Source of the DNA: Terriglobia bacterium | GTDB taxonomy: Bacteria > Acidobacteriota > Terriglobia > 20CM-2-55-15 | Direction of reading: 5' to 3' | DNA length: 64,000 nucleotides | Assembly (NCBI GenBank): GCA_963664115.2 | Contig: CAXWPJ010000005.1 | Span: forward strand, 64,001-128,000 | Shown: positions 1 to 64,000 of the stretch, piece by piece | How the letters are laid out: each line of letters begins with the position of its first letter | Numbering within the stretch: the first letter of the stretch is position 1 | The notes under the pieces: model-generated | What the model saw: only the letters and a program-made list of their open reading frames with translations | Database searches by the model: none | Told to the model about the DNA's origin: nothing | Position numbers and translations under genes: made by a program

Positions 1-57
1 AGTGTGAAGCTGGACGCGTCGTCCGATGCTTGGCATCGAGCGACGTCCAATGGTTTG

Positions 58-321
58 TTATGCGTCAGACTTAGCGCTCTCTTCGGATTCTTCTGCCTTC
101 TCTTCTTCTTCCGGCATGAAAGGCTGCCACTCTTCCGGAATAGCCTGTGGGCCGGGCCGGATGCCTGCGATATCCGGGTCTTCGCCGTCGAGGGACCGGG
201 GGCCGGCGTCGGTCTTGCGTTCCTTGGAATCGAAGCGTCGCTGTTCTTTCTCGCGCCTTTTTTCCTGACGGGCCTTTTCCTTCAAGCGTTTCTGGAAGGT
301 CGGTCTGGATTGTCTCGCCAT
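58..321 (-). CDS. small highly charged hypothetical protein
   Basis: ATG at 321 preceded by AAGGAG; MARQSRPTFQKRLKEKARQEKRREK...EDPDIAGIRPGPQ resembles a small conserved protein type; basic N-terminus, acidic C-terminus. Confidence 0.6.
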   Translation of the reverse strand: MARQSRPTFQKRLKEKARQEKRREKEQRRFDSKERKTDAGPRSLDGEDPDIAGIRPGPQAIPEEWQPFMPEEEEKAEESEESAKSDA

Positions 322-595
322 AGATTCCACTCCTTCGGATTCGGGCCAACTGAGCAAGCGCTACCGTCTGTCAGATAAAAGCGGGTAAGGAAACTCCGTG
401 TCATTACTGCACCCGCAATGCGTCGGCAAACACGAAACATGCAACCATTCAATTTAAAGGCTCGACGCTTATATTGTCAAACCGGGGGCCGGGAGTGGTC
501 CGTTCTCCGGTGGTTTGTTATTTCACGTGAAATAAAGAATTTAAGCCTCGCCCTGGCCTCCGCGGGTCGTTTTCTATCCATGATATCCTCCGGAC

Positions 596-1113
596 ATGCG
601 GAGTTTTTCGGAAAGAATCTAAGGGTGCAATGCTCGTGGATGTGGATCTCTACGAAGAGGTCGAGGCGGATTCTTCGGCGACCGGACAGGCCATGGGCGT
701 CGTCGTTCTGGCGAGTTTGGCGGCAGGCATCGGTATCGGTTTGCCTTTCGGTGTTGGTGGACTTGTTGCGGGAACGGCGGTCTCGTTGCTCGGTTGGCTT
801 ATATGGGCCGGTCTGACCCACTTTATCGGTACGCACATCTTGCCTACGCCCGACACCGAGAGCACTTGGGGCCAGGTGCTCCGTACCACGGGGTTTTCTG
901 TGGCGCCGGGCATGTTCCGTATTTTTGCCCTGATTCCCGTCCTGGGGATCTTCATCGACTTAGCCGTTCTTATATGGATGCTCGTTACCTTTCGTGGTTG
1001 CTGTCCGGCAGGCCCTGGACTATACGAGCACCTGGCGCGCGATTGCGGTATGCCTGACAGGTTGGCTGGCTTATGTATTTCTGGGAGTTCTCCTGGTTCC
1101 ACTCGCCAGCTAA
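596..1113 (+). pseudogene. Yip1-like membrane protein with two 1-nt insertions (pseudogene or sequencing error)
   Basis: Removing T620 and one T of TTT 990-992 gives a continuous 171-aa membrane protein MRSFSERIKGAMLVDVDLYEEVEAD...FVVAVRQALDYTSTWRAIAVCLTGWL...; ORF track shows only the middle part (630-1133). Confidence 0.7.
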
Positions 1114-1198
1114 ATTTTCTGTCTTTTCCCTAAAGTTTCCTCTACAGCGACCGATAAAGTTGTTAGACAGCCTGGAATATCGGTTGAAAGGATGTGCG

Positions 1199-1504
1199 AT
1201 GTACTCGGAACTTTACGGTGACTTTAAAAAACTACTGACGCTCGGCGTGATGGGGCGTCAGATCGAAGTGCCCGAGAGCAATACGCTGTTGAGAGGCTTC
1301 CAATATGCTTCACCCGAAACGATTTCCTACGGTCGATTCTGCTGGAACGGCACCTGCAAGAACTGCACTGTGACGATCCGGCGTGGAGAAGAGGAGACCA
1401 GGGGGCAGGCCTGTCAAACCGATGCCTGCGATGGCATGGAGGTTGTCCGAATTTCGAAAGAACTTGTTAGTCGACTGAAAACGCTCGTAACTACTACTGC
1501 TTGA
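1199..1504 (+). CDS. 2Fe-2S cluster-binding (ferredoxin-like) protein
   Basis: Cys pattern FCWNGTCKNC...AC; AAAGGA upstream of ATG 1199. Confidence 0.75.
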   Translation: MYSELYGDFKKLLTLGVMGRQIEVPESNTLLRGFQYASPETISYGRFCWNGTCKNCTVTIRRGEEETRGQACQTDACDGMEVVRISKELVSRLKTLVTTTA

Positions 1505-1527
1505 ATATTCCTTCACCGTGTTGAAGG

Positions 1528-1558
1528 GACGGCGGTCTTCGGACCGCCGTCTTTTTTT
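1528..1558 (+). terminator. rho-independent terminator
   Basis: GACGGCGGTC-TTCG-GACCGCCGTC perfect 10-bp stem followed by T7. Confidence 0.9.
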
Positions 1559-1754
1559 GTACGGATTCAAGATTTGGGATAGGAGTTGCGGATTACGCGG
1601 ACTTTCAGAAGTCTCGGTTATGAGCGTTTAAGGCGTTACTCTGCATTCAGACCCGTCTTATTCGTCTATCTTCGTTTCCTTCGTGCCTTTGTGTTGAAAA
1701 GACATCCTGCCCGACCACCCTCAGCTGACCCACGCGCCGTGATATCTTCGAAGC

Positions 1755-3473
1755 GTGAAGAACCTCGAGATCGCCTCCATCTTCGGAAACATGGCCGACT
1801 TGCTCGAAATCAAAGGAGCGAATCCGTTCCGGGTGCGTGCCTATAGAAATGCGCGTTCCAGTCTGGAAGTGTTGACCGACAACGTTGAAGAAATCGCCAA
1901 ACGAGATGCCCTGAAGGACATTTCAGGCATCGGCAAGGATCTGGCAGCTAAGATTGTCGAGTACATTCAGACAAGACGGATTCGAGCATTCGAAGACCTG
2001 AAGCGGGAACTCCCCATCGGATTGGTGAGCATCGTCACGATTCCGACGATCGGCCCCAAAACCGCCCGCGCGATCTTCGATCACACCGGCGTGTCCAGTG
2101 TCGAAGATCTGGAGAAGCTTGCCTTATCTGAAGAGCTGCTTACGGTTCCGGGTATCAAGAAGAAAACGCTTGAGAACATCGTCAGCGGTATTGGACTCTA
2201 CAAGCGACGAAAGGGATTGTTCCTCTTGGGCCGCTCTCTGCCACTGGCGAAAGACATTTGCGAGATACTCTCTCCCTTGACCGAGCAGGTCGCTTACGCG
2301 GGCAGCCTCCGCCGCATGCGTGAGACCGTTCACGATATCGACATTCTTGCCGCCGCGCCCAATCCTCAGAAGATCATGAGGGAATTCACCGGGTTGCCAA
2401 TGGTCGAGCGTGTGCTCGTCAGCGGCGAAACCAAAACCTCCGTTCTCATAGCCGACGACCTGCAGGTGGACTTGCGCGTCGTCGATCTTGACAGCTGGGG
2501 CGCCGCGCTAGCGTACTTCACCGGATCGAAGGAACACAATATCCGTCTGCGCGAACGGGCCCTCAAGCGCGGTCTCAAGCTGAACGAGTACGGACTGTAT
2601 GACTCTGCGGACACAGCGGTTGCCGCACGTGAGGAAGCAGACATTTACGAGGCCCTCGATCTTCCATGGATACCCCCTGTGTTGCGCGAGGACAGGGGAG
2701 AGATTGAAGCCGCTCTGGAAGGAAGCCTCCCCGAACTGGTTTCGTCCGAAGACATCCAGGGCGATCTGCACATGCACACAACGTGGAGTGACGGTGCGCT
2801 ATCGACAGCGGCTATGGTGGAGGCCGCCCGCGGTCAGGGTTACAGCTACGTTGCGATTACGGACCATAGCAAGTCACTGGGCGTTGCCGGTGGATTGTCC
2901 AACGAAGATCTGCTCAGGCATGTCCAGGAGATTCACGAGTTGGATAGAAAACTGCCTGATTTTCGCGTCCTCACTGGCACGGAAGTCGATATTCGTGCCG
3001 ACGGCACCTTGGATTATCCGGATGAAATACTCGCGCAGCTGGATTTTGTCGTGGCATCGGTCCACTCCGGGTTTCGGCAGGACATAGAAACAATGACACA
3101 GCGTGTGGTTCGCGCCATCCGGAATCCGCATGTCCGGGTGATCGGCCATCCCACGGGGCGTTTGATCGGAGACCGCGATTCATTCGAACTGGATTTCGAC
3201 GCGGTCATGGTGGAAGCGGCCCGCGCAGGGACGTGTTTGGAGGTCAATGCCCATTATTACCGATTGGACTTGAACGACGTGCTCTGCAGGAAGGCCCGGG
3301 AATCCGGCGTCCGTGTCATTATCAGCACCGACTCTCACAACGCCGAAAATCTTCAGAACCTGCCCTATGGAGTTGCAACGGCACAAAGGGGCTGGCTCGG
3401 CCCGGGAGACGTCCTGAACACGCAGTCCGTGGAAGACGTGTTGTCCTTCAAGGGTCGCCATGCCGGGGCATAG
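1755..3473 (+). CDS. polX: DNA polymerase X / PHP 3'-5' exonuclease
   Basis: NPFRVRAY, GSLRR..DIDIL, VDLRVV, YFTGSKEHN, and PHP motifs DLHMHTTWSDG, TDHS, GHPTGR, STDSH. Confidence 0.95.
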   Translation: MKNLEIASIFGNMADLLEIKGANPFRVRAYRNARSSLEVLTDNVEEIAKRDALKDISGIGKDLAAKIVEYIQTRRIRAFEDLKRELPIGLVSIVTIPTIGPKTARAIFDHTGVSSVEDLEKLALSEELLTVPGIKKKTLENIVSGIGLYKRRKGLFLLGRSLPLAKDICEILSPLTEQVAYAGSLRRMRETVHDIDILAAAPNPQKIMREFTGLPMVERVLVSGETKTSVLIADDLQVDLRVVDLDSWGAALAYFTGSKEHNIRLRERALKRGLKLNEYGLYDSADTAVAAREEADIYEALDLPWIPPVLREDRGEIEAALEGSLPELVSSEDIQGDLHMHTTWSDGALSTAAMVEAARGQGYSYVAITDHSKSLGVAGGLSNEDLLRHVQEIHELDRKLPDFRVLTGTEVDIRADGTLDYPDEILAQLDFVVASVHSGFRQDIETMTQRVVRAIRNPHVRVIGHPTGRLIGDRDSFELDFDAVMVEAARAGTCLEVNAHYYRLDLNDVLCRKARESGVRVIISTDSHNAENLQNLPYGVATAQRGWLGPGDVLNTQSVEDVLSFKGRHAGA

Positions 3474-3669
3474 CGTAGGGCTCGTTGTCGACTTCTGTTA
3501 CTTGTGTCGAGCGTACGGGCCTCGAAGTTTGTGAGATAAGATTTCGCTCGGTCGTTCGATCAGACATCCTGTCTGATCGAACGGCGACCCTCGCCATTTT
3601 CTTGATGGCGAGGCCTATTAGGCATAACGGAATGTTCAGGTAGGCCCAAAAGCAACGCGCACCGCCCAG

Positions 3670-4716
3670 ATGGAACGTTCAAACGACACGATGGATTCCG
3701 ACCAGATCAAAGCAAAAGCCCGGGAACTCGGATTTGAACTCGCCGGTGTTGCCCCTCTGGGCCCGTCACCGGAGGCCGAGTTCTATCCCGAGTGGCTGGC
3801 CAAAGGATACGCGGGTGAAATGCACTACCTCGCCCAGGGTGCCCGGACGCGGCTGGACCCGTCCCCGCTCCTTCCGGGCGCCCGATCGGTCGTCGTTTGC
3901 GCCTTGAACTATCACACCGACCGTCCGTTGACGTCCTCCGATTCAGGACGTGGGTGGGTGTCCCGCTACGCGTGGGGTGAGGACTACCACAAGGTGCTCG
4001 GGAAACGCCTGAAGCGCCTGGCCGGGTGGATCGGTCAGGAAACCGGGGCGAAGACGCGACTGTACGTCGACACGGGGCCACTCCTTGAAAGGGTGTTTGC
4101 CAAGTATGCCGGAGTGGGCTGGTTCGGTAAGAACACCTGCATTATCGATCAGCAGGTAGGCTCCTGGATCTTTCTGGGTTGCATTTTGACTGAGCTCGAA
4201 TTGGCTTACGATACACCTCGACCGGACCGATGCGGCAGTTGCACGCGGTGTATCGACGCCTGTCCGACGGACGCTATCGTGGAACCCTACGTCCTGGACA
4301 GCCGTAAATGTATTTCGTATCTGACCATCGAACTTCGCGGTGCAATACCGGAGTCGTTGAGGGAAGGCATGGGTCATCACCTCTTTGGTTGTGACATCTG
4401 CCAGGATGTGTGCCCGTGGAACAAGCGCGCACCTCTGGCTGATGAGAACACGCTGGGATCGAGGCCTGAACTGTTCTGGCCGAGTCTGGACCACCTTCTG
4501 GATTTGGACGATGACGGTTGGCGCGATCTGATCCGCGGCACGGCCATGAAGCGTGCCAAAGTCGGGGGACTGATCCGCAACCTGATGGTCGTGGCCGGCA
4601 ACTCGGGTTTAGGCAGGTTTCGGAAGAAGGTCGAGCGGTTTCTCGGTCATTCCGACGAGACGGTACGGTCTCATGCGAGTTGGGCCGTGCGAAAGCTTGA
4701 GGAAGCCGATCGGTGA
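3670..4716 (+). CDS. queG: tRNA epoxyqueuosine(34) reductase
   Basis: SRYAWGEDYH, VDTGPLLER, GKNT, CGSCTRCIDACPT, CISYLTIE, FGCDICQDVCPWN; true start may be the second Met (3691). Confidence 0.95.
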   Translation: MERSNDTMDSDQIKAKARELGFELAGVAPLGPSPEAEFYPEWLAKGYAGEMHYLAQGARTRLDPSPLLPGARSVVVCALNYHTDRPLTSSDSGRGWVSRYAWGEDYHKVLGKRLKRLAGWIGQETGAKTRLYVDTGPLLERVFAKYAGVGWFGKNTCIIDQQVGSWIFLGCILTELELAYDTPRPDRCGSCTRCIDACPTDAIVEPYVLDSRKCISYLTIELRGAIPESLREGMGHHLFGCDICQDVCPWNKRAPLADENTLGSRPELFWPSLDHLLDLDDDGWRDLIRGTAMKRAKVGGLIRNLMVVAGNSGLGRFRKKVERFLGHSDETVRSHASWAVRKLEEADR

Positions 4717-4721
4717 AAGAG

Positions 4722-5120
4722 CTATTTAAGCCTATCGTCGACCGATTTATTTTTTTCTATCTGGACGATTTTGCGTTCAGTCCGGAACATGAACCGGAAC
4801 ACCATCTCCCGTTGCTTTTCATCAATGCCGGCAAACTCAACACCGATCGTCGGGTAGTTCAACCACCTGACGACAGGATAGACCACTGGCATGCCAATGT
4901 CGGGGAGAACCAGCACGGCCGGTCCAAGAACCTGATCTTTGTAGAAGCTGTGGTAGTGGTTCGCCGCGAAGAAGCGGGCTCCGCCGGCTCCGAGCTCATC
5001 GACCATCGGGTCGATGTTCACTGCGTCGATGCTGAAGAGCAGGTACACGGGCTCGGCGGCGCCTACAGGCAATCGGAAAACGGAGCGCTGTTTACTGTGG
5101 TCGGGGGCCTGGCTCTTCAT
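4722..5120 (-). CDS. PilZ-domain protein (putative c-di-GMP receptor)
   Basis: QRSVFR (RxxxR) and DELGAGG (degenerate D/NxSxxG); VVRW...IGVEF. Confidence 0.6.
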   Translation of the reverse strand: MKSQAPDHSKQRSVFRLPVGAAEPVYLLFSIDAVNIDPMVDELGAGGARFFAANHYHSFYKDQVLGPAVLVLPDIGMPVVYPVVRWLNYPTIGVEFAGIDEKQREMVFRFMFRTERKIVQIEKNKSVDDRLK

Positions 5121-5163
5121 AATTGTTACTTCGGCGCTTTCGGTTAAAATCTTTAGTAATCTG

Positions 5164-6882
5164 ATGCGTCTCTTCCTGATAGCTGCAGTGCCGGTGGCGT
5201 TTGTTCTTTACGGCCACGGCCTACAAGCGCCCTTCTATCTGGACGACAACGGGGTGCTCGAGACAGCCAGGAACGGTGTAAACCTGGGGGCGACGCGGCC
5301 GCTGGGATATTTCTCCTTTTATTTGAGTGCTTTGACGGCAGACGCTTTTGGGCTGCTGTTTCATTGGTTGCCCAGTTTTTACTTCCGGCTTGCCAACCTC
5401 TTCGTTCATATTCTGGCGTCGATGGTTCTGTTCGGTCTGACACGCGAACTGACCCGAAACGTGTCAGCGAGTTACGCGGCTGGTTTTCTATTCCTGGTCC
5501 ATCCCATCGTCAGTCAGCCCGTAATGTACGTGACCCAGCGCTTTGAGTCGCTCGCAGTCCTGTTCATGTTCTCTTCGGCCGGGGCTTACGCGAGATTCAG
5601 GCGCAGCGGTGGGTGGGGATGGATCGTAGGTGCGGTCGTCTTCGGAGTCGGGGCGGGGCTGACCAAGGAAATCGCTGTCGTCCTGCCCGCGTGGATCTTG
5701 CTGATGGAATTCACTTTTTTCCGTAAGTGGGGGTGGGACAGGCGTTTCCTGTACTTAATTCCCCTTGGAGCGGTTTTGGCATGGCCGGCGTGGACGGCCT
5801 TTCGCGGATCGGCAACGACGCTGACATCGGTGCCCTTAGGGCAGTATTGGCTGACCCAGGGCTTGGTGCTGCTGAAGCATCTCCAACTGGTCATATATCC
5901 GGCCGAACAATATCTGCTCTACGACTTTCCGCTGGCGACAGGTTTATCCTGGCCCGTGGTAGGAGCCTGGTCTGTTGTTTTGTCGTTTCTGGCTACAGGA
6001 TTTCTATTGCTGAACCGATATCCAACAATAGGGTTCGGGATCGTGACGTTCTTCGTCCTGTTGCTCCCCGTGACCTTGTTGCCGTTGCCGGATACGTTTT
6101 TTGAGCACCGGGTCTACGGCGCGTTCGGCGGGCTTGCCATGGCGATAGGTTCGCTCCTGGCTACACGACCCCGGCCGTTGATCGCCGTGATGAGCGTCGC
6201 TTTGATTCTGGCGTTGGGAGCGCGGACATTCGAACGAAGTGCGGAGTGGAATTCGGAAATACCGTTTTTCGAGGCCCATCGGGAACGGTTTCCGAACAAT
6301 GCTCACGCCCTGTCGTACCTTGCGGTGCATTACGGAACGACCGGACAGCTCAGACGGTCGATCGAAGCTCTTGAACAGGGCCAGAGAAATCTGGAGTTTT
6401 TCAACGAGTACTATTCAGAGCCCGGGCGCTTGACCGTTGCACTCAATCTCGTCACCGCCCAGATGGCAATGGGCGACGTGGAATCTGCGGGCGAAGTACT
6501 GGAACAGGTCCGGGATATTGGTTCCGATGAGCCCGCGTTTCAACAAGTGCAGGGTAACTGGTTCTTGGCAACGGATCAGCCTGAACTGGCGATCGAGGCC
6601 TTCGAGACCTTGAACCAACTCGATCCAGAAGCGATCGCGGGGTGGCGAGGGCTCCAGATGGCCTATTCGCGACTCGGCCAGGAAGATGAAGCGGAGTTGG
6701 CCGCAGAGGGTTTTCGAGAGCGTGGAGACGCGCAGGATGCACGTAACCGGGCGCGCCGGTTCATACCGGTGCGATACAGAGCGCACGTAACGTTCGGAAT
6801 TTTGTTGATGGGGTTCGCCGTGATTTTCGTGTCATTGAAGTACGTTTGGTCGATCGCACGTCAAGGATGGTCCAATGTCTGA
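5164..6882 (+). CDS. TMTC-like GT-C fold membrane glycosyltransferase with TPR repeats
   Basis: FYLDD acidic pair after TM1, RPL, FLVHP..SQPVMYVTQRFE, TKE, EHRVY; many TM segments then a TPR-like helical C-terminus. Confidence 0.75.
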   Translation: MRLFLIAAVPVAFVLYGHGLQAPFYLDDNGVLETARNGVNLGATRPLGYFSFYLSALTADAFGLLFHWLPSFYFRLANLFVHILASMVLFGLTRELTRNVSASYAAGFLFLVHPIVSQPVMYVTQRFESLAVLFMFSSAGAYARFRRSGGWGWIVGAVVFGVGAGLTKEIAVVLPAWILLMEFTFFRKWGWDRRFLYLIPLGAVLAWPAWTAFRGSATTLTSVPLGQYWLTQGLVLLKHLQLVIYPAEQYLLYDFPLATGLSWPVVGAWSVVLSFLATGFLLLNRYPTIGFGIVTFFVLLLPVTLLPLPDTFFEHRVYGAFGGLAMAIGSLLATRPRPLIAVMSVALILALGARTFERSAEWNSEIPFFEAHRERFPNNAHALSYLAVHYGTTGQLRRSIEALEQGQRNLEFFNEYYSEPGRLTVALNLVTAQMAMGDVESAGEVLEQVRDIGSDEPAFQQVQGNWFLATDQPELAIEAFETLNQLDPEAIAGWRGLQMAYSRLGQEDEAELAAEGFRERGDAQDARNRARRFIPVRYRAHVTFGILLMGFAVIFVSLKYVWSIARQGWSNV

Positions 6883-7669
6883 CCGAGCTATAGTCCTGGT
6901 TGTTAACAAGGAAAAGATCCTCGTTGATCTCCTGGTGCGTTCGCTGGACGGCGAAGATCTCGCGATGTTCGGGGCGGCGTCAGTCGCGGAAGCCACGCGA
7001 TTGTTCGAACAACATCGGCCGGATCTGATCATCGTGGACCCCACGGTTGCTGGAGGGTTCGAGTTCATGGATCAAGTCCGGAGCGGATTGAAGCCGGCGC
7101 GGATCGTGGCGCTTGTCGATAGCGATGAGGTGCGAGAACGCGTGGTGGATGTCGGTGTCGAACTCACCTTGGATAAGGCCGCCGGTCTGGATGGACTGGT
7201 GGGTGCGATACGGTCCTCACTGAGCGACGGTTCGGCTGTTCGACTTGGAGGAGACCTCACGCGGATTCTCGTGGTGGATGATGAAGAGGGCATGCGGGCC
7301 ACGTTGGTGGACTACCTGGGCAGCTGCGGCTACAGAGTGTTTGCCGCCAGGGACGGCAGGGAAGCCGTAGAGTTCGTGGCTAAGGATCCATTGCTGCGTC
7401 TCGTGTTGCTCGATGTGAGCATGCCGCGGATGGGGGGCCTCGAAGCGTTGCGGCAGATCATGATGGGGTCGGCTCATCCCGACGTGATCATGATGACCGC
7501 GGTGACGGATCGGGAGATCGCCAAACAGACATTAAGCATAGGAGCTTTCGACTACGTTCTGAAACCGTTTGATCTCAATTCTATGGAAGCCTCGATCGTC
7601 GCATGCCTCGGCTACTCCGATTATCACAAGCGACCCTGGTGGAAGCGTCTCGTACGCCGCACTGCCTGA
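6875..7669 (+). CDS. response regulator with two receiver domains
   Basis: PDLIIVD in first (degenerate) REC; ILVVDDE...LLDVSMP.MGG...MTA...KPF in second; overlaps the upstream gene. Confidence 0.9.
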   Translation: MSDRAIVLVVNKEKILVDLLVRSLDGEDLAMFGAASVAEATRLFEQHRPDLIIVDPTVAGGFEFMDQVRSGLKPARIVALVDSDEVRERVVDVGVELTLDKAAGLDGLVGAIRSSLSDGSAVRLGGDLTRILVVDDEEGMRATLVDYLGSCGYRVFAARDGREAVEFVAKDPLLRLVLLDVSMPRMGGLEALRQIMMGSAHPDVIMMTAVTDREIAKQTLSIGAFDYVLKPFDLNSMEASIVACLGYSDYHKRPWWKRLVRRTA

Positions 7670-7749
7670 GTCGTTCCCGTCTGTTACAGCCAGATCTCCA
7701 GCCTTCATTATTTCAACCGTTTCAATCGATTCCGCGCTAAATTAATCAG

Positions 7750-9057
7750 ATGAGCAAGAGCATTCGATTGGGAATCCTAGGCCTCGGAACCGTAGGGACC
7801 GGCGTCGTCCGCATCCTCGAAACAAACGCGGCTTTGATCGAACGGCGGATCGGCGTGCCTCTTGAGGTCAAGCGTATCGCTGTTCGGGACGCGAGCAAAG
7901 CGCGGGCCGTGGTCGTCCCGGATGGCGTCCTGACGACGGACCCGTTCGAAGTGGTCCAGGATCCTGACATTGATATCGTGGTGGAACTCATTGGTGGGGA
8001 AGATATTGCGCGTGATTTGGGACTGGCGGCGATCGCCGGCGGCAAACATCTGGTGTCGGCGAACAAGGCTCTATTGGCCGGGCACGGGGCAGAAATCAGA
8101 CATGCGGCCCGCACGGCTGGTGTCAACCTGGGGTTCGAAGCCAGTGTTGCCGGCGGCATTCCCATCATCAAAACGATCCGCGAGGCCCTTGCCGCCAACC
8201 GTATCCTGTCCATCTATGGAATCATCAATGGGACTTCAAATTACATCCTCACGACGATGCGCGAACAGGAAAGGTCTTTCGACGATGTTCTTGATGAAGC
8301 GCAGCGTGCCGGTTATGCCGAAGCCGATCCGACCTTCGATGTTGGCGGGATCGATGCGGCTCACAAGCTTGCAATTCTGGTCAATCTGGCCTTTGGAGTC
8401 ACTGCAAACCTCAGTGATATCTATACCGAAGGGATAACTGACATCAGTCCGATCGACATCGATTTCGGACGCGAGTTCGGCTACACCTTGAAATTGTTGG
8501 CCATTGCCAAGTCATCGGACGGTGCGGTCGAAGCCCGTGTACACCCGACGATGATTCCGGACTCCCATCCCATTGCTCAAGTTGGAGGTGTCTACAATGC
8601 GATCGAAATTGTAGGCGATGCTGTCGGGGACTTGATGCTTTATGGAAAGGGTGCGGGAGAAATGCCGACCGCCAGCGCGGTGGTCAGCGACATTATGGAT
8701 ATCTCCCGCGAGATCGGAACCACCGGCGAGTCGCGCTCGCCCTCGCTGTTGCCCCCTGACGGCGGTGAGGGCAACATTAAGCCCATCGAATCCGTTTCCA
8801 GCCTCTATTACCTCCGTTTCATGGTGGACGATCAACCGGGCGTCCTGTCCCAGATCTCCGGCATCCTCGGCCGGCATGACATCAGCATTGAATCGGTCAT
8901 CCAGAAAAGACGTGAAACCGGCAGCCCTGTTCCCTTGGTGGTGATGACGCACACGGCCATCGAACGCGACGTTCAGGAAGCCCTGTCCGAAATTGATCAG
9001 CTACCGAGCGTCTCGGAAAAGGCGGTTTTGATCCGCGTCGAAGCCGACAAGATTTAA
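7750..9057 (+). CDS. hom: homoserine dehydrogenase with C-terminal ACT domain
   Basis: GLGTVG, SANKA, FEASVAGGIP, GIINGTSNYIL, GYAEADPTFDVGGIDAAHKL, ACT motif DQPGVL. Confidence 0.97.
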   Translation: MSKSIRLGILGLGTVGTGVVRILETNAALIERRIGVPLEVKRIAVRDASKARAVVVPDGVLTTDPFEVVQDPDIDIVVELIGGEDIARDLGLAAIAGGKHLVSANKALLAGHGAEIRHAARTAGVNLGFEASVAGGIPIIKTIREALAANRILSIYGIINGTSNYILTTMREQERSFDDVLDEAQRAGYAEADPTFDVGGIDAAHKLAILVNLAFGVTANLSDIYTEGITDISPIDIDFGREFGYTLKLLAIAKSSDGAVEARVHPTMIPDSHPIAQVGGVYNAIEIVGDAVGDLMLYGKGAGEMPTASAVVSDIMDISREIGTTGESRSPSLLPPDGGEGNIKPIESVSSLYYLRFMVDDQPGVLSQISGILGRHDISIESVIQKRRETGSPVPLVVMTHTAIERDVQEALSEIDQLPSVSEKAVLIRVEADKI

Positions 9058-9144
9058 TTGGGGTCAGAGCCCTATTTCCCCATTTTAATAACGGGAATAA
9101 ATGTAACGTGAAATTGGGGAAATAGGGCTCTGACCCCAATTAAA
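9053..9144. repeat. perfect 30-bp inverted repeat (REP/MITE-like; may also act as terminator)
   Basis: TTTAATTGGGGTCAGAGCCCTATTTCCCCA (9053-9082) and its exact reverse complement (9115-9144) with a 32-nt AT-rich spacer. Confidence 0.8.
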
Positions 9145-9174
9145 AAAATAGGCCTGGGACATAGTCCCAGGCCT
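9142..9174 (-). terminator. rho-independent terminator of the 9204-10022 pilin-like gene
   Basis: AGGCCTGGGAC-ATA-GTCCCAGGCCT stem with an A-run on its left (U-tract on minus strand). Confidence 0.75.
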
Positions 9175-9203
9175 TAAGCACGTTTGCTGTATGGGTAAAA
9201 GGA

Positions 9204-10022
9204 TTACTTGATTCGGAAAACGATGTCATCGCCCAACACTGTGAAGGCGGCGCCTTGTTGCGAGGCAGAAGTTTCAAGCGCCCGGTTGGGTCCTGCCGAG
9301 ATGACGACTACGGCGATTTCGGGAAGCACCTCGGTCCCTAGTATCAAGCTTGCTCCCAAGCCGCTCTCAAAGAACCCGACGTGTAGCATTCGAACATTGA
9401 TCATATACTTGTTGCCCCAGGGATCGGTACTTGACATAGTAGCGATGTAGGGTCCGGACCAGCCACGTTGCGGGTCACCCGGAACCGAGCCTCTAAGTGG
9501 GTAACTTTCATCACCAAGGAAATCTGTGTCAACCAAGAAGTCGTCGCTCCGACGGTCGAGATTATTTGTCACGAGGTGCCCTTCGATGGAGTCGTCAGTC
9601 GTTACGAGCCGATGGCCGAATCGGCCAGATCCGCCCGCATAGCTAGGGATACCGGTGCCACTTGGGACGCCTTCCCACCCTGAAACACTCGATTCGACTG
9701 TAGGATACGTTCCGTTCTGTGAGACAAGGTTGTCAAAAAAAAGGTCGCCCGGGCCCGTATTGTTACCCACTTTGAACAACGGAAAAAACGAGCTGTCCTT
9801 ATAGAACGTGATCACACCCTGTCCGATCACCGAGACGTCGGCGATGGCTGCCTGAATCTTGGAGTCGTTGATCGCATCGATCGCACTACCGACAGCGACG
9901 CCGGCGAGTACCGCACCCACGGCTACAGTTGCTGTTGCTTCGATCAGCGATGTTGCGACGCCTCGTGTCCCTTTAATCAGCTTTTTGATCGTTCTTGCAA
10001 TTTCTGTTTTTGCTGCTTTCAT
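9204..10022 (-). CDS. GspG-like (pseudo)pilin with atypical prepilin site
   Basis: Basic leader, RGVATSLIE plus hydrophobic helix; GWSGPY, DPWGNKY, ISAGPN, GDDIVFRIK. Confidence 0.8.
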   Translation of the reverse strand: MKAAKTEIARTIKKLIKGTRGVATSLIEATATVAVGAVLAGVAVGSAIDAINDSKIQAAIADVSVIGQGVITFYKDSSFFPLFKVGNNTGPGDLFFDNLVSQNGTYPTVESSVSGWEGVPSGTGIPSYAGGSGRFGHRLVTTDDSIEGHLVTNNLDRRSDDFLVDTDFLGDESYPLRGSVPGDPQRGWSGPYIATMSSTDPWGNKYMINVRMLHVGFFESGLGASLILGTEVLPEIAVVVISAGPNRALETSASQQGAAFTVLGDDIVFRIK

Positions 10023-10064
10023 GTCCCAGCTCCTTCTGCTGATCTGTTCCGTAAGCCATTCTTA

Positions 10065-10080
10065 TGCACGCTGGGTGCCA
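10065..10080 (-). promoter_or_regulatory. sigma54 -24/-12 promoter
   Basis: Minus strand TGGCAC-CCAGC-GTGCA, 43 nt upstream of the ATG. Confidence 0.7.
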
Positions 10081-10121
10081 GAGCGTAAGTGTATGAATAT
10101 AAAGCTCTCATGTTTCTAAGT

Positions 10122-10140
10122 GTCCACCAAATTCGTAGAT
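10122..10140. promoter_or_regulatory. putative enhancer-binding-protein site
   Basis: GTCCAC-N7-GTAGAT; variant of the palindrome found upstream of all three sigma54 promoters. Confidence 0.5.
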
Positions 10141-10241
10141 GGGCCATTCCGTGGTCAACAACTTTGCGAGTACTACTATAGGTGTACGTCGTCAGAATAA
10201 TTCGGACAAAAAGACCATTTAGCTAAGAGACGGTTTTGAAG

Positions 10242-11225
10242 TTATACCACTCCAATCCTAAGGTTCTCGATTTTGCGTCGAGCCAGCGTTTTTCTTTTGA
10301 TCTGGTCACGACGTGCAAGGATCTGCTGATCCCTCCCGAAGAACACGTCAGCCGGTGTCACGTTGTTCAGAGATTCGTGATACCGATGGTGGTTGTAGTG
10401 TTCGACCCATTGCGCGATCGCCTGCTCAAGTTCCCACGGATAATAGTAGTGTTCCAACTTGACCACGTTCTTCATCGAACGGTGATAGCGTTCGATCTTG
10501 CCCTGTGTCATCGGGTGATAGGGCGCACCCCGGGTGTGTTCCATACCACGACGTTGTAAATAGTCTTTGAGTTCGTGCGATACGTAGCAGGGGCCGTTGT
10601 CGCTCAACAATCGCGGTCGGTGCCGGACTTGTACTTGTCCGACATCTGTCGCCTGTAGTGCAACGTCCAGCGTGTCCTGAACGTCAGATGCGGCCATGGT
10701 TTGAAAGAGCTTCCAGGCGATGATGTAGCGAGAGTAATCGTCCAGCACGGTCGACAGGTAGTACCAACCCCAACCGACGACCCTGAAGTAAGTGAAATCA
10801 GTTTGCCAGAGTTCGTTCACACGCCGGGTTGGCTGCTGGAAGTGATCGCTGGCCGTCATCACGATGTATGCGGGACTGGTGATCAGGTCGCATCTCTTCA
10901 GAATCCGATACACGCTGGATTCGGAGATGAAGTAGTCCTGGGTGTCGGTGATCTGCCAGGCCAGTTCCCGCGGTGAGGCTTCCGGGTGGTTCAACGCGGT
11001 TTCGACCACCTGTTCCCGCACCGGTCCCGGAATCCGGTTCCAGCAGAAGCCGGGGCCGGAATGCCGATCTAACAAGCCGGCTGCGCCACGCTCTTTGTAT
11101 CGTCGATACCAACCGTAGAACGTGCTGCGGGGGACGCCCAGCTCCCGGAGGGTCGCTGTCACCGACAACTCCGAGTCTTCCACCACTCGGATCGTCTCCA
11201 GCTTCTCAGATCCCGATTGCCTCAT
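10242..11225 (-). CDS. IS3-family transposase OrfB (DDE integrase core)
   Basis: WQTDFT, LDDYSR, LSDNG, GKIERYH; in -1 frame relative to orfA with ATGA overlap; A7 slippery tract at 11260-11266. Confidence 0.9.
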   Translation of the reverse strand: MRQSGSEKLETIRVVEDSELSVTATLRELGVPRSTFYGWYRRYKERGAAGLLDRHSGPGFCWNRIPGPVREQVVETALNHPEASPRELAWQITDTQDYFISESSVYRILKRCDLITSPAYIVMTASDHFQQPTRRVNELWQTDFTYFRVVGWGWYYLSTVLDDYSRYIIAWKLFQTMAASDVQDTLDVALQATDVGQVQVRHRPRLLSDNGPCYVSHELKDYLQRRGMEHTRGAPYHPMTQGKIERYHRSMKNVVKLEHYYYPWELEQAIAQWVEHYNHHRYHESLNNVTPADVFFGRDQQILARRDQIKRKTLARRKIENLRIGVV

Positions 11226-11587
11226 ATATCGATGCTCTCGGAGTCCGTTACGTTCAACGTTTTTTTCAGAAAACGATTCTTTAGCAGTATTTCGGCCACG
11301 ACCTGCTTCAACTGATCGTTTTCCTGCCGCAACTCGGTGACTTCGCTCGATGTCGCTTCCCGCTTCGTGTCCCCAGCCAGCCGTTTCTTCCCCGCCTCCA
11401 GGAAGTCCTTGCTCCACCGGTAATACAGATTTGACGGAATCCCTTCGCGTCGGCACAGTTCTGCGATGCTCTCTTCGCCTCGCAACCCTTCCAACACGAT
11501 CCGCACTTTCTCCTCAGACGAGTACTTCTTGCGCGTCTTTCGACGAATCTCTCGTACCCGATTCTCTGCCGACACTTTCTCACTCAT
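11222..11587 (-). CDS. IS3-family transposase OrfA (HTH)
   Basis: YSSEEKVRIVLEGLRGEESIAELCRREGI..NLYYRW plus leucine-zipper-like C-terminus. Confidence 0.9.
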   Translation of the reverse strand: MSEKVSAENRVREIRRKTRKKYSSEEKVRIVLEGLRGEESIAELCRREGIPSNLYYRWSKDFLEAGKKRLAGDTKREATSSEVTELRQENDQLKQVVAEILLKNRFLKKTLNVTDSESIDI

Positions 11588-11672
11588 TCGATCCTCCTTC
11601 AGATCGTTCTGATTAGAAAAGTGTCTCTTAGTTTTTTAGGGTATTTCGTACGAAATGCTCTGACGGGCTACA

Positions 11673-11984
11673 GGCGTATTCGGCCTGCGTTCCGATTTCG
11701 ACGAGATCCACGAGAGCGGAGGGGAAACCGCCCATATCAGCCATATAACCAAAACGGGTCACATTTTCCTGTCCGGTACGAACAGTCGAGGGTTCGCCGA
11801 TCAATGCTTGTTTCACACGCGTGATCTGTTCTTTGGCGAGCTTCGACCGGTTCTCTTCCATCGTCATCGGGACAGCAAAGCCGAAGCTGAAGGCGAGAAC
11901 TGCGATGACAGCCAGTGAAAGAGCCACCTCCAGCAAACTTACACCGCGCTCACCCGTCCATGCTCGATGAGTGTCCTGCTTCAT
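11673..11984 (-). pseudogene. long-type GspG-like pilin truncated by IS3
   Basis: RGVSLLE prepilin motif and FGYMADMGGFPSALVDL (paralogous to the two upstream long pilins); sequence runs into the IS end at 11672. Confidence 0.8.
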
Positions 11985-13180
11985 GGTGTTGGATCCGTCG
12001 GCACGACGACGACCACCGAACCGTCACTGAATGTGACGACGAAAGTGACTCCCGTCATGTCCACTGCCGTCCCATTACCGGTTAACACGTCTACAAAATC
12101 CTGCATTTCGATCGTCAGCGAGCTGCCGCGGCCGATGTCTCCTACGATAACGTCGTTGATGTCCGTGATTGAGGACTGGATGCGGATCGGCAGCGATTCG
12201 GCCACCAGTCCCGTCCCGTCGATAGTTTCGGCCGAAAAATTCGCGGTGTCGCCGCTGGCGAATCGTGGGTTGCTGGAACTGAAGACGTTCGTGTTCCCCA
12301 CGCGCAAAGTATCGAAGTACGCAGGAGGTACGACGTTGATATCGATCGATATTGAAGTGATATCCGTATCGGTCGCGGCAAAATTCTTGACGACAAACTC
12401 AACGCTGTCGTTGTTGTTTCCCGTCACGATCGCAGTGTCCGGAGCCAGAACCAGACGGGGTTCCACGGTGATTGAGCGGTTCCCGAAAGGAATTCCCGTA
12501 AAGGCGTAAAATCCGAAGTTGTTCGTTTGTGCCGTGGAGGAAGTCAAGACCCCACTCTGCGGATAGTTCACCGTGATGCCGACGCCCGGGACGCCGTTGT
12601 CGGCATCGTCGCGAACAAATCCCTGAACTCGTGAAGCTGTCGTTGTGTCGAAGAAATGCAGCGTGATGTCGTCGTTGCCGCCGGCAATCTGGTCGCCGCC
12701 GAAGGAGATGAGCTTTGCGTTGACGTTGGCTCCGAAATCCGTATCCAGAAACGCAGTGTTGTCGTAGAAGAAATCCGTTCCCCATGCGTCCCGTCCCAGA
12801 TCTGCCAAAGACTCGGCCACCTGGGTTTCCAGATAGGGCCCATTCCAACCGGCGCCTGTTTTCTTGGTCGTATCGAAACTGAAGTCCGGTTGGACGCCTT
12901 TGATCCAGAGGTCTTCAAGTGCCGCGGGCGGGCCTCCCATATCGCCGACGTAGCCGAAGGACGATCTTGCATCATTGACAACAATGACAGGGTCGCCGCT
13001 GATCGCACGTTCCAGTTCGCGAATCTGGTCGCTCGTGAAGTCGCGGTTCACCATGTCGAACGCAGCATCGGAAACGCTGACCAGTCCGACCGCGAAAATC
13101 GCGATGATCGCCAGTGTGAATACAGCTTCGATAAGGCTGAAACCCTTGGTTTGGTTTGTCTTCAGTCTCTTCATTTTCAT
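11981..13180 (-). CDS. long GspG-like pilin with C-terminal beta-sandwich extension
   Basis: KGFSLIE; GAGWNGPY, DAWG, LISFGGDQIAGGNDDI; then VQGFVRD..NGVPGV.ITV..TNNFGFYAF (carboxypeptidase-regulatory/Ig-like). Confidence 0.8.
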   Translation of the reverse strand: MKMKRLKTNQTKGFSLIEAVFTLAIIAIFAVGLVSVSDAAFDMVNRDFTSDQIRELERAISGDPVIVVNDARSSFGYVGDMGGPPAALEDLWIKGVQPDFSFDTTKKTGAGWNGPYLETQVAESLADLGRDAWGTDFFYDNTAFLDTDFGANVNAKLISFGGDQIAGGNDDITLHFFDTTTASRVQGFVRDDADNGVPGVGITVNYPQSGVLTSSTAQTNNFGFYAFTGIPFGNRSITVEPRLVLAPDTAIVTGNNNDSVEFVVKNFAATDTDITSISIDINVVPPAYFDTLRVGNTNVFSSSNPRFASGDTANFSAETIDGTGLVAESLPIRIQSSITDINDVIVGDIGRGSSLTIEMQDFVDVLTGNGTAVDMTGVTFVVTFSDGSVVVVVPTDPTP

Positions 13181-14373
13181 TGGCGCACCGTCGTGAAGAT
13201 CGCGACAGAACCGTCCGAGAAGGTTGCCTGAAATGTGATTCCCGTCATGTCGACGTTTCCTGCTGCCCCGGTTTCTGCATCCTTGAAGTCCTGTACCTGA
13301 ATCCGGACCGTGCCGCCGCGCCGGGCGGCTTCGCCGATGTCCTGATTGGGCGTGAGAGTAAAAGGGGACTGGAGGCGAACGGGGATCGTGCCGCCCGCAA
13401 TCGAACCGGTACCAATGGCTGTCTGAGTCGAAAAGACTACGGTTTCACCACTGCCGACGCGGTCCGAGGTATCTGTGAAGACGTTGCTGTTGTCTACACG
13501 GAGCCGTTCGTAGAACGCCGGCTGGTCGGGATGCAGGAGCGTCAAGCTCGTGAAGGTCGCGTCACTGGAGGAAAAATTCTGTATGACGAACTCGACGTCG
13601 TTGGACTGGCCGCCCGTCGTCACGGCCGTGTCCTGGACATAGACCAGATTGGGTTCGATGACCAGACTCCTGTTTCCGAACGTCACATCCGTGAAGGTAA
13701 ATGCCCCCGCCGAATCCGTTTGCAATGTTGCACTGCTCGTGATGGAATTGAACGGGAATTTCAGGGTCGCTGTCACGCCGGGAAGCGGGTTCCCGACAGC
13801 GTCCCGAACGAAACCGACGACTTCAGAGAGCAATTCCGTTTCGTAAATTTCTACCGTGAGGTCGTCGCCGCCACCGGCGGAGGTGTCGGGGCCGTAACTG
13901 ATCAGTTTTGCACGTACAGTTTGTCCCGTACCCGCGCTGATTTCCGTGCCAATCACATATTGAATCTCGGTACCCCAGGCGTCTCGCTTGATGTCATCAA
14001 ACAACTCGAGCGGAGGTACCTGAATATAGGGTCCCGCCCAACCCGCGCCTAGTTTGACGCTCGTGTCATAAGTAAACACGGGCTGTGCGCCCAGGATCCA
14101 GAGATCCTCCAGCGAAGCCGGAAGATTCCCCGTATCTCCAAGGAAACCAAAGTCGGTCCGTGACTGACCTGTGATCATGCGTGATTCACCTGTAATCGCG
14201 CGTTTGAAGGCCAGCAGTTTACCTCGCGTTTCTTCTTCGTTTTCAGCAGCGAAGGGTTGTGTCAGGAGAGAGAAAGCGCCGGATGTTATCAGAGACAGGA
14301 TGGCGACAGTTACCGCAACTTCGAGCAGGGAGACACCCCTGGACTTTAAGATGTGTAAGTTCCCCACGAACAT
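13177..14373 (-). CDS. long GspG-like pilin with C-terminal beta-sandwich extension
   Basis: RGVSLLE; GAGWAGPY, DAWG, LISYGPD..GGGDDL; VVGFVRDAVGNPLPGV..TDSAGAFTF; start codon uncertain. Confidence 0.8.
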   Translation of the reverse strand: MFVGNLHILKSRGVSLLEVAVTVAILSLITSGAFSLLTQPFAAENEEETRGKLLAFKRAITGESRMITGQSRTDFGFLGDTGNLPASLEDLWILGAQPVFTYDTSVKLGAGWAGPYIQVPPLELFDDIKRDAWGTEIQYVIGTEISAGTGQTVRAKLISYGPDTSAGGGDDLTVEIYETELLSEVVGFVRDAVGNPLPGVTATLKFPFNSITSSATLQTDSAGAFTFTDVTFGNRSLVIEPNLVYVQDTAVTTGGQSNDVEFVIQNFSSSDATFTSLTLLHPDQPAFYERLRVDNSNVFTDTSDRVGSGETVVFSTQTAIGTGSIAGGTIPVRLQSPFTLTPNQDIGEAARRGGTVRIQVQDFKDAETGAAGNVDMTGITFQATFSDGSVAIFTTVRQ

Positions 14374-14398
14374 CACCCTGTTATTATCGCTGCAAGAC

Positions 14399-14432
14399 AA
14401 AAGGGCCGCAAGCTATTGTGCTCGGGCCCTTT
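14399..14432 (-). terminator. putative terminator/attenuating hairpin between short and long pilin genes
   Basis: AAAAGGGCC...GGCCCTTT imperfect stem with U-run on the minus strand. Confidence 0.5.
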
Positions 14433-14496
14433 CCTAAGTGGTCTGCGTACTAATCGGAATCTGTCGGAGGCGATTCCACATTCTTTCGCCGACTCG

Positions 14497-15120
14497 TCAG
14501 CGAATACGTTGGACGATGTCGTCGTTGCCGACCGTGAACGTCCCGGTCCTTGTCTGTGTGAACACCGTGTCAATGGTCTTGTCGGGTCCTGCGGAGAGAA
14601 CGAACGCTGCGTTGGCTCCTCCCGACGGCGCCAAATCGGCCCCGTTAAAATAATACTTGGTGCCCCACGGATCCGTGTCGATGTCGGCCATGTACGGGCC
14701 GTTCCAAGCGCGTGGCCCGGAGGTGGTGAGGGTGAGGGAGTTCTCGTTTACGATCCCAGTGATAGACCCGTTACTGGTCGTTATAAATCCAACCCATGCG
14801 TCGGAAATCCCGTTCGCGCGGGCAGCGACGTCACCGTCTGTGGTTTCCATCGCGTCAGGTACAGTACCGTTGGGAATATCAGACGAGCTCGCATAGATAG
14901 GCTAGGCGCGGGTGTCGGTGTTGAAGGACAGGATGGCGGCCGCGATGTTTCGAATATCGTTCTGGGCGGTGTTATTGCGAGCGCGGTCGACGTAGCTGTT
15001 GATCATCGGCGTGATAATGGCTGCCAGGATGGCGATGATCGCCAGCACGACAACCAACTCGATCAGGCTCCATCCGCCGTTCACTCTCGTTTCCGTTCTG
15101 TTGTTGTTTTCTTGTTTCAT
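14497..15120 (-). pseudogene. short GspG-like pilin with a single in-frame TAG
   Basis: ORFs 14902-15120 and 14497-14850 share a frame; DTRA*PIY at 14902-14904; GWSLIE N-terminus; WNGPY, DPWGTKY, LSAGPD, NDDIVQRIR. Confidence 0.85.
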
Positions 15121-15145
15121 GATTCGCCTCCGTAGACAAGCTTAA

Positions 15146-15161
15146 AGCAGCTCGTATGCCA
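15146..15161 (-). promoter_or_regulatory. sigma54 -24/-12 promoter
   Basis: Minus strand TGGCAT-ACGAG-CTGCT upstream of the GGAGG RBS of the 15120 gene. Confidence 0.65.
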
Positions 15162-15223
15162 TAACGGGCCCTAACTCTATGTCATTGATATATAAGGGTA
15201 GATATCTCGAACCGCTTCGCCAA

Positions 15224-15242
15224 ATCTACGGAAATGGTAGAT
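15224..15242. promoter_or_regulatory. putative enhancer-binding-protein site
   Basis: Perfect palindromic arms ATCTAC-N7-GTAGAT. Confidence 0.55.
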
Positions 15243-15352
15243 ATCGGGGGGTCCGGATCACGAAATCTGTTGAATCTTGGCAGTAATTCTAGAAAATTCA
15301 GGCTGATTTCATTCCACGCATCTGAGGCACTATACTTGCCGTTAATAAGGTT

Positions 15353-17158
15353 ATGACAGAGAGTTCGGCCCAGAAAACAGGCTCGACCAAGCGCGAAGTC
15401 GTCGTGATGTTCAGCGACATCGTCAGCTATACCGAGTACTGCGACAAGCACGGCGAAGAAGCCGGTGTAGAACTGGTTGCCCGCCACGAGGACATGGTGT
15501 TTCCTATCATCGAAGGCCAGGGTGGGACTGTTGTCAAAACCATCGGTGACGCCGTGATGGCCTACTTCGAGGAAGCCGAGCAGGCCGGGCTGGCCGCACA
15601 GGAGATCATGCTGGCCGTAGCGGTTGACAATGAGGACAGGTCAAAGGACGAGGAGATGCACCTCAGGGCTGCTTTTCACATGGGTCCGGTAATCGTCCGC
15701 AACAAAGACCTGTTTGGAGACACCGTCAATCAGGCCTCAAGGATGGCGGGTGTGGGGCAGCCGGATCAGATCCTGATTTCCCGGTCCATGATCGACATCC
15801 TCAGCGACAATCCGAAGTTCATATGCCGCTTTGTCGGGAAAGCGGACTTCCACGGCAAGACGGGAACCATAGAGCTGTTCGAAATCCTCACGCAGAAGCT
15901 CGAACTCAAAGAAAAAAAGAAGTCCAAGATCGTTTCCGATAGTGCTGTCAAAGAGGACGAGACAGTCGGCAAGGGCCGATTGATCGGCGATAAGTACTTC
16001 ATTGAGAAAATGATCGGAGAGGGTGGCTACGGCAAGGTCTTCAAGGCCCGTCATGAAGAAACGAAGGATGTCGTGGCCATCAAGATGCTTCCGGAAGACG
16101 CCTATTCCTTTTACAGCCGCGAGGCCCAGGTCCTGCGTCAGCTGCAACCCTGCCCCTACATCATGAGCATTATCGATGCTTTCGTGGACGAAGAAGGCCT
16201 GTGCATCGTCATGCCCTATATCGAGCACGGGAGCCTCCAGACCTACATGAACACGCTCAATGGGGATCCACTCCAGCCGGGGCAGACGATCTCGCTGATG
16301 GAAGAGCTTCTGTTGGGCATTGCACATGCCCATTCCCGGGAAGTCATCCACCGCGACGTCAAGCCCCAGAACATCCTGCTGGCCAAAGGGACGGACGGGA
16401 TCCTGACGGATTTCGGTATTGCTCATGCGATGGAGTCCACCGGCCGGACTTCCACAATGACCGCCGGCACGTCCGGCTACATCGCTCCCGAGGTGACTTC
16501 CGGGAAGTTCGACGCTTCAATTGATGTCTACTCGGCGGGCGTCGTCCTCTACAAGATGCTCGGCGGAGAGTTCCCGGTCGACCTGAAGACTCTACCGCCC
16601 TACACCGACCCCAACTTCGTGAAGATCGTTGCCCGCGCGATAGCGGATCGTTCTAAGCGTTATTCCTCCCCCGAAGAAATGCTGGAAGAACTGCGCGGGA
16701 TGGGCTCCAGGGTCCTGGAGTCGACGATGAAGATCATCGCGCAGTCCGGAGAGGAGCGAATCCTCGTAGCAGCCGAAGACGCCGCTTGGGAAACGCTCCA
16801 GACAATGCTGGAAGTCAATAATACTACCGCTATGCGTTGCCGCCTGGACGCACTCCTCAAGCAGGTCCACTGGCAAGTGCCCTCAGTGACGATACTGGAC
16901 TTCACTCTGCTGGCGACATCCCTGTCGAGCGTGCCGGAACAAGTTCGGGCCTGCAGTGCTCTCGGGACAAAGGTGATCGTGGTGAACTGCGGGACGATAG
17001 CTGAGGCCCAGGACATGCTCGATGCCGGTGCTGCCGATTGCACGGCGTCGCTGGAGGCGCCCCAATCCGCGGAGGCGCTGTCGTTGGCAATCAACACCCT
17101 TATGGCGCAGATTCAACTGGGAAGCGGCAAGTCCTGGTGGAAGAAGATAATCAGCTAG
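15353..17158 (+). CDS. class III adenylate cyclase - Ser/Thr kinase - degenerate receiver fusion
   Basis: Cyclase: FSDIVSYT, VKTIGDAVM, DLFGDTVNQASR; kinase: GEGGYG, VAIK, HRDVKPQN, DFG, APE; REC-like C-terminus. Confidence 0.9.
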   Translation: MTESSAQKTGSTKREVVVMFSDIVSYTEYCDKHGEEAGVELVARHEDMVFPIIEGQGGTVVKTIGDAVMAYFEEAEQAGLAAQEIMLAVAVDNEDRSKDEEMHLRAAFHMGPVIVRNKDLFGDTVNQASRMAGVGQPDQILISRSMIDILSDNPKFICRFVGKADFHGKTGTIELFEILTQKLELKEKKKSKIVSDSAVKEDETVGKGRLIGDKYFIEKMIGEGGYGKVFKARHEETKDVVAIKMLPEDAYSFYSREAQVLRQLQPCPYIMSIIDAFVDEEGLCIVMPYIEHGSLQTYMNTLNGDPLQPGQTISLMEELLLGIAHAHSREVIHRDVKPQNILLAKGTDGILTDFGIAHAMESTGRTSTMTAGTSGYIAPEVTSGKFDASIDVYSAGVVLYKMLGGEFPVDLKTLPPYTDPNFVKIVARAIADRSKRYSSPEEMLEELRGMGSRVLESTMKIIAQSGEERILVAAEDAAWETLQTMLEVNNTTAMRCRLDALLKQVHWQVPSVTILDFTLLATSLSSVPEQVRACSALGTKVIVVNCGTIAEAQDMLDAGAADCTASLEAPQSAEALSLAINTLMAQIQLGSGKSWWKKIIS

Positions 17159-17235
17159 TTGCGCGTGTGGAACGGATCATATCGTATTGAAGGTGTGATG
17201 CGTAGCAATCTGCCTTAATCGGCCTGACCGGTCTG

Positions 17236-17277
17236 AAAAATAGGGCCCTGAGCACGGAAGGGGAGTGCTCAGGACCT
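17236..17277 (-). terminator. terminator between convergent genes
   Basis: CCTGAGCAC...GTGCTCAGG stem with AAAAA on its left. Confidence 0.6.
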
Positions 17278-17643
17278 GCTGTCTGGGCAAGAAGAAACTG
17301 TTTATCGAATCCGCTGAGCTATATCATCCCCACCAACAGCGAACGCGACGTTGTTGGCTTGACCCCGGGTTGTTTCGATCGTTGCGTTCGGTCCGGCCGA
17401 AAGCACGAATGAGTGTTGTGCGGTTCCAGCACGAGACAGGGCGAATGCCGTCACGAGGTAGTAATTGCCCCAGGGATCTGCCCCGAGATCGATGTACGGA
17501 CCACGGTAAGCCACGCGGCCTCCCCGTGCGCTCGTCGGCAGGGTGAGCAGATTTTGGTTGAGGAAGGTGTCCAGAGTCCCGGTCCCCCCCACCGTCCAAC
17601 TACTCAGGGTCGGTTCATCTCCCGGTCCGAAGAGATCGTCGGC

Positions 17644-19028
17644 GAGTTATAACCGAATCTGGTGTTTGAGGGATTGAATAAGAGCGGCGTATCTGGTTGA
17701 TTTGTTGTGACAAAACTTCAAAGCAACCATAGGAGATACGCCACTGTGAGCAAGAGTAACGTGAATGGACCGGAAGGTCGAGAAACGATTGAGGATCCAG
17801 TAACAGAACTACTACGAGTTGGGGCACAGCAACTGATCCAACGCGCAGTGGAAGCCGAATTGGCAGAGCTGCTATCCCAGCACGGTGGCCGGCGAACTGA
17901 GACAGGAAACGCCGGGGTGGTACGCAACGGTTATCTGCCGGAACGCGAACTGCAGACGGGATTGGGTCCGGTAACAGTCCAAATCCCGAAGGTCCGTGCC
18001 AAGACGGGCGAAGCTGTGACGTTCCGATCGGCCCTGGTACCACCGTACATTCGGAAGACGAAGTCGCTGGAAGCAGCGGTGCCGTGGTTGTATTTGAAAG
18101 GCGTTTCCAGCGGCGAGATGGGTGAGGCCCTAAAAGTTCTTGTCGGTCCCCAGGCGCAGGGTCTGTCGGCGAGCACGGTATCGCGGTTGAAACAGGTTTG
18201 GGGCGAACAGTACCGCCTCGGATGCGAGGAGCGTTTGGATGCAGATCGCTGGGTCTATGTCTGGGCCGACGGCATCTACAGCGGACTTCGGGCGGAACAA
18301 ACCAAGTTGTGTGCATTGGTCGTGATCGGCGTGAATGAACGCGGAGAGAAGCGTTTCCTGGCGATCGAAGACGGTGTACGGGAATCGACACAGAGTTGGC
18401 GCGAGGTCTTGTTGAAGCTGAAGTCCCGTGGGATGAATGTTCCGAAGTTGGCCATCGGTGACGGTGCGATGGGGTTCTGGGCCGCACTGGAGGAAATCTA
18501 TCCCGAGACACGTCAACAACGTTGCTGGATGCACAAAGTCATGAACGTCCTCAACTGCCTGCCCAAGTCGGTCCAGGCGAAGGCGAAACAGGCCCTGCAC
18601 TCGATCTGGCAGGCCGAGACGAAGGCAGACGCCGAGAAGGCATTCGACTTGTTCATTGAAACCTATGAACCGAAGTATCCGAAAGCCACACTCTGCCTGC
18701 AGAAAGACAGAGAGGAACTGCTGGCCTTTTACGACTTTCCGGCCAAGCACTGGCAGAGCATCAGAACGACGAATCCCATTGAGTCGACCTTTGCCACCAT
18801 TCGACACCGAACGAAGCGATCCAGAGGTTGCCTGACACGGGATGGCATGCTGCACATGATGTTCAAACTGGGCCAGTGCGCTGAGAACAATTGGCGACGA
18901 TTACGAGGATTCGATGATCTGAGCAAGGTAATCATCGGAGTGAAATTCAACGATGGTGTCGAAGCGACACAAGTCGATCAGGCCGCCGCTTGAATCAATC
19001 TCCTAAACACCACTTTTGACAATAACTC
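17644..19028 (+). mobile_element. IS256-family insertion sequence, 1385 bp
   Basis: Terminal IRs GAGTTAT-N9-TGGTGTTT; 9-bp direct repeats ATCGTCGGC at 17635-17643 and 19029-19037. Confidence 0.95.
17746..18993 (+). CDS. IS256-family (Mutator-type) transposase
   Basis: RNGYLPER, YVWADG, AIGDGAMGF, QRCWMHK, RTTNPIES; GTG start after AGGAG. Confidence 0.95.
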   Translation: MSKSNVNGPEGRETIEDPVTELLRVGAQQLIQRAVEAELAELLSQHGGRRTETGNAGVVRNGYLPERELQTGLGPVTVQIPKVRAKTGEAVTFRSALVPPYIRKTKSLEAAVPWLYLKGVSSGEMGEALKVLVGPQAQGLSASTVSRLKQVWGEQYRLGCEERLDADRWVYVWADGIYSGLRAEQTKLCALVVIGVNERGEKRFLAIEDGVRESTQSWREVLLKLKSRGMNVPKLAIGDGAMGFWAALEEIYPETRQQRCWMHKVMNVLNCLPKSVQAKAKQALHSIWQAETKADAEKAFDLFIETYEPKYPKATLCLQKDREELLAFYDFPAKHWQSIRTTNPIESTFATIRHRTKRSRGCLTRDGMLHMMFKLGQCAENNWRRLRGFDDLSKVIIGVKFNDGVEATQVDQAAA

Positions 19029-19393
19029 ATCGTCGGCACCAAGGACGTCTGAATTCGCGTCAGAGATATTGTTGTACACGGGGAATCTGGACGTATCTCG
19101 CTGGTAACCCAGGATAGCCGTGGCTATCGCTCGAACGTCGGACTGTGCCCGTGTTTCGCGGGCCTGGTCGATATAGCCGGTTACCATCGGAGTGAGAACG
19201 GCCGCGAGGATTGCGATAATGGCCAGGACCACTGCCAGCTCGATGAGCGTGAAACCCTTGTTGTTCAATTCTTTATTAGACATTTGAGAATCTCCTGTCC
19301 TTGCTAGAGTCCCCATTCCCCGACGAGATTATGTATCGGTCTTTTATTCTGGAGGTGGCGGATCTTCGTCCGCTCACCTCCAATTCGTGTCCG

Positions 19394-20017
19394 TCAGCGA
19401 ATTCGAGAGACGATGTCATCGTTGCCCGGTGTCAATGTCTCTGCCTCCGAAACCTGGTCGTCATCGGTGTCGATAAGCCCGTCCGGTCCTGCCGAGAGAA
19501 CAAATCCCATGTTGGCCGCATCGTCGACCAGGTTGAGGGCGGTGACGATATAAGCGTTACCCCAGGGATCGAGGGCTCCCGTCAGATCCAGGTACGGTCC
19601 GCGGTAGGCGACACGCCCGCCTCCAGGGTTATTCGTAGGCAAGGTCAATTTGTTCTGGTTCAGGAACTCATCGATACTCGCCGACGTTCCGGCCACAGTA
19701 TAGTTCGTCCAGCCATTGGGGGCTCCCCCCCCTGTTGCCAGTGCAGGCTCGTCCGCGGTTTGGCTGGCAAAGTATTCCTTGTCAGCTGTAGTACCGGTGG
19801 CCGCAGCAGCAGCGTCTGTGAATATCGGGTATTCCCCGGTGTCCCTCACGTGCAACTGATAGGACTGGGCGATGGCCCGGACATCGGCTGACGCTCGGGT
19901 CGTCCGCGCCTGGTCAATATAGCTGGTGACCAGGGGCGTCAGGATAGCAGCCAGGACCGCGATTATGGCCAGAACGACCGCGAGTTCGATTAGTGTAAAA
20001 CCTTTGTTAGCCTTCAT
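19394..20017 (-). CDS. short GspG-like pilin (intact; candidate major subunit)
   Basis: MKANKGFTLIELAVVLAII canonical type IV motif; RGPY, DPWGNAY, LSAGPDG, NDDIVSRIR. Confidence 0.9.
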   Translation of the reverse strand: MKANKGFTLIELAVVLAIIAVLAAILTPLVTSYIDQARTTRASADVRAIAQSYQLHVRDTGEYPIFTDAAAAATGTTADKEYFASQTADEPALATGGGAPNGWTNYTVAGTSASIDEFLNQNKLTLPTNNPGGGRVAYRGPYLDLTGALDPWGNAYIVTALNLVDDAANMGFVLSAGPDGLIDTDDDQVSEAETLTPGNDDIVSRIR

Positions 20018-20066
20018 TTGCGTTCTCCCTTCCAATTGAGTGTTAAAGATCTTAGGTGTCTTCATA

Positions 20067-20756
20067 TCACTGGATCCTAAAAATGATGTCGTCCCCGCCG
20101 GTGCGGAACACATCGTGAAGCTGAGCAAAATCTGTTTCAAGTGTACGGTTGGGTCCCGGCGAGAGCACCACAACCGCTACGCGTGTCCCGGTCGGAACCA
20201 CTAAGGGATTCACCGGGTCATTGCGGATAGCTTCGACGCCCTGGGGCGTAAGAAACTGGACGTTCGCGAGATATTTGTCACCCCACGGGTCGGAACTCGG
20301 CAGCTGGGACAAGTATGGCCCATTCCACCCTCTCTGCCGGTCGAACGAAATATCACCCTGCCTTGGATAAGCCGGCGCCGTGACATCGGGCTGGTTCATC
20401 ACCAGGTGGTTTTCAAGTAAGTCAATTTCGTCCGTGTCGGTTGGCCAGGTACTCGTGGAGTCCGTTGCGTCTTCTCCATCAGTTTCAAGGACGTAAAAGA
20501 TATCGTCGATCGGTGATGTCGCCTGCCCGGACTTGAACGCGGGGGGTGCCATTATGTCCTGAGCGAAATTGTGAATCGCGATACCGATAAATTCGGTGTC
20601 GCTGAAAGCCTTTGCAATCTTCGCGTCGTCCATTCCACCCAGAGCGGGAATCATCGCGATACTGGCCAGAATGGCCGTTACCGAAATCACCAGCACTGTC
20701 TCAATGAGAGAAGTGGCGACTCCGCGATTGCTTCTTAATGAGTTTACGGGCTTCAT
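20067..20756 (-). CDS. GspG-like pilin with atypical prepilin site
   Basis: RGVATSLIE plus hydrophobic helix; GWNGPY, DPWGDKY, LSPGPN, GDDIIFRIQ; paralog of 9204-10022. Confidence 0.8.
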   Translation of the reverse strand: MKPVNSLRSNRGVATSLIETVLVISVTAILASIAMIPALGGMDDAKIAKAFSDTEFIGIAIHNFAQDIMAPPAFKSGQATSPIDDIFYVLETDGEDATDSTSTWPTDTDEIDLLENHLVMNQPDVTAPAYPRQGDISFDRQRGWNGPYLSQLPSSDPWGDKYLANVQFLTPQGVEAIRNDPVNPLVVPTGTRVAVVVLSPGPNRTLETDFAQLHDVFRTGGDDIIFRIQ

Positions 20757-20778
20757 AACTGATCCTCGGCGATACCTT

Positions 20779-20794
20779 TGCAATCGTCTTGCCA
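20779..20794 (-). promoter_or_regulatory. sigma54 -24/-12 promoter
   Basis: Minus strand TGGCAA-GACGA-TTGCA. Confidence 0.75.
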
Positions 20795-20799
20795 ATGGT

Positions 20800-20812
20800 T
20801 AAATCGTTGATA
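20800..20812 (-). promoter_or_regulatory. IHF-binding site
   Basis: Minus strand TATCAACGATTTA matches WATCAANNNNTTR, located between promoter and putative enhancer. Confidence 0.55.
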
Positions 20813-20836
20813 AATAAAATACTGCCGGTCTTTCGG

Positions 20837-20886
20837 CTCTACCAAAACTGTTGATTTCCCATGTACAATCTACACAATTCGTTGGA
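20837..20886. promoter_or_regulatory. tandem putative enhancer-binding-protein sites
   Basis: CTCTAC-N7-GTTGAT (20837-20855) and ATCTAC-N7-GTTGGA (20868-20886). Confidence 0.5.
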
Positions 20887-20999
20887 ACCTACGATTCTTC
20901 TATCGTCACGACATGTCTCAGTCAGTAACCTAATCAATCACGACGCACCACACGGATTAATAGCTTAATATCAGTTATTTCTGGAAAATGGGTGGACGT

Positions 21000-22400
21000 T
21001 CAGGCGTCGGTGGATTCAGAAGGAGCTTCTTCGCTGACCTTGATCTCGTATTTCTTTACCTTGTACCAGAGGACGCGTTCGGTGATTCCCAGCACCTTGG
21101 CAGCCTTCCGCTGGACACCATCGGAACGCTCCAGGGCATCCAGAATCAGCTGACGCTCGACGTTTTTGACGGTTTCGTTCAGGTCCTGTGTCGTCGTCGG
21201 TGCGGCGGCCGAAGGCCTGTCGTCCACCTGCTTGCTGATGTGGGGTGGGAGTGACTTCGAGCTGAGTATCTCGCCATCGGCGAGCAGTACCGCACGCTCG
21301 ACCGTATTCTTGAGCTCGCGGATGTTCCCGGGCCAACGGTACTCTATCAGTTGGTTCATCGCATCTGAGGAGATCGCCCTGACCCCCCGCCCAAAACTGG
21401 AATTGGCTCCTTCCAGAAAATGCTCGGCCAGGATGGGGATGTCTTCGATGCGTTCCCTCAAGGCCGGCATGCGCACGGAGAACAGGTTCAATCGGTGGAA
21501 CAGATCTTCGCGGAAGGCCTGTTCTTGAACGGATTCTGAGAGATCTTTGTTGGTCGCCGCAATCACACGGACATCAATCGAAATGGGTTTGGTCCCGCCC
21601 AGCCGCTCGAATTCCATTTCCTGCAATATACGCAAGATTTTGGCCTGTGCCTGAAGGTTCATGTCCCCGATTTCATCGAGGAAGATCGTGCCCTGATCCG
21701 CCATCTCGAACTTTCCGATCTTGCGCTCCGTTGCGCCCGTGAACGCGCCCTTCTCAAAGCCGAACAACTCGCTCTCCAGCAGTCCCTCGGGAATGCCGGC
21801 GCAGTTGAGTTTGACCATAGCATTTGCAGCACGCGGGCTGTTCTGGTGTATCGCTTGTGCGATCAACTCCTTGCCTGTACCGGTTTCACCCCAGATCAGG
21901 ACGGTTGCGGTCGTATCGGCGACTCGACTGATCAAGCGGAGAACTTCCTCGATGGCACCGCTTTTTCCGATGATGTTCTGGACATGGAAGGTATCGCTGA
22001 TCTGATCCCGCAGAGTTTTCAGATCGCGCTCGAGTTGTCGGCGCTCGAGGGAGCGTCTGACGACGATCTCCATCTCTTCCATCTTGTAGGGCTTGCCGAA
22101 GAAGTCATAGGCTCCGCGCTTGATCGCTTCGATGGCCATCTCTTTTGAGCTCAGGGCCGTGATCATGAGAATCACGACCGACGGATCGATTTCCTTGAAT
22201 TTGGAAATCGCTTCGATACCGCTGATGCCGGGCAGTTGGATATCGAGCAGGATCAGGTCGGACGGGCGCTGCTTGAACTTCCTGAGGCCTTCTTCCGCGT
22301 CTTCGGCTTGCGACACGGCGTACCCGCGTTTCGTGAGCGCTTCCTGAAGCACGAAACGGGACACTTGCTCGTCGTCGACTATGAGGACGGATTCTTGCAT
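21000..22400 (-). CDS. sigma54-dependent response regulator (NtrC/PilR-like)
   Basis: REC domain, GETGTGKE, ESELFG, GAFTGA, FLDEIG, WPGNIREL, Fis-type HTH. Confidence 0.95.
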   Translation of the reverse strand: MQESVLIVDDEQVSRFVLQEALTKRGYAVSQAEDAEEGLRKFKQRPSDLILLDIQLPGISGIEAISKFKEIDPSVVILMITALSSKEMAIEAIKRGAYDFFGKPYKMEEMEIVVRRSLERRQLERDLKTLRDQISDTFHVQNIIGKSGAIEEVLRLISRVADTTATVLIWGETGTGKELIAQAIHQNSPRAANAMVKLNCAGIPEGLLESELFGFEKGAFTGATERKIGKFEMADQGTIFLDEIGDMNLQAQAKILRILQEMEFERLGGTKPISIDVRVIAATNKDLSESVQEQAFREDLFHRLNLFSVRMPALRERIEDIPILAEHFLEGANSSFGRGVRAISSDAMNQLIEYRWPGNIRELKNTVERAVLLADGEILSSKSLPPHISKQVDDRPSAAAPTTTQDLNETVKNVERQLILDALERSDGVQRKAAKVLGITERVLWYKVKKYEIKVSEEAPSESTDA

Positions 22401-22447
22401 CGCTTCAAAATAGCTGTCGGGTTCTTAGCTCTCTGTCTGCCGCAATG

Positions 22448-23920
22448 TCATGGAGTTGCCGCGTCCAATTCGCTTTTGGCTTCGACCGAATGAAGGCCTG
22501 AAGGGAGCAGCACTCGGAACAGAGTACCGCTCGACGGGTCGCTTTCGACATGAATCGTCCCCTCATGGGCTTCGATCAACTGTTTCGCAATCGCAAGTCC
22601 CAGACCTGTGCCTTCCTTTTTCGTCGTAAAAAACGGGACGAAAAGCTTCTCGATGTTTTCGGCTGGAATGTAGGATCCCTGATTGTGGAATTCGATCATC
22701 ACCGTTGTCTGTCCGGGTTCACTCGGGTGGAGAAAGTGCACGGGGCGCACCCGAACCGTGATCGTTCCTTCCTGAGGAGTGGCCTCACACGCGTTCTTGA
22801 ACATGCCGGTGAAAACTTCGATCAATTTGCTCCGATCACCCCGGACTACGTACCGATCGTCCGGGTACTCCTCGATCAGCTTTACCTCTCGTTCGATTAA
22901 CGAGTTTCGTGAGTATGCGATCGCTTCTCGAACTATTGTGACGGGGTCTTCGATCTTCGATGTATCGACCTGAACCGAGGCGTAGGAAAGGATATCTTCG
23001 ACCATTGTATTCAGCCGTTCGATCGAGGGCACGATTGTCTTAAGGTATTCCTGCTGCGGTGCGTCCGGAGGGAGGTCCTCCGCTGTTAATTCAGCGAGGC
23101 TTCGGATGTAACCGAGAGGCGTTCGGACTTCGTGGGCCATTCCGCTGATCGTGCTTCCTAGCGACGCCAGGACGTCGATCTTGCGGAGTTGATCTCTAAG
23201 CCGGGAAAACCCTTCGATGTCGCGGATCATGATCACGACTCCGATCGCCTCTTTCCCTTTGCTTTTCGCCGGTGATGCTGTTGCCCTGACGTAAACATCT
23301 CGACCGGATCGAGTTGAGATAATGATGTCCCGGGTCTGGAACGAATTCTGGGTGAGCGCGTCGTCGACAATTTTGAGCACCTGGAAATTTCTTGCCGATC
23401 CAGGAAACAGTTCGGTATAGCTCTTTCCCAGGTAATCCTCTTTTCGGATGCCCAGTAATTCTTCAACCGGCGAGTTCAGAAAGGCCACGGACCTGTCTCT
23501 ATTCAGGCTGACGATGCCTTCACTCATTTGCATGAAGAGATCAGCAGAGCGCAGGTAGCCCTTTAAAGGAACGAAGGTCTGGTTGTACAGGTTTGAGAGC
23601 GAGGTGATCTCGTCGTTAGCCATCTGCATGTCTTCGTCTGATGGGTTCGGGTTGAGTTCCCGCATCGTGCCGATGATCTCTTCAACCGGAGCGATGATGT
23701 ATCGGGAGATCGCGAAAGCGATTCCTGAAGCCACCAGCGCAATAAAGAGCACCGCGATCTTGAGATTGATCAGGAGCGGTGCCAGCTCCTCGCCGCCACT
23801 GATCAGGCCGATTTCAGAGTCGAGTATGTTCAACGGCAGGAAGCCTGCCGCCAGGGTGAAACACGCGACGATGACCGGGATGCTCAATATGAGACGGAAG
23901 CGGTATCGGGATTTCGTCAT
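22448..23920 (-). CDS. PAS sensor histidine kinase (PilS/NtrB-like)
   Basis: Two TM segments, HAMP-like linker, PAS, AHEVRTPL, NACEA, PFFTTK, GTGLGL. Confidence 0.92.
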   Translation of the reverse strand: MTKSRYRFRLILSIPVIVACFTLAAGFLPLNILDSEIGLISGGEELAPLLINLKIAVLFIALVASGIAFAISRYIIAPVEEIIGTMRELNPNPSDEDMQMANDEITSLSNLYNQTFVPLKGYLRSADLFMQMSEGIVSLNRDRSVAFLNSPVEELLGIRKEDYLGKSYTELFPGSARNFQVLKIVDDALTQNSFQTRDIIISTRSGRDVYVRATASPAKSKGKEAIGVVIMIRDIEGFSRLRDQLRKIDVLASLGSTISGMAHEVRTPLGYIRSLAELTAEDLPPDAPQQEYLKTIVPSIERLNTMVEDILSYASVQVDTSKIEDPVTIVREAIAYSRNSLIEREVKLIEEYPDDRYVVRGDRSKLIEVFTGMFKNACEATPQEGTITVRVRPVHFLHPSEPGQTTVMIEFHNQGSYIPAENIEKLFVPFFTTKKEGTGLGLAIAKQLIEAHEGTIHVESDPSSGTLFRVLLPSGLHSVEAKSELDAATP

Positions 23921-24045
23921 GATTGTCGGTCAAAGGTTACCCGTTCAGAACTAACAGTTTGCAGTTCCAGGGCGTTCGACGCAAGCCCTTCGATGCATTC
24001 TGCCGCGGACCCTCTGGGCGGGACCCCGGGATTCAGAGGGATTGG

Positions 24046-24651
24046 CTAGCGAATCAGGAGGGTCGAGACGGCCCCGGCACTTAACCAGGGCCCGAGGGCG
24101 ATCGGGCGAGCGGGGACGCCCAGGGCCTTCAGAGCCAGGGCTCCGGCTATGCCGAACGCCCCTGTCAGGACCAGGGCAGTGACGACGTCGGGCCAGCCAA
24201 GAAAGGCTCCAATCATCGCGGCGTATTTCCAATCACCACCGCCCACTTCCTTTTTCCTCGCAGCTTCCACGAGCGTCGTGACAACTAATATGCCGGCACC
24301 GAAGAGTAAGCCCAACAGAGTCCGCATGAACCCGTTAGGCAGAACTAGACTGCCCAAAATTAACGCTGCGGCGGTGCCCGGAACCGTGACCCGGAGAGGA
24401 ATTTCGTGGGTGCGAAAATCGAATAGCGTTACGCCGACGAGGACCAGAGAAAAGGCGCCATACGTGTATGTGAGTCCTGGATCGGACCCGAAGCGGAGGC
24501 CCAGTCCCATCAGGACAAGTACTGACGCAGCAATGGTCGTCGTCTGTTCATATTGGAAGAACCGATCGCTGTAGCGATCGACGAAGTGGTAGATCACCCA
24601 ACCCGCCAGGCCTCCGGCCGTGCCAAGCAGGAGGGAAAAGGAAAGGTTCAA
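24046..24651 (-). CDS. prepilin peptidase (A24), short form without N-terminal Cys/Zn domain
   Basis: FDFRTHEIP and GGGDWKYAAMIGAFLG catalytic Asp motifs, IALGPWL; 201 aa with no Cys. Confidence 0.85.
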   Translation of the reverse strand: MNLSFSLLLGTAGGLAGWVIYHFVDRYSDRFFQYEQTTTIAASVLVLMGLGLRFGSDPGLTYTYGAFSLVLVGVTLFDFRTHEIPLRVTVPGTAAALILGSLVLPNGFMRTLLGLLFGAGILVVTTLVEAARKKEVGGGDWKYAAMIGAFLGWPDVVTALVLTGAFGIAGALALKALGVPARPIALGPWLSAGAVSTLLIR

Positions 24652-25940
24652 GGCCCCGCCTGAGGGGACGAATTCTGTTGGAAGGATAAGTCCTGGATTT
24701 TCTGTTCGACCGACTCCACGAAGTCAGGGAAACGGTTTGCTCCCAGTTCCAGAAATAACCTGTAATGCTCAACCGCGCTGGCGTTCTCGCGTTCTTCTTC
24801 GTAAAGTACCGCTAAATTGTAATGCGTTTCCGCGCTCGAGGGTTGGACTTGAAGAGCGCTGAGGTATCGAAACTTCGCTTCTTCAATGTCGCCCGCACGC
24901 CGGCTCAGGATCGCAAGGTTGGTCATCGCCACGCCGTTCTGCGGATTCAACTCCAGAGCCCGTTCGAATGCTCGTGTCGCGCCCGCGTCCTGGCCGTCTT
25001 CCATCAGGACCGTACCCAGATTGTTGTAGGCCTTGTCGTAGCGGGGGTCGATGCGAATCGCCGTATTGAATGAGCGTATGGCTTCCGGGTTGTTGGCCAT
25101 CGACATATACATGAGCCCCAGATTATTGTGGACCGATTTGTTCATAGGGTTTTGGTCCAGCATCTGGTTGTAGTACTCCAGGGCTTTGAGATAGTCACCG
25201 CTCTGATGGTAGAAGAGCGCCAGCTCGAAAGGATCTCCTGCGGAACTATTGATCTGGAGGTCGGAAGGCTCCGGGGGCGCTTCGGCGGCTGACTCCACGG
25301 GTGTTTCGTCCGGTGTAGTTTCTTCCACGGCTCCGACCCCGACAGACGGCGGAGGCGCCGTTTCCACCAATTCCGTGAAAGCTCCATCGTTCGGCGCTTC
25401 CTCTAACGAGGGTGCCTCAGACTCTGCGGGCGGTGCAAGCTCAGACACTACAGGTTCCGGTACCGGAGGCGGGAGCGGAGTTTCCTCCGCGGTGTTGGGT
25501 ATTGGGGGTTCCGGTGATGTAACGGCAGTTTCAATCTCGCTCGGGATTTCAGATTCGGCCTCCGGTTCTGTACCGGCAACGTTCGCATCGGTTGATTCGA
25601 CTGCATCGGTCTCTTGAGGAGCGATGTCCACGTCAAGATCATTCAACGCACTCACATCATCGTTACCAGGAAGGAGCAGATTGCCGGCTTCGAGTAACTG
25701 GGCCTGTTCCTCCATCGAAGAGGCACCCGTCCATCGGATGTAGACGATTACGCCGCTTGCCAGGACAGTCGAGATAATTACAATCGGGAGCACATAAGTC
25801 GTTAGAATCTTCTTTGACTTTTTCGGTTCGGCCTTTTCTCCCTCAAAGCCAAAGCTCTTCAGAAACGCCGGCGCACGCTGGGGCGCCGATCCTCCGGCAA
25901 GGCTCTTGGCTTTTCGCAGTGCGTCCAGTATCAGACTCAT
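24648..25940 (-). CDS. GspB/ExeB-like N-terminus plus TPR protein (MshN-like)
   Basis: MSLILDALRKAK start, one TM, Pro/Glu-rich linker, about five TPR repeats. Confidence 0.75.
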   Translation of the reverse strand: MSLILDALRKAKSLAGGSAPQRAPAFLKSFGFEGEKAEPKKSKKILTTYVLPIVIISTVLASGVIVYIRWTGASSMEEQAQLLEAGNLLLPGNDDVSALNDLDVDIAPQETDAVESTDANVAGTEPEAESEIPSEIETAVTSPEPPIPNTAEETPLPPPVPEPVVSELAPPAESEAPSLEEAPNDGAFTELVETAPPPSVGVGAVEETTPDETPVESAAEAPPEPSDLQINSSAGDPFELALFYHQSGDYLKALEYYNQMLDQNPMNKSVHNNLGLMYMSMANNPEAIRSFNTAIRIDPRYDKAYNNLGTVLMEDGQDAGATRAFERALELNPQNGVAMTNLAILSRRAGDIEEAKFRYLSALQVQPSSAETHYNLAVLYEEERENASAVEHYRLFLELGANRFPDFVESVEQKIQDLSFQQNSSPQAGP

Positions 25941-25948
25941 TGATTCGC

Positions 25949-26914
25949 CTAGTTTGCTCCGAATCCGGTAATCAAGGCAACGACAACGATTGCCACAAGA
26001 ATGGAAATACCTACAACGAAAACAGTTTTCTTGACCGGCACAATTTCTCTCAAACGGTTCCACCCTTCCGAAGACGTTCCCGACTTACTCAACTGTAAGT
26101 TGTCGATCGCACGACGGGCTACGTCTCCGTCAATCGTCGTCGATCCCAGAGCCATGCCTGCGAGCAGCGATCGGTCGGCAATCAGGTTGATCAATCGAGG
26201 CACGCCTCCCGAATACTCGTAGATTTTTCGAGTCGCCGAGAGGTCAAATGAGACTCTCGTCGGACTCCCGCCCGCCACAGATAGGCGATGCCGGATGTAA
26301 TCAGCGGATTCCGGCTCGGACAACGGCGATAGTTCACACTTGATGGAAACCCTCTGGAACAGTTGCCTCAAACTGGGCTGGGAGAGAAGGTCGATAAGGT
26401 TGAGCTGGCCGACCAGGACAATCTGCAGTAATTTTTCCTTGTGCGTTTCCAGATTCGATAGAATGCGGATCTGTTCGAGCGTTCCCATAGGAATGTTATG
26501 GGCTTCATCAATCAGGACGACGGCCCGTCCACCCGACTCGAGAGTTTTCAGAAGGAAACCATTTAAAATATTGATGAGATCCCGCGTGCTGAGACTTCCC
26601 TGAGCATCTTTTCTTCCCGGAAGTTTGACGTTGAGATCCTCCAGGATCGCCTTGATCAGGTCGGTCTCCGACAGAAACGGGTTCAACAGGAGAGCTGTAG
26701 AGACATCCTTGTCGGTGGCACCGAGGACCGTTCGACATAGCGTGGTCTTGCCGGTTCCGATATCCCCGTAGACGAGCATGAACCCTTCGCGACGCTCGAT
26801 GCCATACTGCAGGAGTTCGAAAGCACGCGTATGGCCTTCACTTCTATAGAAGTACTTGGGGTCGGGTGTCAGGCTGAACGGTGGTTCAATCAGTCCGTAG
26901 TGTTCTTCGTACAT
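25949..26914 (-). CDS. ExeA/GspA/MshM-family AAA ATPase
   Basis: MYEEHYGL..PFSLTPDP, GDIGTGKTT, LIDEAH, VLVGQ, SGGVPRLIN. Confidence 0.92.
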   Translation of the reverse strand: MYEEHYGLIEPPFSLTPDPKYFYRSEGHTRAFELLQYGIERREGFMLVYGDIGTGKTTLCRTVLGATDKDVSTALLLNPFLSETDLIKAILEDLNVKLPGRKDAQGSLSTRDLINILNGFLLKTLESGGRAVVLIDEAHNIPMGTLEQIRILSNLETHKEKLLQIVLVGQLNLIDLLSQPSLRQLFQRVSIKCELSPLSEPESADYIRHRLSVAGGSPTRVSFDLSATRKIYEYSGGVPRLINLIADRSLLAGMALGSTTIDGDVARRAIDNLQLSKSGTSSEGWNRLREIVPVKKTVFVVGISILVAIVVVALITGFGAN

Positions 26915-26972
26915 GAAGGTTTCAGCTACCCGCCCTCAGCTCGGTCGCTGAGGGCGAAGCGCTTTTCAGGTT

Positions 26973-28490
26973 TCAGTCCAAAGTTTCCCGCAGCTCTGCC
27001 TGGTTCTCCAATCGCTGTCGCGCGTAGTCGGCCGCGCTCTGAACCGTGGTGATCGTCGGAGTCAGCAGAATCACCATATCGGTCTTTCGGGTTTCCAACT
27101 CAACGCTCCTGAATAATTTTCCAATCAGTGGAATATCGCCGAGAATGGGTACCTTTGTCTCCGCCTTGAGCGTGCGGTCCGAGATGAATCCGGCAATGAA
27201 AATGGTGTCTCCTTCCCTGACCCGCAACACCGTATCGGTTTCACGTACATCGACGATAGGAACCGTGGTCCCATCAGGCGACGTCGCCTGTCCGGTACGT
27301 TCCGTGATGGTCGGATGAATGTTCATCGTGATAATCCCATCGGAGCTGATTTGCGGTGTCACGTCCAGGACGACACCTTCGTTGATCGTGGCCGGAGTCG
27401 TTGTCGTGGAAATGGTACGCCCGGTGTCCGGATCCAACTGACTCGTTGTCGTAAAGAACACGTCCTGCGTTCCGGTGCGGAACACGGCCGGCTGGTTGTT
27501 GAGCGTCGAGATACTGGAAGCTGAGAGGACGTTGACTTCTCCGCGTGTCGAAAGCGTTTGAATCAGGGCGTCGAAGTCGCCGTGAGTCACGTTGAAGTTG
27601 AAACCGTTCTGGATAGCCGACCCGAGACTCTGGGTCAGAGTCCCCGTTGTACCCAGGATCGCCGACCAATCAACACCGGCACGATAATTGTCATTGAGCT
27701 TCACCTCGATGATTCTGGCCTCAATCACAACCTGCCGGTTGACGGCGTTCTGTATCAGTTCCAGATACGTTCCTATCGCGTCCAGATAGGGCCTGTAATC
27801 GGTGACGAAGATCAGCCCGGCAAGTTTGTTGTAGATGATCCGGCCTTCGGGCGATATCAGTGTGGCCAGGTCCGTTTCGATATCAGTCAGGAGACTTGTG
27901 CTCTCCGTTCCTGAAATCGATGTGCTCGAATTGCCGCCCCCGCCGCCGCCAATGTTGGCCCCTCCAGTGCCCCCTGTGGTGCCCCCGCCTCCGGCCGAAG
28001 CGCTGGCCGAAAGAGACCGGCTGACCGTTCGTTCGGTTGTGATGTAGTCGAACTCGAAGGTTCGCGTTTCCAACTGGGGCATGTTCACTCTTAGGAGTTC
28101 CCCATCGATCTGATACTCCAATCCCCGTGGATCCAGAATCACCGCAAGCGCTTCTTCCAGGTTTACGCCGCGGAGGTCGGCGTCTACGGTGTCCGCGATG
28201 GCCGGATCCATCACAAGGCTCAGGCCGTTGGCCTGTGCCAGTGCATTGAGCACTTGACGGAGGTCCGCCGCGACCATGAGCACGTCGAAAGGGTTCGTTC
28301 CGGCATCCTGCTCCAGTTCGAGTTGCACGGCCGGAAGTTGCTGGCCCGGTCCCGGAACCCGATCCTGTACACCCGGAGTGGCCACGCTGGCAACCGCACC
28401 ACCGGGCGTCACGATCTGTGAAATGTTGAGCTCTCGCGGAAGCCCCGGCTGCTGTATGAAAAGTGCCAAAGCTATGGTCATCGCCTGCAT
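26973..28490 (-). CDS. secretin (MshL/GspD/PilQ family)
   Basis: QVVIEARIIEV, TLNNQPA, GVVLDVTPQI, KVPILGDIPLIGKLF, ILLTP; Gly/Ser-rich loop after ETRTFEFDY as in MshL-type secretins. Confidence 0.93.
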   Translation of the reverse strand: MQAMTIALALFIQQPGLPRELNISQIVTPGGAVASVATPGVQDRVPGPGQQLPAVQLELEQDAGTNPFDVLMVAADLRQVLNALAQANGLSLVMDPAIADTVDADLRGVNLEEALAVILDPRGLEYQIDGELLRVNMPQLETRTFEFDYITTERTVSRSLSASASAGGGGTTGGTGGANIGGGGGGNSSTSISGTESTSLLTDIETDLATLISPEGRIIYNKLAGLIFVTDYRPYLDAIGTYLELIQNAVNRQVVIEARIIEVKLNDNYRAGVDWSAILGTTGTLTQSLGSAIQNGFNFNVTHGDFDALIQTLSTRGEVNVLSASSISTLNNQPAVFRTGTQDVFFTTTSQLDPDTGRTISTTTTPATINEGVVLDVTPQISSDGIITMNIHPTITERTGQATSPDGTTVPIVDVRETDTVLRVREGDTIFIAGFISDRTLKAETKVPILGDIPLIGKLFRSVELETRKTDMVILLTPTITTVQSAADYARQRLENQAELRETLD

Positions 28491-28507
28491 CGCTTACTCC
28501 CTCGGGG

Positions 28508-29146
28508 TTATCTGGGCGCCAGGATATCGGATCTGTTGATCCGCACCTGTCGGGTTTCACCGGCCCTTTCGAGTACGACCCCTTGATCGTTGATTTGGCT
28601 GACAGTCTCTTCCCCGAGCCGGTCCCCGAGCCGGACAACGCGGGAATCGACAACGGCCCAAGCACCCTCTTCACCTGCAACGATTACCGAAACCGTGTAT
28701 TGGGGCAGGACGCGTACCTGCTCGGGCAGTGGCGCCAGAATCGGTTCCGGCAGATTTATGATTTCCGGTATTAGTGGTTGCGGAGCCAGCGCCGCGATTT
28801 CCTCAGGGGTAAGGAAAGGATTTCGCCCCCATGCGCCTGCGGGCAGCACGGCTAGCTGTTCTGGCAGTGTTGCATCACCCACGATCGCCGGTGCGGGTGT
28901 CAGTCCGGCAGCTATTGTAAGTGGCGCAACTACTGCGGGTGTCAGTCCGGTAGCGATTGTTGGTGCCGCAACGGGTGCCGGTGCAAGTGCAGGCGGAGCG
29001 GTCGCTGCCCTCTGCCCGACCGTTTCAGCTTGCTGAGTCACGATCGGGGCTGTCGGCCGCGAGCGACGCACCTGTAGCGTGATTACACCGGATACAGCAA
29101 TGGCGCCCGCGAACAGAATGAGCATTTGTTTGGCTTTCTCGCTCAT
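28508..29146 (-). CDS. PilP/MshK/GspC-like assembly protein
   Basis: N-terminal TM, Ala/Pro-rich linker with a short internal repeat, WGRNPF motif, beta-rich C-terminus; position before the secretin. Confidence 0.6.
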   Translation of the reverse strand: MSEKAKQMLILFAGAIAVSGVITLQVRRSRPTAPIVTQQAETVGQRAATAPPALAPAPVAAPTIATGLTPAVVAPLTIAAGLTPAPAIVGDATLPEQLAVLPAGAWGRNPFLTPEEIAALAPQPLIPEIINLPEPILAPLPEQVRVLPQYTVSVIVAGEEGAWAVVDSRVVRLGDRLGEETVSQINDQGVVLERAGETRQVRINRSDILAPR

Positions 29147-29727
29147 GCCGCTGTCTCGCTTTGGTAGACACGGAAAGACATCGTCACGGAGATCGTCGAT
29201 GGCTGACGGGTCAGTTGTACAGAAACGAATTCCACGAGTCTGGGAAGATTCCCAACATCACGCACGAACTCTGCCACGTTGCGATAGTCCGCACTGAAAC
29301 CTACGGTGACGGTTATGTGCCGCAGAATTCCGACGGATTGCATCAAGGCTTGGTCCGGCGACAGTTCCGCGCCATCTGCGATCACGAATTCTTCAGTAGC
29401 CAGCTCGAAACGGCCCAACTGGTTCAAGGTTGCCAGCCGCGTCACGTCCTGAAGCAGAGCGGGAATTTCCGCGTCGGCCAAAAGCATGCTTGCCATAAGA
29501 TTTTGGTCTGTTGACCACCGGGCGCGTTCCTCATCTGTGGGGAGCACGATGGCTTCCGCTTGCCGCTCCATCCCGGCCAGTTCGTCCTGCCCTTCAGTTG
29601 CGGCCGCTTCCAGCTTTCCCATCTGCAATGTCAGCATGACGACACCCGCGATCGAGAGGACAATCGCAGCTCCGTAGCCAACAACATGCATGTCGAGTCC
29701 TTCTAGAGCTTTGATTTTAAAAGGCAT
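29143..29727 (-). CDS. PilO/MshJ/GspM-like protein
   Basis: TM, coiled coil, EIPALL, ITVTVGFSADYRNVAEFV..LPRLV. Confidence 0.75.
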   Translation of the reverse strand: MPFKIKALEGLDMHVVGYGAAIVLSIAGVVMLTLQMGKLEAAATEGQDELAGMERQAEAIVLPTDEERARWSTDQNLMASMLLADAEIPALLQDVTRLATLNQLGRFELATEEFVIADGAELSPDQALMQSVGILRHITVTVGFSADYRNVAEFVRDVGNLPRLVEFVSVQLTRQPSTISVTMSFRVYQSETAA

Positions 29728-31223
29728 CGAACCTCAAATGTGACGCGGCTTGCAATGACAGGGTTGAACGTCGAGTCCGCGTCCTCGGGAGCTTGCACGT
29801 CTTCGTACGTGACGTTCAAGGGTTTGCTCAGCTCGACGGACGTAAAATGCTCCAGGCTTCGAAGGTCGTCGAAAAAGCGCGAAAAATCGGCATTCGTTTG
29901 TCCCTGGGCTCCTCTGAGATAGCCGGTAACCACCAGAGCATTGGTATCACCACTTACGATCTGTATCGTTTCAAAAACGGCGGTGTCCGGGACGATAAGA
30001 CTCAAACTGCGTAGCGTTTCCTGCCAATCAACCTCTGACGCCATCCGGCCCATGAAGGAAGCACGTGTGCCGGCAAGACTGCGATCTGCGTCGCCGGCCG
30101 CTCCTTCAGACAGCACCGGCTCCAAGGCAACGATCGATGCGTCAATGTCCAGCTGCTGGGCCGTCAGTTGACGTGATCCGGTGACGTAGCGAATCCCGAA
30201 AAGCAGCAGGATACCCATGGCCAACATCGCGGCGATTTTGACCAGCTTCTTATACGCGGGTGGCCCTTCTTTCGTTCCCGCCTTTCCGGGAATCAGGTTC
30301 AGGCCTTCGTCGGTGGAAGCGCGCCACGCTACGCCGAAAGCCGGCGCCAGTGAAGGTATGTGGAAACGAAACTCCTCCCATTCGCCCTTGAATGCGGATG
30401 GGTCCAGATTGTCGTCGAATCGCAGGACGTTGGTCTCGATTCCCAGTTCTGATTTCACTTTGGAGACCATCGAGCCGATCATGTCGCTTTCTCCCGAAAA
30501 CAACATCTCGTCGATCTGGCCCTGGGGGAAATTCTGCCGGAAGTACAGCGTCGAGCGCTTGATTTCGGTCATCAAGCGATCGAACTGCTGCTCGGGTTCG
30601 ACATCCTTAAAACTGATGGGTATGTCACGGCAGAGCAGCATCGCGCCTTCTTGAATGAAGAGGACGTGAACACTGCCGACGCCGAAATGAACGATCGTCT
30701 TGACGACGTCGTTCTTCCAGTACCCGATGTGCTTGACCAGGTTAAGCAGTGCTTCACCGACGGTTGTAACCTTCTGGAGTTTGAGGTTGGAGCCGCCAAA
30801 GAATTCCTGGGCCTCAGTGACGATATTGGTTGCCGCAGTGACCAGCAGTATCTGGCGTTTCTTGATGCCAAGTTCTTCCTTGGCTCTCAGGATTTCGAAG
30901 TCAGAAAAGGTTTCAGTAACGCCCGCTGGAGCCGACTTCTTGGCCTCGCGCTGCATGACGAATCGAAGCTCTCTTCCCGACAGCGGCGGCAGGGTCAGCA
31001 ACCGATGTTCGACCTGCACGCCGTTCGAGGCCACCACTGCTTCTTTCGCCTCGAAGCCGCGTACCTGCAGTGTGTGGTTGAGCTGGTCCAACCTTCTTCC
31101 GGGGTCGATGGCGCGATTATCGATTATGGCGAAGTTGTAAACCTTCAGTCGCCGGCCATAACCCACCTCAACGAGCTTGATGCTCTCCGGCGAGAATTCG
31201 ATTCCGAGGACCCTGTTTGCCAT
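29703..31223 (-). CDS. fused PilM-PilN (MshI/GspL-like) protein
   Basis: LGIEFSPESIKLVEV actin-like PilM start, LNLIP motif, TM, periplasmic PilN-like domain. Confidence 0.75.
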   Translation of the reverse strand: MANRVLGIEFSPESIKLVEVGYGRRLKVYNFAIIDNRAIDPGRRLDQLNHTLQVRGFEAKEAVVASNGVQVEHRLLTLPPLSGRELRFVMQREAKKSAPAGVTETFSDFEILRAKEELGIKKRQILLVTAATNIVTEAQEFFGGSNLKLQKVTTVGEALLNLVKHIGYWKNDVVKTIVHFGVGSVHVLFIQEGAMLLCRDIPISFKDVEPEQQFDRLMTEIKRSTLYFRQNFPQGQIDEMLFSGESDMIGSMVSKVKSELGIETNVLRFDDNLDPSAFKGEWEEFRFHIPSLAPAFGVAWRASTDEGLNLIPGKAGTKEGPPAYKKLVKIAAMLAMGILLLFGIRYVTGSRQLTAQQLDIDASIVALEPVLSEGAAGDADRSLAGTRASFMGRMASEVDWQETLRSLSLIVPDTAVFETIQIVSGDTNALVVTGYLRGAQGQTNADFSRFFDDLRSLEHFTSVELSKPLNVTYEDVQAPEDADSTFNPVIASRVTFEVRCLLKSKL

Positions 31224-31226
31224 AAG

Positions 31227-32426
31227 CTAGCCTTGAAAGCTCTGCATCATCTGGTAGAGCGGTAGATAGATTGCAAGAGCCACTGTCAACACTACACAAG
31301 CGAGAAACACGTAGAGCAAGGGTTCCATCGTTGCAAACACGCGCTTGATCGTGGCTGGAATTTCTTTATCGTAGTAAACGCAGATCCTCGCCAGGGAAGT
31401 ATCCAATTGGCCACTGGTTTCTCCAACTCGAAATACCCGAATTACCATTGGCGGATGGCCCGTGGCCGTCAGCGATTTCGCGATCGATTCTCCAGCCCGT
31501 ATCTCGTTCCGAATCACAGCTGTCGCGTTACCCAGGACCCGGTTGCCAACCACCGTTTGGAGAATCTGAAGGGTTTGGGAAATATCGACGCCGGCGTTGA
31601 AAAGGATCTGGAAAAAATGGCAGAAGCGGGACAAGGCGATGTCACGCACGAGCACACCAAAAATTGGAATCTTGAGCATCCATCCATCGATTCGGAGTTC
31701 GCCTGCATCGGTGCGACGCCAGAAAAAGAATCCGAAGCCAATCATGACGACCATGCCGATGAGCAGCCACCAGTAACCCACCAGTAATTCGCTTAATGTG
31801 AACAGGATCTGAGTCGGCAAGGGCATGGGGCCGCGTGCCTGGCTGAGAACGTTTGAAAACTGGGGGAACACGACAGTCGCGAGCAGGACCACCAGTCCTC
31901 CTACAGCGGAAAGCACCATGATCGGGTAGATCAATGCCTGAGTGATGTCTCTCCGGAGGTCTCCCTTCCACTCCAGGAAATTTGCGAGATCAGCCAGAAC
32001 CCGGTCGAGGTTTCCGGAGTCCTCTCCCGCCTGGATAATGCTGACATACACGTCGTCAAACACCTCGGGGTGGCGTCCGAATGCGGCGGACATACTTGAA
32101 CCTGCTTCGACACTCGCAAGCATGTCGCTGATGACGAGCTTCATCTTGACCTTGTCAGCGCCTTCCGCCAGATCCCAGAGCGTGGCTGTGAGTGAAATAC
32201 CGACTGAGAGCATGGTTGCCATATCCGAGGTGAAATTCAGGACGTCTCGGGTCTTAATCCTTTCGAAGAGACGCCCGCTTTCCTCTTTCTTTTTTGCCGG
32301 TCCGGCTTGGATCAGGAACAGATTCTGTGCGTCAAGCAGATCGGCGAGGATATCTTCGTCGTCGGCTTCCAGAACCCCTGTAACTGTTCGTCCGCCTTCA
32401 TCTTTCGCTCTGTATTCAAATTCCAT
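31227..32426 (-). CDS. inner-membrane platform protein (PilC/GspF/MshG)
   Basis: FEYRAKD, AGEDSGNLD, ALIYP, LPLPT-like MPLPTQ, GETSGQLD, MEP, AIYLPL. Confidence 0.93.
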   Translation of the reverse strand: MEFEYRAKDEGGRTVTGVLEADDEDILADLLDAQNLFLIQAGPAKKKEESGRLFERIKTRDVLNFTSDMATMLSVGISLTATLWDLAEGADKVKMKLVISDMLASVEAGSSMSAAFGRHPEVFDDVYVSIIQAGEDSGNLDRVLADLANFLEWKGDLRRDITQALIYPIMVLSAVGGLVVLLATVVFPQFSNVLSQARGPMPLPTQILFTLSELLVGYWWLLIGMVVMIGFGFFFWRRTDAGELRIDGWMLKIPIFGVLVRDIALSRFCHFFQILFNAGVDISQTLQILQTVVGNRVLGNATAVIRNEIRAGESIAKSLTATGHPPMVIRVFRVGETSGQLDTSLARICVYYDKEIPATIKRVFATMEPLLYVFLACVVLTVALAIYLPLYQMMQSFQG

Positions 32427-32432
32427 GTTCGT

Positions 32433-34091
32433 CTACACCGAGCGCGCTATTTCGTCGATCGTCGTAAGCCCTTTCCGGGCCTGCGCCAGTCCATCTTCCT
32501 GCATGGTAATCATGCCCTCTTCTCTCGCCAGCTTGTGAACTTCGCTGGCGGCGGCCTGATCCATGATGGCCTTTCGGATATGTTCGTTCATCAGCATGAC
32601 TTCCGAAACCGCTGTTCGGCCTCGATATCCGGTGTTTTCACAATTGCTGCATCCAGCGCCTTTGAAGAATTCGGCTTTTGGAGCGCTCATGCGCCGCAGG
32701 AGTCGGGGATCGGGCTCTGTCGGTTCGCGGCAGAATTCACAGATCTGCCGGACCAGACGTTGGGCGATGATGCCGACCACTGAAGACGCCACCAGATAGG
32801 GTTCCACTCCCATGTCCAGCAGTCGGGGAACCGTCGATGCGGCGTCGTTCGTATGCAGCGTGCTGAACACCAGCAAGCCGGTCAAAGCTGCCCGGATCGC
32901 CGTGTCTACCGTCTCGTTGTCGCGCATCTCACCGACCAGCACGGTGTCGGGATCCTGCCTCAAGATTGCCCGGAGCCCGGCCGCGTACGTTAATCCCGCG
33001 CGGACGTTGATCTGCGATTGACGAATCAGAGGAAGCTCATATTCGACCGGGTCTTCCAGTGTAATGATTTTCCGTTCCGGTGTGCTAATTCTGAGCAGCG
33101 CCGCATAAAGTGTCGTCGTTTTTCCCGAACCCGTCGGACCCGTCACCAGAACGATCCCGTTGGGATGCTCGATTGCCTCAACCAGGCGCTCCAGGTTTGC
33201 TTCGGAAAAGCCGAGCTTTTCCAGGCCGATCGTCAGTTGTTCTTTGTTTAAGACGCGCAGAACGATGTTTTCACCAAAGATCGTGGGGAACGTGCCGATT
33301 CGAAGATCGATCGGCTTGCTATAGATTTCGATCGTGGCCTTACCGTCCTGAGGGAGGCGCGATTCGGAGATGTTGAGATTTCCCATGATCTTGATGCGGG
33401 AAAGGACTGCCCGTTCAAGTTTCTTGGGAATATAGGGGCCCTGGTGGAGTACGCCGTCCACTCGAAAACGGATGCGCATCATGTTTTTTTCGGGTTCGAA
33501 ATGTATGTCGGTCGCGCGCTTCCGAACGCCATCGATGATGATAGTGTCGATCAACTTGACGACAGGAGCGACCATAGCCAGATCTTCGCGGGTGTCACTT
33601 CCGGCAGCGTCAGCCTGGCTTGTGGCTTCCTTGATTAAATTTTCGATGTCTTCGGTTTCACGTCCGGCGCCGTAGTACTTGTCGATGGTCGTTAGGATGT
33701 CGAATTCGCTTGAAGACACAACTTTGACGAACTGTGCAGTCATCCGTCCGACGTCGTCGACCGCACCGACGTCGAGGGGATCAGCCATCGCGACGGTAAT
33801 CGATCCTTCATCGGACGAGACCGGGAACAACTTTTTGTCTCGCGCGTATTGCTCTGGAATCGATTCGATGATGGTGGGGTCGATGGATTGGAGGCGGAGA
33901 CTGATGTACTCGATTCCAGCGGCTTCGGCCAGGACGCGCGTCATTGCGTCCTCGGTGACCAGATTCAGGCGACGCATCACGACGCCGAGCCTGTCACCGC
34001 CGCGCGCCTGCTCGGCGAGTGCAAATTCGAGCTGGTCTTCGGAAATCAGACCGGCCCGAATCAACTGCTGTCCTGTTCTGTTGTCTGCCAT
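32433..34091 (-). CDS. assembly ATPase (PilB/GspE/MshE) with N-terminal MshEN domain
   Basis: ATDIHFEP, GPTGSGKTTT, LRQDPD, GEMRD, STLHTN, CxxC...CxxC; RTGQQLIRAGLISEDQLEFALAEQ. Confidence 0.95.
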   Translation of the reverse strand: MADNRTGQQLIRAGLISEDQLEFALAEQARGGDRLGVVMRRLNLVTEDAMTRVLAEAAGIEYISLRLQSIDPTIIESIPEQYARDKKLFPVSSDEGSITVAMADPLDVGAVDDVGRMTAQFVKVVSSSEFDILTTIDKYYGAGRETEDIENLIKEATSQADAAGSDTREDLAMVAPVVKLIDTIIIDGVRKRATDIHFEPEKNMMRIRFRVDGVLHQGPYIPKKLERAVLSRIKIMGNLNISESRLPQDGKATIEIYSKPIDLRIGTFPTIFGENIVLRVLNKEQLTIGLEKLGFSEANLERLVEAIEHPNGIVLVTGPTGSGKTTTLYAALLRISTPERKIITLEDPVEYELPLIRQSQINVRAGLTYAAGLRAILRQDPDTVLVGEMRDNETVDTAIRAALTGLLVFSTLHTNDAASTVPRLLDMGVEPYLVASSVVGIIAQRLVRQICEFCREPTEPDPRLLRRMSAPKAEFFKGAGCSNCENTGYRGRTAVSEVMLMNEHIRKAIMDQAAASEVHKLAREEGMITMQEDGLAQARKGLTTIDEIARSV

Positions 34092-34314
34092 AATTCAAAA
34101 ACGAGATCCGACGTCTGACCACCACCCGCAGCAATGCGCATACCCCAGGCGGCACTTGACCGCACCGGGGCACTCGTCTCCAATCATTAGTTTACTGCAG
34201 CGCTAACACGCGCGGCCAGCAAACCAGATCGAAAACACAGCCACGACTGGTTAGGGAAACCGAGACTGAACGAGGTGTAAAACAGGCGGGCGCAAATCCC
34301 TTACAACTCAAACC

Positions 34315-34344
34315 ACTATAGGTTTACAAGTCTAATGTTGTCAA
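34315..34344 (-). promoter_or_regulatory. sigma70-type promoter of the pilus assembly operon
   Basis: Minus strand TTGACA-N18-TATAGT. Confidence 0.55.
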
Positions 34345-34790
34345 GGGAATAACTTAAAAGGAGCTGGTCGCTGCGCGGCTCGGTCATGGGTCTGTGCGAG
34401 CGACGGCCTGAGTTGATGATCGTTCGAATCGTGGGCGATCTTCAGGTGAACTGCGTTTGGTCGACGTTCAGCCTTGCTCATCTACTTCTGAGCTCGTCAA
34501 TTTATAGTGTTGTCATGCTGGCGGATTTTTATTTTCTCAAGTTTCACATACGAATATGGGATTCGTCCGTCAAGTAATTGTAGGGCGTGAACCAAAGGCC
34601 TGACGCAGGGTTCGGATTTTTGACACTGGGTTTGGAGGTCGATTCGCTTAGTTCATCCCTAAGTAGCTCCACTATAAGGGATTGAGCTTGGGTCCGTCGG
34701 CAACGTTGGTCGCCCGAAACTGGCATTCGAACTGCTTGAACGACCATGGACGACGCGGGAGAGATCAACACAGGTGGTCTGGGAGGTCAC

Positions 34791-35216
34791 ATGATAGCCA
34801 TTGAGTTTCTGAGTGAATTTCGGAAAACGCAGGACGTTTTTAATTGGAAATATGTCGAAAACGGTCAGATCCGGGGTTTCCTGAAGTCAGGGGAGATCGC
34901 TGAGGCATTCGACCCGATTGCGGCGACGCTGTTCATCAATCGTCAGACCAACCACCAAGTATCCGATCCGGGCGAGGCTCTGGGACTCTCAGTGACGGAC
35001 AGCGAAGCGATCAACGATGCGGCAAACGGCAGCATTTGGAAATCCCTAGACGGCAAACTGGCGCTGGACGGTTTCGCCGCGTGGTTGAGAGATGAGATCG
35101 CTTTGGCTGTCGATCTGGAACCGTGTGAAGTCCCGCAGGCCACCCCGACCCAATTAACGGGAACTGCCGTTAATGCGGTGGAGTCGCTGCTCGAGCCGGA
35201 ACCGCAACACGTCTGA
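34791..35216 (+). CDS. hypothetical protein
   Basis: GGAGG RBS before ATG 34791; fills the gap before the AAA gene. Confidence 0.6.
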   Translation: MIAIEFLSEFRKTQDVFNWKYVENGQIRGFLKSGEIAEAFDPIAATLFINRQTNHQVSDPGEALGLSVTDSEAINDAANGSIWKSLDGKLALDGFAAWLRDEIALAVDLEPCEVPQATPTQLTGTAVNAVESLLEPEPQHV

Positions 35217-35253
35217 GCGATTGCTCTATGCTTAATCCGTCAGTTGGGGTCAG

Positions 35254-36438
35254 ATGAATAGCGCAAGTAAACCTCAACCCGTGGTCCTCGATCCGGAGGC
35301 GCGCAGTCCTGAGCTCCTCGAGTTCGAGCAACGGCTTCGATCTCAGGTGATCGGCCAGGACCGCGCTGTACGTCGGATGGTAAACATGTACCAGGTCTTT
35401 CTAGCCGGGATGAACATGCCCGGTCGACCGGTCGGTACCATGTTGTTTCTTGGCCCCACAGGGTCGGGCAAGACCCGAGTCGTAGAAGCCGCTGCAGACA
35501 TCCTTTTCGGCAGCCCGCGCGCGTTCATAAAGATTGATTGTGCAGAGTTTCAGCACAGTCACGAGATAGCCAAGCTAATCGGATCTCCGCCGGGATACCT
35601 CGGACATCGGGAGACTCCACCGTTGCTGACTCAAGAGGCCCTCGATCAACACCATACGGATGAACTTAAGCTCAGTTTTGTCTTGTTTGATGAAATCGAG
35701 AAGGCAGACGATGCCCTCTGGCAGCTTTTGTTGGGCGTTCTCGACAAGGGGACGCTGACACTCGGTGACAATCGCCAGGTGGATTTTTCCAGTACACTGG
35801 TCTTGATGACGTCGAATCTGGGTGCGGCTGAGATGAGTGCCCTGATGGAAGGCGGAATTGGGTTCGCGAGTAACCCCGCCGAGCATGAGGATCTCACCCT
35901 GATCGACGAGAAGATTTACAGAACCGCGACTACGGTTGCCCGCAAGAAGTTCACTCCCGAGTTCATGAACAGGATCGATAAGGTTGTCGTGTTCCGGACT
36001 TTGACACAAGACCATCTCAAAGAGATTGTGGAGCTGGAACTGGATGACGTTCGAAGGCGAGTACTCGAATCACAGGCGGACAGGCAATTCATCCTTCACT
36101 GCTCTGACCGTGTTAAGAACTACTTCGTCGAGGAAGGGACGGATCTCCGATACGGCGCCCGACACCTCAAGAGAGTGATCGAACGTAATCTGGTGTTTCC
36201 GTTATCCAACTTGATTGCCACCGACCAGATTGAGTTGGGAGACGTTATCCGGGCGGATCTCGACGAAGAGACCCAGAGGCTCACGTTTGTCAGAGAACCG
36301 TCCGCCGCCTTTGTGGACACATTGGACCTTGCAAACAACCGGCCCTACAGTTTGATCGCTTCCGAACCGTCCGAGCTAACGGACGACACGGGTGCGCCCT
36401 CCCTGCCCTCCCCTCAGGGCATTCAGAACGTATGTTAG
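35254..36438 (+). CDS. stand-alone ClpA/ClpB D2-type AAA+ ATPase
   Basis: VIGQ, LFLGPTGSGKT, LIGSPPGYLG, LFDEIEKA, MTSNLG, PEFMNRID, YGARHLKR; no N domain or D1 module. Confidence 0.9.
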   Translation: MNSASKPQPVVLDPEARSPELLEFEQRLRSQVIGQDRAVRRMVNMYQVFLAGMNMPGRPVGTMLFLGPTGSGKTRVVEAAADILFGSPRAFIKIDCAEFQHSHEIAKLIGSPPGYLGHRETPPLLTQEALDQHHTDELKLSFVLFDEIEKADDALWQLLLGVLDKGTLTLGDNRQVDFSSTLVLMTSNLGAAEMSALMEGGIGFASNPAEHEDLTLIDEKIYRTATTVARKKFTPEFMNRIDKVVVFRTLTQDHLKEIVELELDDVRRRVLESQADRQFILHCSDRVKNYFVEEGTDLRYGARHLKRVIERNLVFPLSNLIATDQIELGDVIRADLDEETQRLTFVREPSAAFVDTLDLANNRPYSLIASEPSELTDDTGAPSLPSPQGIQNVC

Positions 36439-36527
36439 TCGGCCTCAATTAGTTAGACCGAGGTCACAGAGCGACGAGGACCTCCAGAATCGCTAATGCT
36501 GGAGGGCGCTTCTACCGATCTAGAGGT

Positions 36528-36758
36528 ATGAGCCGGGTCGTACAGTTTCGTCTTCAGAGAGATGCCGCCGAAGAGTCCTCAGACCAAGGCCTTGTGGAGA
36601 ACGGAGATGACCGGACAGCCGCAGACATGGATTCCCCCGATGGGATCGAATTCGAGTGTCGATCTGGGCTGGACCCTTCTGAATGGGGCGTTCCCCGTGC
36701 CTTCTTCGTCGTTGCCGCCCCTGTCGAGAGAACCGTCGATTCCAACACTGCCTCCTAG
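36528..36758 (+). CDS. small hypothetical protein
   Basis: GAGGT before ATG; no recognisable motif. Confidence 0.3.
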   Translation: MSRVVQFRLQRDAAEESSDQGLVENGDDRTAADMDSPDGIEFECRSGLDPSEWGVPRAFFVVAAPVERTVDSNTAS

Positions 36759-36773
36759 TTGCGCCCGGGGGAC

Positions 36774-39452
36774 CTAGGCGTCCAGGACTTCGCGCATCCT
36801 GCCAGTCAAGGTTTCCTGACTGAAGGGTTTCTGGAGATAGTCCATTTCCGTGTCGGGGAGCCCGTGCCGGGCGATGAACTCACCCGGGTAGCCAGACATG
36901 TAGAGCACTTTCAGCGTGGGAACGAGGGCCCTCAGACGCTTTGCGAGCTCGGGGCCGCTCAGTTCCGGCATGATCACGTCCGTAAGCAGGAGGTCGATCG
37001 TTTCGGAGTCATCTTCTGCCATGCGGATTGCATCGCCTACATCGGATGCCTCAATAACCTTGTATCCGCTGGCTTCCAGAAATCGACGTGTCAGTCGCCG
37101 GACAGCCGGTTCATCCTCGACGATGAGCACGGTTTCCTTGCCCCGTCGGGGTGCATCGACGACGTAATCTTTTACCGGGACCTCTCTCCTTGATGCGCGA
37201 ATTGGCAGGTAGATTCGGAACGTTGTCCCTTTGCCCGGCTCACTATCTACACTGATATGACCGTCGCTCTGTTTGACGATGCCATATACGGTCGCGAGCC
37301 CCAATCCCGTGCCGCTACCGCGCGGTTTGGTTGTGAAGAAGGGTTCGAAGATTTGAGACAGCGTATCCGCATCCATCCCCTGACCTTCGTCCTTTACCGT
37401 AAGTAGCGCATAGCTTCCTTCTTTCGGGGCGGTGGGTTGGTGAGCCTCATCGTGATCGATGTGGACGTTTTCGGTTCGAATCGTGAGGCTGCCGCCGTCG
37501 GGCATGGCGTCAGCTGCGTTGATGACCAGGTTCGTAATGACCTGTTCGATGCGACTTCGGTCTCCTTCAATCTGTCCGAGCGTTGGACTGAGCGACGGTT
37601 CCAACTCGACATGCTCTCCGATCAACCTTCGAAGCATCTTCTCCAATTCGTCCACGATCAAATTTAAGTCGAGCGGCAGGGGATTCGGTATCTCATGACG
37701 ACTGAATGTCAGCAGCTGCATGGTGAGGCGGCTGGCCCGTTGGACGGCGCTGAATACTTCTTCGGTCATTTCCCGCTCTTCACTACCCTCAGGAAGAGCC
37801 GACTGTAGCAGGGCCGTGTAGCCTTGAATTGCGGTTAACAGGTTGTTGAAATCGTGGGCTATGCCACCCGCGAGTCGGCCGACCGTTTCCATCTTTTGCG
37901 ATTGACGGAGCTGCTGTTCAAGAGCCCGCCGCTCGCTGATGTCCCGCATAAAACTCTGATACACCTGTTGGCCGCCGTAACTGATCAGGCGAGTGTTGGC
38001 CTCCAAAGGAATGCGTTTACCGTCGCGTGTTTGGCCATCGATTTCGTACAAGCTGCTGTTGCCGGTGCGCGACTGGGTCAGTGCGCTTTCCACCCGGTCC
38101 CACTGATCGGAGGGATGGAGGTCACGGACCACCATCTTGCGCAGTTCGTTGGAAGAATATCCAAGGAGTTGCTCCGCTTTCTCGTTCACATCCCGAACGC
38201 GGCCGGTTTCCGGGTCGAAGAGAACAACGGCGTCACTGGCGTACTCGAACAAGCTCCTGTATTGCTCCTCAGAACGTTGAAGCGCTTCCTGTGCGAACTT
38301 GCGTTCCGAGATATCGGTGATAGTTCCGATCATGCGAACAGGCTCTCTCTTTGAGTTCCTCTCTGTTACACGCCCTCTCACGACCACCCATTTCCACTTT
38401 CCGAGTTCTGTTCGGATGCGGTATTCGGACTCGAACGCAGGCGTGTGACCTTCCAGGTGTAGTTGGAGTAGACGTTGGCGTGCGTCGTCGTCATCGGGGT
38501 GGATTCGAGATTTCCACATCGCGGTGTGGCCCGAGCGAGCATCGTCCCTGCGTGTTGTTTCTTCGAAGATTTCGGAAACACGCGCGCTGAAGACGATGTC
38601 GTCCGTTTTGAGATCCCAGTCCCAGAGGCCGTCCGATGCGGCTTCCAATGCGTATCGCAGGCGTTCTTCGCTCCGGCGCAGGACACCGACACTCCTCTGG
38701 CGTTCCGATGTCAGCCAGACTTGGCAGTGAATAAGTGAGCCATCGCCTCCCGACGGCATGGCCAGCAGTAGTGTCCCGCCAAAGAATCTTTCGTCCTGTC
38801 TTTTCATTCGCAGTTCGAATTGTTTCCTTTCCCCGTTGCTGAGGGCCGCGACTATTTCTTGACCCGGAAACTGCGGAGCCTTGCGAGCGAAAAAGAACGA
38901 AATGTGCCGTCCGACGGTACCTCGTTCGCTTGTACCGAAAATGTCTTCAGCGCTTGCGCTCCATCCGACAATCTCGCCTTTCAGGTCGCATTGGAAAAAC
39001 GCCACCGGTGGCCGGATCTCTTTATTTGCTGTCGAATTCTTGCTGCCTGATCCGGCGCCGGATTCGACAACGAATATGGCCGCAGCCTGACCGACACTTA
39101 GGCGCCGGGCACGAATCAAAGTCTGCTCCCGAAGGGAACCACTGGCCTCGGCCCGCAAGCGACACTCTCCGTGCTGACCCGATAAAACCCTATCCAGGGA
39201 GATGGCGAATGGCTTGGCCTCTTCGGCGTCGACGTCCCAGTTGTTCGCAGAGATGATTCGGTCTGTTGCGGTTCTTATGTTGTCCACTCGTATCGAAGGG
39301 TTGCTCTCCCAACTCTCGTTTACCAGGAGGACCTTCCCTTCCGAGTCGACCACCGCGATCGGGCTCTCAAGGGCATCGATAGTGGCGCGAACGAGAGCCA
39401 GCGAACCGGCCCAGCGATCGGGATCATTCATAGCCTGGGTGCCGTTCTTCAT
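36774..39452 (-). CDS. multi-PAS hybrid histidine kinase (CckA-like)
   Basis: Several PAS/PAC domains, QSQKMETVGRLAGGIAHDFNNLL, HATPase, C-terminal REC. Confidence 0.93.
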   Translation of the reverse strand: MKNGTQAMNDPDRWAGSLALVRATIDALESPIAVVDSEGKVLLVNESWESNPSIRVDNIRTATDRIISANNWDVDAEEAKPFAISLDRVLSGQHGECRLRAEASGSLREQTLIRARRLSVGQAAAIFVVESGAGSGSKNSTANKEIRPPVAFFQCDLKGEIVGWSASAEDIFGTSERGTVGRHISFFFARKAPQFPGQEIVAALSNGERKQFELRMKRQDERFFGGTLLLAMPSGGDGSLIHCQVWLTSERQRSVGVLRRSEERLRYALEAASDGLWDWDLKTDDIVFSARVSEIFEETTRRDDARSGHTAMWKSRIHPDDDDARQRLLQLHLEGHTPAFESEYRIRTELGKWKWVVVRGRVTERNSKREPVRMIGTITDISERKFAQEALQRSEEQYRSLFEYASDAVVLFDPETGRVRDVNEKAEQLLGYSSNELRKMVVRDLHPSDQWDRVESALTQSRTGNSSLYEIDGQTRDGKRIPLEANTRLISYGGQQVYQSFMRDISERRALEQQLRQSQKMETVGRLAGGIAHDFNNLLTAIQGYTALLQSALPEGSEEREMTEEVFSAVQRASRLTMQLLTFSRHEIPNPLPLDLNLIVDELEKMLRRLIGEHVELEPSLSPTLGQIEGDRSRIEQVITNLVINAADAMPDGGSLTIRTENVHIDHDEAHQPTAPKEGSYALLTVKDEGQGMDADTLSQIFEPFFTTKPRGSGTGLGLATVYGIVKQSDGHISVDSEPGKGTTFRIYLPIRASRREVPVKDYVVDAPRRGKETVLIVEDEPAVRRLTRRFLEASGYKVIEASDVGDAIRMAEDDSETIDLLLTDVIMPELSGPELAKRLRALVPTLKVLYMSGYPGEFIARHGLPDTEMDYLQKPFSQETLTGRMREVLDA

Positions 39453-39650
39453 ATCTGTCTGAAAAGAATCTGTCTGAAAAGAATTCCGGTTCCGCTAGTC
39501 AGACCGAAATCGAGGAGCCGCACTGAAGCGGTCTGCAAAATTTGCGCGGACTGGCATGCTAATGGACAAAATTTCCATATTCAAGTAGGAAATACAGTTA
39601 TCCAGCAGCCGGATTTCGGATATGTGATACAGGATGGGTTGATGCGTTGG

Positions 39651-41390
39651 CTAAGATCGTTTCTTAGCTTTCTCAATTCTGGCCCAAGTGTCTCGCAGCG
39701 TAACGGTTCGATTGAAGACGAGCGAACCCGGCACTGAATCGGTGTCCACGGCGAAATAACCCAGACGTTCAAACTGAAATCGATCTCCGGGTCTTGCCTT
39801 AGCTAGCGTGGGCTCTAGCTTGCACGTATTCACTACCGTGAACGACTCTGGATTGATACAGGCCGTAATATTTGCGTCCTCTCCCTCTTCAGGGTCTTCC
39901 TTCGTAAACAGCCGGTCATAGAGACGCACTTCGGCTGCTATTGCGTATGAGGCGGAAACCCAATGGAGGGTTGCTTTTACCCGACGGCCGTCAGGAGTGG
40001 TTCCCCCCCGTGTTAAGGGGTCGTAAGTGCAATGGAGTTCTATGATCTTGCCGTCGGGATCTTTGATTACATCGGCGCATGTGATCAAGTAACCGTAGCG
40101 GAGACGGACTTCGCGCCCCGGAGCCAAGCGGAAGAACTTCCGAGGCGGATCTTCCATGAAATCTTCGCGTTCGATGTAGAGGACTTTTGAGAATGGAACC
40201 TTCCGTGTCCCCATACTTTCATCTTCAGGATTGTTGATGGCGTCGAGTTCCTCGACCTGATCCTCGGGATAGTTGTCGATCACCACTCGTACCGGATTCA
40301 GGACTGCCATCACACGGGGCGATCGGTGATTGAGATCTTCCCGGATCGCGTGTTCCAGTTGAGCCAAATTGATGGTGTTGTCGCGCTTGGCTACACCGAT
40401 CCGTCCCCAGAAGTTGCGAATGGCTTCAGGCGTGTAACCGCGCCGACGCATTCCGCTGATCGTCGGCATGCGCGGATCGTCCCACCCATCGACGTGACCT
40501 TCTTCGACGAGCCGCAGGAGCTTACGTTTGCTCGTGACTGTATAGCTGAGGTTTCCCCGCGCGAACTCGATCTGCTGGGGGTGGCAATCGAGTTTCAGTT
40601 GGTTCAGAAACCAGTCATACAGGGGTCGGTGGTCTTCAAATTCCAGCGTACAAAGGGAATGGGTGATGCCTTCCATCGAATCCGACAGGCAGTGAGTGAA
40701 GTCGTACATCGGATAAATGCACCACTCCCCGCCGGCTCTGAAGTGCGCCGCATGCCGGATTCGGTATATCGTCGGGTCCCGCATGTTGAGGTTCCCCGAT
40801 GCCATATCGATTTTCGCCCGCAATACGTGCTCACCGTCGGTGAACGTGCCCTCCCGCATGCGGCGAAAGAGGTCAAGGTTCTCTTCTACAGATCGATCGC
40901 GATAAGGACTGTTCTTTCCGGCTTCGGTCAGCGTTCCCCTGTATTCCCGTGTTTGCTCTGGGCTCAAGCTACAAACGTAGGCTTTGTCCTTCTTGATGAG
41001 CTCGACCGCAAAGTCGTAGAGTTGTTCAAAGTAGTCCGATGCGTAGTAGAGACGGTCTTCCCAGTCGAATCCCAACCAGCGGACGTCACGCTGAATCGCC
41101 TCCTCGTACTCCGACTCTTCCCTGGTCGGATTCGTGTCATCGAAGCGGAGATTGCACAAGCCCTCATATTCGGCCGCGACACCGAAGTTCAGGCAGATGG
41201 CCTTGGCATGGCCGATGTGTAGATAGCCGTTGGGCTCAGGCGGAAAACGGGTGTGAACCTTACCTCCATTCTTCCCGTCTTGGAGGTCTTGAGCGATTCG
41301 CGATCGAATGAAATCGACGGGGGTCGTCGAGTTGGATGTTTCCCGAGAATGGTCTTTATTAGACGGCTCGTCGTTGTCCGGCGTGCGCAT
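39651..41390 (-). CDS. glnS: glutamine--tRNA ligase
   Basis: [47 protein letters not shown]. Confidence 0.97.
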
Positions 41391-41450
41391 GATTTTGCTA
41401 TCTCACTGGCGATTCTAGCATGCGGCCAACCGGGAAGGCGCCAGGACGCG

Positions 41451-42725
41451 TCAGTCCGTATTCCGGAGGATGCCCTTGAGCACGCTGAGGTCACCGTCGA
41501 TCTCTTCGGGGATCCCCAGCCCAAGAAGTTCCATGATGAGAGGGTAAATGTGCACGTTCTCAAAACTCGGGATCTCGGTTTCCTCGATGAGTGCCGGACC
41601 TCTTGCATAAAAGATGCCCTGCATTTCGGGGAATCGACGCGGGTCGTAGCCATGCGCGGCCGCGGATAAATCTCCCGTCATTTGTCTCAAGCGAATAGCG
41701 TAGGGAGCCTGAGCCTCGACAACTAGATCCCCGACCCGTTCATGAGTGAAATGCCAGTAATCCGGAGTGTCTTCCCTCCGGTAAACCCGGAAATTGTCTT
41801 CCTGATTTTTCAGATCGGAATAAAGCTTGGTGCCCCGCTCTGCATCATCGATGTAGAGGAAGCTATGGGCACCCGAACCGATGATACGCACGCCGCTTAA
41901 ATCGACGAGGTCATCCAGGTACACGATTTTCTCCGGATCGAGATCGACCATGCCATGATCGGAAACGACAAAAACGTTGAGGTCGATATCAAGAGTTTCG
42001 ATGCGATCGAATAGCGAACCGAGCTGACTGTCGAGGCGTTCGATCGCTCCCTGCAGTTCGGACGAGGTCGTTCCCGATGCGTGGCCCGCGGAGTCGATTG
42101 CGGAAAAGTAGAGTGTGATCAGGTGCGGCCGGTATTCACTCGGGTATGAAAGCCACTCCAGAACCGATTCGATGCGTTCCCCGTGTGGCACCGAGCCGTC
42201 ATAGCGGTGGTAGTAGGTGGGCCGTACGCCTTGGACGTCGGCTTCCGAGCCGACCCAAAAGTAGCTTGCCGCGACCATTCCCTGTTGTTCCGCTGCCACC
42301 CAGAGCGGAGTGCCGCCATACCAGGAACCGTCTTCGACGGTTTCGATGTTCCCCAGGCTGTACCTCTCCCCCCGTGCGCGGTCGAAGAAGTCGTTGGCGA
42401 CGATTCCGTGCCTGCCCGGATACATTCCGGTCGCGATTCCATAGTGATTGGGAAACGTTTCCGATGGATATCCCGGGATGAGACTTTCGGCCCGGACGCC
42501 CTCTTCGGCGAGACGCCTGAGGTTCGGCACGTTGTACATGTCGGTGTAGTCGTGGCGATACCCGTCGAGGGAAATCAGTAGAACGTAGGGCTTGTCCCTT
42601 TGCTCGGGTTCGTTGGCTCTTTGATAAGTTGCTTCCGGTTGCGAGGCCGCAACAGGGGTCCGTTCACAGCCCGATGTCAGCCAGGCGATTCCGAGGGCCA
42701 GTGTGATTCTGAGGGTTTTCTTCAT
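41451..42725 (-). CDS. nucleotide pyrophosphatase/phosphodiesterase (alkaline phosphatase superfamily) lipoprotein
   Basis: Lipobox LTSGC; LISLDG, PSETFPNH, HGIVAN, DSAGH, SDHGM, HGY. Confidence 0.92.
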   Translation of the reverse strand: MKKTLRITLALGIAWLTSGCERTPVAASQPEATYQRANEPEQRDKPYVLLISLDGYRHDYTDMYNVPNLRRLAEEGVRAESLIPGYPSETFPNHYGIATGMYPGRHGIVANDFFDRARGERYSLGNIETVEDGSWYGGTPLWVAAEQQGMVAASYFWVGSEADVQGVRPTYYHRYDGSVPHGERIESVLEWLSYPSEYRPHLITLYFSAIDSAGHASGTTSSELQGAIERLDSQLGSLFDRIETLDIDLNVFVVSDHGMVDLDPEKIVYLDDLVDLSGVRIIGSGAHSFLYIDDAERGTKLYSDLKNQEDNFRVYRREDTPDYWHFTHERVGDLVVEAQAPYAIRLRQMTGDLSAAAHGYDPRRFPEMQGIFYARGPALIEETEIPSFENVHIYPLIMELLGLGIPEEIDGDLSVLKGILRNTD

Positions 42726-43011
42726 CCCGGTGCCCAACGGCACGGTATATGAATGCTTTCGTGGGGTCAAATGACAGTGAATTTGGGTAGTGGGCTTTTT
42801 TGAACACTGCAGGACAGCTCATACGGCCATCCATGGCCGAACGACCTCTACCCCCTGTAATCATCAAGATGACGGGGCGGATACGGACTGGGGACGTTGA
42901 AGCGCATTGATAATATCCGCGCCGGTCCCCCGATGCGGGCGGACAATCTGCGGAGCCCGCGCGTCAGTTTCAAAAAATGATCGGATTCTGGATACTGCTG
43001 TCGAAAAGTCT

Positions 43012-43911
43012 CTACATCAGCTCGGCAACAAATTGCCGCGTCACTTCGGCATCAATCTGGAGCGGTCGGTGAGCCAGGGGCCCCCCTGCGGCAAGTACCG
43101 GTTCGGCCTGATCGAGCGAGGGAAGGTCAGTCCGCTGGAAAAACTTTCCGATGAATATCTCGTCGCCCCAGATCAACGATCGTCGCATCGCATCATGCCA
43201 GTCCGTTGGATCGTAGCTTTCCTCGTCTTCGAGCTTCTTCACGCGCTCTCGGAACCAGTTATAGGTGTTGTCGTGGTTGTAAGTCACGCACGGACTGAAA
43301 ATGTCGATAAAGGCGAATCCCTTATGCTCGAAGGCCTGTTTGATGAGGTCGACCAGTTGTTTTGGCGCCCCACTGAAGGCGCGGGCGACAAAAGTCGCTC
43401 CGGATACCAACGCCAGCGCGACCGGGTTGATGGGTTCTTCGATGTTACCGGACGGCGCGCTCTTGGTCTTCATGCCGATGCGGCTGGTGGGCGATGTCTG
43501 GCCGGTGGTGAGTCCGTATATCTGGTTGTCCATGACCAGGTAGACGAGGTCCACGTTGCGGCGCATCGTGTGAATGAAGTGGTTGCCGCCGATACCAAAC
43601 CCGTCTCCGTCTCCGCCGGTTACCACGACACGCAGGTCGTGATTCGCCATTTTCACTCCTGTGGCGACAGCCAGCGACCGCCCGTGCAGTGTATGCATGC
43701 CGTAGGTTTCGATAAAGCCGGGCAAGTTGGAAGAGCAGCCGATTCCGCTAACCGTGACCACGTTGTGCGGTTGGATTTGGAGTTCGACAAGAGCCTTTTG
43801 AAGAGAAGACAGGACTCCAAAATCGCCGCAGCCTGCACACCAGTCGGGATCGACCGGTCCCTTGAAATCCTTGACGGTCAGCCTACCCTCGGGTTCTATC
43901 GTGGTCGTCAC
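43012..43911 (-). CDS. korB: 2-oxoacid:ferredoxin oxidoreductase beta subunit
   Basis: WCAGCGD, SGIGCS, HTLHGR, GGDGDG, NQIYGLTTGQ, SPCVTYN. Confidence 0.93.
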   Translation of the reverse strand: MTTTIEPEGRLTVKDFKGPVDPDWCAGCGDFGVLSSLQKALVELQIQPHNVVTVSGIGCSSNLPGFIETYGMHTLHGRSLAVATGVKMANHDLRVVVTGGDGDGFGIGGNHFIHTMRRNVDLVYLVMDNQIYGLTTGQTSPTSRIGMKTKSAPSGNIEEPINPVALALVSGATFVARAFSGAPKQLVDLIKQAFEHKGFAFIDIFSPCVTYNHDNTYNWFRERVKKLEDEESYDPTDWHDAMRRSLIWGDEIFIGKFFQRTDLPSLDQAEPVLAAGGPLAHRPLQIDAEVTRQFVAELM

Positions 43912-43921
43912 ATCGTCCTCC

Positions 43922-45694
43922 TCAAACCTTTATTTCGTGCGTTGGTACGGACAAATTCGTCTTACCCGTGAGTTGTTCCTTCACGCTTTCTACGATGTGA
44001 TGGGGCATGAAGGGTTCCCCATCGTACTTGCGAATGTGGCCGTCGGCGACATAACTGGTTTCGCTCCGCAGGTATCGTGCAAACTGGCCGCTGTAGTTGT
44101 TCTCGACAATGATGGGGTGCTTCTCTGACCCGAGGATCTCCACGATGGCATCTCCGTGCAGGGGAACCAGCCATCGGATCTGTAACTGGTTTGCCGAGAT
44201 TCCTTCTTCCTTGAGCAGCTCGATCGCTTCTTGGATGACGCCCTGGGTGGAACCCCACCCGACAAGAGTCACGTCGGCTCCCGGCTCTCCGATCAGCTCG
44301 GGCGGTTGGACCGCGGCCTCGATTCCTTGCACTTTCCGCTGACGCTTGTCCATCATGTTTCGCCGCTTAGTTGGGTCGGTGAACTCGTCGCTGATCAACG
44401 TTCCATCTTCGTCGTGTTCATCAGTTGCGGCGGTGTGAATGTGGTGGGGCACACCCGGTACGGCGCGGGGAGAGACCCCGTTTTCGGTGAGGGCGTACCG
44501 TTTGTAGCCATTGGAGCCTGTGCTGGACATGATCAACTCTCCGCGATCGATTTCCACGTCGAAGTCGAGTTCTGCGGGCTCCACACTCCCGGTGCCTTCT
44601 GAGAGTAGCAGGTCGCCAAGGATGATTCCGGGACACTGGAACCGATCTGTCAGGTTGAAGATCTCAGGCACGATTTTGAAACAGTCCAGAACATCCGTCG
44701 GTGCGGCGATGACCCTGGGATAATCACCGTGACCGGCCCCAAGCATCTGCCAGAGATCGCCTTGCTCGGTTTTTGTCGGAACTCCCGTGGAAGGGCCCGC
44801 GCGCTGCACGTCGATCACCACAACAGGAGTTTCCATCATGGCCGACATGCCCAGGCCTTCGGTCATCAAGGCGAAGCCACCGCCAGAGGTCGCGCACATC
44901 GCCCGCACTCCAGTGTGGGCCGCGCCGATTGCCATGTTGATGACGCCGATCTCATCCTCGACCTGTCGCACCATAATTCCCGCCTCACGGGCGTGTGTAG
45001 CCATCCAGTGGAGGACACCCGTGGCCGGGCTCATCGGATAGGCGCAGTAAAATTTCACTCCGGCTGCCGCACCGCCCATTCCAAGAGCCATATTCCCCGT
45101 CAGCATGGCCTTGGGGTTTTCTGTCATCGGCAGGGGTTCCTCAAGGGGCTGAAAGTTTTTCGATGCGTGGTCATAGCCCGCCCGTGCGACGTCGACGTTT
45201 TCCTTTACAACGGCCTCTCCCTTCCGTTCGAACTGGGTTGTCAAAACATCTGCCAGCGGCTGAAAACTGACGCCCATCATGTTGAGGGCAGCGCCTAGAG
45301 CGAGCGTGTTCTGCGCTAGCTTGTTGCGGCTGTCGTTGGTGAGTTCCTTTACAGGAAGGGGGCAGAGTTGAACTCCATCAGCCGCATCCTGCGGTTGGAT
45401 TGCATCTCCGTTGTAAATGACAGCGGTCCCGGGGCCCATGAGCTTCAGATGGCGATCCATGGTGTCCTGATTGAGAGGAATCAACATATCGATCTTGTCG
45501 CCGAAGCTCGTCACAGGATCCACCCCGGTGCGTATTGTGAGCAGGGTATGACCGCCCCGGATGAGGGACTGATAGGCGTTGTATGCGTTCAGATGCAGGC
45601 CCCGCCGGACGAGGATGCGGGCAAAGATATTGCCCGGGGTGGCCACCCCCTGGCCAGCCGCTCCGCCAATCGCGATTGCAAGAGTCCGACTCAT
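43922..45694 (-). CDS. korA: 2-oxoacid:ferredoxin oxidoreductase alpha subunit (gamma-alpha fusion)
   Basis: GGAAGQG, IRGGH, YPMSPAT, QVEDEI, TSGGGF, QRAGPSTGVPTKTEQGDL, ENNYSGQ. Confidence 0.93.
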   Translation of the reverse strand: MSRTLAIAIGGAAGQGVATPGNIFARILVRRGLHLNAYNAYQSLIRGGHTLLTIRTGVDPVTSFGDKIDMLIPLNQDTMDRHLKLMGPGTAVIYNGDAIQPQDAADGVQLCPLPVKELTNDSRNKLAQNTLALGAALNMMGVSFQPLADVLTTQFERKGEAVVKENVDVARAGYDHASKNFQPLEEPLPMTENPKAMLTGNMALGMGGAAAGVKFYCAYPMSPATGVLHWMATHAREAGIMVRQVEDEIGVINMAIGAAHTGVRAMCATSGGGFALMTEGLGMSAMMETPVVVIDVQRAGPSTGVPTKTEQGDLWQMLGAGHGDYPRVIAAPTDVLDCFKIVPEIFNLTDRFQCPGIILGDLLLSEGTGSVEPAELDFDVEIDRGELIMSSTGSNGYKRYALTENGVSPRAVPGVPHHIHTAATDEHDEDGTLISDEFTDPTKRRNMMDKRQRKVQGIEAAVQPPELIGEPGADVTLVGWGSTQGVIQEAIELLKEEGISANQLQIRWLVPLHGDAIVEILGSEKHPIIVENNYSGQFARYLRSETSYVADGHIRKYDGEPFMPHHIVESVKEQLTGKTNLSVPTHEIKV

Positions 45695-46412
45695 TCAAAA
45701 TCTCCTTCGTCGATGCACACTATCGTGCGACAAGGTTTGGTTCGTAACGTGGGTTCTCACCGTACCTCGATCCTAATATCAACCTTGACGACAACTCTGT
45801 ACGCAGTACACGGGTAGGGTCGTGAACTCCCGTGCTTCAACTGCCGCTCATTGTATTCCAAACCGTGAGCCGTACTGGATTCGAATCATCGTTCCTCTGC
45901 TTGAAAGCCGAGTCTGACCCCTTAGTCTTCGATAATTTCAGCCGCTCAGGGTATGCAGGGTCGCACAAAACCGGACCAGTTTACCAGATGAGGGGGTCTC
46001 TGTCATCTCAGACCAAGCGGGTTGAACTCGATCGAACGCTTTTGCAATGAATAAGTTATTGTATCTAAGACAAGTTAAATCCCGTGCGCGATGGGCTCGG
46101 GGCCGCTGCTACCGGACGACGAGGCCCAAGCCCTTGCCAGAGGGTGAGACGAAGGTCATCGACCTCGACGAATACTGGCCCGCGACACCGCCAAACATCA
46201 TGAATTGAGGGGTCCATCCTCCGGTATCGACTAAGTGAGGGAATATCAACTCCGCGGTCGTCGTTTCTTTGAGATTATCGTAGCGTATCGGGATACGAGA
46301 TCGATCGTTGCAGGGGAGAACGGGTCATAAGATGCTGGAAAGATGGGATCCGGTTCAAGCGGCAGATCGCGTTGATCCACGATTTATTTTCAGGGGTTAG
46401 GAGTAAGCCGAC

Positions 46413-47111
46413 ATGAAAACACCCACGATCATCATCGAACACCGATTTAATGGGCCCGAAGGTTCAGCCAACGGGGGCTATACCTGCGGTCGGCTTGCCC
46501 AATTTATTGAAGGCCCGGCCCGGGTTCGACTCCGGGTGCCGCCGCCCTTGGATGTTGCATTCGAGGTCAGGCGAAGCGATTCGGGTGTGTCCATGGTTCG
46601 AGATGGCGATTTGATCGCCGAGGCGTGGCCTGGCAAACTGGAGCTTGAGGTTCCCGAACCCCCGACGATTCGGGAGGCGGAGGCGGCTTCGCGTGCCTAT
46701 ATTGGATTCAAATTCCATCGTTACACGACCTGTTTTGTTTGCGGTCCTGAACAGGCAAAGGGAGGACTCAGGGTCTTTGCGGGCCCGGTTCCGGGACGGG
46801 AAATGGTAGCTTCCCTCTGGCGGCCGGACCCATCGCTGGCTTCAGACGGAATCCATGTGAATCCCGTATTTCTTTGGTCCGTGCTCGATTGTCCGGGAGG
46901 GTTCGCGTTTCCCGAACCGGAGAAAGACGGCGTTCTTCTCGGAGAACTCTCCGTGGAACTGTTCGAGAGTGCGACTATCGGTGAGCCTCATGTCGTGATC
47001 GGCTGGGAGTTCCGTCGTGAAGGTCGGAAGCACCATACCGGTACGGCCCTGTTCTCAGAGTCCGGTGATTGCATCGGAGTGGGGCAGGGGATCTGGTTCG
47101 AGGTTCCCTGA
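46413..47111 (+). CDS. hotdog-fold (thioesterase-like) protein
   Basis: RFNGP..SANGGY, CFVCG, WSVLDCPG, GRKH. Confidence 0.7.
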   Translation: MKTPTIIIEHRFNGPEGSANGGYTCGRLAQFIEGPARVRLRVPPPLDVAFEVRRSDSGVSMVRDGDLIAEAWPGKLELEVPEPPTIREAEAASRAYIGFKFHRYTTCFVCGPEQAKGGLRVFAGPVPGREMVASLWRPDPSLASDGIHVNPVFLWSVLDCPGGFAFPEPEKDGVLLGELSVELFESATIGEPHVVIGWEFRREGRKHHTGTALFSESGDCIGVGQGIWFEVP

Positions 47112-47339
47112 GGCAGATCGATCGAGCTGTCGTTCCAGAATCGATCATTCTCATGGCGAATTTGGCCAATCCGGTTGGCTTTTACCGGTGTGTCCGAGGT
47201 GATATATAATGGTTGGCGAGTTTGTGAACGAGCAGGGCAGTTCCCTGCGGATCAGTGAAGATCCTCTGATTGCGGAAATTCCAACAGTCAAAATGTCGGG
47301 GGCTTTGATGCCATTAATCTCAGCTCCGGGGAGAAAGTT

Positions 47340-47786
47340 ATGAGATTGAAACCGTACTGTGTGTGTTTGACCTTGGTTTTGCTTTTGATGTCTGCTTGTG
47401 CCGCGGAGCCCGAGCCTGTGCCCGCGCCTCAACCGGAACCCGCAGCCGCTGAACCGGTGGTTGGGGATGTTGTGTTGAGCGGAACGTGGACGGGTGATTG
47501 GGGCCCCTCGCCTACTGATCGTAACGCCGTCGTCGTCGAGTTGGCTTGGGATGGTGCCACGTTGAGCGGTCAGGTGAATCCAGGACCGAATGCTGTCGAT
47601 TTGACGAGTGCGGCCTTCGATCCTGCTACGAACAATATAACGATGGAGGCCGACGCAGAAACTTTTCGCGGAACGCTGCACTATGTGATGGAAGGGACAC
47701 TGGACGGCAACACAATTTCCGGAACTTGGGGTCACGATGATGTGTTGGGTGACTTTACGATAACGATGGCTACGACAGAGGAATAG
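47340..47786 (+). CDS. hypothetical lipoprotein
   Basis: Signal peptide with LMSAC lipobox; beta-rich LSGTWTGDWG domain. Confidence 0.75.
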   Translation: MRLKPYCVCLTLVLLLMSACAAEPEPVPAPQPEPAAAEPVVGDVVLSGTWTGDWGPSPTDRNAVVVELAWDGATLSGQVNPGPNAVDLTSAAFDPATNNITMEADAETFRGTLHYVMEGTLDGNTISGTWGHDDVLGDFTITMATTEE

Positions 47787-47898
47787 ATAAAGCCGGCGAG
47801 TTAGTTAGAGACCAATAAGATGCCCGATCCCGTTGTCGCCGTTTGAGCGAAAGTGAGGACAGTTAGCCTTCCCATCAACCCACTTCCTTGAGAACCCC

Positions 47899-48861
47899 AT
47901 GGTCTCGACTCAGGCGACGAGCGTTCAGGAACAAAGCCGTCGGGCTGAGCTTGTGCCCGCTTCTATTTATATCCTGATCGCCTGTCTGATCTGGGTGCCC
48001 CTCGTCTTCGTGATCACGGGACTGAATCCATTTCGTTTGTTCAATTCGATAGAGGCCCTTCTGGCGACGCTGATGTTCGTCGGTGGCGCGATGATTGCCA
48101 GTGCCACGGCTGTCGGTGGCGGGATCGTGTTCAATCCCATGCTCGGGCTGATCTTTGGCATTAGCGGTTTTTCGGCGCTCACACTCGCCGTCATCGTTCA
48201 GTGTACCGGCATGACAAGTGGCGCTTATGGCTGGTACAGGCAGGGTGAGTTTGCACGGGTCGACCGATCCCAACTGGTGGCGATGGCATTGTGCGCCTGC
48301 GGTTCGAGCGTGTTCTTTTCGCTGTTGTTTCTCCTGGCGATAACACGCCTGCCCTCGGGACCCCTGCTTTCTGCCATGAAGGCCGCGTCCGCGCTCGTTT
48401 CGTTTTATGTTGCGAAGTTGTTGTGGAATGAGATCAAGGATCGGCGGGGGGACGACCCTGGGATCGAGCAGGCCAGACCACTAACCGTGGACTGGAGGAT
48501 CTATCCGTGGATCACCGTCGGCGCCCTGCTTAATGTTACGACTGCAGTGGGAATATGGGGGCTGAGTTGTTCCCACATCATGAAGTATTACCCGGCGTCC
48601 GCAAAGCAGGCCATTGCCGTGGGCGTGATGATGCAGGCCGTTGCTGTCCTCAGCCAGACCGTGATCATTTTCTTATTCATGCTCGATTACGTGCTTGTGC
48701 CCATGGTGTGTGTGGGCGTGCTGATGACCCTGATCGGTGGTCGCCTGGCGGCATACATAATGACGCGCGGCTTTATCGAACCCTATGTCAAGCATGCCTT
48801 GACTCTGACGGCCCTGGGCATGGGCATGACGTCTCTGATTTTGCTGCTGTTGAGCTCTTGA
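47899..48861 (+). CDS. TSUP (TauE/SafE) family membrane transporter
   Basis: ATAVGGGIVFNP motif, multiple TM helices. Confidence 0.7.
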   Translation: MVSTQATSVQEQSRRAELVPASIYILIACLIWVPLVFVITGLNPFRLFNSIEALLATLMFVGGAMIASATAVGGGIVFNPMLGLIFGISGFSALTLAVIVQCTGMTSGAYGWYRQGEFARVDRSQLVAMALCACGSSVFFSLLFLLAITRLPSGPLLSAMKAASALVSFYVAKLLWNEIKDRRGDDPGIEQARPLTVDWRIYPWITVGALLNVTTAVGIWGLSCSHIMKYYPASAKQAIAVGVMMQAVAVLSQTVIIFLFMLDYVLVPMVCVGVLMTLIGGRLAAYIMTRGFIEPYVKHALTLTALGMGMTSLILLLLSS

Positions 48862-48967
48862 CCTGGTGACGGAGATCGATTGTTGATGCGACAGGCCTGC
48901 AGATTTTCGCCAACAGTGCAATTCGGTCTCCGTCGCCAAACTTTGAAGAGACGCCGATGTCTGCTTG

Positions 48968-51454
<2,487 letters not shown>

Positions 51455-51524
51455 TTAACGACCGAGCAATATCTTGTGTCGTGAACTTCTGACCGAGGCC
51501 TCTCGCGTTAGCCACACCTTCCGA

Positions 51525-52388
51525 CTATCTCAATTCCGTCATGAATCCGGGAAGACCCCATTGCATCTGCAAGCTGTCGGGGGTGTATGCGGGATATTCC
51601 ATACCCAGAATTCTGCCGATTTCTTCCTGCGTTCTGCCCTCCCGTATCAGGCCCGTCACGCGGTCCCGCAACACGACTACGTTTTCCCTGTATGTTTGAA
51701 GGCCTGCAGGGTCGGTGACCGTACCGTGGCCCGGGATTACGGTGTCGAAGTCGAATTCCTCGAGCATCGCTTCGACACTGCTGGACCATTCGACGATGCT
51801 GCCGCCACCGTTGTAATCGATCAGGGGCGTTGTGCCGGCCATCATGTCGCCCATGTGAACGGTTCGCTGTGCCGGGAAGTAGATGATGGCATCACTATTG
51901 GTATGGCCACGGCCGAAGTGCCGGGCACGCACTTCTTGACCACCCAGGAATATAGACATTTCTTCAGTGAAGGCCAGGCGTGCGGGAACGATTCCCGGTG
52001 GGGCATTGGACTGTTTGTTTTCAAGGATGTTGGTTCGTGCATTCCGTGTAGAAATCACCTCGGCGACGGAGAGGAACCTTGAATTTCCCCCGCTGTGATC
52101 GGCGTGATAGTGCGTGTTGATCACGTACCGGACGGGCTCGTCTGTGACACTTCTGACGTTTTCCATGATCGCGTCGTAGTTTTGCTCGAACTTGTCGTCG
52201 ATCAAAATGACGCCCTCAGTCGTTACCAGAACCGCGACGTTTCCACCGCTGCCCACGATGTTGTAGAGATTGTCCGTGACCTCTGCAATTGTGAGCTGCG
52301 GGTTCCCCTGCTCCATCGCTCCGGTAACGGCCGCGAAACCGGCCCCTAGAATCGCCGCCAGACTGATGATCAGAATTCGTGTGTGCAC
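51525..52388 (-). CDS. secreted MBL-fold metallo-hydrolase
   Basis: Signal peptide, NTHYHADHSGGN, GHT, MGD, IPGHG; GTG start after GGAGG. Confidence 0.88.
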   Translation of the reverse strand: MHTRILIISLAAILGAGFAAVTGAMEQGNPQLTIAEVTDNLYNIVGSGGNVAVLVTTEGVILIDDKFEQNYDAIMENVRSVTDEPVRYVINTHYHADHSGGNSRFLSVAEVISTRNARTNILENKQSNAPPGIVPARLAFTEEMSIFLGGQEVRARHFGRGHTNSDAIIYFPAQRTVHMGDMMAGTTPLIDYNGGGSIVEWSSSVEAMLEEFDFDTVIPGHGTVTDPAGLQTYRENVVVLRDRVTGLIREGRTQEEIGRILGMEYPAYTPDSLQMQWGLPGFMTELR

Positions 52389-52717
52389 ATTGCCCTCCTT
52401 CGAGTCGCTTATTCGCGTATTGAACCCGGATTCTACAGCGACTTTCGTCCGGAATCCAAGAGTCGCGGGGGATTCCCCGATTAACCCATTCTGACTCCCC
52501 TGCAACGGGCGGGTCCCGACTGCGGACGCAGGGTATGGTGATCTTGAAAATCCAAGCTAAAAGGTGTCCAGAAGCCTAACAGCAAGTTATTATGAAATGA
52601 TGCGGATCGGGTTCTTTTACGCTTGACCGAACTTGCTGGCAAGACTACGATCCGTCGAAAACAGCAATCGTATGAAAGTGCATGAATTTGCCTAGCAGGA
52701 AAAGGGGGGTTGTAACC

Positions 52718-53193
52718 ATGAAGCTTCTTGTTTCTTTAGTATCGGCCGTTGTTCTCATGACGCTGAGTTCCCCGGCGTCGGCGCACCACTCGTTCAACAC
52801 GTTTTTTTCCATGGAGGGGACGGTCGAAATCGAGGGTCTCGTGAAGTCGTTCAAGCTCGTCAGTCCGCATTCGGAGATGATGGTCGAGGTCACCGAGCCG
52901 GATGGCACGATCGCACTCTGGCGGATTACGGCGAGAACCGGAGCGGTGAACGCGAGAAGGGCCGGTTGGAGGCCTGAGGACTTTATCGGCCATACGGTCA
53001 AGATCGAAGGCAACCCTGCCCGGAGGGAAGGCGCGACGGTTGGAGGCCTGAGGACTTTATCGGCCATACGGTCAAGATCGAAGGCAACCCTGCCCGGAGG
53101 GAAGGCGCGACGGCTATGGCGGCTGGAGTGGTGACTTTTCCGGATGGAAAGATCGTGTGTCTGGGAGGGTGTCCCGGGGTACCGGAACAGTAG
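52718..53193 (+). pseudogene. DUF6152-like secreted protein frameshifted by a 74-bp tandem duplication
   Basis: Signal peptide followed by AHHSF and SPHS; removing one repeat copy restores a 133-aa ORF ending ...VVTFPDGKIVCLGGCPGVPEQ. Confidence 0.8.
52963..53110 (+). repeat. exact 2 x 74-bp tandem duplication
   Basis: 52963-53036 is identical to 53037-53110; CGG microhomology at the junctions. Confidence 0.95.
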
Positions 53194-53290
53194 AGCTCAA
53201 GCTAAGCAAAGGACTTAGACGACACAACGCGCCGTCCCCTGCGTCTGGGAAAAACTCAGCGCTTTGGCCGGGAGTAATTCAGGAGTAAGA

Positions 53291-54127
53291 ATGACGACGC
53301 GTGCGATCACGGAGACGGCGACGGGCAATGGAGAGTTGAAGGCGCCAATAGCGGGCGCCTTCTTGTGTCTGGTGCTTTTGTTTGGAACTGGAACCCCAGA
53401 CCTCGCGGCCCAGACTGACGAACAGTTCTTCAAGTCTTTCCCTTACATAGGTAACTGGGATGCCGGGGTCGGAAATCCTGATGGTCAGGATCGCGGAAAT
53501 TGCGGCGGCCGTCTCGGAGACTACGGCGAAAAATTGTTGAACTGTTCCCTGCCTGTCGACCAACTCCCGTTAAACAAGCGAGGAGAGGCATGGCTGAAGT
53601 TCATAGACCACCGTGCATCACCGGCCCTGTCGGAGTGCGCGGAGGTGGCCGTCCCGGCCTTGTTGGGCAGTGGGGTCTATATCTCTGGATATCCCGACCG
53701 ATTGGAGTTTCAGCACGGGGACCCATCGGGCCTGATTACCCGGCACATCTGGATGGATGGGCGCGGGCACCCGGAGGCCAGAAAGCTCTTCCAACACGGG
53801 CATTCCATAGGCTGGTGGGATGGAGATGATCTCGTTGTTGAAGCGACCAACTTCACATTTGATCCGGACGGCATCGATGATCACCTTCATATGGCCTCTT
53901 CTGTGCGAAAGAAGATCACCGAGCGCTATCAGATTATTGATGAGAACAACCTGAGGCTCGTAATCATTCTGGAAGATCCGACTTTTCTGACGCGGCCCTT
54001 CAAGTACGCTTATGTCCTGAACAAGCAGTCCGGGGGCCCCAATACCGCTTGGCGCGCCTGCGACCCTGCGGTGGCAAGGAACGAAGTAATATACGCCTAT
54101 CCCGGCGACAAGTATCCGGAGAATTGA
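53291..54127 (+). CDS. secreted hypothetical protein (type often adjacent to DUF6152 genes)
   Basis: RHIWMDGRGHP, GHSIGWWDGDDLVVE, ITERY, EDPTFLT; AGGAG before ATG 53291. Confidence 0.75.
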   Translation: MTTRAITETATGNGELKAPIAGAFLCLVLLFGTGTPDLAAQTDEQFFKSFPYIGNWDAGVGNPDGQDRGNCGGRLGDYGEKLLNCSLPVDQLPLNKRGEAWLKFIDHRASPALSECAEVAVPALLGSGVYISGYPDRLEFQHGDPSGLITRHIWMDGRGHPEARKLFQHGHSIGWWDGDDLVVEATNFTFDPDGIDDHLHMASSVRKKITERYQIIDENNLRLVIILEDPTFLTRPFKYAYVLNKQSGGPNTAWRACDPAVARNEVIYAYPGDKYPEN

Positions 54128-54274
54128 CCTGATAGATAGAGTCTGGATTTGAACCCGAATGCGCCGCCTGAGACTATCGGGTCAGGCTTCTTTCTGTAAG
54201 CGAACCCCCGCGACCGGCTGGTTTTTACGGCGACGACCGATGAGACTCGAATCCATACTACGAGGAGAGAGGCT

Positions 54275-55375
54275 ATGACACGCTATCTGGCACCTGCGCT
54301 GTGCAGTGTTTTGCTGTTGTTCGGTTGGGCTCGGACTGCGAACGCCCAATCCGACGACGCCCAGACCCATGTCGCAGCAGCCCGTGCTGCTGTCGCACCG
54401 AGTGTTGAAAATCCGCTGCAACCCTTTCATGTTTTCGACCGTCTGCATGACCAGATGTGCGCGGAACCTACGCTGCCGGATGCGATGCGCCAGCAGGACC
54501 GAACGGCCGTACGGCCACGCGAAGACTGGTATCAACCACCGGCTATCATTTTTGACAACCTGTATTTTATCGGTACGAGCGGGGCGGGTGTGTTTGCGGT
54601 CAACACCTCCGAGGGGATTATCGTCATCGACACCAGTTACCACTACAGCAGCGAAGAATTAGTCCTCGGCCTGCTCCAGTTTGGCCTCGATCCCGAAGAC
54701 ATCAAGTACATCGTTGTCAGCCACGGTCATGACGATAGATTTTTTGGAGCCAGTGTTCTCCAGAAGTCGTACCCATCCGCAAGGATCGTGATGTCCGAAG
54801 CGGATTGGGAGGTTGTCGAAAACGACAACAATCCGGCGGAACTGAAACCGACACGGGACATGGTGGCAACCGACGGCATGCGGTTGACGCTCGGGGAGAC
54901 CACCGTCACGCTCTACGTCACGCCCGGCCATACTCCGGGTACGCTGTCGATGATCATTGAGCCGCTCTGGAATCAAAAGAGCGTGAATTCAGACGACGAT
55001 CGCCATGTGGCTGTTTTCTGGGGTGGCACCGACATCACCATCGGGCGACAGGGGGTCCGGTATTTCCCGGATGGAGTCACGATGATGGAGACCTGGGTCG
55101 CATCCACCGAGCGCTTTAAGAATATTGTGGCAGAGGCCGGTGTGGACACGATTCTCACCCAGACCGTGAGGCACGCCAATATGCTTGAAAAGATGCGCGC
55201 CTGGCGGATCATGAATCCCGACGAATCGGGCGGTGGAAATCCCGACGGGATCCTTGCCGAGGTGCAGAGATTAGAGGGGGAGCCTCATTCTTTCGTTAAC
55301 GCAGATGCGGTTGACCGATATTTCACAGTTCTTCTTGAATGCTATAAGGCGCAGCTGGCATGGAGGACTGAGTAG
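54275..55375 (+). CDS. secreted MBL-fold protein (subclass B3-like)
   Basis: Signal peptide; IFDNLYFIG, IDT, SHGHDDR, TPGHTPG. Confidence 0.85.
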   Translation: MTRYLAPALCSVLLLFGWARTANAQSDDAQTHVAAARAAVAPSVENPLQPFHVFDRLHDQMCAEPTLPDAMRQQDRTAVRPREDWYQPPAIIFDNLYFIGTSGAGVFAVNTSEGIIVIDTSYHYSSEELVLGLLQFGLDPEDIKYIVVSHGHDDRFFGASVLQKSYPSARIVMSEADWEVVENDNNPAELKPTRDMVATDGMRLTLGETTVTLYVTPGHTPGTLSMIIEPLWNQKSVNSDDDRHVAVFWGGTDITIGRQGVRYFPDGVTMMETWVASTERFKNIVAEAGVDTILTQTVRHANMLEKMRAWRIMNPDESGGGNPDGILAEVQRLEGEPHSFVNADAVDRYFTVLLECYKAQLAWRTE

Positions 55376-55606
55376 CGTTATTGGAGAACGTGCTTCGAAT
55401 CGTGGGCCGGGAGCGCGCTCCGAAACTGTGGGATGCAGTGCGGGAACCCCGCCCCGCACTCCATCACCGCGGATCTCGTTTTTCTTTCGCATACTTGCCT
55501 TGTAGCGGCTTATGGTTTCCAATGACCGTTCTTTGAAGGCGACACAAACCTGAGGGTGCATCAGGTCTCGTTGTCGCTCCTAAGTAGTACCTCCAGATAA
55601 AAATAG

Positions 55607-56113
55607 ATGGAATCATTTTTTATCCTGCTGGAACAGAGTAGCTTGCCCGCGTGGATCCGCGAAGGCGGGACGCTCACGGGATATCCTCTCGTTCTCTTTT
55701 TGCACACGCTTGGCCTGAGCGTGCTCGTCGGTCTCAGCGTGGCACTGGATTTCCGGCTGCTCGGTTTTGCTCCTGGAATTCCGTTGCGGGCCCTGGTCAG
55801 AGCCTACCCCCTCATGTGGGCGGGGTTCGCGCTGAACGCTGCGACGGGTGCTCTGCTATTCGCCGCGGATGCCACAAGGCATTTCTCGAATCCGGCCTTT
55901 TTTGTGAAACTCGTTTGCGTCGCGTTCGCCGTCGTATGCCTGGTGCTGCTCCGGAACGTGGTGTCCCGGAAAAATTCTGCCGATGCAGGTCCTGTCGATG
56001 AGGGCCGGGTCGGGATGCGTGGCAAGGTGTTGGCGGCGTCGTCGCTGGGGGCCTGGTTTGTCGCTATTGGGGCTGCACGCCTCATGGCGTACATCAATGA
56101 GTTCATTCAATAA
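55607..56113 (+). CDS. DUF6644-like 4-TM membrane protein
   Basis: LHTLGLSVLVG..LDFRLLG, TGALLF, NPAFFVK, ARLMAY. Confidence 0.7.
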   Translation: MESFFILLEQSSLPAWIREGGTLTGYPLVLFLHTLGLSVLVGLSVALDFRLLGFAPGIPLRALVRAYPLMWAGFALNAATGALLFAADATRHFSNPAFFVKLVCVAFAVVCLVLLRNVVSRKNSADAGPVDEGRVGMRGKVLAASSLGAWFVAIGAARLMAYINEFIQ

Positions 56114-56181
56114 GCGTAAGCCAGCGTTGACGATCCTCTTCTGGGGCGCCGCAGCTGGCCGGCGCGTGTAGAAATCTAGAT

Positions 56182-57111
56182 ATGAACCTGGCACATTTGC
56201 ACGTTCTGCTCAATCACTTCCCGACCATCGGGACTGTTGTGGGTTTTGGACTCTTTCTGGTGGCGCTTGTCTGGAAGAGCGAGGACCTGAAACGCGCCAG
56301 CCTCGGCGTTTTCGTCGTAATTGCGCTCGTGTCGATACCTGCCTACCTGAGTGGAAATGCTGCTCAGCTGATACTTGAAGGTGCGCCGGACATTTCGGAA
56401 GCCACGATTGAAGCGCACGAGGACGCCGCGCTGCTGGCGTTCGTATTTATGGGGCTTACCGGGTTGGTCTCCTGGTTGGTGCTGTGGCAGTTTCGCCGGC
56501 TTTCGAATTTCGTTAATTGGAACATGCCGGCCGTCCTGCTTCTTTCAGCGGTGACCGTGGGGCTGATGGCAAGAGCTGCCAACCTGGGTGGTGAGATCAA
56601 TCATCCGGAAATTCGGCCGGACTCGGTAGCGGGGCCTGAAGCGGCATGGCTCCAGACTGCAGCGATCGCGTCGGCGTTCGTGTTCGACAACCCATGGGTG
56701 TGGCCGATCAACGAGATCTTCCATTTCGTGGGGCTTTGTATCCTGTTTGGCGTTGTATTGCTCGTCAACTTGAGATTGCTCGGAGTGATCAAGGGCGTTT
56801 CGTTCGCGGCCCTCCATCAAATGTTGCCGTGGGTGATCGTTGGTTTCGTCATCAATGTGGTAACCGGAATGCTGTTCTTCGTCGCAAACCATGCTCAGTA
56901 CGTTGCGAACCCCGCATTTCAATGGAAGATGGTCCTACTGCTGCTCGCTGGCGTCAACTTTCTCTACCTTACCGTTTATGACGAAGGGTGGGCCCTGGGG
57001 CCGGACGACAACCCTCCCCGACTGACCAGGGTATTAGCGGCGAGTTCGATTGTCTTCTGGGTCGGTGTAATATTCCTGGGACGGTGGCTGCCCTACATCG
57101 GCAGCGAGTGA
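56182..57111 (+). CDS. DUF2231-like plus DUF6644-like fused membrane protein
   Basis: HLHVLLNHFP, IEAHE, LGGEINHPE; second half FHFVG..NLRLLG, NPAFQWK, GRWLPY. Confidence 0.7.
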   Translation: MNLAHLHVLLNHFPTIGTVVGFGLFLVALVWKSEDLKRASLGVFVVIALVSIPAYLSGNAAQLILEGAPDISEATIEAHEDAALLAFVFMGLTGLVSWLVLWQFRRLSNFVNWNMPAVLLLSAVTVGLMARAANLGGEINHPEIRPDSVAGPEAAWLQTAAIASAFVFDNPWVWPINEIFHFVGLCILFGVVLLVNLRLLGVIKGVSFAALHQMLPWVIVGFVINVVTGMLFFVANHAQYVANPAFQWKMVLLLLAGVNFLYLTVYDEGWALGPDDNPPRLTRVLAASSIVFWVGVIFLGRWLPYIGSE

Positions 57112-57236
57112 GCGCCAGGATGGAGACGATGGGGTGTCCAGACTTTGTCGCGCCCTTTAGGCTGTGATATACCTGTCGCCTGAATCCACCACACCTTGGG
57201 ATGCCTGTGTTTGTTGAGCTAATAAGGAGTTATGTG

Positions 57237-58427
57237 ATGAAGTATGCGCTTCCAGGCAGACGCTTTTGTGCCCCTCTTTTTACGACCGTTCTGGTCCTGA
57301 CGCTGACGGGGGGGTGCGCCTCCGACGCTGTCACCTCAGAGCCTGCTCCGGACGCGGTTGCAGATTCGGGCGTGCGCTTGTTCGAGACCGAAGATTACTC
57401 AATCCGTGTCGTAACACTCGCCGAGGGTCTGACCTATCCCTACGGCCTGGCGTTCCTGCCCGACGGCACGATGCTTCTGACCGAACTGGAAGGCCGGCTG
57501 CGCTACGTTCGCAACGGGATGTTGGAGCCGGAGTCGATCGCCGGCGTCCCGGAGGTGTATTACGTTCCCGGTCGCGGCGGGTTGATGGACGTCATTCTCC
57601 ATCCCGATTTCGAGGAAAACCAGTGGATCTATTTCACCTATGACAAAGCCGGTGAACTCGGAGCGACCCCGGCCGTGGCTCGGGGCACTCTGGACGGGAA
57701 TCAGCTTAGGGACGTGAAGGACATTTTCGTCGCCGACGCATGGGCGATGGCCGACGGGCATCTCTCTTCCTACATCCGGTTCACGCCGGACGGTATGTTG
57801 TATTTTTCGACTGCTGAGCGGAATGAGCCGATGCGTGCCCAGGATACGACTGACCATGCCGGCAAGCTCCTGCGGCTCCATGACGACGGCACTGTTCCCA
57901 GTGATAATCCTTTCGTGGGTCGTGAGGGCTACCGTGACGAAATCTTTGCCTACGGGCATCGCGACATCCATGGGATGACGGTCCACCCGGAAACAGGCGA
58001 AGTCTGGACAAACGAGCACGGAGACGAATTCAATATCGCGCGCCCCGGCCTCAACCATGGGTGGCCTTACGTTTCAACCCGAGGTCCGAGTGAGACGCCT
58101 GCGCCCGAGGGAGTTGAACTGACCGCACCGTACATGTACTGGAATCCGGGGATCAATGTTTCCGGAATGTTCTTTTACACTGGAGATACTTTTCCCGAGT
58201 GGAAGGGCGATCTCTTTGTGAGCGGTCTGGCTGGACAGCAGGTGCAGCGCATCACTTTCACCGAGGATCCTCCCGACACCAGCGTGCCTGCGTCGGGCGA
58301 AATCCGCGAACCGCTGTTCGATATTGGAACCCGGGTCCGTGATGCAAGGGAAGGGCCTGATGGCCTGATCTACTTTGTGACTGATGAAGCCGAGGGTCGT
58401 CTGATGCGGATTGAACCGGCGCCTTAA
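57237..58427 (+). CDS. PQQ-dependent sugar dehydrogenase (soluble GSDH/YliI family) lipoprotein
   Basis: LTGGC lipobox, LAFLPDG, GGLMDVILHPDF, GKLLRL..DGTVPSDNPF, YGHRD, NHGWP, RVRD..GPDG. Confidence 0.9.
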   Translation: MKYALPGRRFCAPLFTTVLVLTLTGGCASDAVTSEPAPDAVADSGVRLFETEDYSIRVVTLAEGLTYPYGLAFLPDGTMLLTELEGRLRYVRNGMLEPESIAGVPEVYYVPGRGGLMDVILHPDFEENQWIYFTYDKAGELGATPAVARGTLDGNQLRDVKDIFVADAWAMADGHLSSYIRFTPDGMLYFSTAERNEPMRAQDTTDHAGKLLRLHDDGTVPSDNPFVGREGYRDEIFAYGHRDIHGMTVHPETGEVWTNEHGDEFNIARPGLNHGWPYVSTRGPSETPAPEGVELTAPYMYWNPGINVSGMFFYTGDTFPEWKGDLFVSGLAGQQVQRITFTEDPPDTSVPASGEIREPLFDIGTRVRDAREGPDGLIYFVTDEAEGRLMRIEPAP

Positions 58428-58449
58428 TCCGGGAACCGAACGAGCAGAA

Positions 58450-59928
58450 TCAAGATTTTCTTGGAGACAGCGATCCCCCGACGGCGATCGCGAGGTTTAC
58501 CGCTAAACCGTACAGGCCGGGGTGAAAACCCCACACCTTGCCTCCCACGACAAAATCGAAAGGTCCGAATGCGAGAGATAAGGCCACAATCAATCCCGCG
58601 ACCAGTCCGGTCAGTGTCGGTCCCGTCTTCAAGCCCGGCCAATGGATGCCGATCATGAACGCCGGAACGAGCTGAACCAGCACGTCGAACTTACGATCGA
58701 TCAGCGTGATCAGGGAAGTCTGGTCTTTCAGAAGAATGGCCAGTACGGCCAGTGCGGCGAGGACAGCCCAGGAACAACGTTTTCCGATCCGGGTGAGTCC
58801 GGACTCCGGCGCAGTCGGGCTGAAATGGACGCTATAAATGTCCTTAGTAAACATTGAAGATATCGAGAGCATTGCCGAGTCCGCTGTCGACATGAGCGCA
58901 GCCAGTACGGCACTGAAGATCAGGACGACGAGTCCGTAACCGAGAGCGGAGCTTTCCTGAACAACACGCAGGACGCGGGCCATCGCCTGGTCGGTCGCAG
59001 CACCTTCCAGTCCCGGGATGTAGGCCAGTGCGTAGATTCCGGCGACAACTGCGATCAGCGCAGTTGTAAATGGCAGAAAGGCCATGACGGCCATGCTGCG
59101 GTTCAACACCCGTTTCGATTTTGCGGCATAAATCCGTTGGATCGCGTGGGGATAGAGTGCTCCACCCAAGCCAACAATGAGGATGTAGCTGAGCCACTGA
59201 CGCTGCATGTCCGCATCGGGTGGCGCTATCCGCGCGACGTTCGCCGAGGTCGCAATGGCTTCTGTCGCCGCCGACAGCGGGCCGAACTGCTGGATCAGCA
59301 TCGCCAGCAAGACCAAGAACCCCAGCATCAACACGCCGCCCTGAAGGACGTCCGTCCATGCGATAGCGCGGATGCCGCCCAGAGTTCCATAAATCACCAT
59401 GATCAGTGTCAGGCCGAGCACGCCGTAGTTGTAAGCCACATCGCCATACGGTCCGGCAAAGCCCTGGAGGACCCGCCCCATTGTCATCAGTTGTGCCAGG
59501 AGATAGTTGTTCAGGGCTACGATCATCACGATAGAGGCCAGCAGCGAAAGGGGTGGGGACCCGAAACGCTCCCGCACGAAATCCACTGGTGTTACATATC
59601 CCCGCGCGCGCGCCAAGGTGTGCAGCTTGGGTGCAAAGATCAGATAGCAGACGATCATCGCCAGCATGTAGTGGACGGCGATGAGCCAGCCGAAACCTTC
59701 TCTGTAGGTCGCGCCGGCTACCCCGAATATTGTGTTGCCGCTGTACTGTGTCGCGTACAGCGTCAGGAAGAGAACAAAGAAGCCGAAACCCTGGCCTCCG
59801 AGGTAGAAATCCCGAAGGGTATCTTCGCGGCGTGCGTTGTAACCGAACCAGCCGATCAATATCAGGGAGCACAGATAGATGGCGACGAAAAACCACGCAC
59901 CGATGCCGAATGGTAGAACGTCGAACAT
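58450..59928 (-). CDS. sodium:solute symporter (SSS family)
   Basis: DFYLGG, ATQYSG, GGIRAIAWTDVLQG, AALMSTADS. Confidence 0.92.
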   Translation of the reverse strand: MFDVLPFGIGAWFFVAIYLCSLILIGWFGYNARREDTLRDFYLGGQGFGFFVLFLTLYATQYSGNTIFGVAGATYREGFGWLIAVHYMLAMIVCYLIFAPKLHTLARARGYVTPVDFVRERFGSPPLSLLASIVMIVALNNYLLAQLMTMGRVLQGFAGPYGDVAYNYGVLGLTLIMVIYGTLGGIRAIAWTDVLQGGVLMLGFLVLLAMLIQQFGPLSAATEAIATSANVARIAPPDADMQRQWLSYILIVGLGGALYPHAIQRIYAAKSKRVLNRSMAVMAFLPFTTALIAVVAGIYALAYIPGLEGAATDQAMARVLRVVQESSALGYGLVVLIFSAVLAALMSTADSAMLSISSMFTKDIYSVHFSPTAPESGLTRIGKRCSWAVLAALAVLAILLKDQTSLITLIDRKFDVLVQLVPAFMIGIHWPGLKTGPTLTGLVAGLIVALSLAFGPFDFVVGGKVWGFHPGLYGLAVNLAIAVGGSLSPRKS

Positions 59929-60137
59929 CAGTTCGTGTCGTCACTGGTCCAATAGACCCAGGCTGTAAAAAGAGAGGTCGCAAATACCGCACCCAGCGTC
60001 GCCAGCGACCACAGGGGAAATCCCAATACCTGCCGTACATCACCCCCAGGCCAGTACCATGGAATGACCAGCACGAGTAGGCCGAGGTATACGAATGCAA
60101 TCCAGCGGCGGGATCTCTTTTCTTGGGATTCTTTCAT
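59928..60137 (-). CDS. small 2-TM protein accompanying the SSS transporter (DUF3311/DUF485-like)
   Basis: IPWYWP..VLGFPLW; stop codon overlaps the symporter start. Confidence 0.7.
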   Translation of the reverse strand: MKESQEKRSRRWIAFVYLGLLVLVIPWYWPGGDVRQVLGFPLWSLATLGAVFATSLFTAWVYWTSDDTN

Positions 60138-60432
60138 TCGGAGTTCCTTTCGAAACGCCATGCGAGGGCGGCTGTGCCTGCAACTGGTTATCATAAATGG
60201 AGCCGGCATCCAAATCCTGGCCCCGTGTTTCTTGATCCGTCCAGGGCTCTGTCCTGATCGAGACATGCCCCCTCACTCCGAGCCTTTCGTCGGCTTGGGT
60301 GCGATCACTTCTATCGATCATGTGCTTCAGAAACGCGGCAAAGGATGGCCCGCGCCATGCTAGGATGCCCCCATCGAATAACAACGGACGTCTAAGAGTT
60401 CGCGCACTGTTCCGCGGATACAGGAGATTTTT

Positions 60433-61398
60433 ATGTCAAATAAAACGAGTCGGCGTGAGTTTGTACGCACGGCCGGTATCGCAGCTACGGGAATGATGGC
60501 AGCCGCACCTTCCGTCTCCAGCGCTACGCCTGCGCAGGCAACGGCCGCGACAACTTCGATGGGCGGAAGATTCCGGCAGATGCTCCAACAACCGGAACCG
60601 TTCTACTGCCTCAACTGTTTCGACGGCCCTTCGGCGCGGTTGGTTGAAATCGCAGGCTTCGAGTCGATTTTTCTTGGCGGTTCCCTCACCGCTCTGGAGA
60701 ATGGGCTTCCGGACTGGGGCCTGACGACGGTGACAGAGTTGCTCGACTTTGCTTCCCGAATCGCCGAGAACGTCAATATTCCGGTGCTTGGGGATGCTGA
60801 CAACGGCGGAGGAAACCCCTTGACCGTCTATCGCACGACGCAAGCATTCGAAAGAGCGGGGCTCGGGGGCGTGATGTTCGAGGATAGGATCCGGATCGAA
60901 CGGATCGGGCAGAGCGGGGACGTCATTGCTACCGACAAAATGGTCGACCGGATACACGCTGCCGTGGATGCGCGTTCCGATCTCGCGATCATTGCCCGTT
61001 CCGACGCTCTGGGGGCGGATCGCTCAATGGAAGAGGCCATCGAACGGGGTGTGGCTTACGCGGAGGCCGGTGCCGACGCCATCCTCTACCCCGGGGTGCA
61101 GCCGATCGAAACCACGCGACGGATAGCCGCCGCGCTTCCCAAACCCCTGTTGGCTCAAATCGGCCCGGGGATGGATGTCGCCTCGGCGAGGGATGCGGGA
61201 GTTCAGGTCCTTTTCTTTACCTCGATGATGCAGGACATCGCCCTGGCGGCTTACAATCAGGCCCTCACCGAATTGAGGACAACGGGAAAAGTTGACGCAA
61301 CATATGACGCCCACCGATTGCCCCGCGAGGTCACCAGGCAAATGGAAAACGCGGAAGCAATTCTCGAACGCGCCGCCCGATACAACGCTCTGCCGTAG
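60433..61398 (+). CDS. isocitrate lyase/PEP mutase-family protein with Tat signal
   Basis: SRREFVR twin-arginine leader; FDGPSARL, GLPDWG, DADNGGG, FED, IIARSDA, AYAEAGAD. Confidence 0.85.
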   Translation: MSNKTSRREFVRTAGIAATGMMAAAPSVSSATPAQATAATTSMGGRFRQMLQQPEPFYCLNCFDGPSARLVEIAGFESIFLGGSLTALENGLPDWGLTTVTELLDFASRIAENVNIPVLGDADNGGGNPLTVYRTTQAFERAGLGGVMFEDRIRIERIGQSGDVIATDKMVDRIHAAVDARSDLAIIARSDALGADRSMEEAIERGVAYAEAGADAILYPGVQPIETTRRIAAALPKPLLAQIGPGMDVASARDAGVQVLFFTSMMQDIALAAYNQALTELRTTGKVDATYDAHRLPREVTRQMENAEAILERAARYNALP

Positions 61399-61574
61399 CC
61401 GTTTTCGATATTACGATCCGTATCGTGGGAGCACGATTCTGAAGTCATTCTGTAGGTGCGGCCTATGACCGCACAGCTTTAGGACTTGTTGTGCGCTCGA
61501 GCAGGTTGTACTGGCCGCAGGACGGCAGGGCCCATGCTACGAAATGCCCGCACCTACAGTTGAGAAGAGAAGGG

Positions 61575-62579
61575 CTACTTCGCGCGGCCCATATAACCGG
61601 TGGCCAGCATCTGGATCTTATAGATCGTCTTCGTATTGTTTCTGTAGCCGTCGGCCAGGAGCAGTTCCTTCCCATTAGGGGCAAGACCGCCTCGGCCAGT
61701 GGCATAGAGCATACTTTTTCCGGGTCCGGAAAATGCGAGGCTGGCGACGTTCCGCGGCGTAGGAATGGTCCCGAGGTGCCCGCCTTCCGGGCTGAATACG
61801 TGGATCCCGGTGGCCTGGGTCGCCACGTAGAGTCGACCGGTCGAATCGACCACCATGCCGTCGCCGTTGCCGCTGGGCAGACTCACGAAGTTGTGTCTAT
61901 CACCGACCGCGCCGTCGGTCCCGATGTCAAATGCCACGATAACCTCGCGGTTCGTGACATAGAGCGTACGCTCGTCCGGGCTCAGCATGATCCCATTCGA
62001 GCGGATATCCTCACCCAGATTGATGACCTCGCCTCCGGGCTTGATCTGGTAGGGTGCGCCTGAGCTGAAGTACACCGCGCCGTTGCCTGCTGCCACGAGA
62101 TCATTGGGTCGTCCAAGTCCCTCGCCCTGATGGCTGTCTGCCAGGACCTTTCGCTGGTTTTCCGGATAGATGATGGAGATCATGCCTGGTTCCGTGCACG
62201 GCAGGTCCCCTCTTCCGGGGTCCGTGCACGTCCTTTGTGCCGCGATAAGGCGGCCCTGTGAGTCCATCGAAACCGAACCGCCTCCATGTGTGTCCCTGAC
62301 GTAGGCGGAGTCGAAGTCCCGCGCGTCCAGTTTGCGGATCGTGCTGGTCTGTTCCTGCGCAAACAAAAGACTGCCATCGGGAAGACCGAGGAGACCGTCC
62401 GCGTTATCGGTTCCTTGCCAGGCCTGCTGCCATTCGGTCCCTGCGGCGATAATGCCGGGGATCCCTGTCACTGTCACATCTCTGGGGAGCGTCTCGTCCT
62501 GGGGTGCGGCAACCGCGCCGAATGTGACGTTTGAGCCTAAGACACACCAGACGATTGCGAGCATTGCGTTCAATTTCAT
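61575..62579 (-). CDS. SMP-30/gluconolactonase family secreted protein
   Basis: PNDL, NGIMLSPDE..LYV, DGMVVDSTGRLYVA. Confidence 0.88.
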   Translation of the reverse strand: MKLNAMLAIVWCVLGSNVTFGAVAAPQDETLPRDVTVTGIPGIIAAGTEWQQAWQGTDNADGLLGLPDGSLLFAQEQTSTIRKLDARDFDSAYVRDTHGGGSVSMDSQGRLIAAQRTCTDPGRGDLPCTEPGMISIIYPENQRKVLADSHQGEGLGRPNDLVAAGNGAVYFSSGAPYQIKPGGEVINLGEDIRSNGIMLSPDERTLYVTNREVIVAFDIGTDGAVGDRHNFVSLPSGNGDGMVVDSTGRLYVATQATGIHVFSPEGGHLGTIPTPRNVASLAFSGPGKSMLYATGRGGLAPNGKELLLADGYRNNTKTIYKIQMLATGYMGRAK

Positions 62580-62995
62580 AGATCCTCCAAGTCCCTCGTG
62601 CCGGCTGCCGGTCGCTTGCTGTCGAGAGCGGTTGAACTGTGATTTATAGAGTGCGGCTTTTTCTCAATGTAGTTTGGCCGGTCGCGACATGCATCCATTC
62701 CCGGAAGAATACTCGCGGGTCGTCAGGCACAAATTAATGTGGCCATCATCATGTGTGTGAGCTGGGGCGTCAAGAGAAATTCCGTCCTTTATACGCCCTG
62801 GAACCCCTTTAACGATCCTCTCGTTCTTCTAGACGGTTCAACGGGGCTTTTTTGAGTGAGGCGGCGACGCTGTGATTGGTCCCAAAATCGAATCCTGAGA
62901 TCTGAAGAGTCGTCTCCGGGAAAAAGAGTTTACCGGTCGGTTTCGTGAGGGCATAGATCGCATATACAGTTTGGACTCAGTGTTCCCTAAACGTG

Positions 62996-63028
62996 AAACT
63001 GGCCCCGGGTCTCACGACCCAGGGCCAG
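62996..63028 (-). terminator. putative terminator after the TonB receptor gene
   Basis: CTGGCCCCGGGTC-TCAC-GACCCAGGGCCAG stem, short U-run. Confidence 0.5.
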
Positions 63029-63057
63029 CCTATCGAACAGGTGTTTTTCGCTCCGGT

Positions 63058-64000
63058 TTAGAAGATGAACTTCAGAGCGAATTGCATGATCCGAGGGTCC
63101 TCTGCCCCCCGAATTTGGCCGAAGGTGTTGCTTCTGTCGTGGCGCACCTGCGGAGCGTCGAACCGCGTGCTGTTGGTCAGGTTGAACGCTTCGGCCCGGA
63201 TTTCAAGCCGCTGCGCTTCCGTCAGCTGGAACGATCTTGACAGCGCCACGTCGAGTCCCCACCTGCCCGGGGCCCGAACGGCGCCCGCGCCCAGATTGCC
63301 CAGTGTACCGAGTGCCGGCGTCTCAAACGCGTCGGGGTTGAGATAGTTCTTAGGGTCGTTCTTGTCCCCATAGACATTATCCAACACCACATTGGGGCGT
63401 TGGTCGCGCATGAAGTTCCGCGCGGGGTCCCGGCGGTTCGTCACGGTTAACGCTCGACCCGTGTTGATCCTGAGGATGGGCGACAGCTGCCAGCCGGATG
63501 CGAGGACCTGCAGCGCCCGGTTGTTGAACTGCGGCGTCGCGGCCACTCCGGACAGATTGAAAAGATGCCGCGTGTCCCGGGCCGCAACCGAGCAGTCGCC
63601 ACGGCCGAACCTGCGGTTGTTCGCATCAATCCAACCGTTATCCGCGTTGCCACCGTTCACAACGTCCTGCTGCGGGTCGGTGATGCAATGGGACCAGGTG
63701 TAGTTTGCATTGAAGGAGATGCCGCTCACAGGGCGTCGCTGAACCGAGAGGACCAGACCGTTATAGCTGGCCGTGCCCCCGCTGTCGATCCGGCCTATGA
63801 TGCCGTACTTCTCCGAGATACTCTTGGGTACCACCGGGAAGATCGCCAGCATGCGCCGATCTATGCGATTGGACGTGGTTCTCGAGGAGCATTCCCTGCC
63901 CGGCCTGACCGTGAAATTAACGGTCGCCCCGTTCAAAAAGCAGTTTCCGTTGGCGTCGCCATTACCTGGAACGAAAATCACAGGATTGATATGCTGCGTG
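63058..64000 (-). CDS. TonB-dependent receptor (Oar-like), C-terminal part; 5' end outside the window
   Basis: SYNGL, ANYTWSH, GWQLS, RPNV, LEIRAEAFNLTN, FGQI...PRIMQFALKFIF with terminal Phe. Confidence 0.9.
   Translation of the reverse strand, partial: TQHINPVIFVPGNGDANGNCFLNGATVNFTVRPGRECSSRTTSNRIDRRMLAIFPVVPKSISEKYGIIGRIDSGGTASYNGLVLSVQRRPVSGISFNANYTWSHCITDPQQDVVNGGNADNGWIDANNRRFGRGDCSVAARDTRHLFNLSGVAATPQFNNRALQVLASGWQLSPILRINTGRALTVTNRRDPARNFMRDQRPNVVLDNVYGDKNDPKNYLNPDAFETPALGTLGNLGAGAVRAPGRWGLDVALSRSFQLTEAQRLEIRAEAFNLTNSTRFDAPQVRHDRSNTFGQIRGAEDPRIMQFALKFIF

Follow-up and report, generated by a model that had tools for sequence, protein, structure and literature searches.

A type IV filament locus of the MSH lineage with GspG-like pilins and a predicted tip of four enlarged paralogues

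With its calcium loop, the GspG fold is usually taken as the mark of a periplasmic type II secretion (T2SS) endopilus, and the MSHA pilus is usually treated as belonging to a small proteobacterial group. What does a locus build in which the GspG fold and an MSHA-type machine are joined? Such a locus, consisting of machine genes and a pilin array, occupies positions 9204..34091 of the window, the 64-kb stretch of Terriglobia bacterium contig CAXWPJ010000005.1 analysed here. Our reading, at a probability of roughly 0.58, is that it specifies a type IV filament machine of the MSH lineage whose pilin genes are all GspG-like, likely a surface adhesion pilus whose predicted tip consists of four enlarged GspG-fold paralogues, and that the window holds a copy without the fourth paralogue, probably decaying. 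No description of such a system was found in the literature searched.

The operon itself is real. All 11 machine and regulator ORFs that the initial annotation had described as a co-oriented assembly operon were confirmed on the minus strand, and 10 of them match their expected Pfam or NCBIfam families, the exception being the PilP-like ORF. The machine comprises an extension ATPase with an MshEN domain and an MshE-like role (32433..34091; T2SSE and MshEN matches), whose c-di-GMP motif scores 50.7 bits against a cut-off of 38; a PilC/MshG platform protein (31227..32426; T2SSF match); a PilM-PilN fusion in the MshI-like position (29703..31223; PilM_2 match); a PilO/MshJ-like protein (29143..29727; PF04350, E 9e-9); an MshK-like protein of PilP/GspC type (28508..29146), assigned by position and profile matches and without a Pfam or NCBIfam match; an MshL-like secretin (26973..28490), best matched by TIGR02519 at 212 bits, under the cut-off of 250; an ExeA/MshM-type AAA ATPase (25949..26914; AAA_22 match); an MshN-like TPR protein (ORF bounds 24648..26063, the true start probably lying downstream); and an A24 prepilin peptidase (24046..24651; PF01478, E 6e-14). 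This order follows MshI-J-K-L-M-N. The MshK-like profile best matches the MshK-position ORFs of Legionella (E 1e-11) and Aeromonas (E 3e-11), and the MshN-like profile an MshN-position ORF (E 4e-19), TPR likeness alone being generic. The PilO/MshJ-like profile yields one weak match, to MshJ (E 0.011), while the AAA ATPase, encoded between the secretin and the MshN-like gene, is 39% identical to Aeromonas MshM and 43.5% to another Aeromonas ExeA-type gene. The PilM-PilN fusion has no significant match to MshI by pairwise BLAST; its profile finds the GspL-like gene of its own genome (E 7e-33) and the two halves of Aeromonas MshI (E 2e-21 and 1e-6).

Trees of secretin, platform and ATPase place none of the three within the T2SS or T4aP references (PilB n = 6, PilC n = 2 and PilQ n = 5 for the latter). 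The secretin shares a clade with the two MshL references (97/94), and all 20 array-linked platforms form one clade with the single MshG reference (100/98), the window's platform lying in a subclade sister to the one that holds MshG. In the final ATPase tree, from which 10 rows were dropped (near-duplicates, long branches) and to which four references were added, the extension ATPase stands in its own 13-row clade (98/93); its grouping with four T2SS references is rejected (p-AU 0.0008), as is that of the window ATPase and three kin with MshE (n = 2; p-AU 0.024), and a position of the 13-row clade as sister to MshE is not (p-AU 0.061). By gene order and phylogeny the machine is MSH-related, which bears out the MSHA-like machine first proposed. 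The initial annotation had asked whether the cores nest in T2SS or MSH clades and the pilins map onto known orthologues: the cores lie outside the T2SS references and the pilins lack sequence matches to the MshA-D/O and GspH-J references, but on the MSH side the secretin groups with MshL and the platform with MshG, the ATPase keeping to its own clade. No PilT is present in the locus, as noted earlier. Contig C12 carries two PilT-like genes, each with a frameshift in the assembled sequence; should these frameshifts be assembly errors, the products could work in trans. A canonical T2SS is encoded separately in the same genome.

The operon continues with a PAS histidine kinase (22448..23920) and a sigma-54 response regulator (21000..22400), both identified by Pfam/NCBIfam matches and given putative PilS-like and PilR-like roles, and is followed on the same strand by eight GspG-like pilin genes. 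P1 (20067..20756), intact, is of the VATSLIE class by motifs and profiles. P2 (19394..20017), an intact short pilin with a T2SSG match and with F1, E5 and P22, is likely the major pilin. P3 (17302..19283), also short, is split, as ORF and element analysis shows, by an IS256-family element on the plus strand (17644..19028) with a 9-bp target duplication and 48 near-full copies among the genome matches listed. P4 (14497..15120), a short GWSL-type pilin, carries an in-frame TAG at 14902-14904. P5 (13177..14373), intact, is a long modular GspG-fold pilin that motifs and clustering identify as L1 of the series described below; P6 (11981..13180) is L2, with a GspG head, a CnaB/transthyretin-like domain and an inserted beta-sandwich (model pLDDT 91.6). 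P7 (11673..11984) is the first 104 codons of L3 (80% to the L3 of relative G003) and ends at an IS481-like element (10183..11672, minus strand; rve/HTH matches; 18 near-full copies among the genome matches listed), which we take to be of the IS481 family from its TGT...ACA ends. P8 (9204..10022), intact, VATSLIE-class and GspG-fold (model pLDDT 88.3), has its own promoter and an orphan paralogue at G000:C9:1272988. Between P3 and P4, on the opposite strand, lies a gene assigned by family matches to an adenylate/guanylate cyclase-Ser/Thr kinase fusion (15353..17158, plus strand), found at the same place in G007, G014, G017, G021 and G029. A pattern scan places minus-strand sigma-54-type -24/-12 sites before P1 (20780..20794), P4 (15147..15161) and P8 (10065..10080); with this pattern, a consensus widened after the window's sites were seen, such sites precede five of nine VATSLIE genes of relatives and none of 20 long genes, against a background of 1.3%.

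The eight pilin genes first listed thus stand as a GspG-like array, but only five are intact, the breaks in P3, P4 and P7 having gone unstated, and the cyclase-kinase gene interrupts the series. The P4 stop codon replaces a position that is Trp in four of four relatives, and among sequencing runs the stop allele occurs in X1, X4 and X6 and the Trp allele in X7. The rest of L3, L4, a trailing short pilin and a 1033-aa partner protein are missing at the locus and were not found elsewhere in the genome. Their deletion rests on comparison with relatives; the lack of a target duplication around the IS481-like element is no argument for it, because only one of the 18 copies has one. Junctions hinting at more deletions (runs X1, X6 and X7) had sides of fewer than 30 letters and were left out of the count. 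Values of dN/dS of 0.07-0.28 reflect past purifying selection, and the window's locus is probably an incomplete, decaying copy.

What links these pilins to GspG? The motifs GPY, D[PA]WG, S.G[PG] and DD[IL] occur in all seven genes with a C-terminal part and every mature part has zero Cys, both as the initial annotation had it. Its calcium-binding C-terminal loop is plausible, on sequence, for the long class only: P5 and P6 alone retain the D-x6-DD spacing seen in E. coli GspG, whereas the loops of short and VATSLIE pilins span 18-20 residues and often begin with Asn. For each of the three classes, a profile of the globular domain places the six GspG references ahead of the other 18, with E above 0.3 for each of Aeromonas MshA, B, C, D and O and no sequence match in the globular part to the GspH/I/J and PilA references, the reference set containing neither MshP nor GspK. 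Against TIGR01710 (GspG) all eight paralogues remain under the cut-off (best 59.1 versus 88.85 bits), matches to TIGR01708 and TIGR01707 are confined to the N-terminal helix, and FimU, PilV, PilW, PilX and PilY1 families are absent from the Pfam/NCBIfam matches of the window's pilins and of 90 long pilins. Among pilins, EpsG and PulG are closest to the two models: the P6 head aligns with EpsG at Z 9.7 (rmsd 2.3, 99 aligned) and PulG at Z 8.4, and P8 with EpsG at Z 7.4, a value in the range that the tool calls common, and PulG at 6.7, the next being 4.5. Foldseek returns mostly beta-sandwich proteins for P6, such as sortase pilins; for P8 no hit reaches E 0.001. The three classes are therefore supported as GspG-like by profile, and the two modelled pilins also by predicted fold. 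The solved environmental pili 9xnc and 9xnh were considered as kin and set aside, the match being limited to the N-terminal helix; PF22434 (PilW_C) marks on VATSLIE proteins were not reproduced with a second Pfam copy.

The search for syntenic loci proposed at the outset was productive when genome contigs were scanned by alignment, a single-protein scan having given none. In nine relatives' loci all 57 Glu5-type pilin ORFs are GspG-like, and the relatives carry four long pilins, L1-L4, in each of which a GspG head is joined to CnaB-like and beta-sandwich domains. Their order is constant in 10 arrays, and they are 31-47% identical to one another. Across the relatives' arrays Glu5 is present in L1 (9/9), L2 (9/11, the other two having Asp) and L3 (10/10) and in none of 10 L4 copies. 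Within Acidobacteriota L1-L4 cluster by position, and L4 forms one clade over two phyla (100/99), with planctomycete L1 and L2 falling outside the acidobacterial L1 and L2 clades. Tip complexes capped by a subunit without Glu5 are described in PMC10191384 and PMC12918778. Judged by their sequences, the long pilins map on the H-I-J-K scheme by predicted role (four genes, fixed order, Glu5-less last), not by homology, and the four enlarged copies in relatives likely make up a tip complex of independent evolutionary origin, a quartet that would have been rebuilt through duplication of one GspG-like gene and would serve an adhesive pilus.

A platform orthologue occurs in 10 of 61 genomes, all 10 with a VATSLIE pilin, and the machine in nine of 34 family genomes; the long pilins have no match in plasmids. 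The G031 array has short and VATSLIE pilins without the long quartet, and G026 also lacks it; both being without it, the quartet may be dispensable or these copies may have decayed. Behind the array, several relatives encode a secreted 1033-aa non-pilin protein with CarboxypepD_reg and TIG domains and no PilY1 domain, whose family is present in 24 of the 34 family genomes as against nine for the machine. The earlier proposal that major, minor and adhesin subunits all derive from GspG-like paralogues accordingly stands for the three pilin classes and is only partly right for adhesins, because of this protein. Many uncultured phyla have related arrays, which often adjoin a conventional non-GPY pilin; among wider arrays with at least three strict-motif genes, 11 of 15 have no non-Glu5 member, although the strict motif misses acidobacterial L4. 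A broader reading, which we advance tentatively and at somewhat less than even odds, is that of a distinct type IV filament subtype in more than 12 mostly uncultured bacterial lineages, forming a larger clade around MSHA, that makes calcium-type GspG-fold pili. In it, duplication of one GspG-like gene would have produced the four-subunit tip initiation complex anew, the capping copy losing Glu5 by convergence.

A working model of such a filament can be outlined. The kinase and sigma-54 regulator would turn on the three pilin promoters, and the A24 peptidase, whose motifs are present, would process the prepilins. Assembly may begin with the L1-L2-L3-L4 series, capped by the Glu5-less L4 in the manner of GspK, PilX or MshP and displaying its CnaB-like and beta-sandwich domains as adhesive modules. 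The MshEN ATPase, likely gated by c-di-GMP, and the platform would then build the shaft from short pilins of the P2/P3 type (F1, E5, P22), and the VATSLIE pilins may be alternative major or spacer subunits. The fibre would exit through the MshL-type secretin assisted by the MshM/MshN-like pair, and the 1033-aa protein of relatives might conceivably be a tip partner like MshQ or PilY1.

Several other readings must be weighed. A second, atypical protein-secretion system, in which a short periplasmic GspG-type endopilus exports the adjacent 1033-aa protein or another folded substrate, would account for the Cys-free GspG fold, the calcium loop (a mark of T2SS endopili in PMC13081927), the lack of PilT in the locus and the GspL-like best match of the PilM-PilN fusion, and Geobacter Pul/OxpG offers an example of a secreting system with several pseudopilins (PMC3543383). 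We nevertheless consider it unlikely: secretin, platform and ATPase lie outside the T2SS references, a canonical T2SS is already encoded in the genome, separate sigma-54 promoters and two or three tandem variable short pilins suit a surface fibre better, and many genomes that lack the machine still encode the candidate substrate. Somewhat less probable again is a surface pilus without a priming tip, its long pilins serving as optional decorations or as a heteropolymer along the shaft and assembly being started by VATSLIE pilins or an unlinked gene. The fixed order, the orthology by position and the absence of Glu5 from every L4 are as predicted for a stoichiometric tip complex and speak against it, whereas the quartet-free G031 and G026 arrays, the one fold common to L1-L4, the many arrays of other phyla without a Glu5-less member by the strict motif, and the VATSLIE genes with promoters and orphan copies of their own agree with it.

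Two further alternatives appear very improbable. That this is an ordinary MSHA pilus with divergent MshA-D/O/P orthologues is largely refuted for the pilins by sequence comparison, their globular parts matching GspG clearly and none of MshA, B, C, D and O; Aeromonas Msh pilins have two to four Cys and no GPY, and a prepilin peptidase, present here, is absent from all MSH loci in PMC6668835, even if the MSH gene order, MshL-type secretin, MshG clade and the unrejected sister position of the ATPase to MshE all fit. The long pilins with adhesin-type folds likewise sit poorly with a DNA-uptake pilus, for which the ExeA-type ATPase and short secretin architecture could be cited, and the family matches in and around the locus, for the window as for relatives, include no recognisable ComEC/ComEA-type gene. 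The model for such a pilus would be the Campylobacter Cts system, which is MSH-related. 

An adhesive surface pilus with a predicted four-paralogue tip is the reading we retain. It implies that a 'GspG' annotation in such genomes need not mean protein secretion, and the platform tree suggests a far wider group in uncultured phyla, of which MSHA is a single branch. The origin of H-I-J-K from a major pilin is hard to trace because the four are now too divergent to compare easily; in a quartet whose members retain 31-47% identity and already follow the Glu5 rule, that origin would, if the reading is true, become testable.

Set against known systems, the locus shares with the MSHA pilus of Vibrio and Aeromonas the MshI-J-K-L-M-N order, the MshEN ATPase, an MshG-clade platform, an MshL-clade secretin and the lack of PilT in the locus, and, in relatives' arrays, a final minor pilin without Glu5 and, behind it, a large secreted protein. 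It differs in its Cys-free GspG-fold pilins in place of MshA-D/O types, in having a prepilin peptidase and a sigma-54 two-component pair of its own, in the separate clade of its ATPase and in its occurrence in Acidobacteriota and other uncultured phyla, MSH having been reported from Gamma- and Epsilonproteobacteria and Chrysiogenetes (PMC6668835). With the T2SS endopilus (GspG/PulG/EpsG) it has in common the pilin head fold, the GPY, DPWG and SxGxD..DD motifs, the D-x6-DD loop of the long class and the lack of a disulfide, but it has at least eight GspG-like genes rather than one, no GspH-J homologues, and a secretin, platform and ATPase outside the T2SS clades. The PilHIJK/GspHIJK tip complex resembles the long series in having four minor pilins in fixed order with a last one lacking Glu5 (in 10 arrays of relatives; L4 is missing in the window), yet it is built from four distinct families, whereas the copies here are full-length paralogues of one modular GspG-fold protein. 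In Streptococcus sanguinis PilABC, too, HIJK is replaced by other minor pilins with grafted adhesive domains (PMC10191384), although that is a monoderm T4aP with three subunits, whereas here a GspG-fold quartet goes with an MSH-type machine in a diderm. The atypical Geobacter/Pelobacter Pul (OxpG) T2SS and the Pelobacter Pih pilus, compared here by their description (PMC3543383), likewise have several pseudopilins per system and large minor pilins, but those pseudopilins number two or three only.

The co-oriented assembly operon described in the initial annotation is present on the minus strand (21000..34091) and encodes an ATPase, the platform, a PilM-N fusion, PilO, a PilP-like protein, the secretin, an ExeA-type ATPase, a TPR protein, an A24 peptidase, a kinase and a sigma-54 regulator. 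All eight pilin genes said to follow it (P1-P8, 9204..20756, same strand) were found, but three are broken: P3 is disrupted by IS256 with a 9-bp duplication, P4 is interrupted by an in-frame TAG, and P7 ends after 104 codons at an IS481-like element. The four motifs noted earlier (GPY, D[PA]WG, S.G[PG] and DD[IL]) occur in all seven C-terminal pilin parts, and the mature pilins lack Cys, with none in any of these seven parts. The P4 TAG as an assembly slip was ruled out, since the stop allele is found in the sequencing runs X1, X4 and X6; Trp stands at this site in run X7 and in 4/4 relatives. In another run, X12, contigs are interrupted at 13576 and at 16098, where the second interruption coincides with an IS256 end; this suggests further insertions. 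Of a quartet of long pilins, L1-L4, that stands in fixed order in relatives, the window retains L1 (P5), L2 (P6) and the first part of L3 (P7); L4, the remainder of L3, the trailing short pilin and an orthologue of the gene for a 1033-aa secreted protein were not found anywhere in the source genome. The window holds a damaged copy of the system, and an intact relative is therefore the proper material for work on it.

An adenylate/guanylate cyclase-Ser/Thr kinase fusion (15353-17158, plus strand) lies on the opposite strand inside the pilin array, at the same place in the related genomes G007, G014, G017, G021 and G029 and beside pilins in G026, and is possibly a dedicated regulator. At 34746-36438 (plus strand), an ORF of 156 aa that matches no Pfam family, with a sigma-54-type site before it at 34721, is followed by a ClpB-D2-only AAA protein; G001, G007, G021 and G029 have the same two genes upstream of their machine. 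Sigma-54-type sites precede P1, P4 and P8 (3/11 starts examined in the window) and, in relatives, 5/9 VATSLIE, 1/4 GWSL, 2/16 short and 0/20 long pilins, relative to a background of 1.3%. The dN/dS ratios against G001 and G003 are 0.07-0.28, with synonymous sites near saturation; they indicate past selection, not present function.

The proposed search for syntenic loci was productive: strong long-pilin matches occur in 9/60 related genomes, all of one family, and nine relative loci were read. The fullest array runs from P1 through two or three short pilins, a GWSL short pilin (the type of P4) and four long pilins to a trailing short pilin, with the cyclase-kinase on the opposite strand between the first short pilins and the GWSL pilin, and continues with the 1033-aa secreted protein (CarboxypepD_reg, TIG), P8 and homoserine dehydrogenase. 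All 57 Glu5-type pilin ORFs in the nine loci are GspG-like. A platform orthologue is found in 10/61 genomes, all 10 with a VATSLIE pilin; VATSLIE-profile matches also turn up in 5 genomes without the orthologue. Frameshifts or insertions are seen in many relatives and may stem from decay or from faulty assembly. In G007 the 1033-aa protein (L032:11721-14819, CarboxypepD_reg and TIG) is beta-rich; its family, a candidate surface-protein family of these acidobacteria, occurs in 24/34 genomes of the taxonomic family, and its members reach 5115 aa. TPR membrane proteins lie beside the array in G007 (L032:9655-11352) and G014 (L042:15559-17259), one with a PMT_2 glycosyltransferase match, and pilin glycosylation by such proteins is possible. 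G017 has a tandem pair of pilin arrays (G017:C1:4586753-4621174) about 150-190 kb from its machine genes; additional long pilins, degenerate ones, come after the first array. Other acidobacterial families (G080:C1:1176000-1195000, G096:C2:1968000-1985000; loci L170-L173) have 10-11 consecutive GspG-like short pilins, an expansion exceeding the window's.

The assignment of the three pilin classes (short, P2-P4; long, P5-P7; VATSLIE, P1 and P8) to the T2SSG type is borne out by profile, and the fold agrees for the P6 and P8 models. Globular-domain profiles of the three classes, with the N-terminal helix removed, each score the 6 GspG references higher than the remaining 18 (MshA-D/O, GspH-J, PilA-type and PpdD, with GspK and MshP outside the set), the sixth being marginal for the long class (E 0.078). 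The P8 model (pLDDT 88) is nearest EpsG (Z 7.4, rmsd 2.5, 101 aligned), followed by PulG (6.7) and a next match at 4.5, and in the P6 model (pLDDT 92) the head resembles EpsG (Z 9.7, rmsd 2.3, 99 aligned); beyond it lies a domain of CnaB/transthyretin-like fold (Z up to 10.9) carrying an inserted beta-sandwich. Every window pilin scores below the GspG equivalog cut-off. The GspG calcium-binding C-terminal loop holds in part: the ligand spacing of PulG/OutG (mainly D117 and D125, possibly D124; PMC13081927) is retained in P5, P6 and 53/90 long pilins, but the loop is longer in short and VATSLIE pilins, with Asn at its first position in 102/118 of the latter.

A tree was built of 40 long pilins, taken from 10 arrays and the window. 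In it, acidobacterial members cluster by array position and L4 is a single clade (100/99) that spans Acidobacteriota and Planctomycetota; the planctomycete L1 and L2 fall outside the acidobacterial groups and planctomycete L3 joins weakly. Glu5 is found in L1 (9/9), L2 (9/11, the other two Asp) and L3 (10/10) and in none of 10 L4, and the four share 31-47% mutual identity within one genome. Tip complexes of known systems have a cap subunit without Glu5 (PMC10191384), K-type pilins invariably lack it, and mshDOPQ mirrors pilVWXY1 (PMC12918778). Because of the Glu5 pattern, the identities and these Glu5-less caps, L1-L4 likely represent a tip initiation complex arisen from one duplicated GspG-like gene, a tip quartet likely re-invented within this variant. 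Against a tip role, the G031 array lacks the quartet, as does G026 (the contig of G004 stops too early to show either state), and 11/15 other-phyla arrays with at least three strict-motif genes have no Glu5-less member, by a motif that misses acidobacterial L4; Glu5-less members do occur in other phyla, at loci L067, L075, L085, L095, L104 and L109.

The machine genes follow the order MshI-J-K-L-M-N, with E and G shifted to the front relative to the msh loci of Aeromonas and Legionella adelaidensis, and array-linked MshK- and MshN-type profiles best match the ORFs in the MshK and MshN positions; the PilM-N profile ranks the GspL-like gene of the genome's own T2SS first and MshI halves next. 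The expectation that the core proteins belong to neither T2SS nor MSH survives for T2SS, outside the references of which secretin, platform and ATPase all fall, but secretin and platform group with MshL and MshG. In trees built under LG+G4, with no mixture model and few references, the secretin clusters with both MshL references (97/94), array-linked secretins from other phyla being scattered over at least three positions, and 20/20 array-linked platform proteins form one clade with MshG (100/98), apart from 7 T2SS and 5 T4aP references. The window ATPase lies within a 13-row clade of array-linked ATPases (98/93), while all 22 do not form a single clade and the backbone lacks resolution. Topologies that unite the window ATPase and its three closest kin with T2SS (p-AU 0.0008) or with MshE (p-AU 0.024) are rejected; one in which the 13-row clade is the sister group of MshE is not (p-AU 0.061).

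When species genomes were scanned with the motif, 243/348 matching stretches proved to encode relatives, with at least 76 related loci among the matches listed, whose titles name Brocadiales, Binatia, Methylomirabilia, Nitrospinota, Nitrospira, Omnitrophota, Bdellovibrionota, Marinimicrobia, Zixibacteria, Ignavibacteria, WOR-3, Latescibacterota, Eisenbacteria, Aminicenantes and Myxococcota. Many other-phyla loci adjoin ATPase, platform, PilM-N and secretin genes, and are often accompanied by a conventional pilin (130-172 aa, non-GPY). Short-class pilins occur in 28/400 sampled genomes of the phylum, and atlas neighbours are unnamed clusters. Bdellovibrionota arrays (L087:11774; L076:2818) encode GspG-like pilins that are 736-1055 aa long and contain 28-90 Cys.

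The source genome (4.9 Mb, 97% complete) also encodes a canonical T2SS on contig C9 and has PilB/PilC/pilin loci on two other contigs, C2 and C6; its two PilT-like genes on C12 (G000:C12:55146-57459) are both frameshifted, and the ATPase adjoining a second PilC (C2:473k) is fragmented. Several of its pilus systems may be decaying, and insertion sequences are abundant (48 near-full IS256 and 18 near-full IS481-like copies). An orphan VATSLIE pilin (G000:C9:1272218-1272988; L001:10216-10980) has 52% identity to P8 and no pilus genes nearby, and second P8-type copies occur in G003, G029 and others. Two sponge-metagenome runs of one study contain identical array pieces of 151-350 bp, and on this thin support a sponge habitat of the host is likely. 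Three database entries of 2-5 Mb that are classed as plasmids (NZ_AP026896.1, NZ_CP154629.1, NZ_CP119142.1) are chromosome-like.

Overall, the system is a real, apparently undescribed type IV filament variant that combines an MSH-lineage machine with GspG-fold pilins. The literature searched, mostly without subscription papers and supplements, yielded no description of it, and some such loci could appear as generic systems in the tables of Denise et al. Msh, Pih and Pul systems are described in Pelobacter (PMC3543383). Denise et al. (PMC6668835) give mshA, E, G, L and M as mandatory MSH genes, describe MSH loci without a prepilin peptidase, and place them in Gamma- and Epsilonproteobacteria and Chrysiogenetes. 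By that account the window machine works like MSH yet lies outside MSH membership, because its pilins are not of Msh type and it has a peptidase of its own in the locus.
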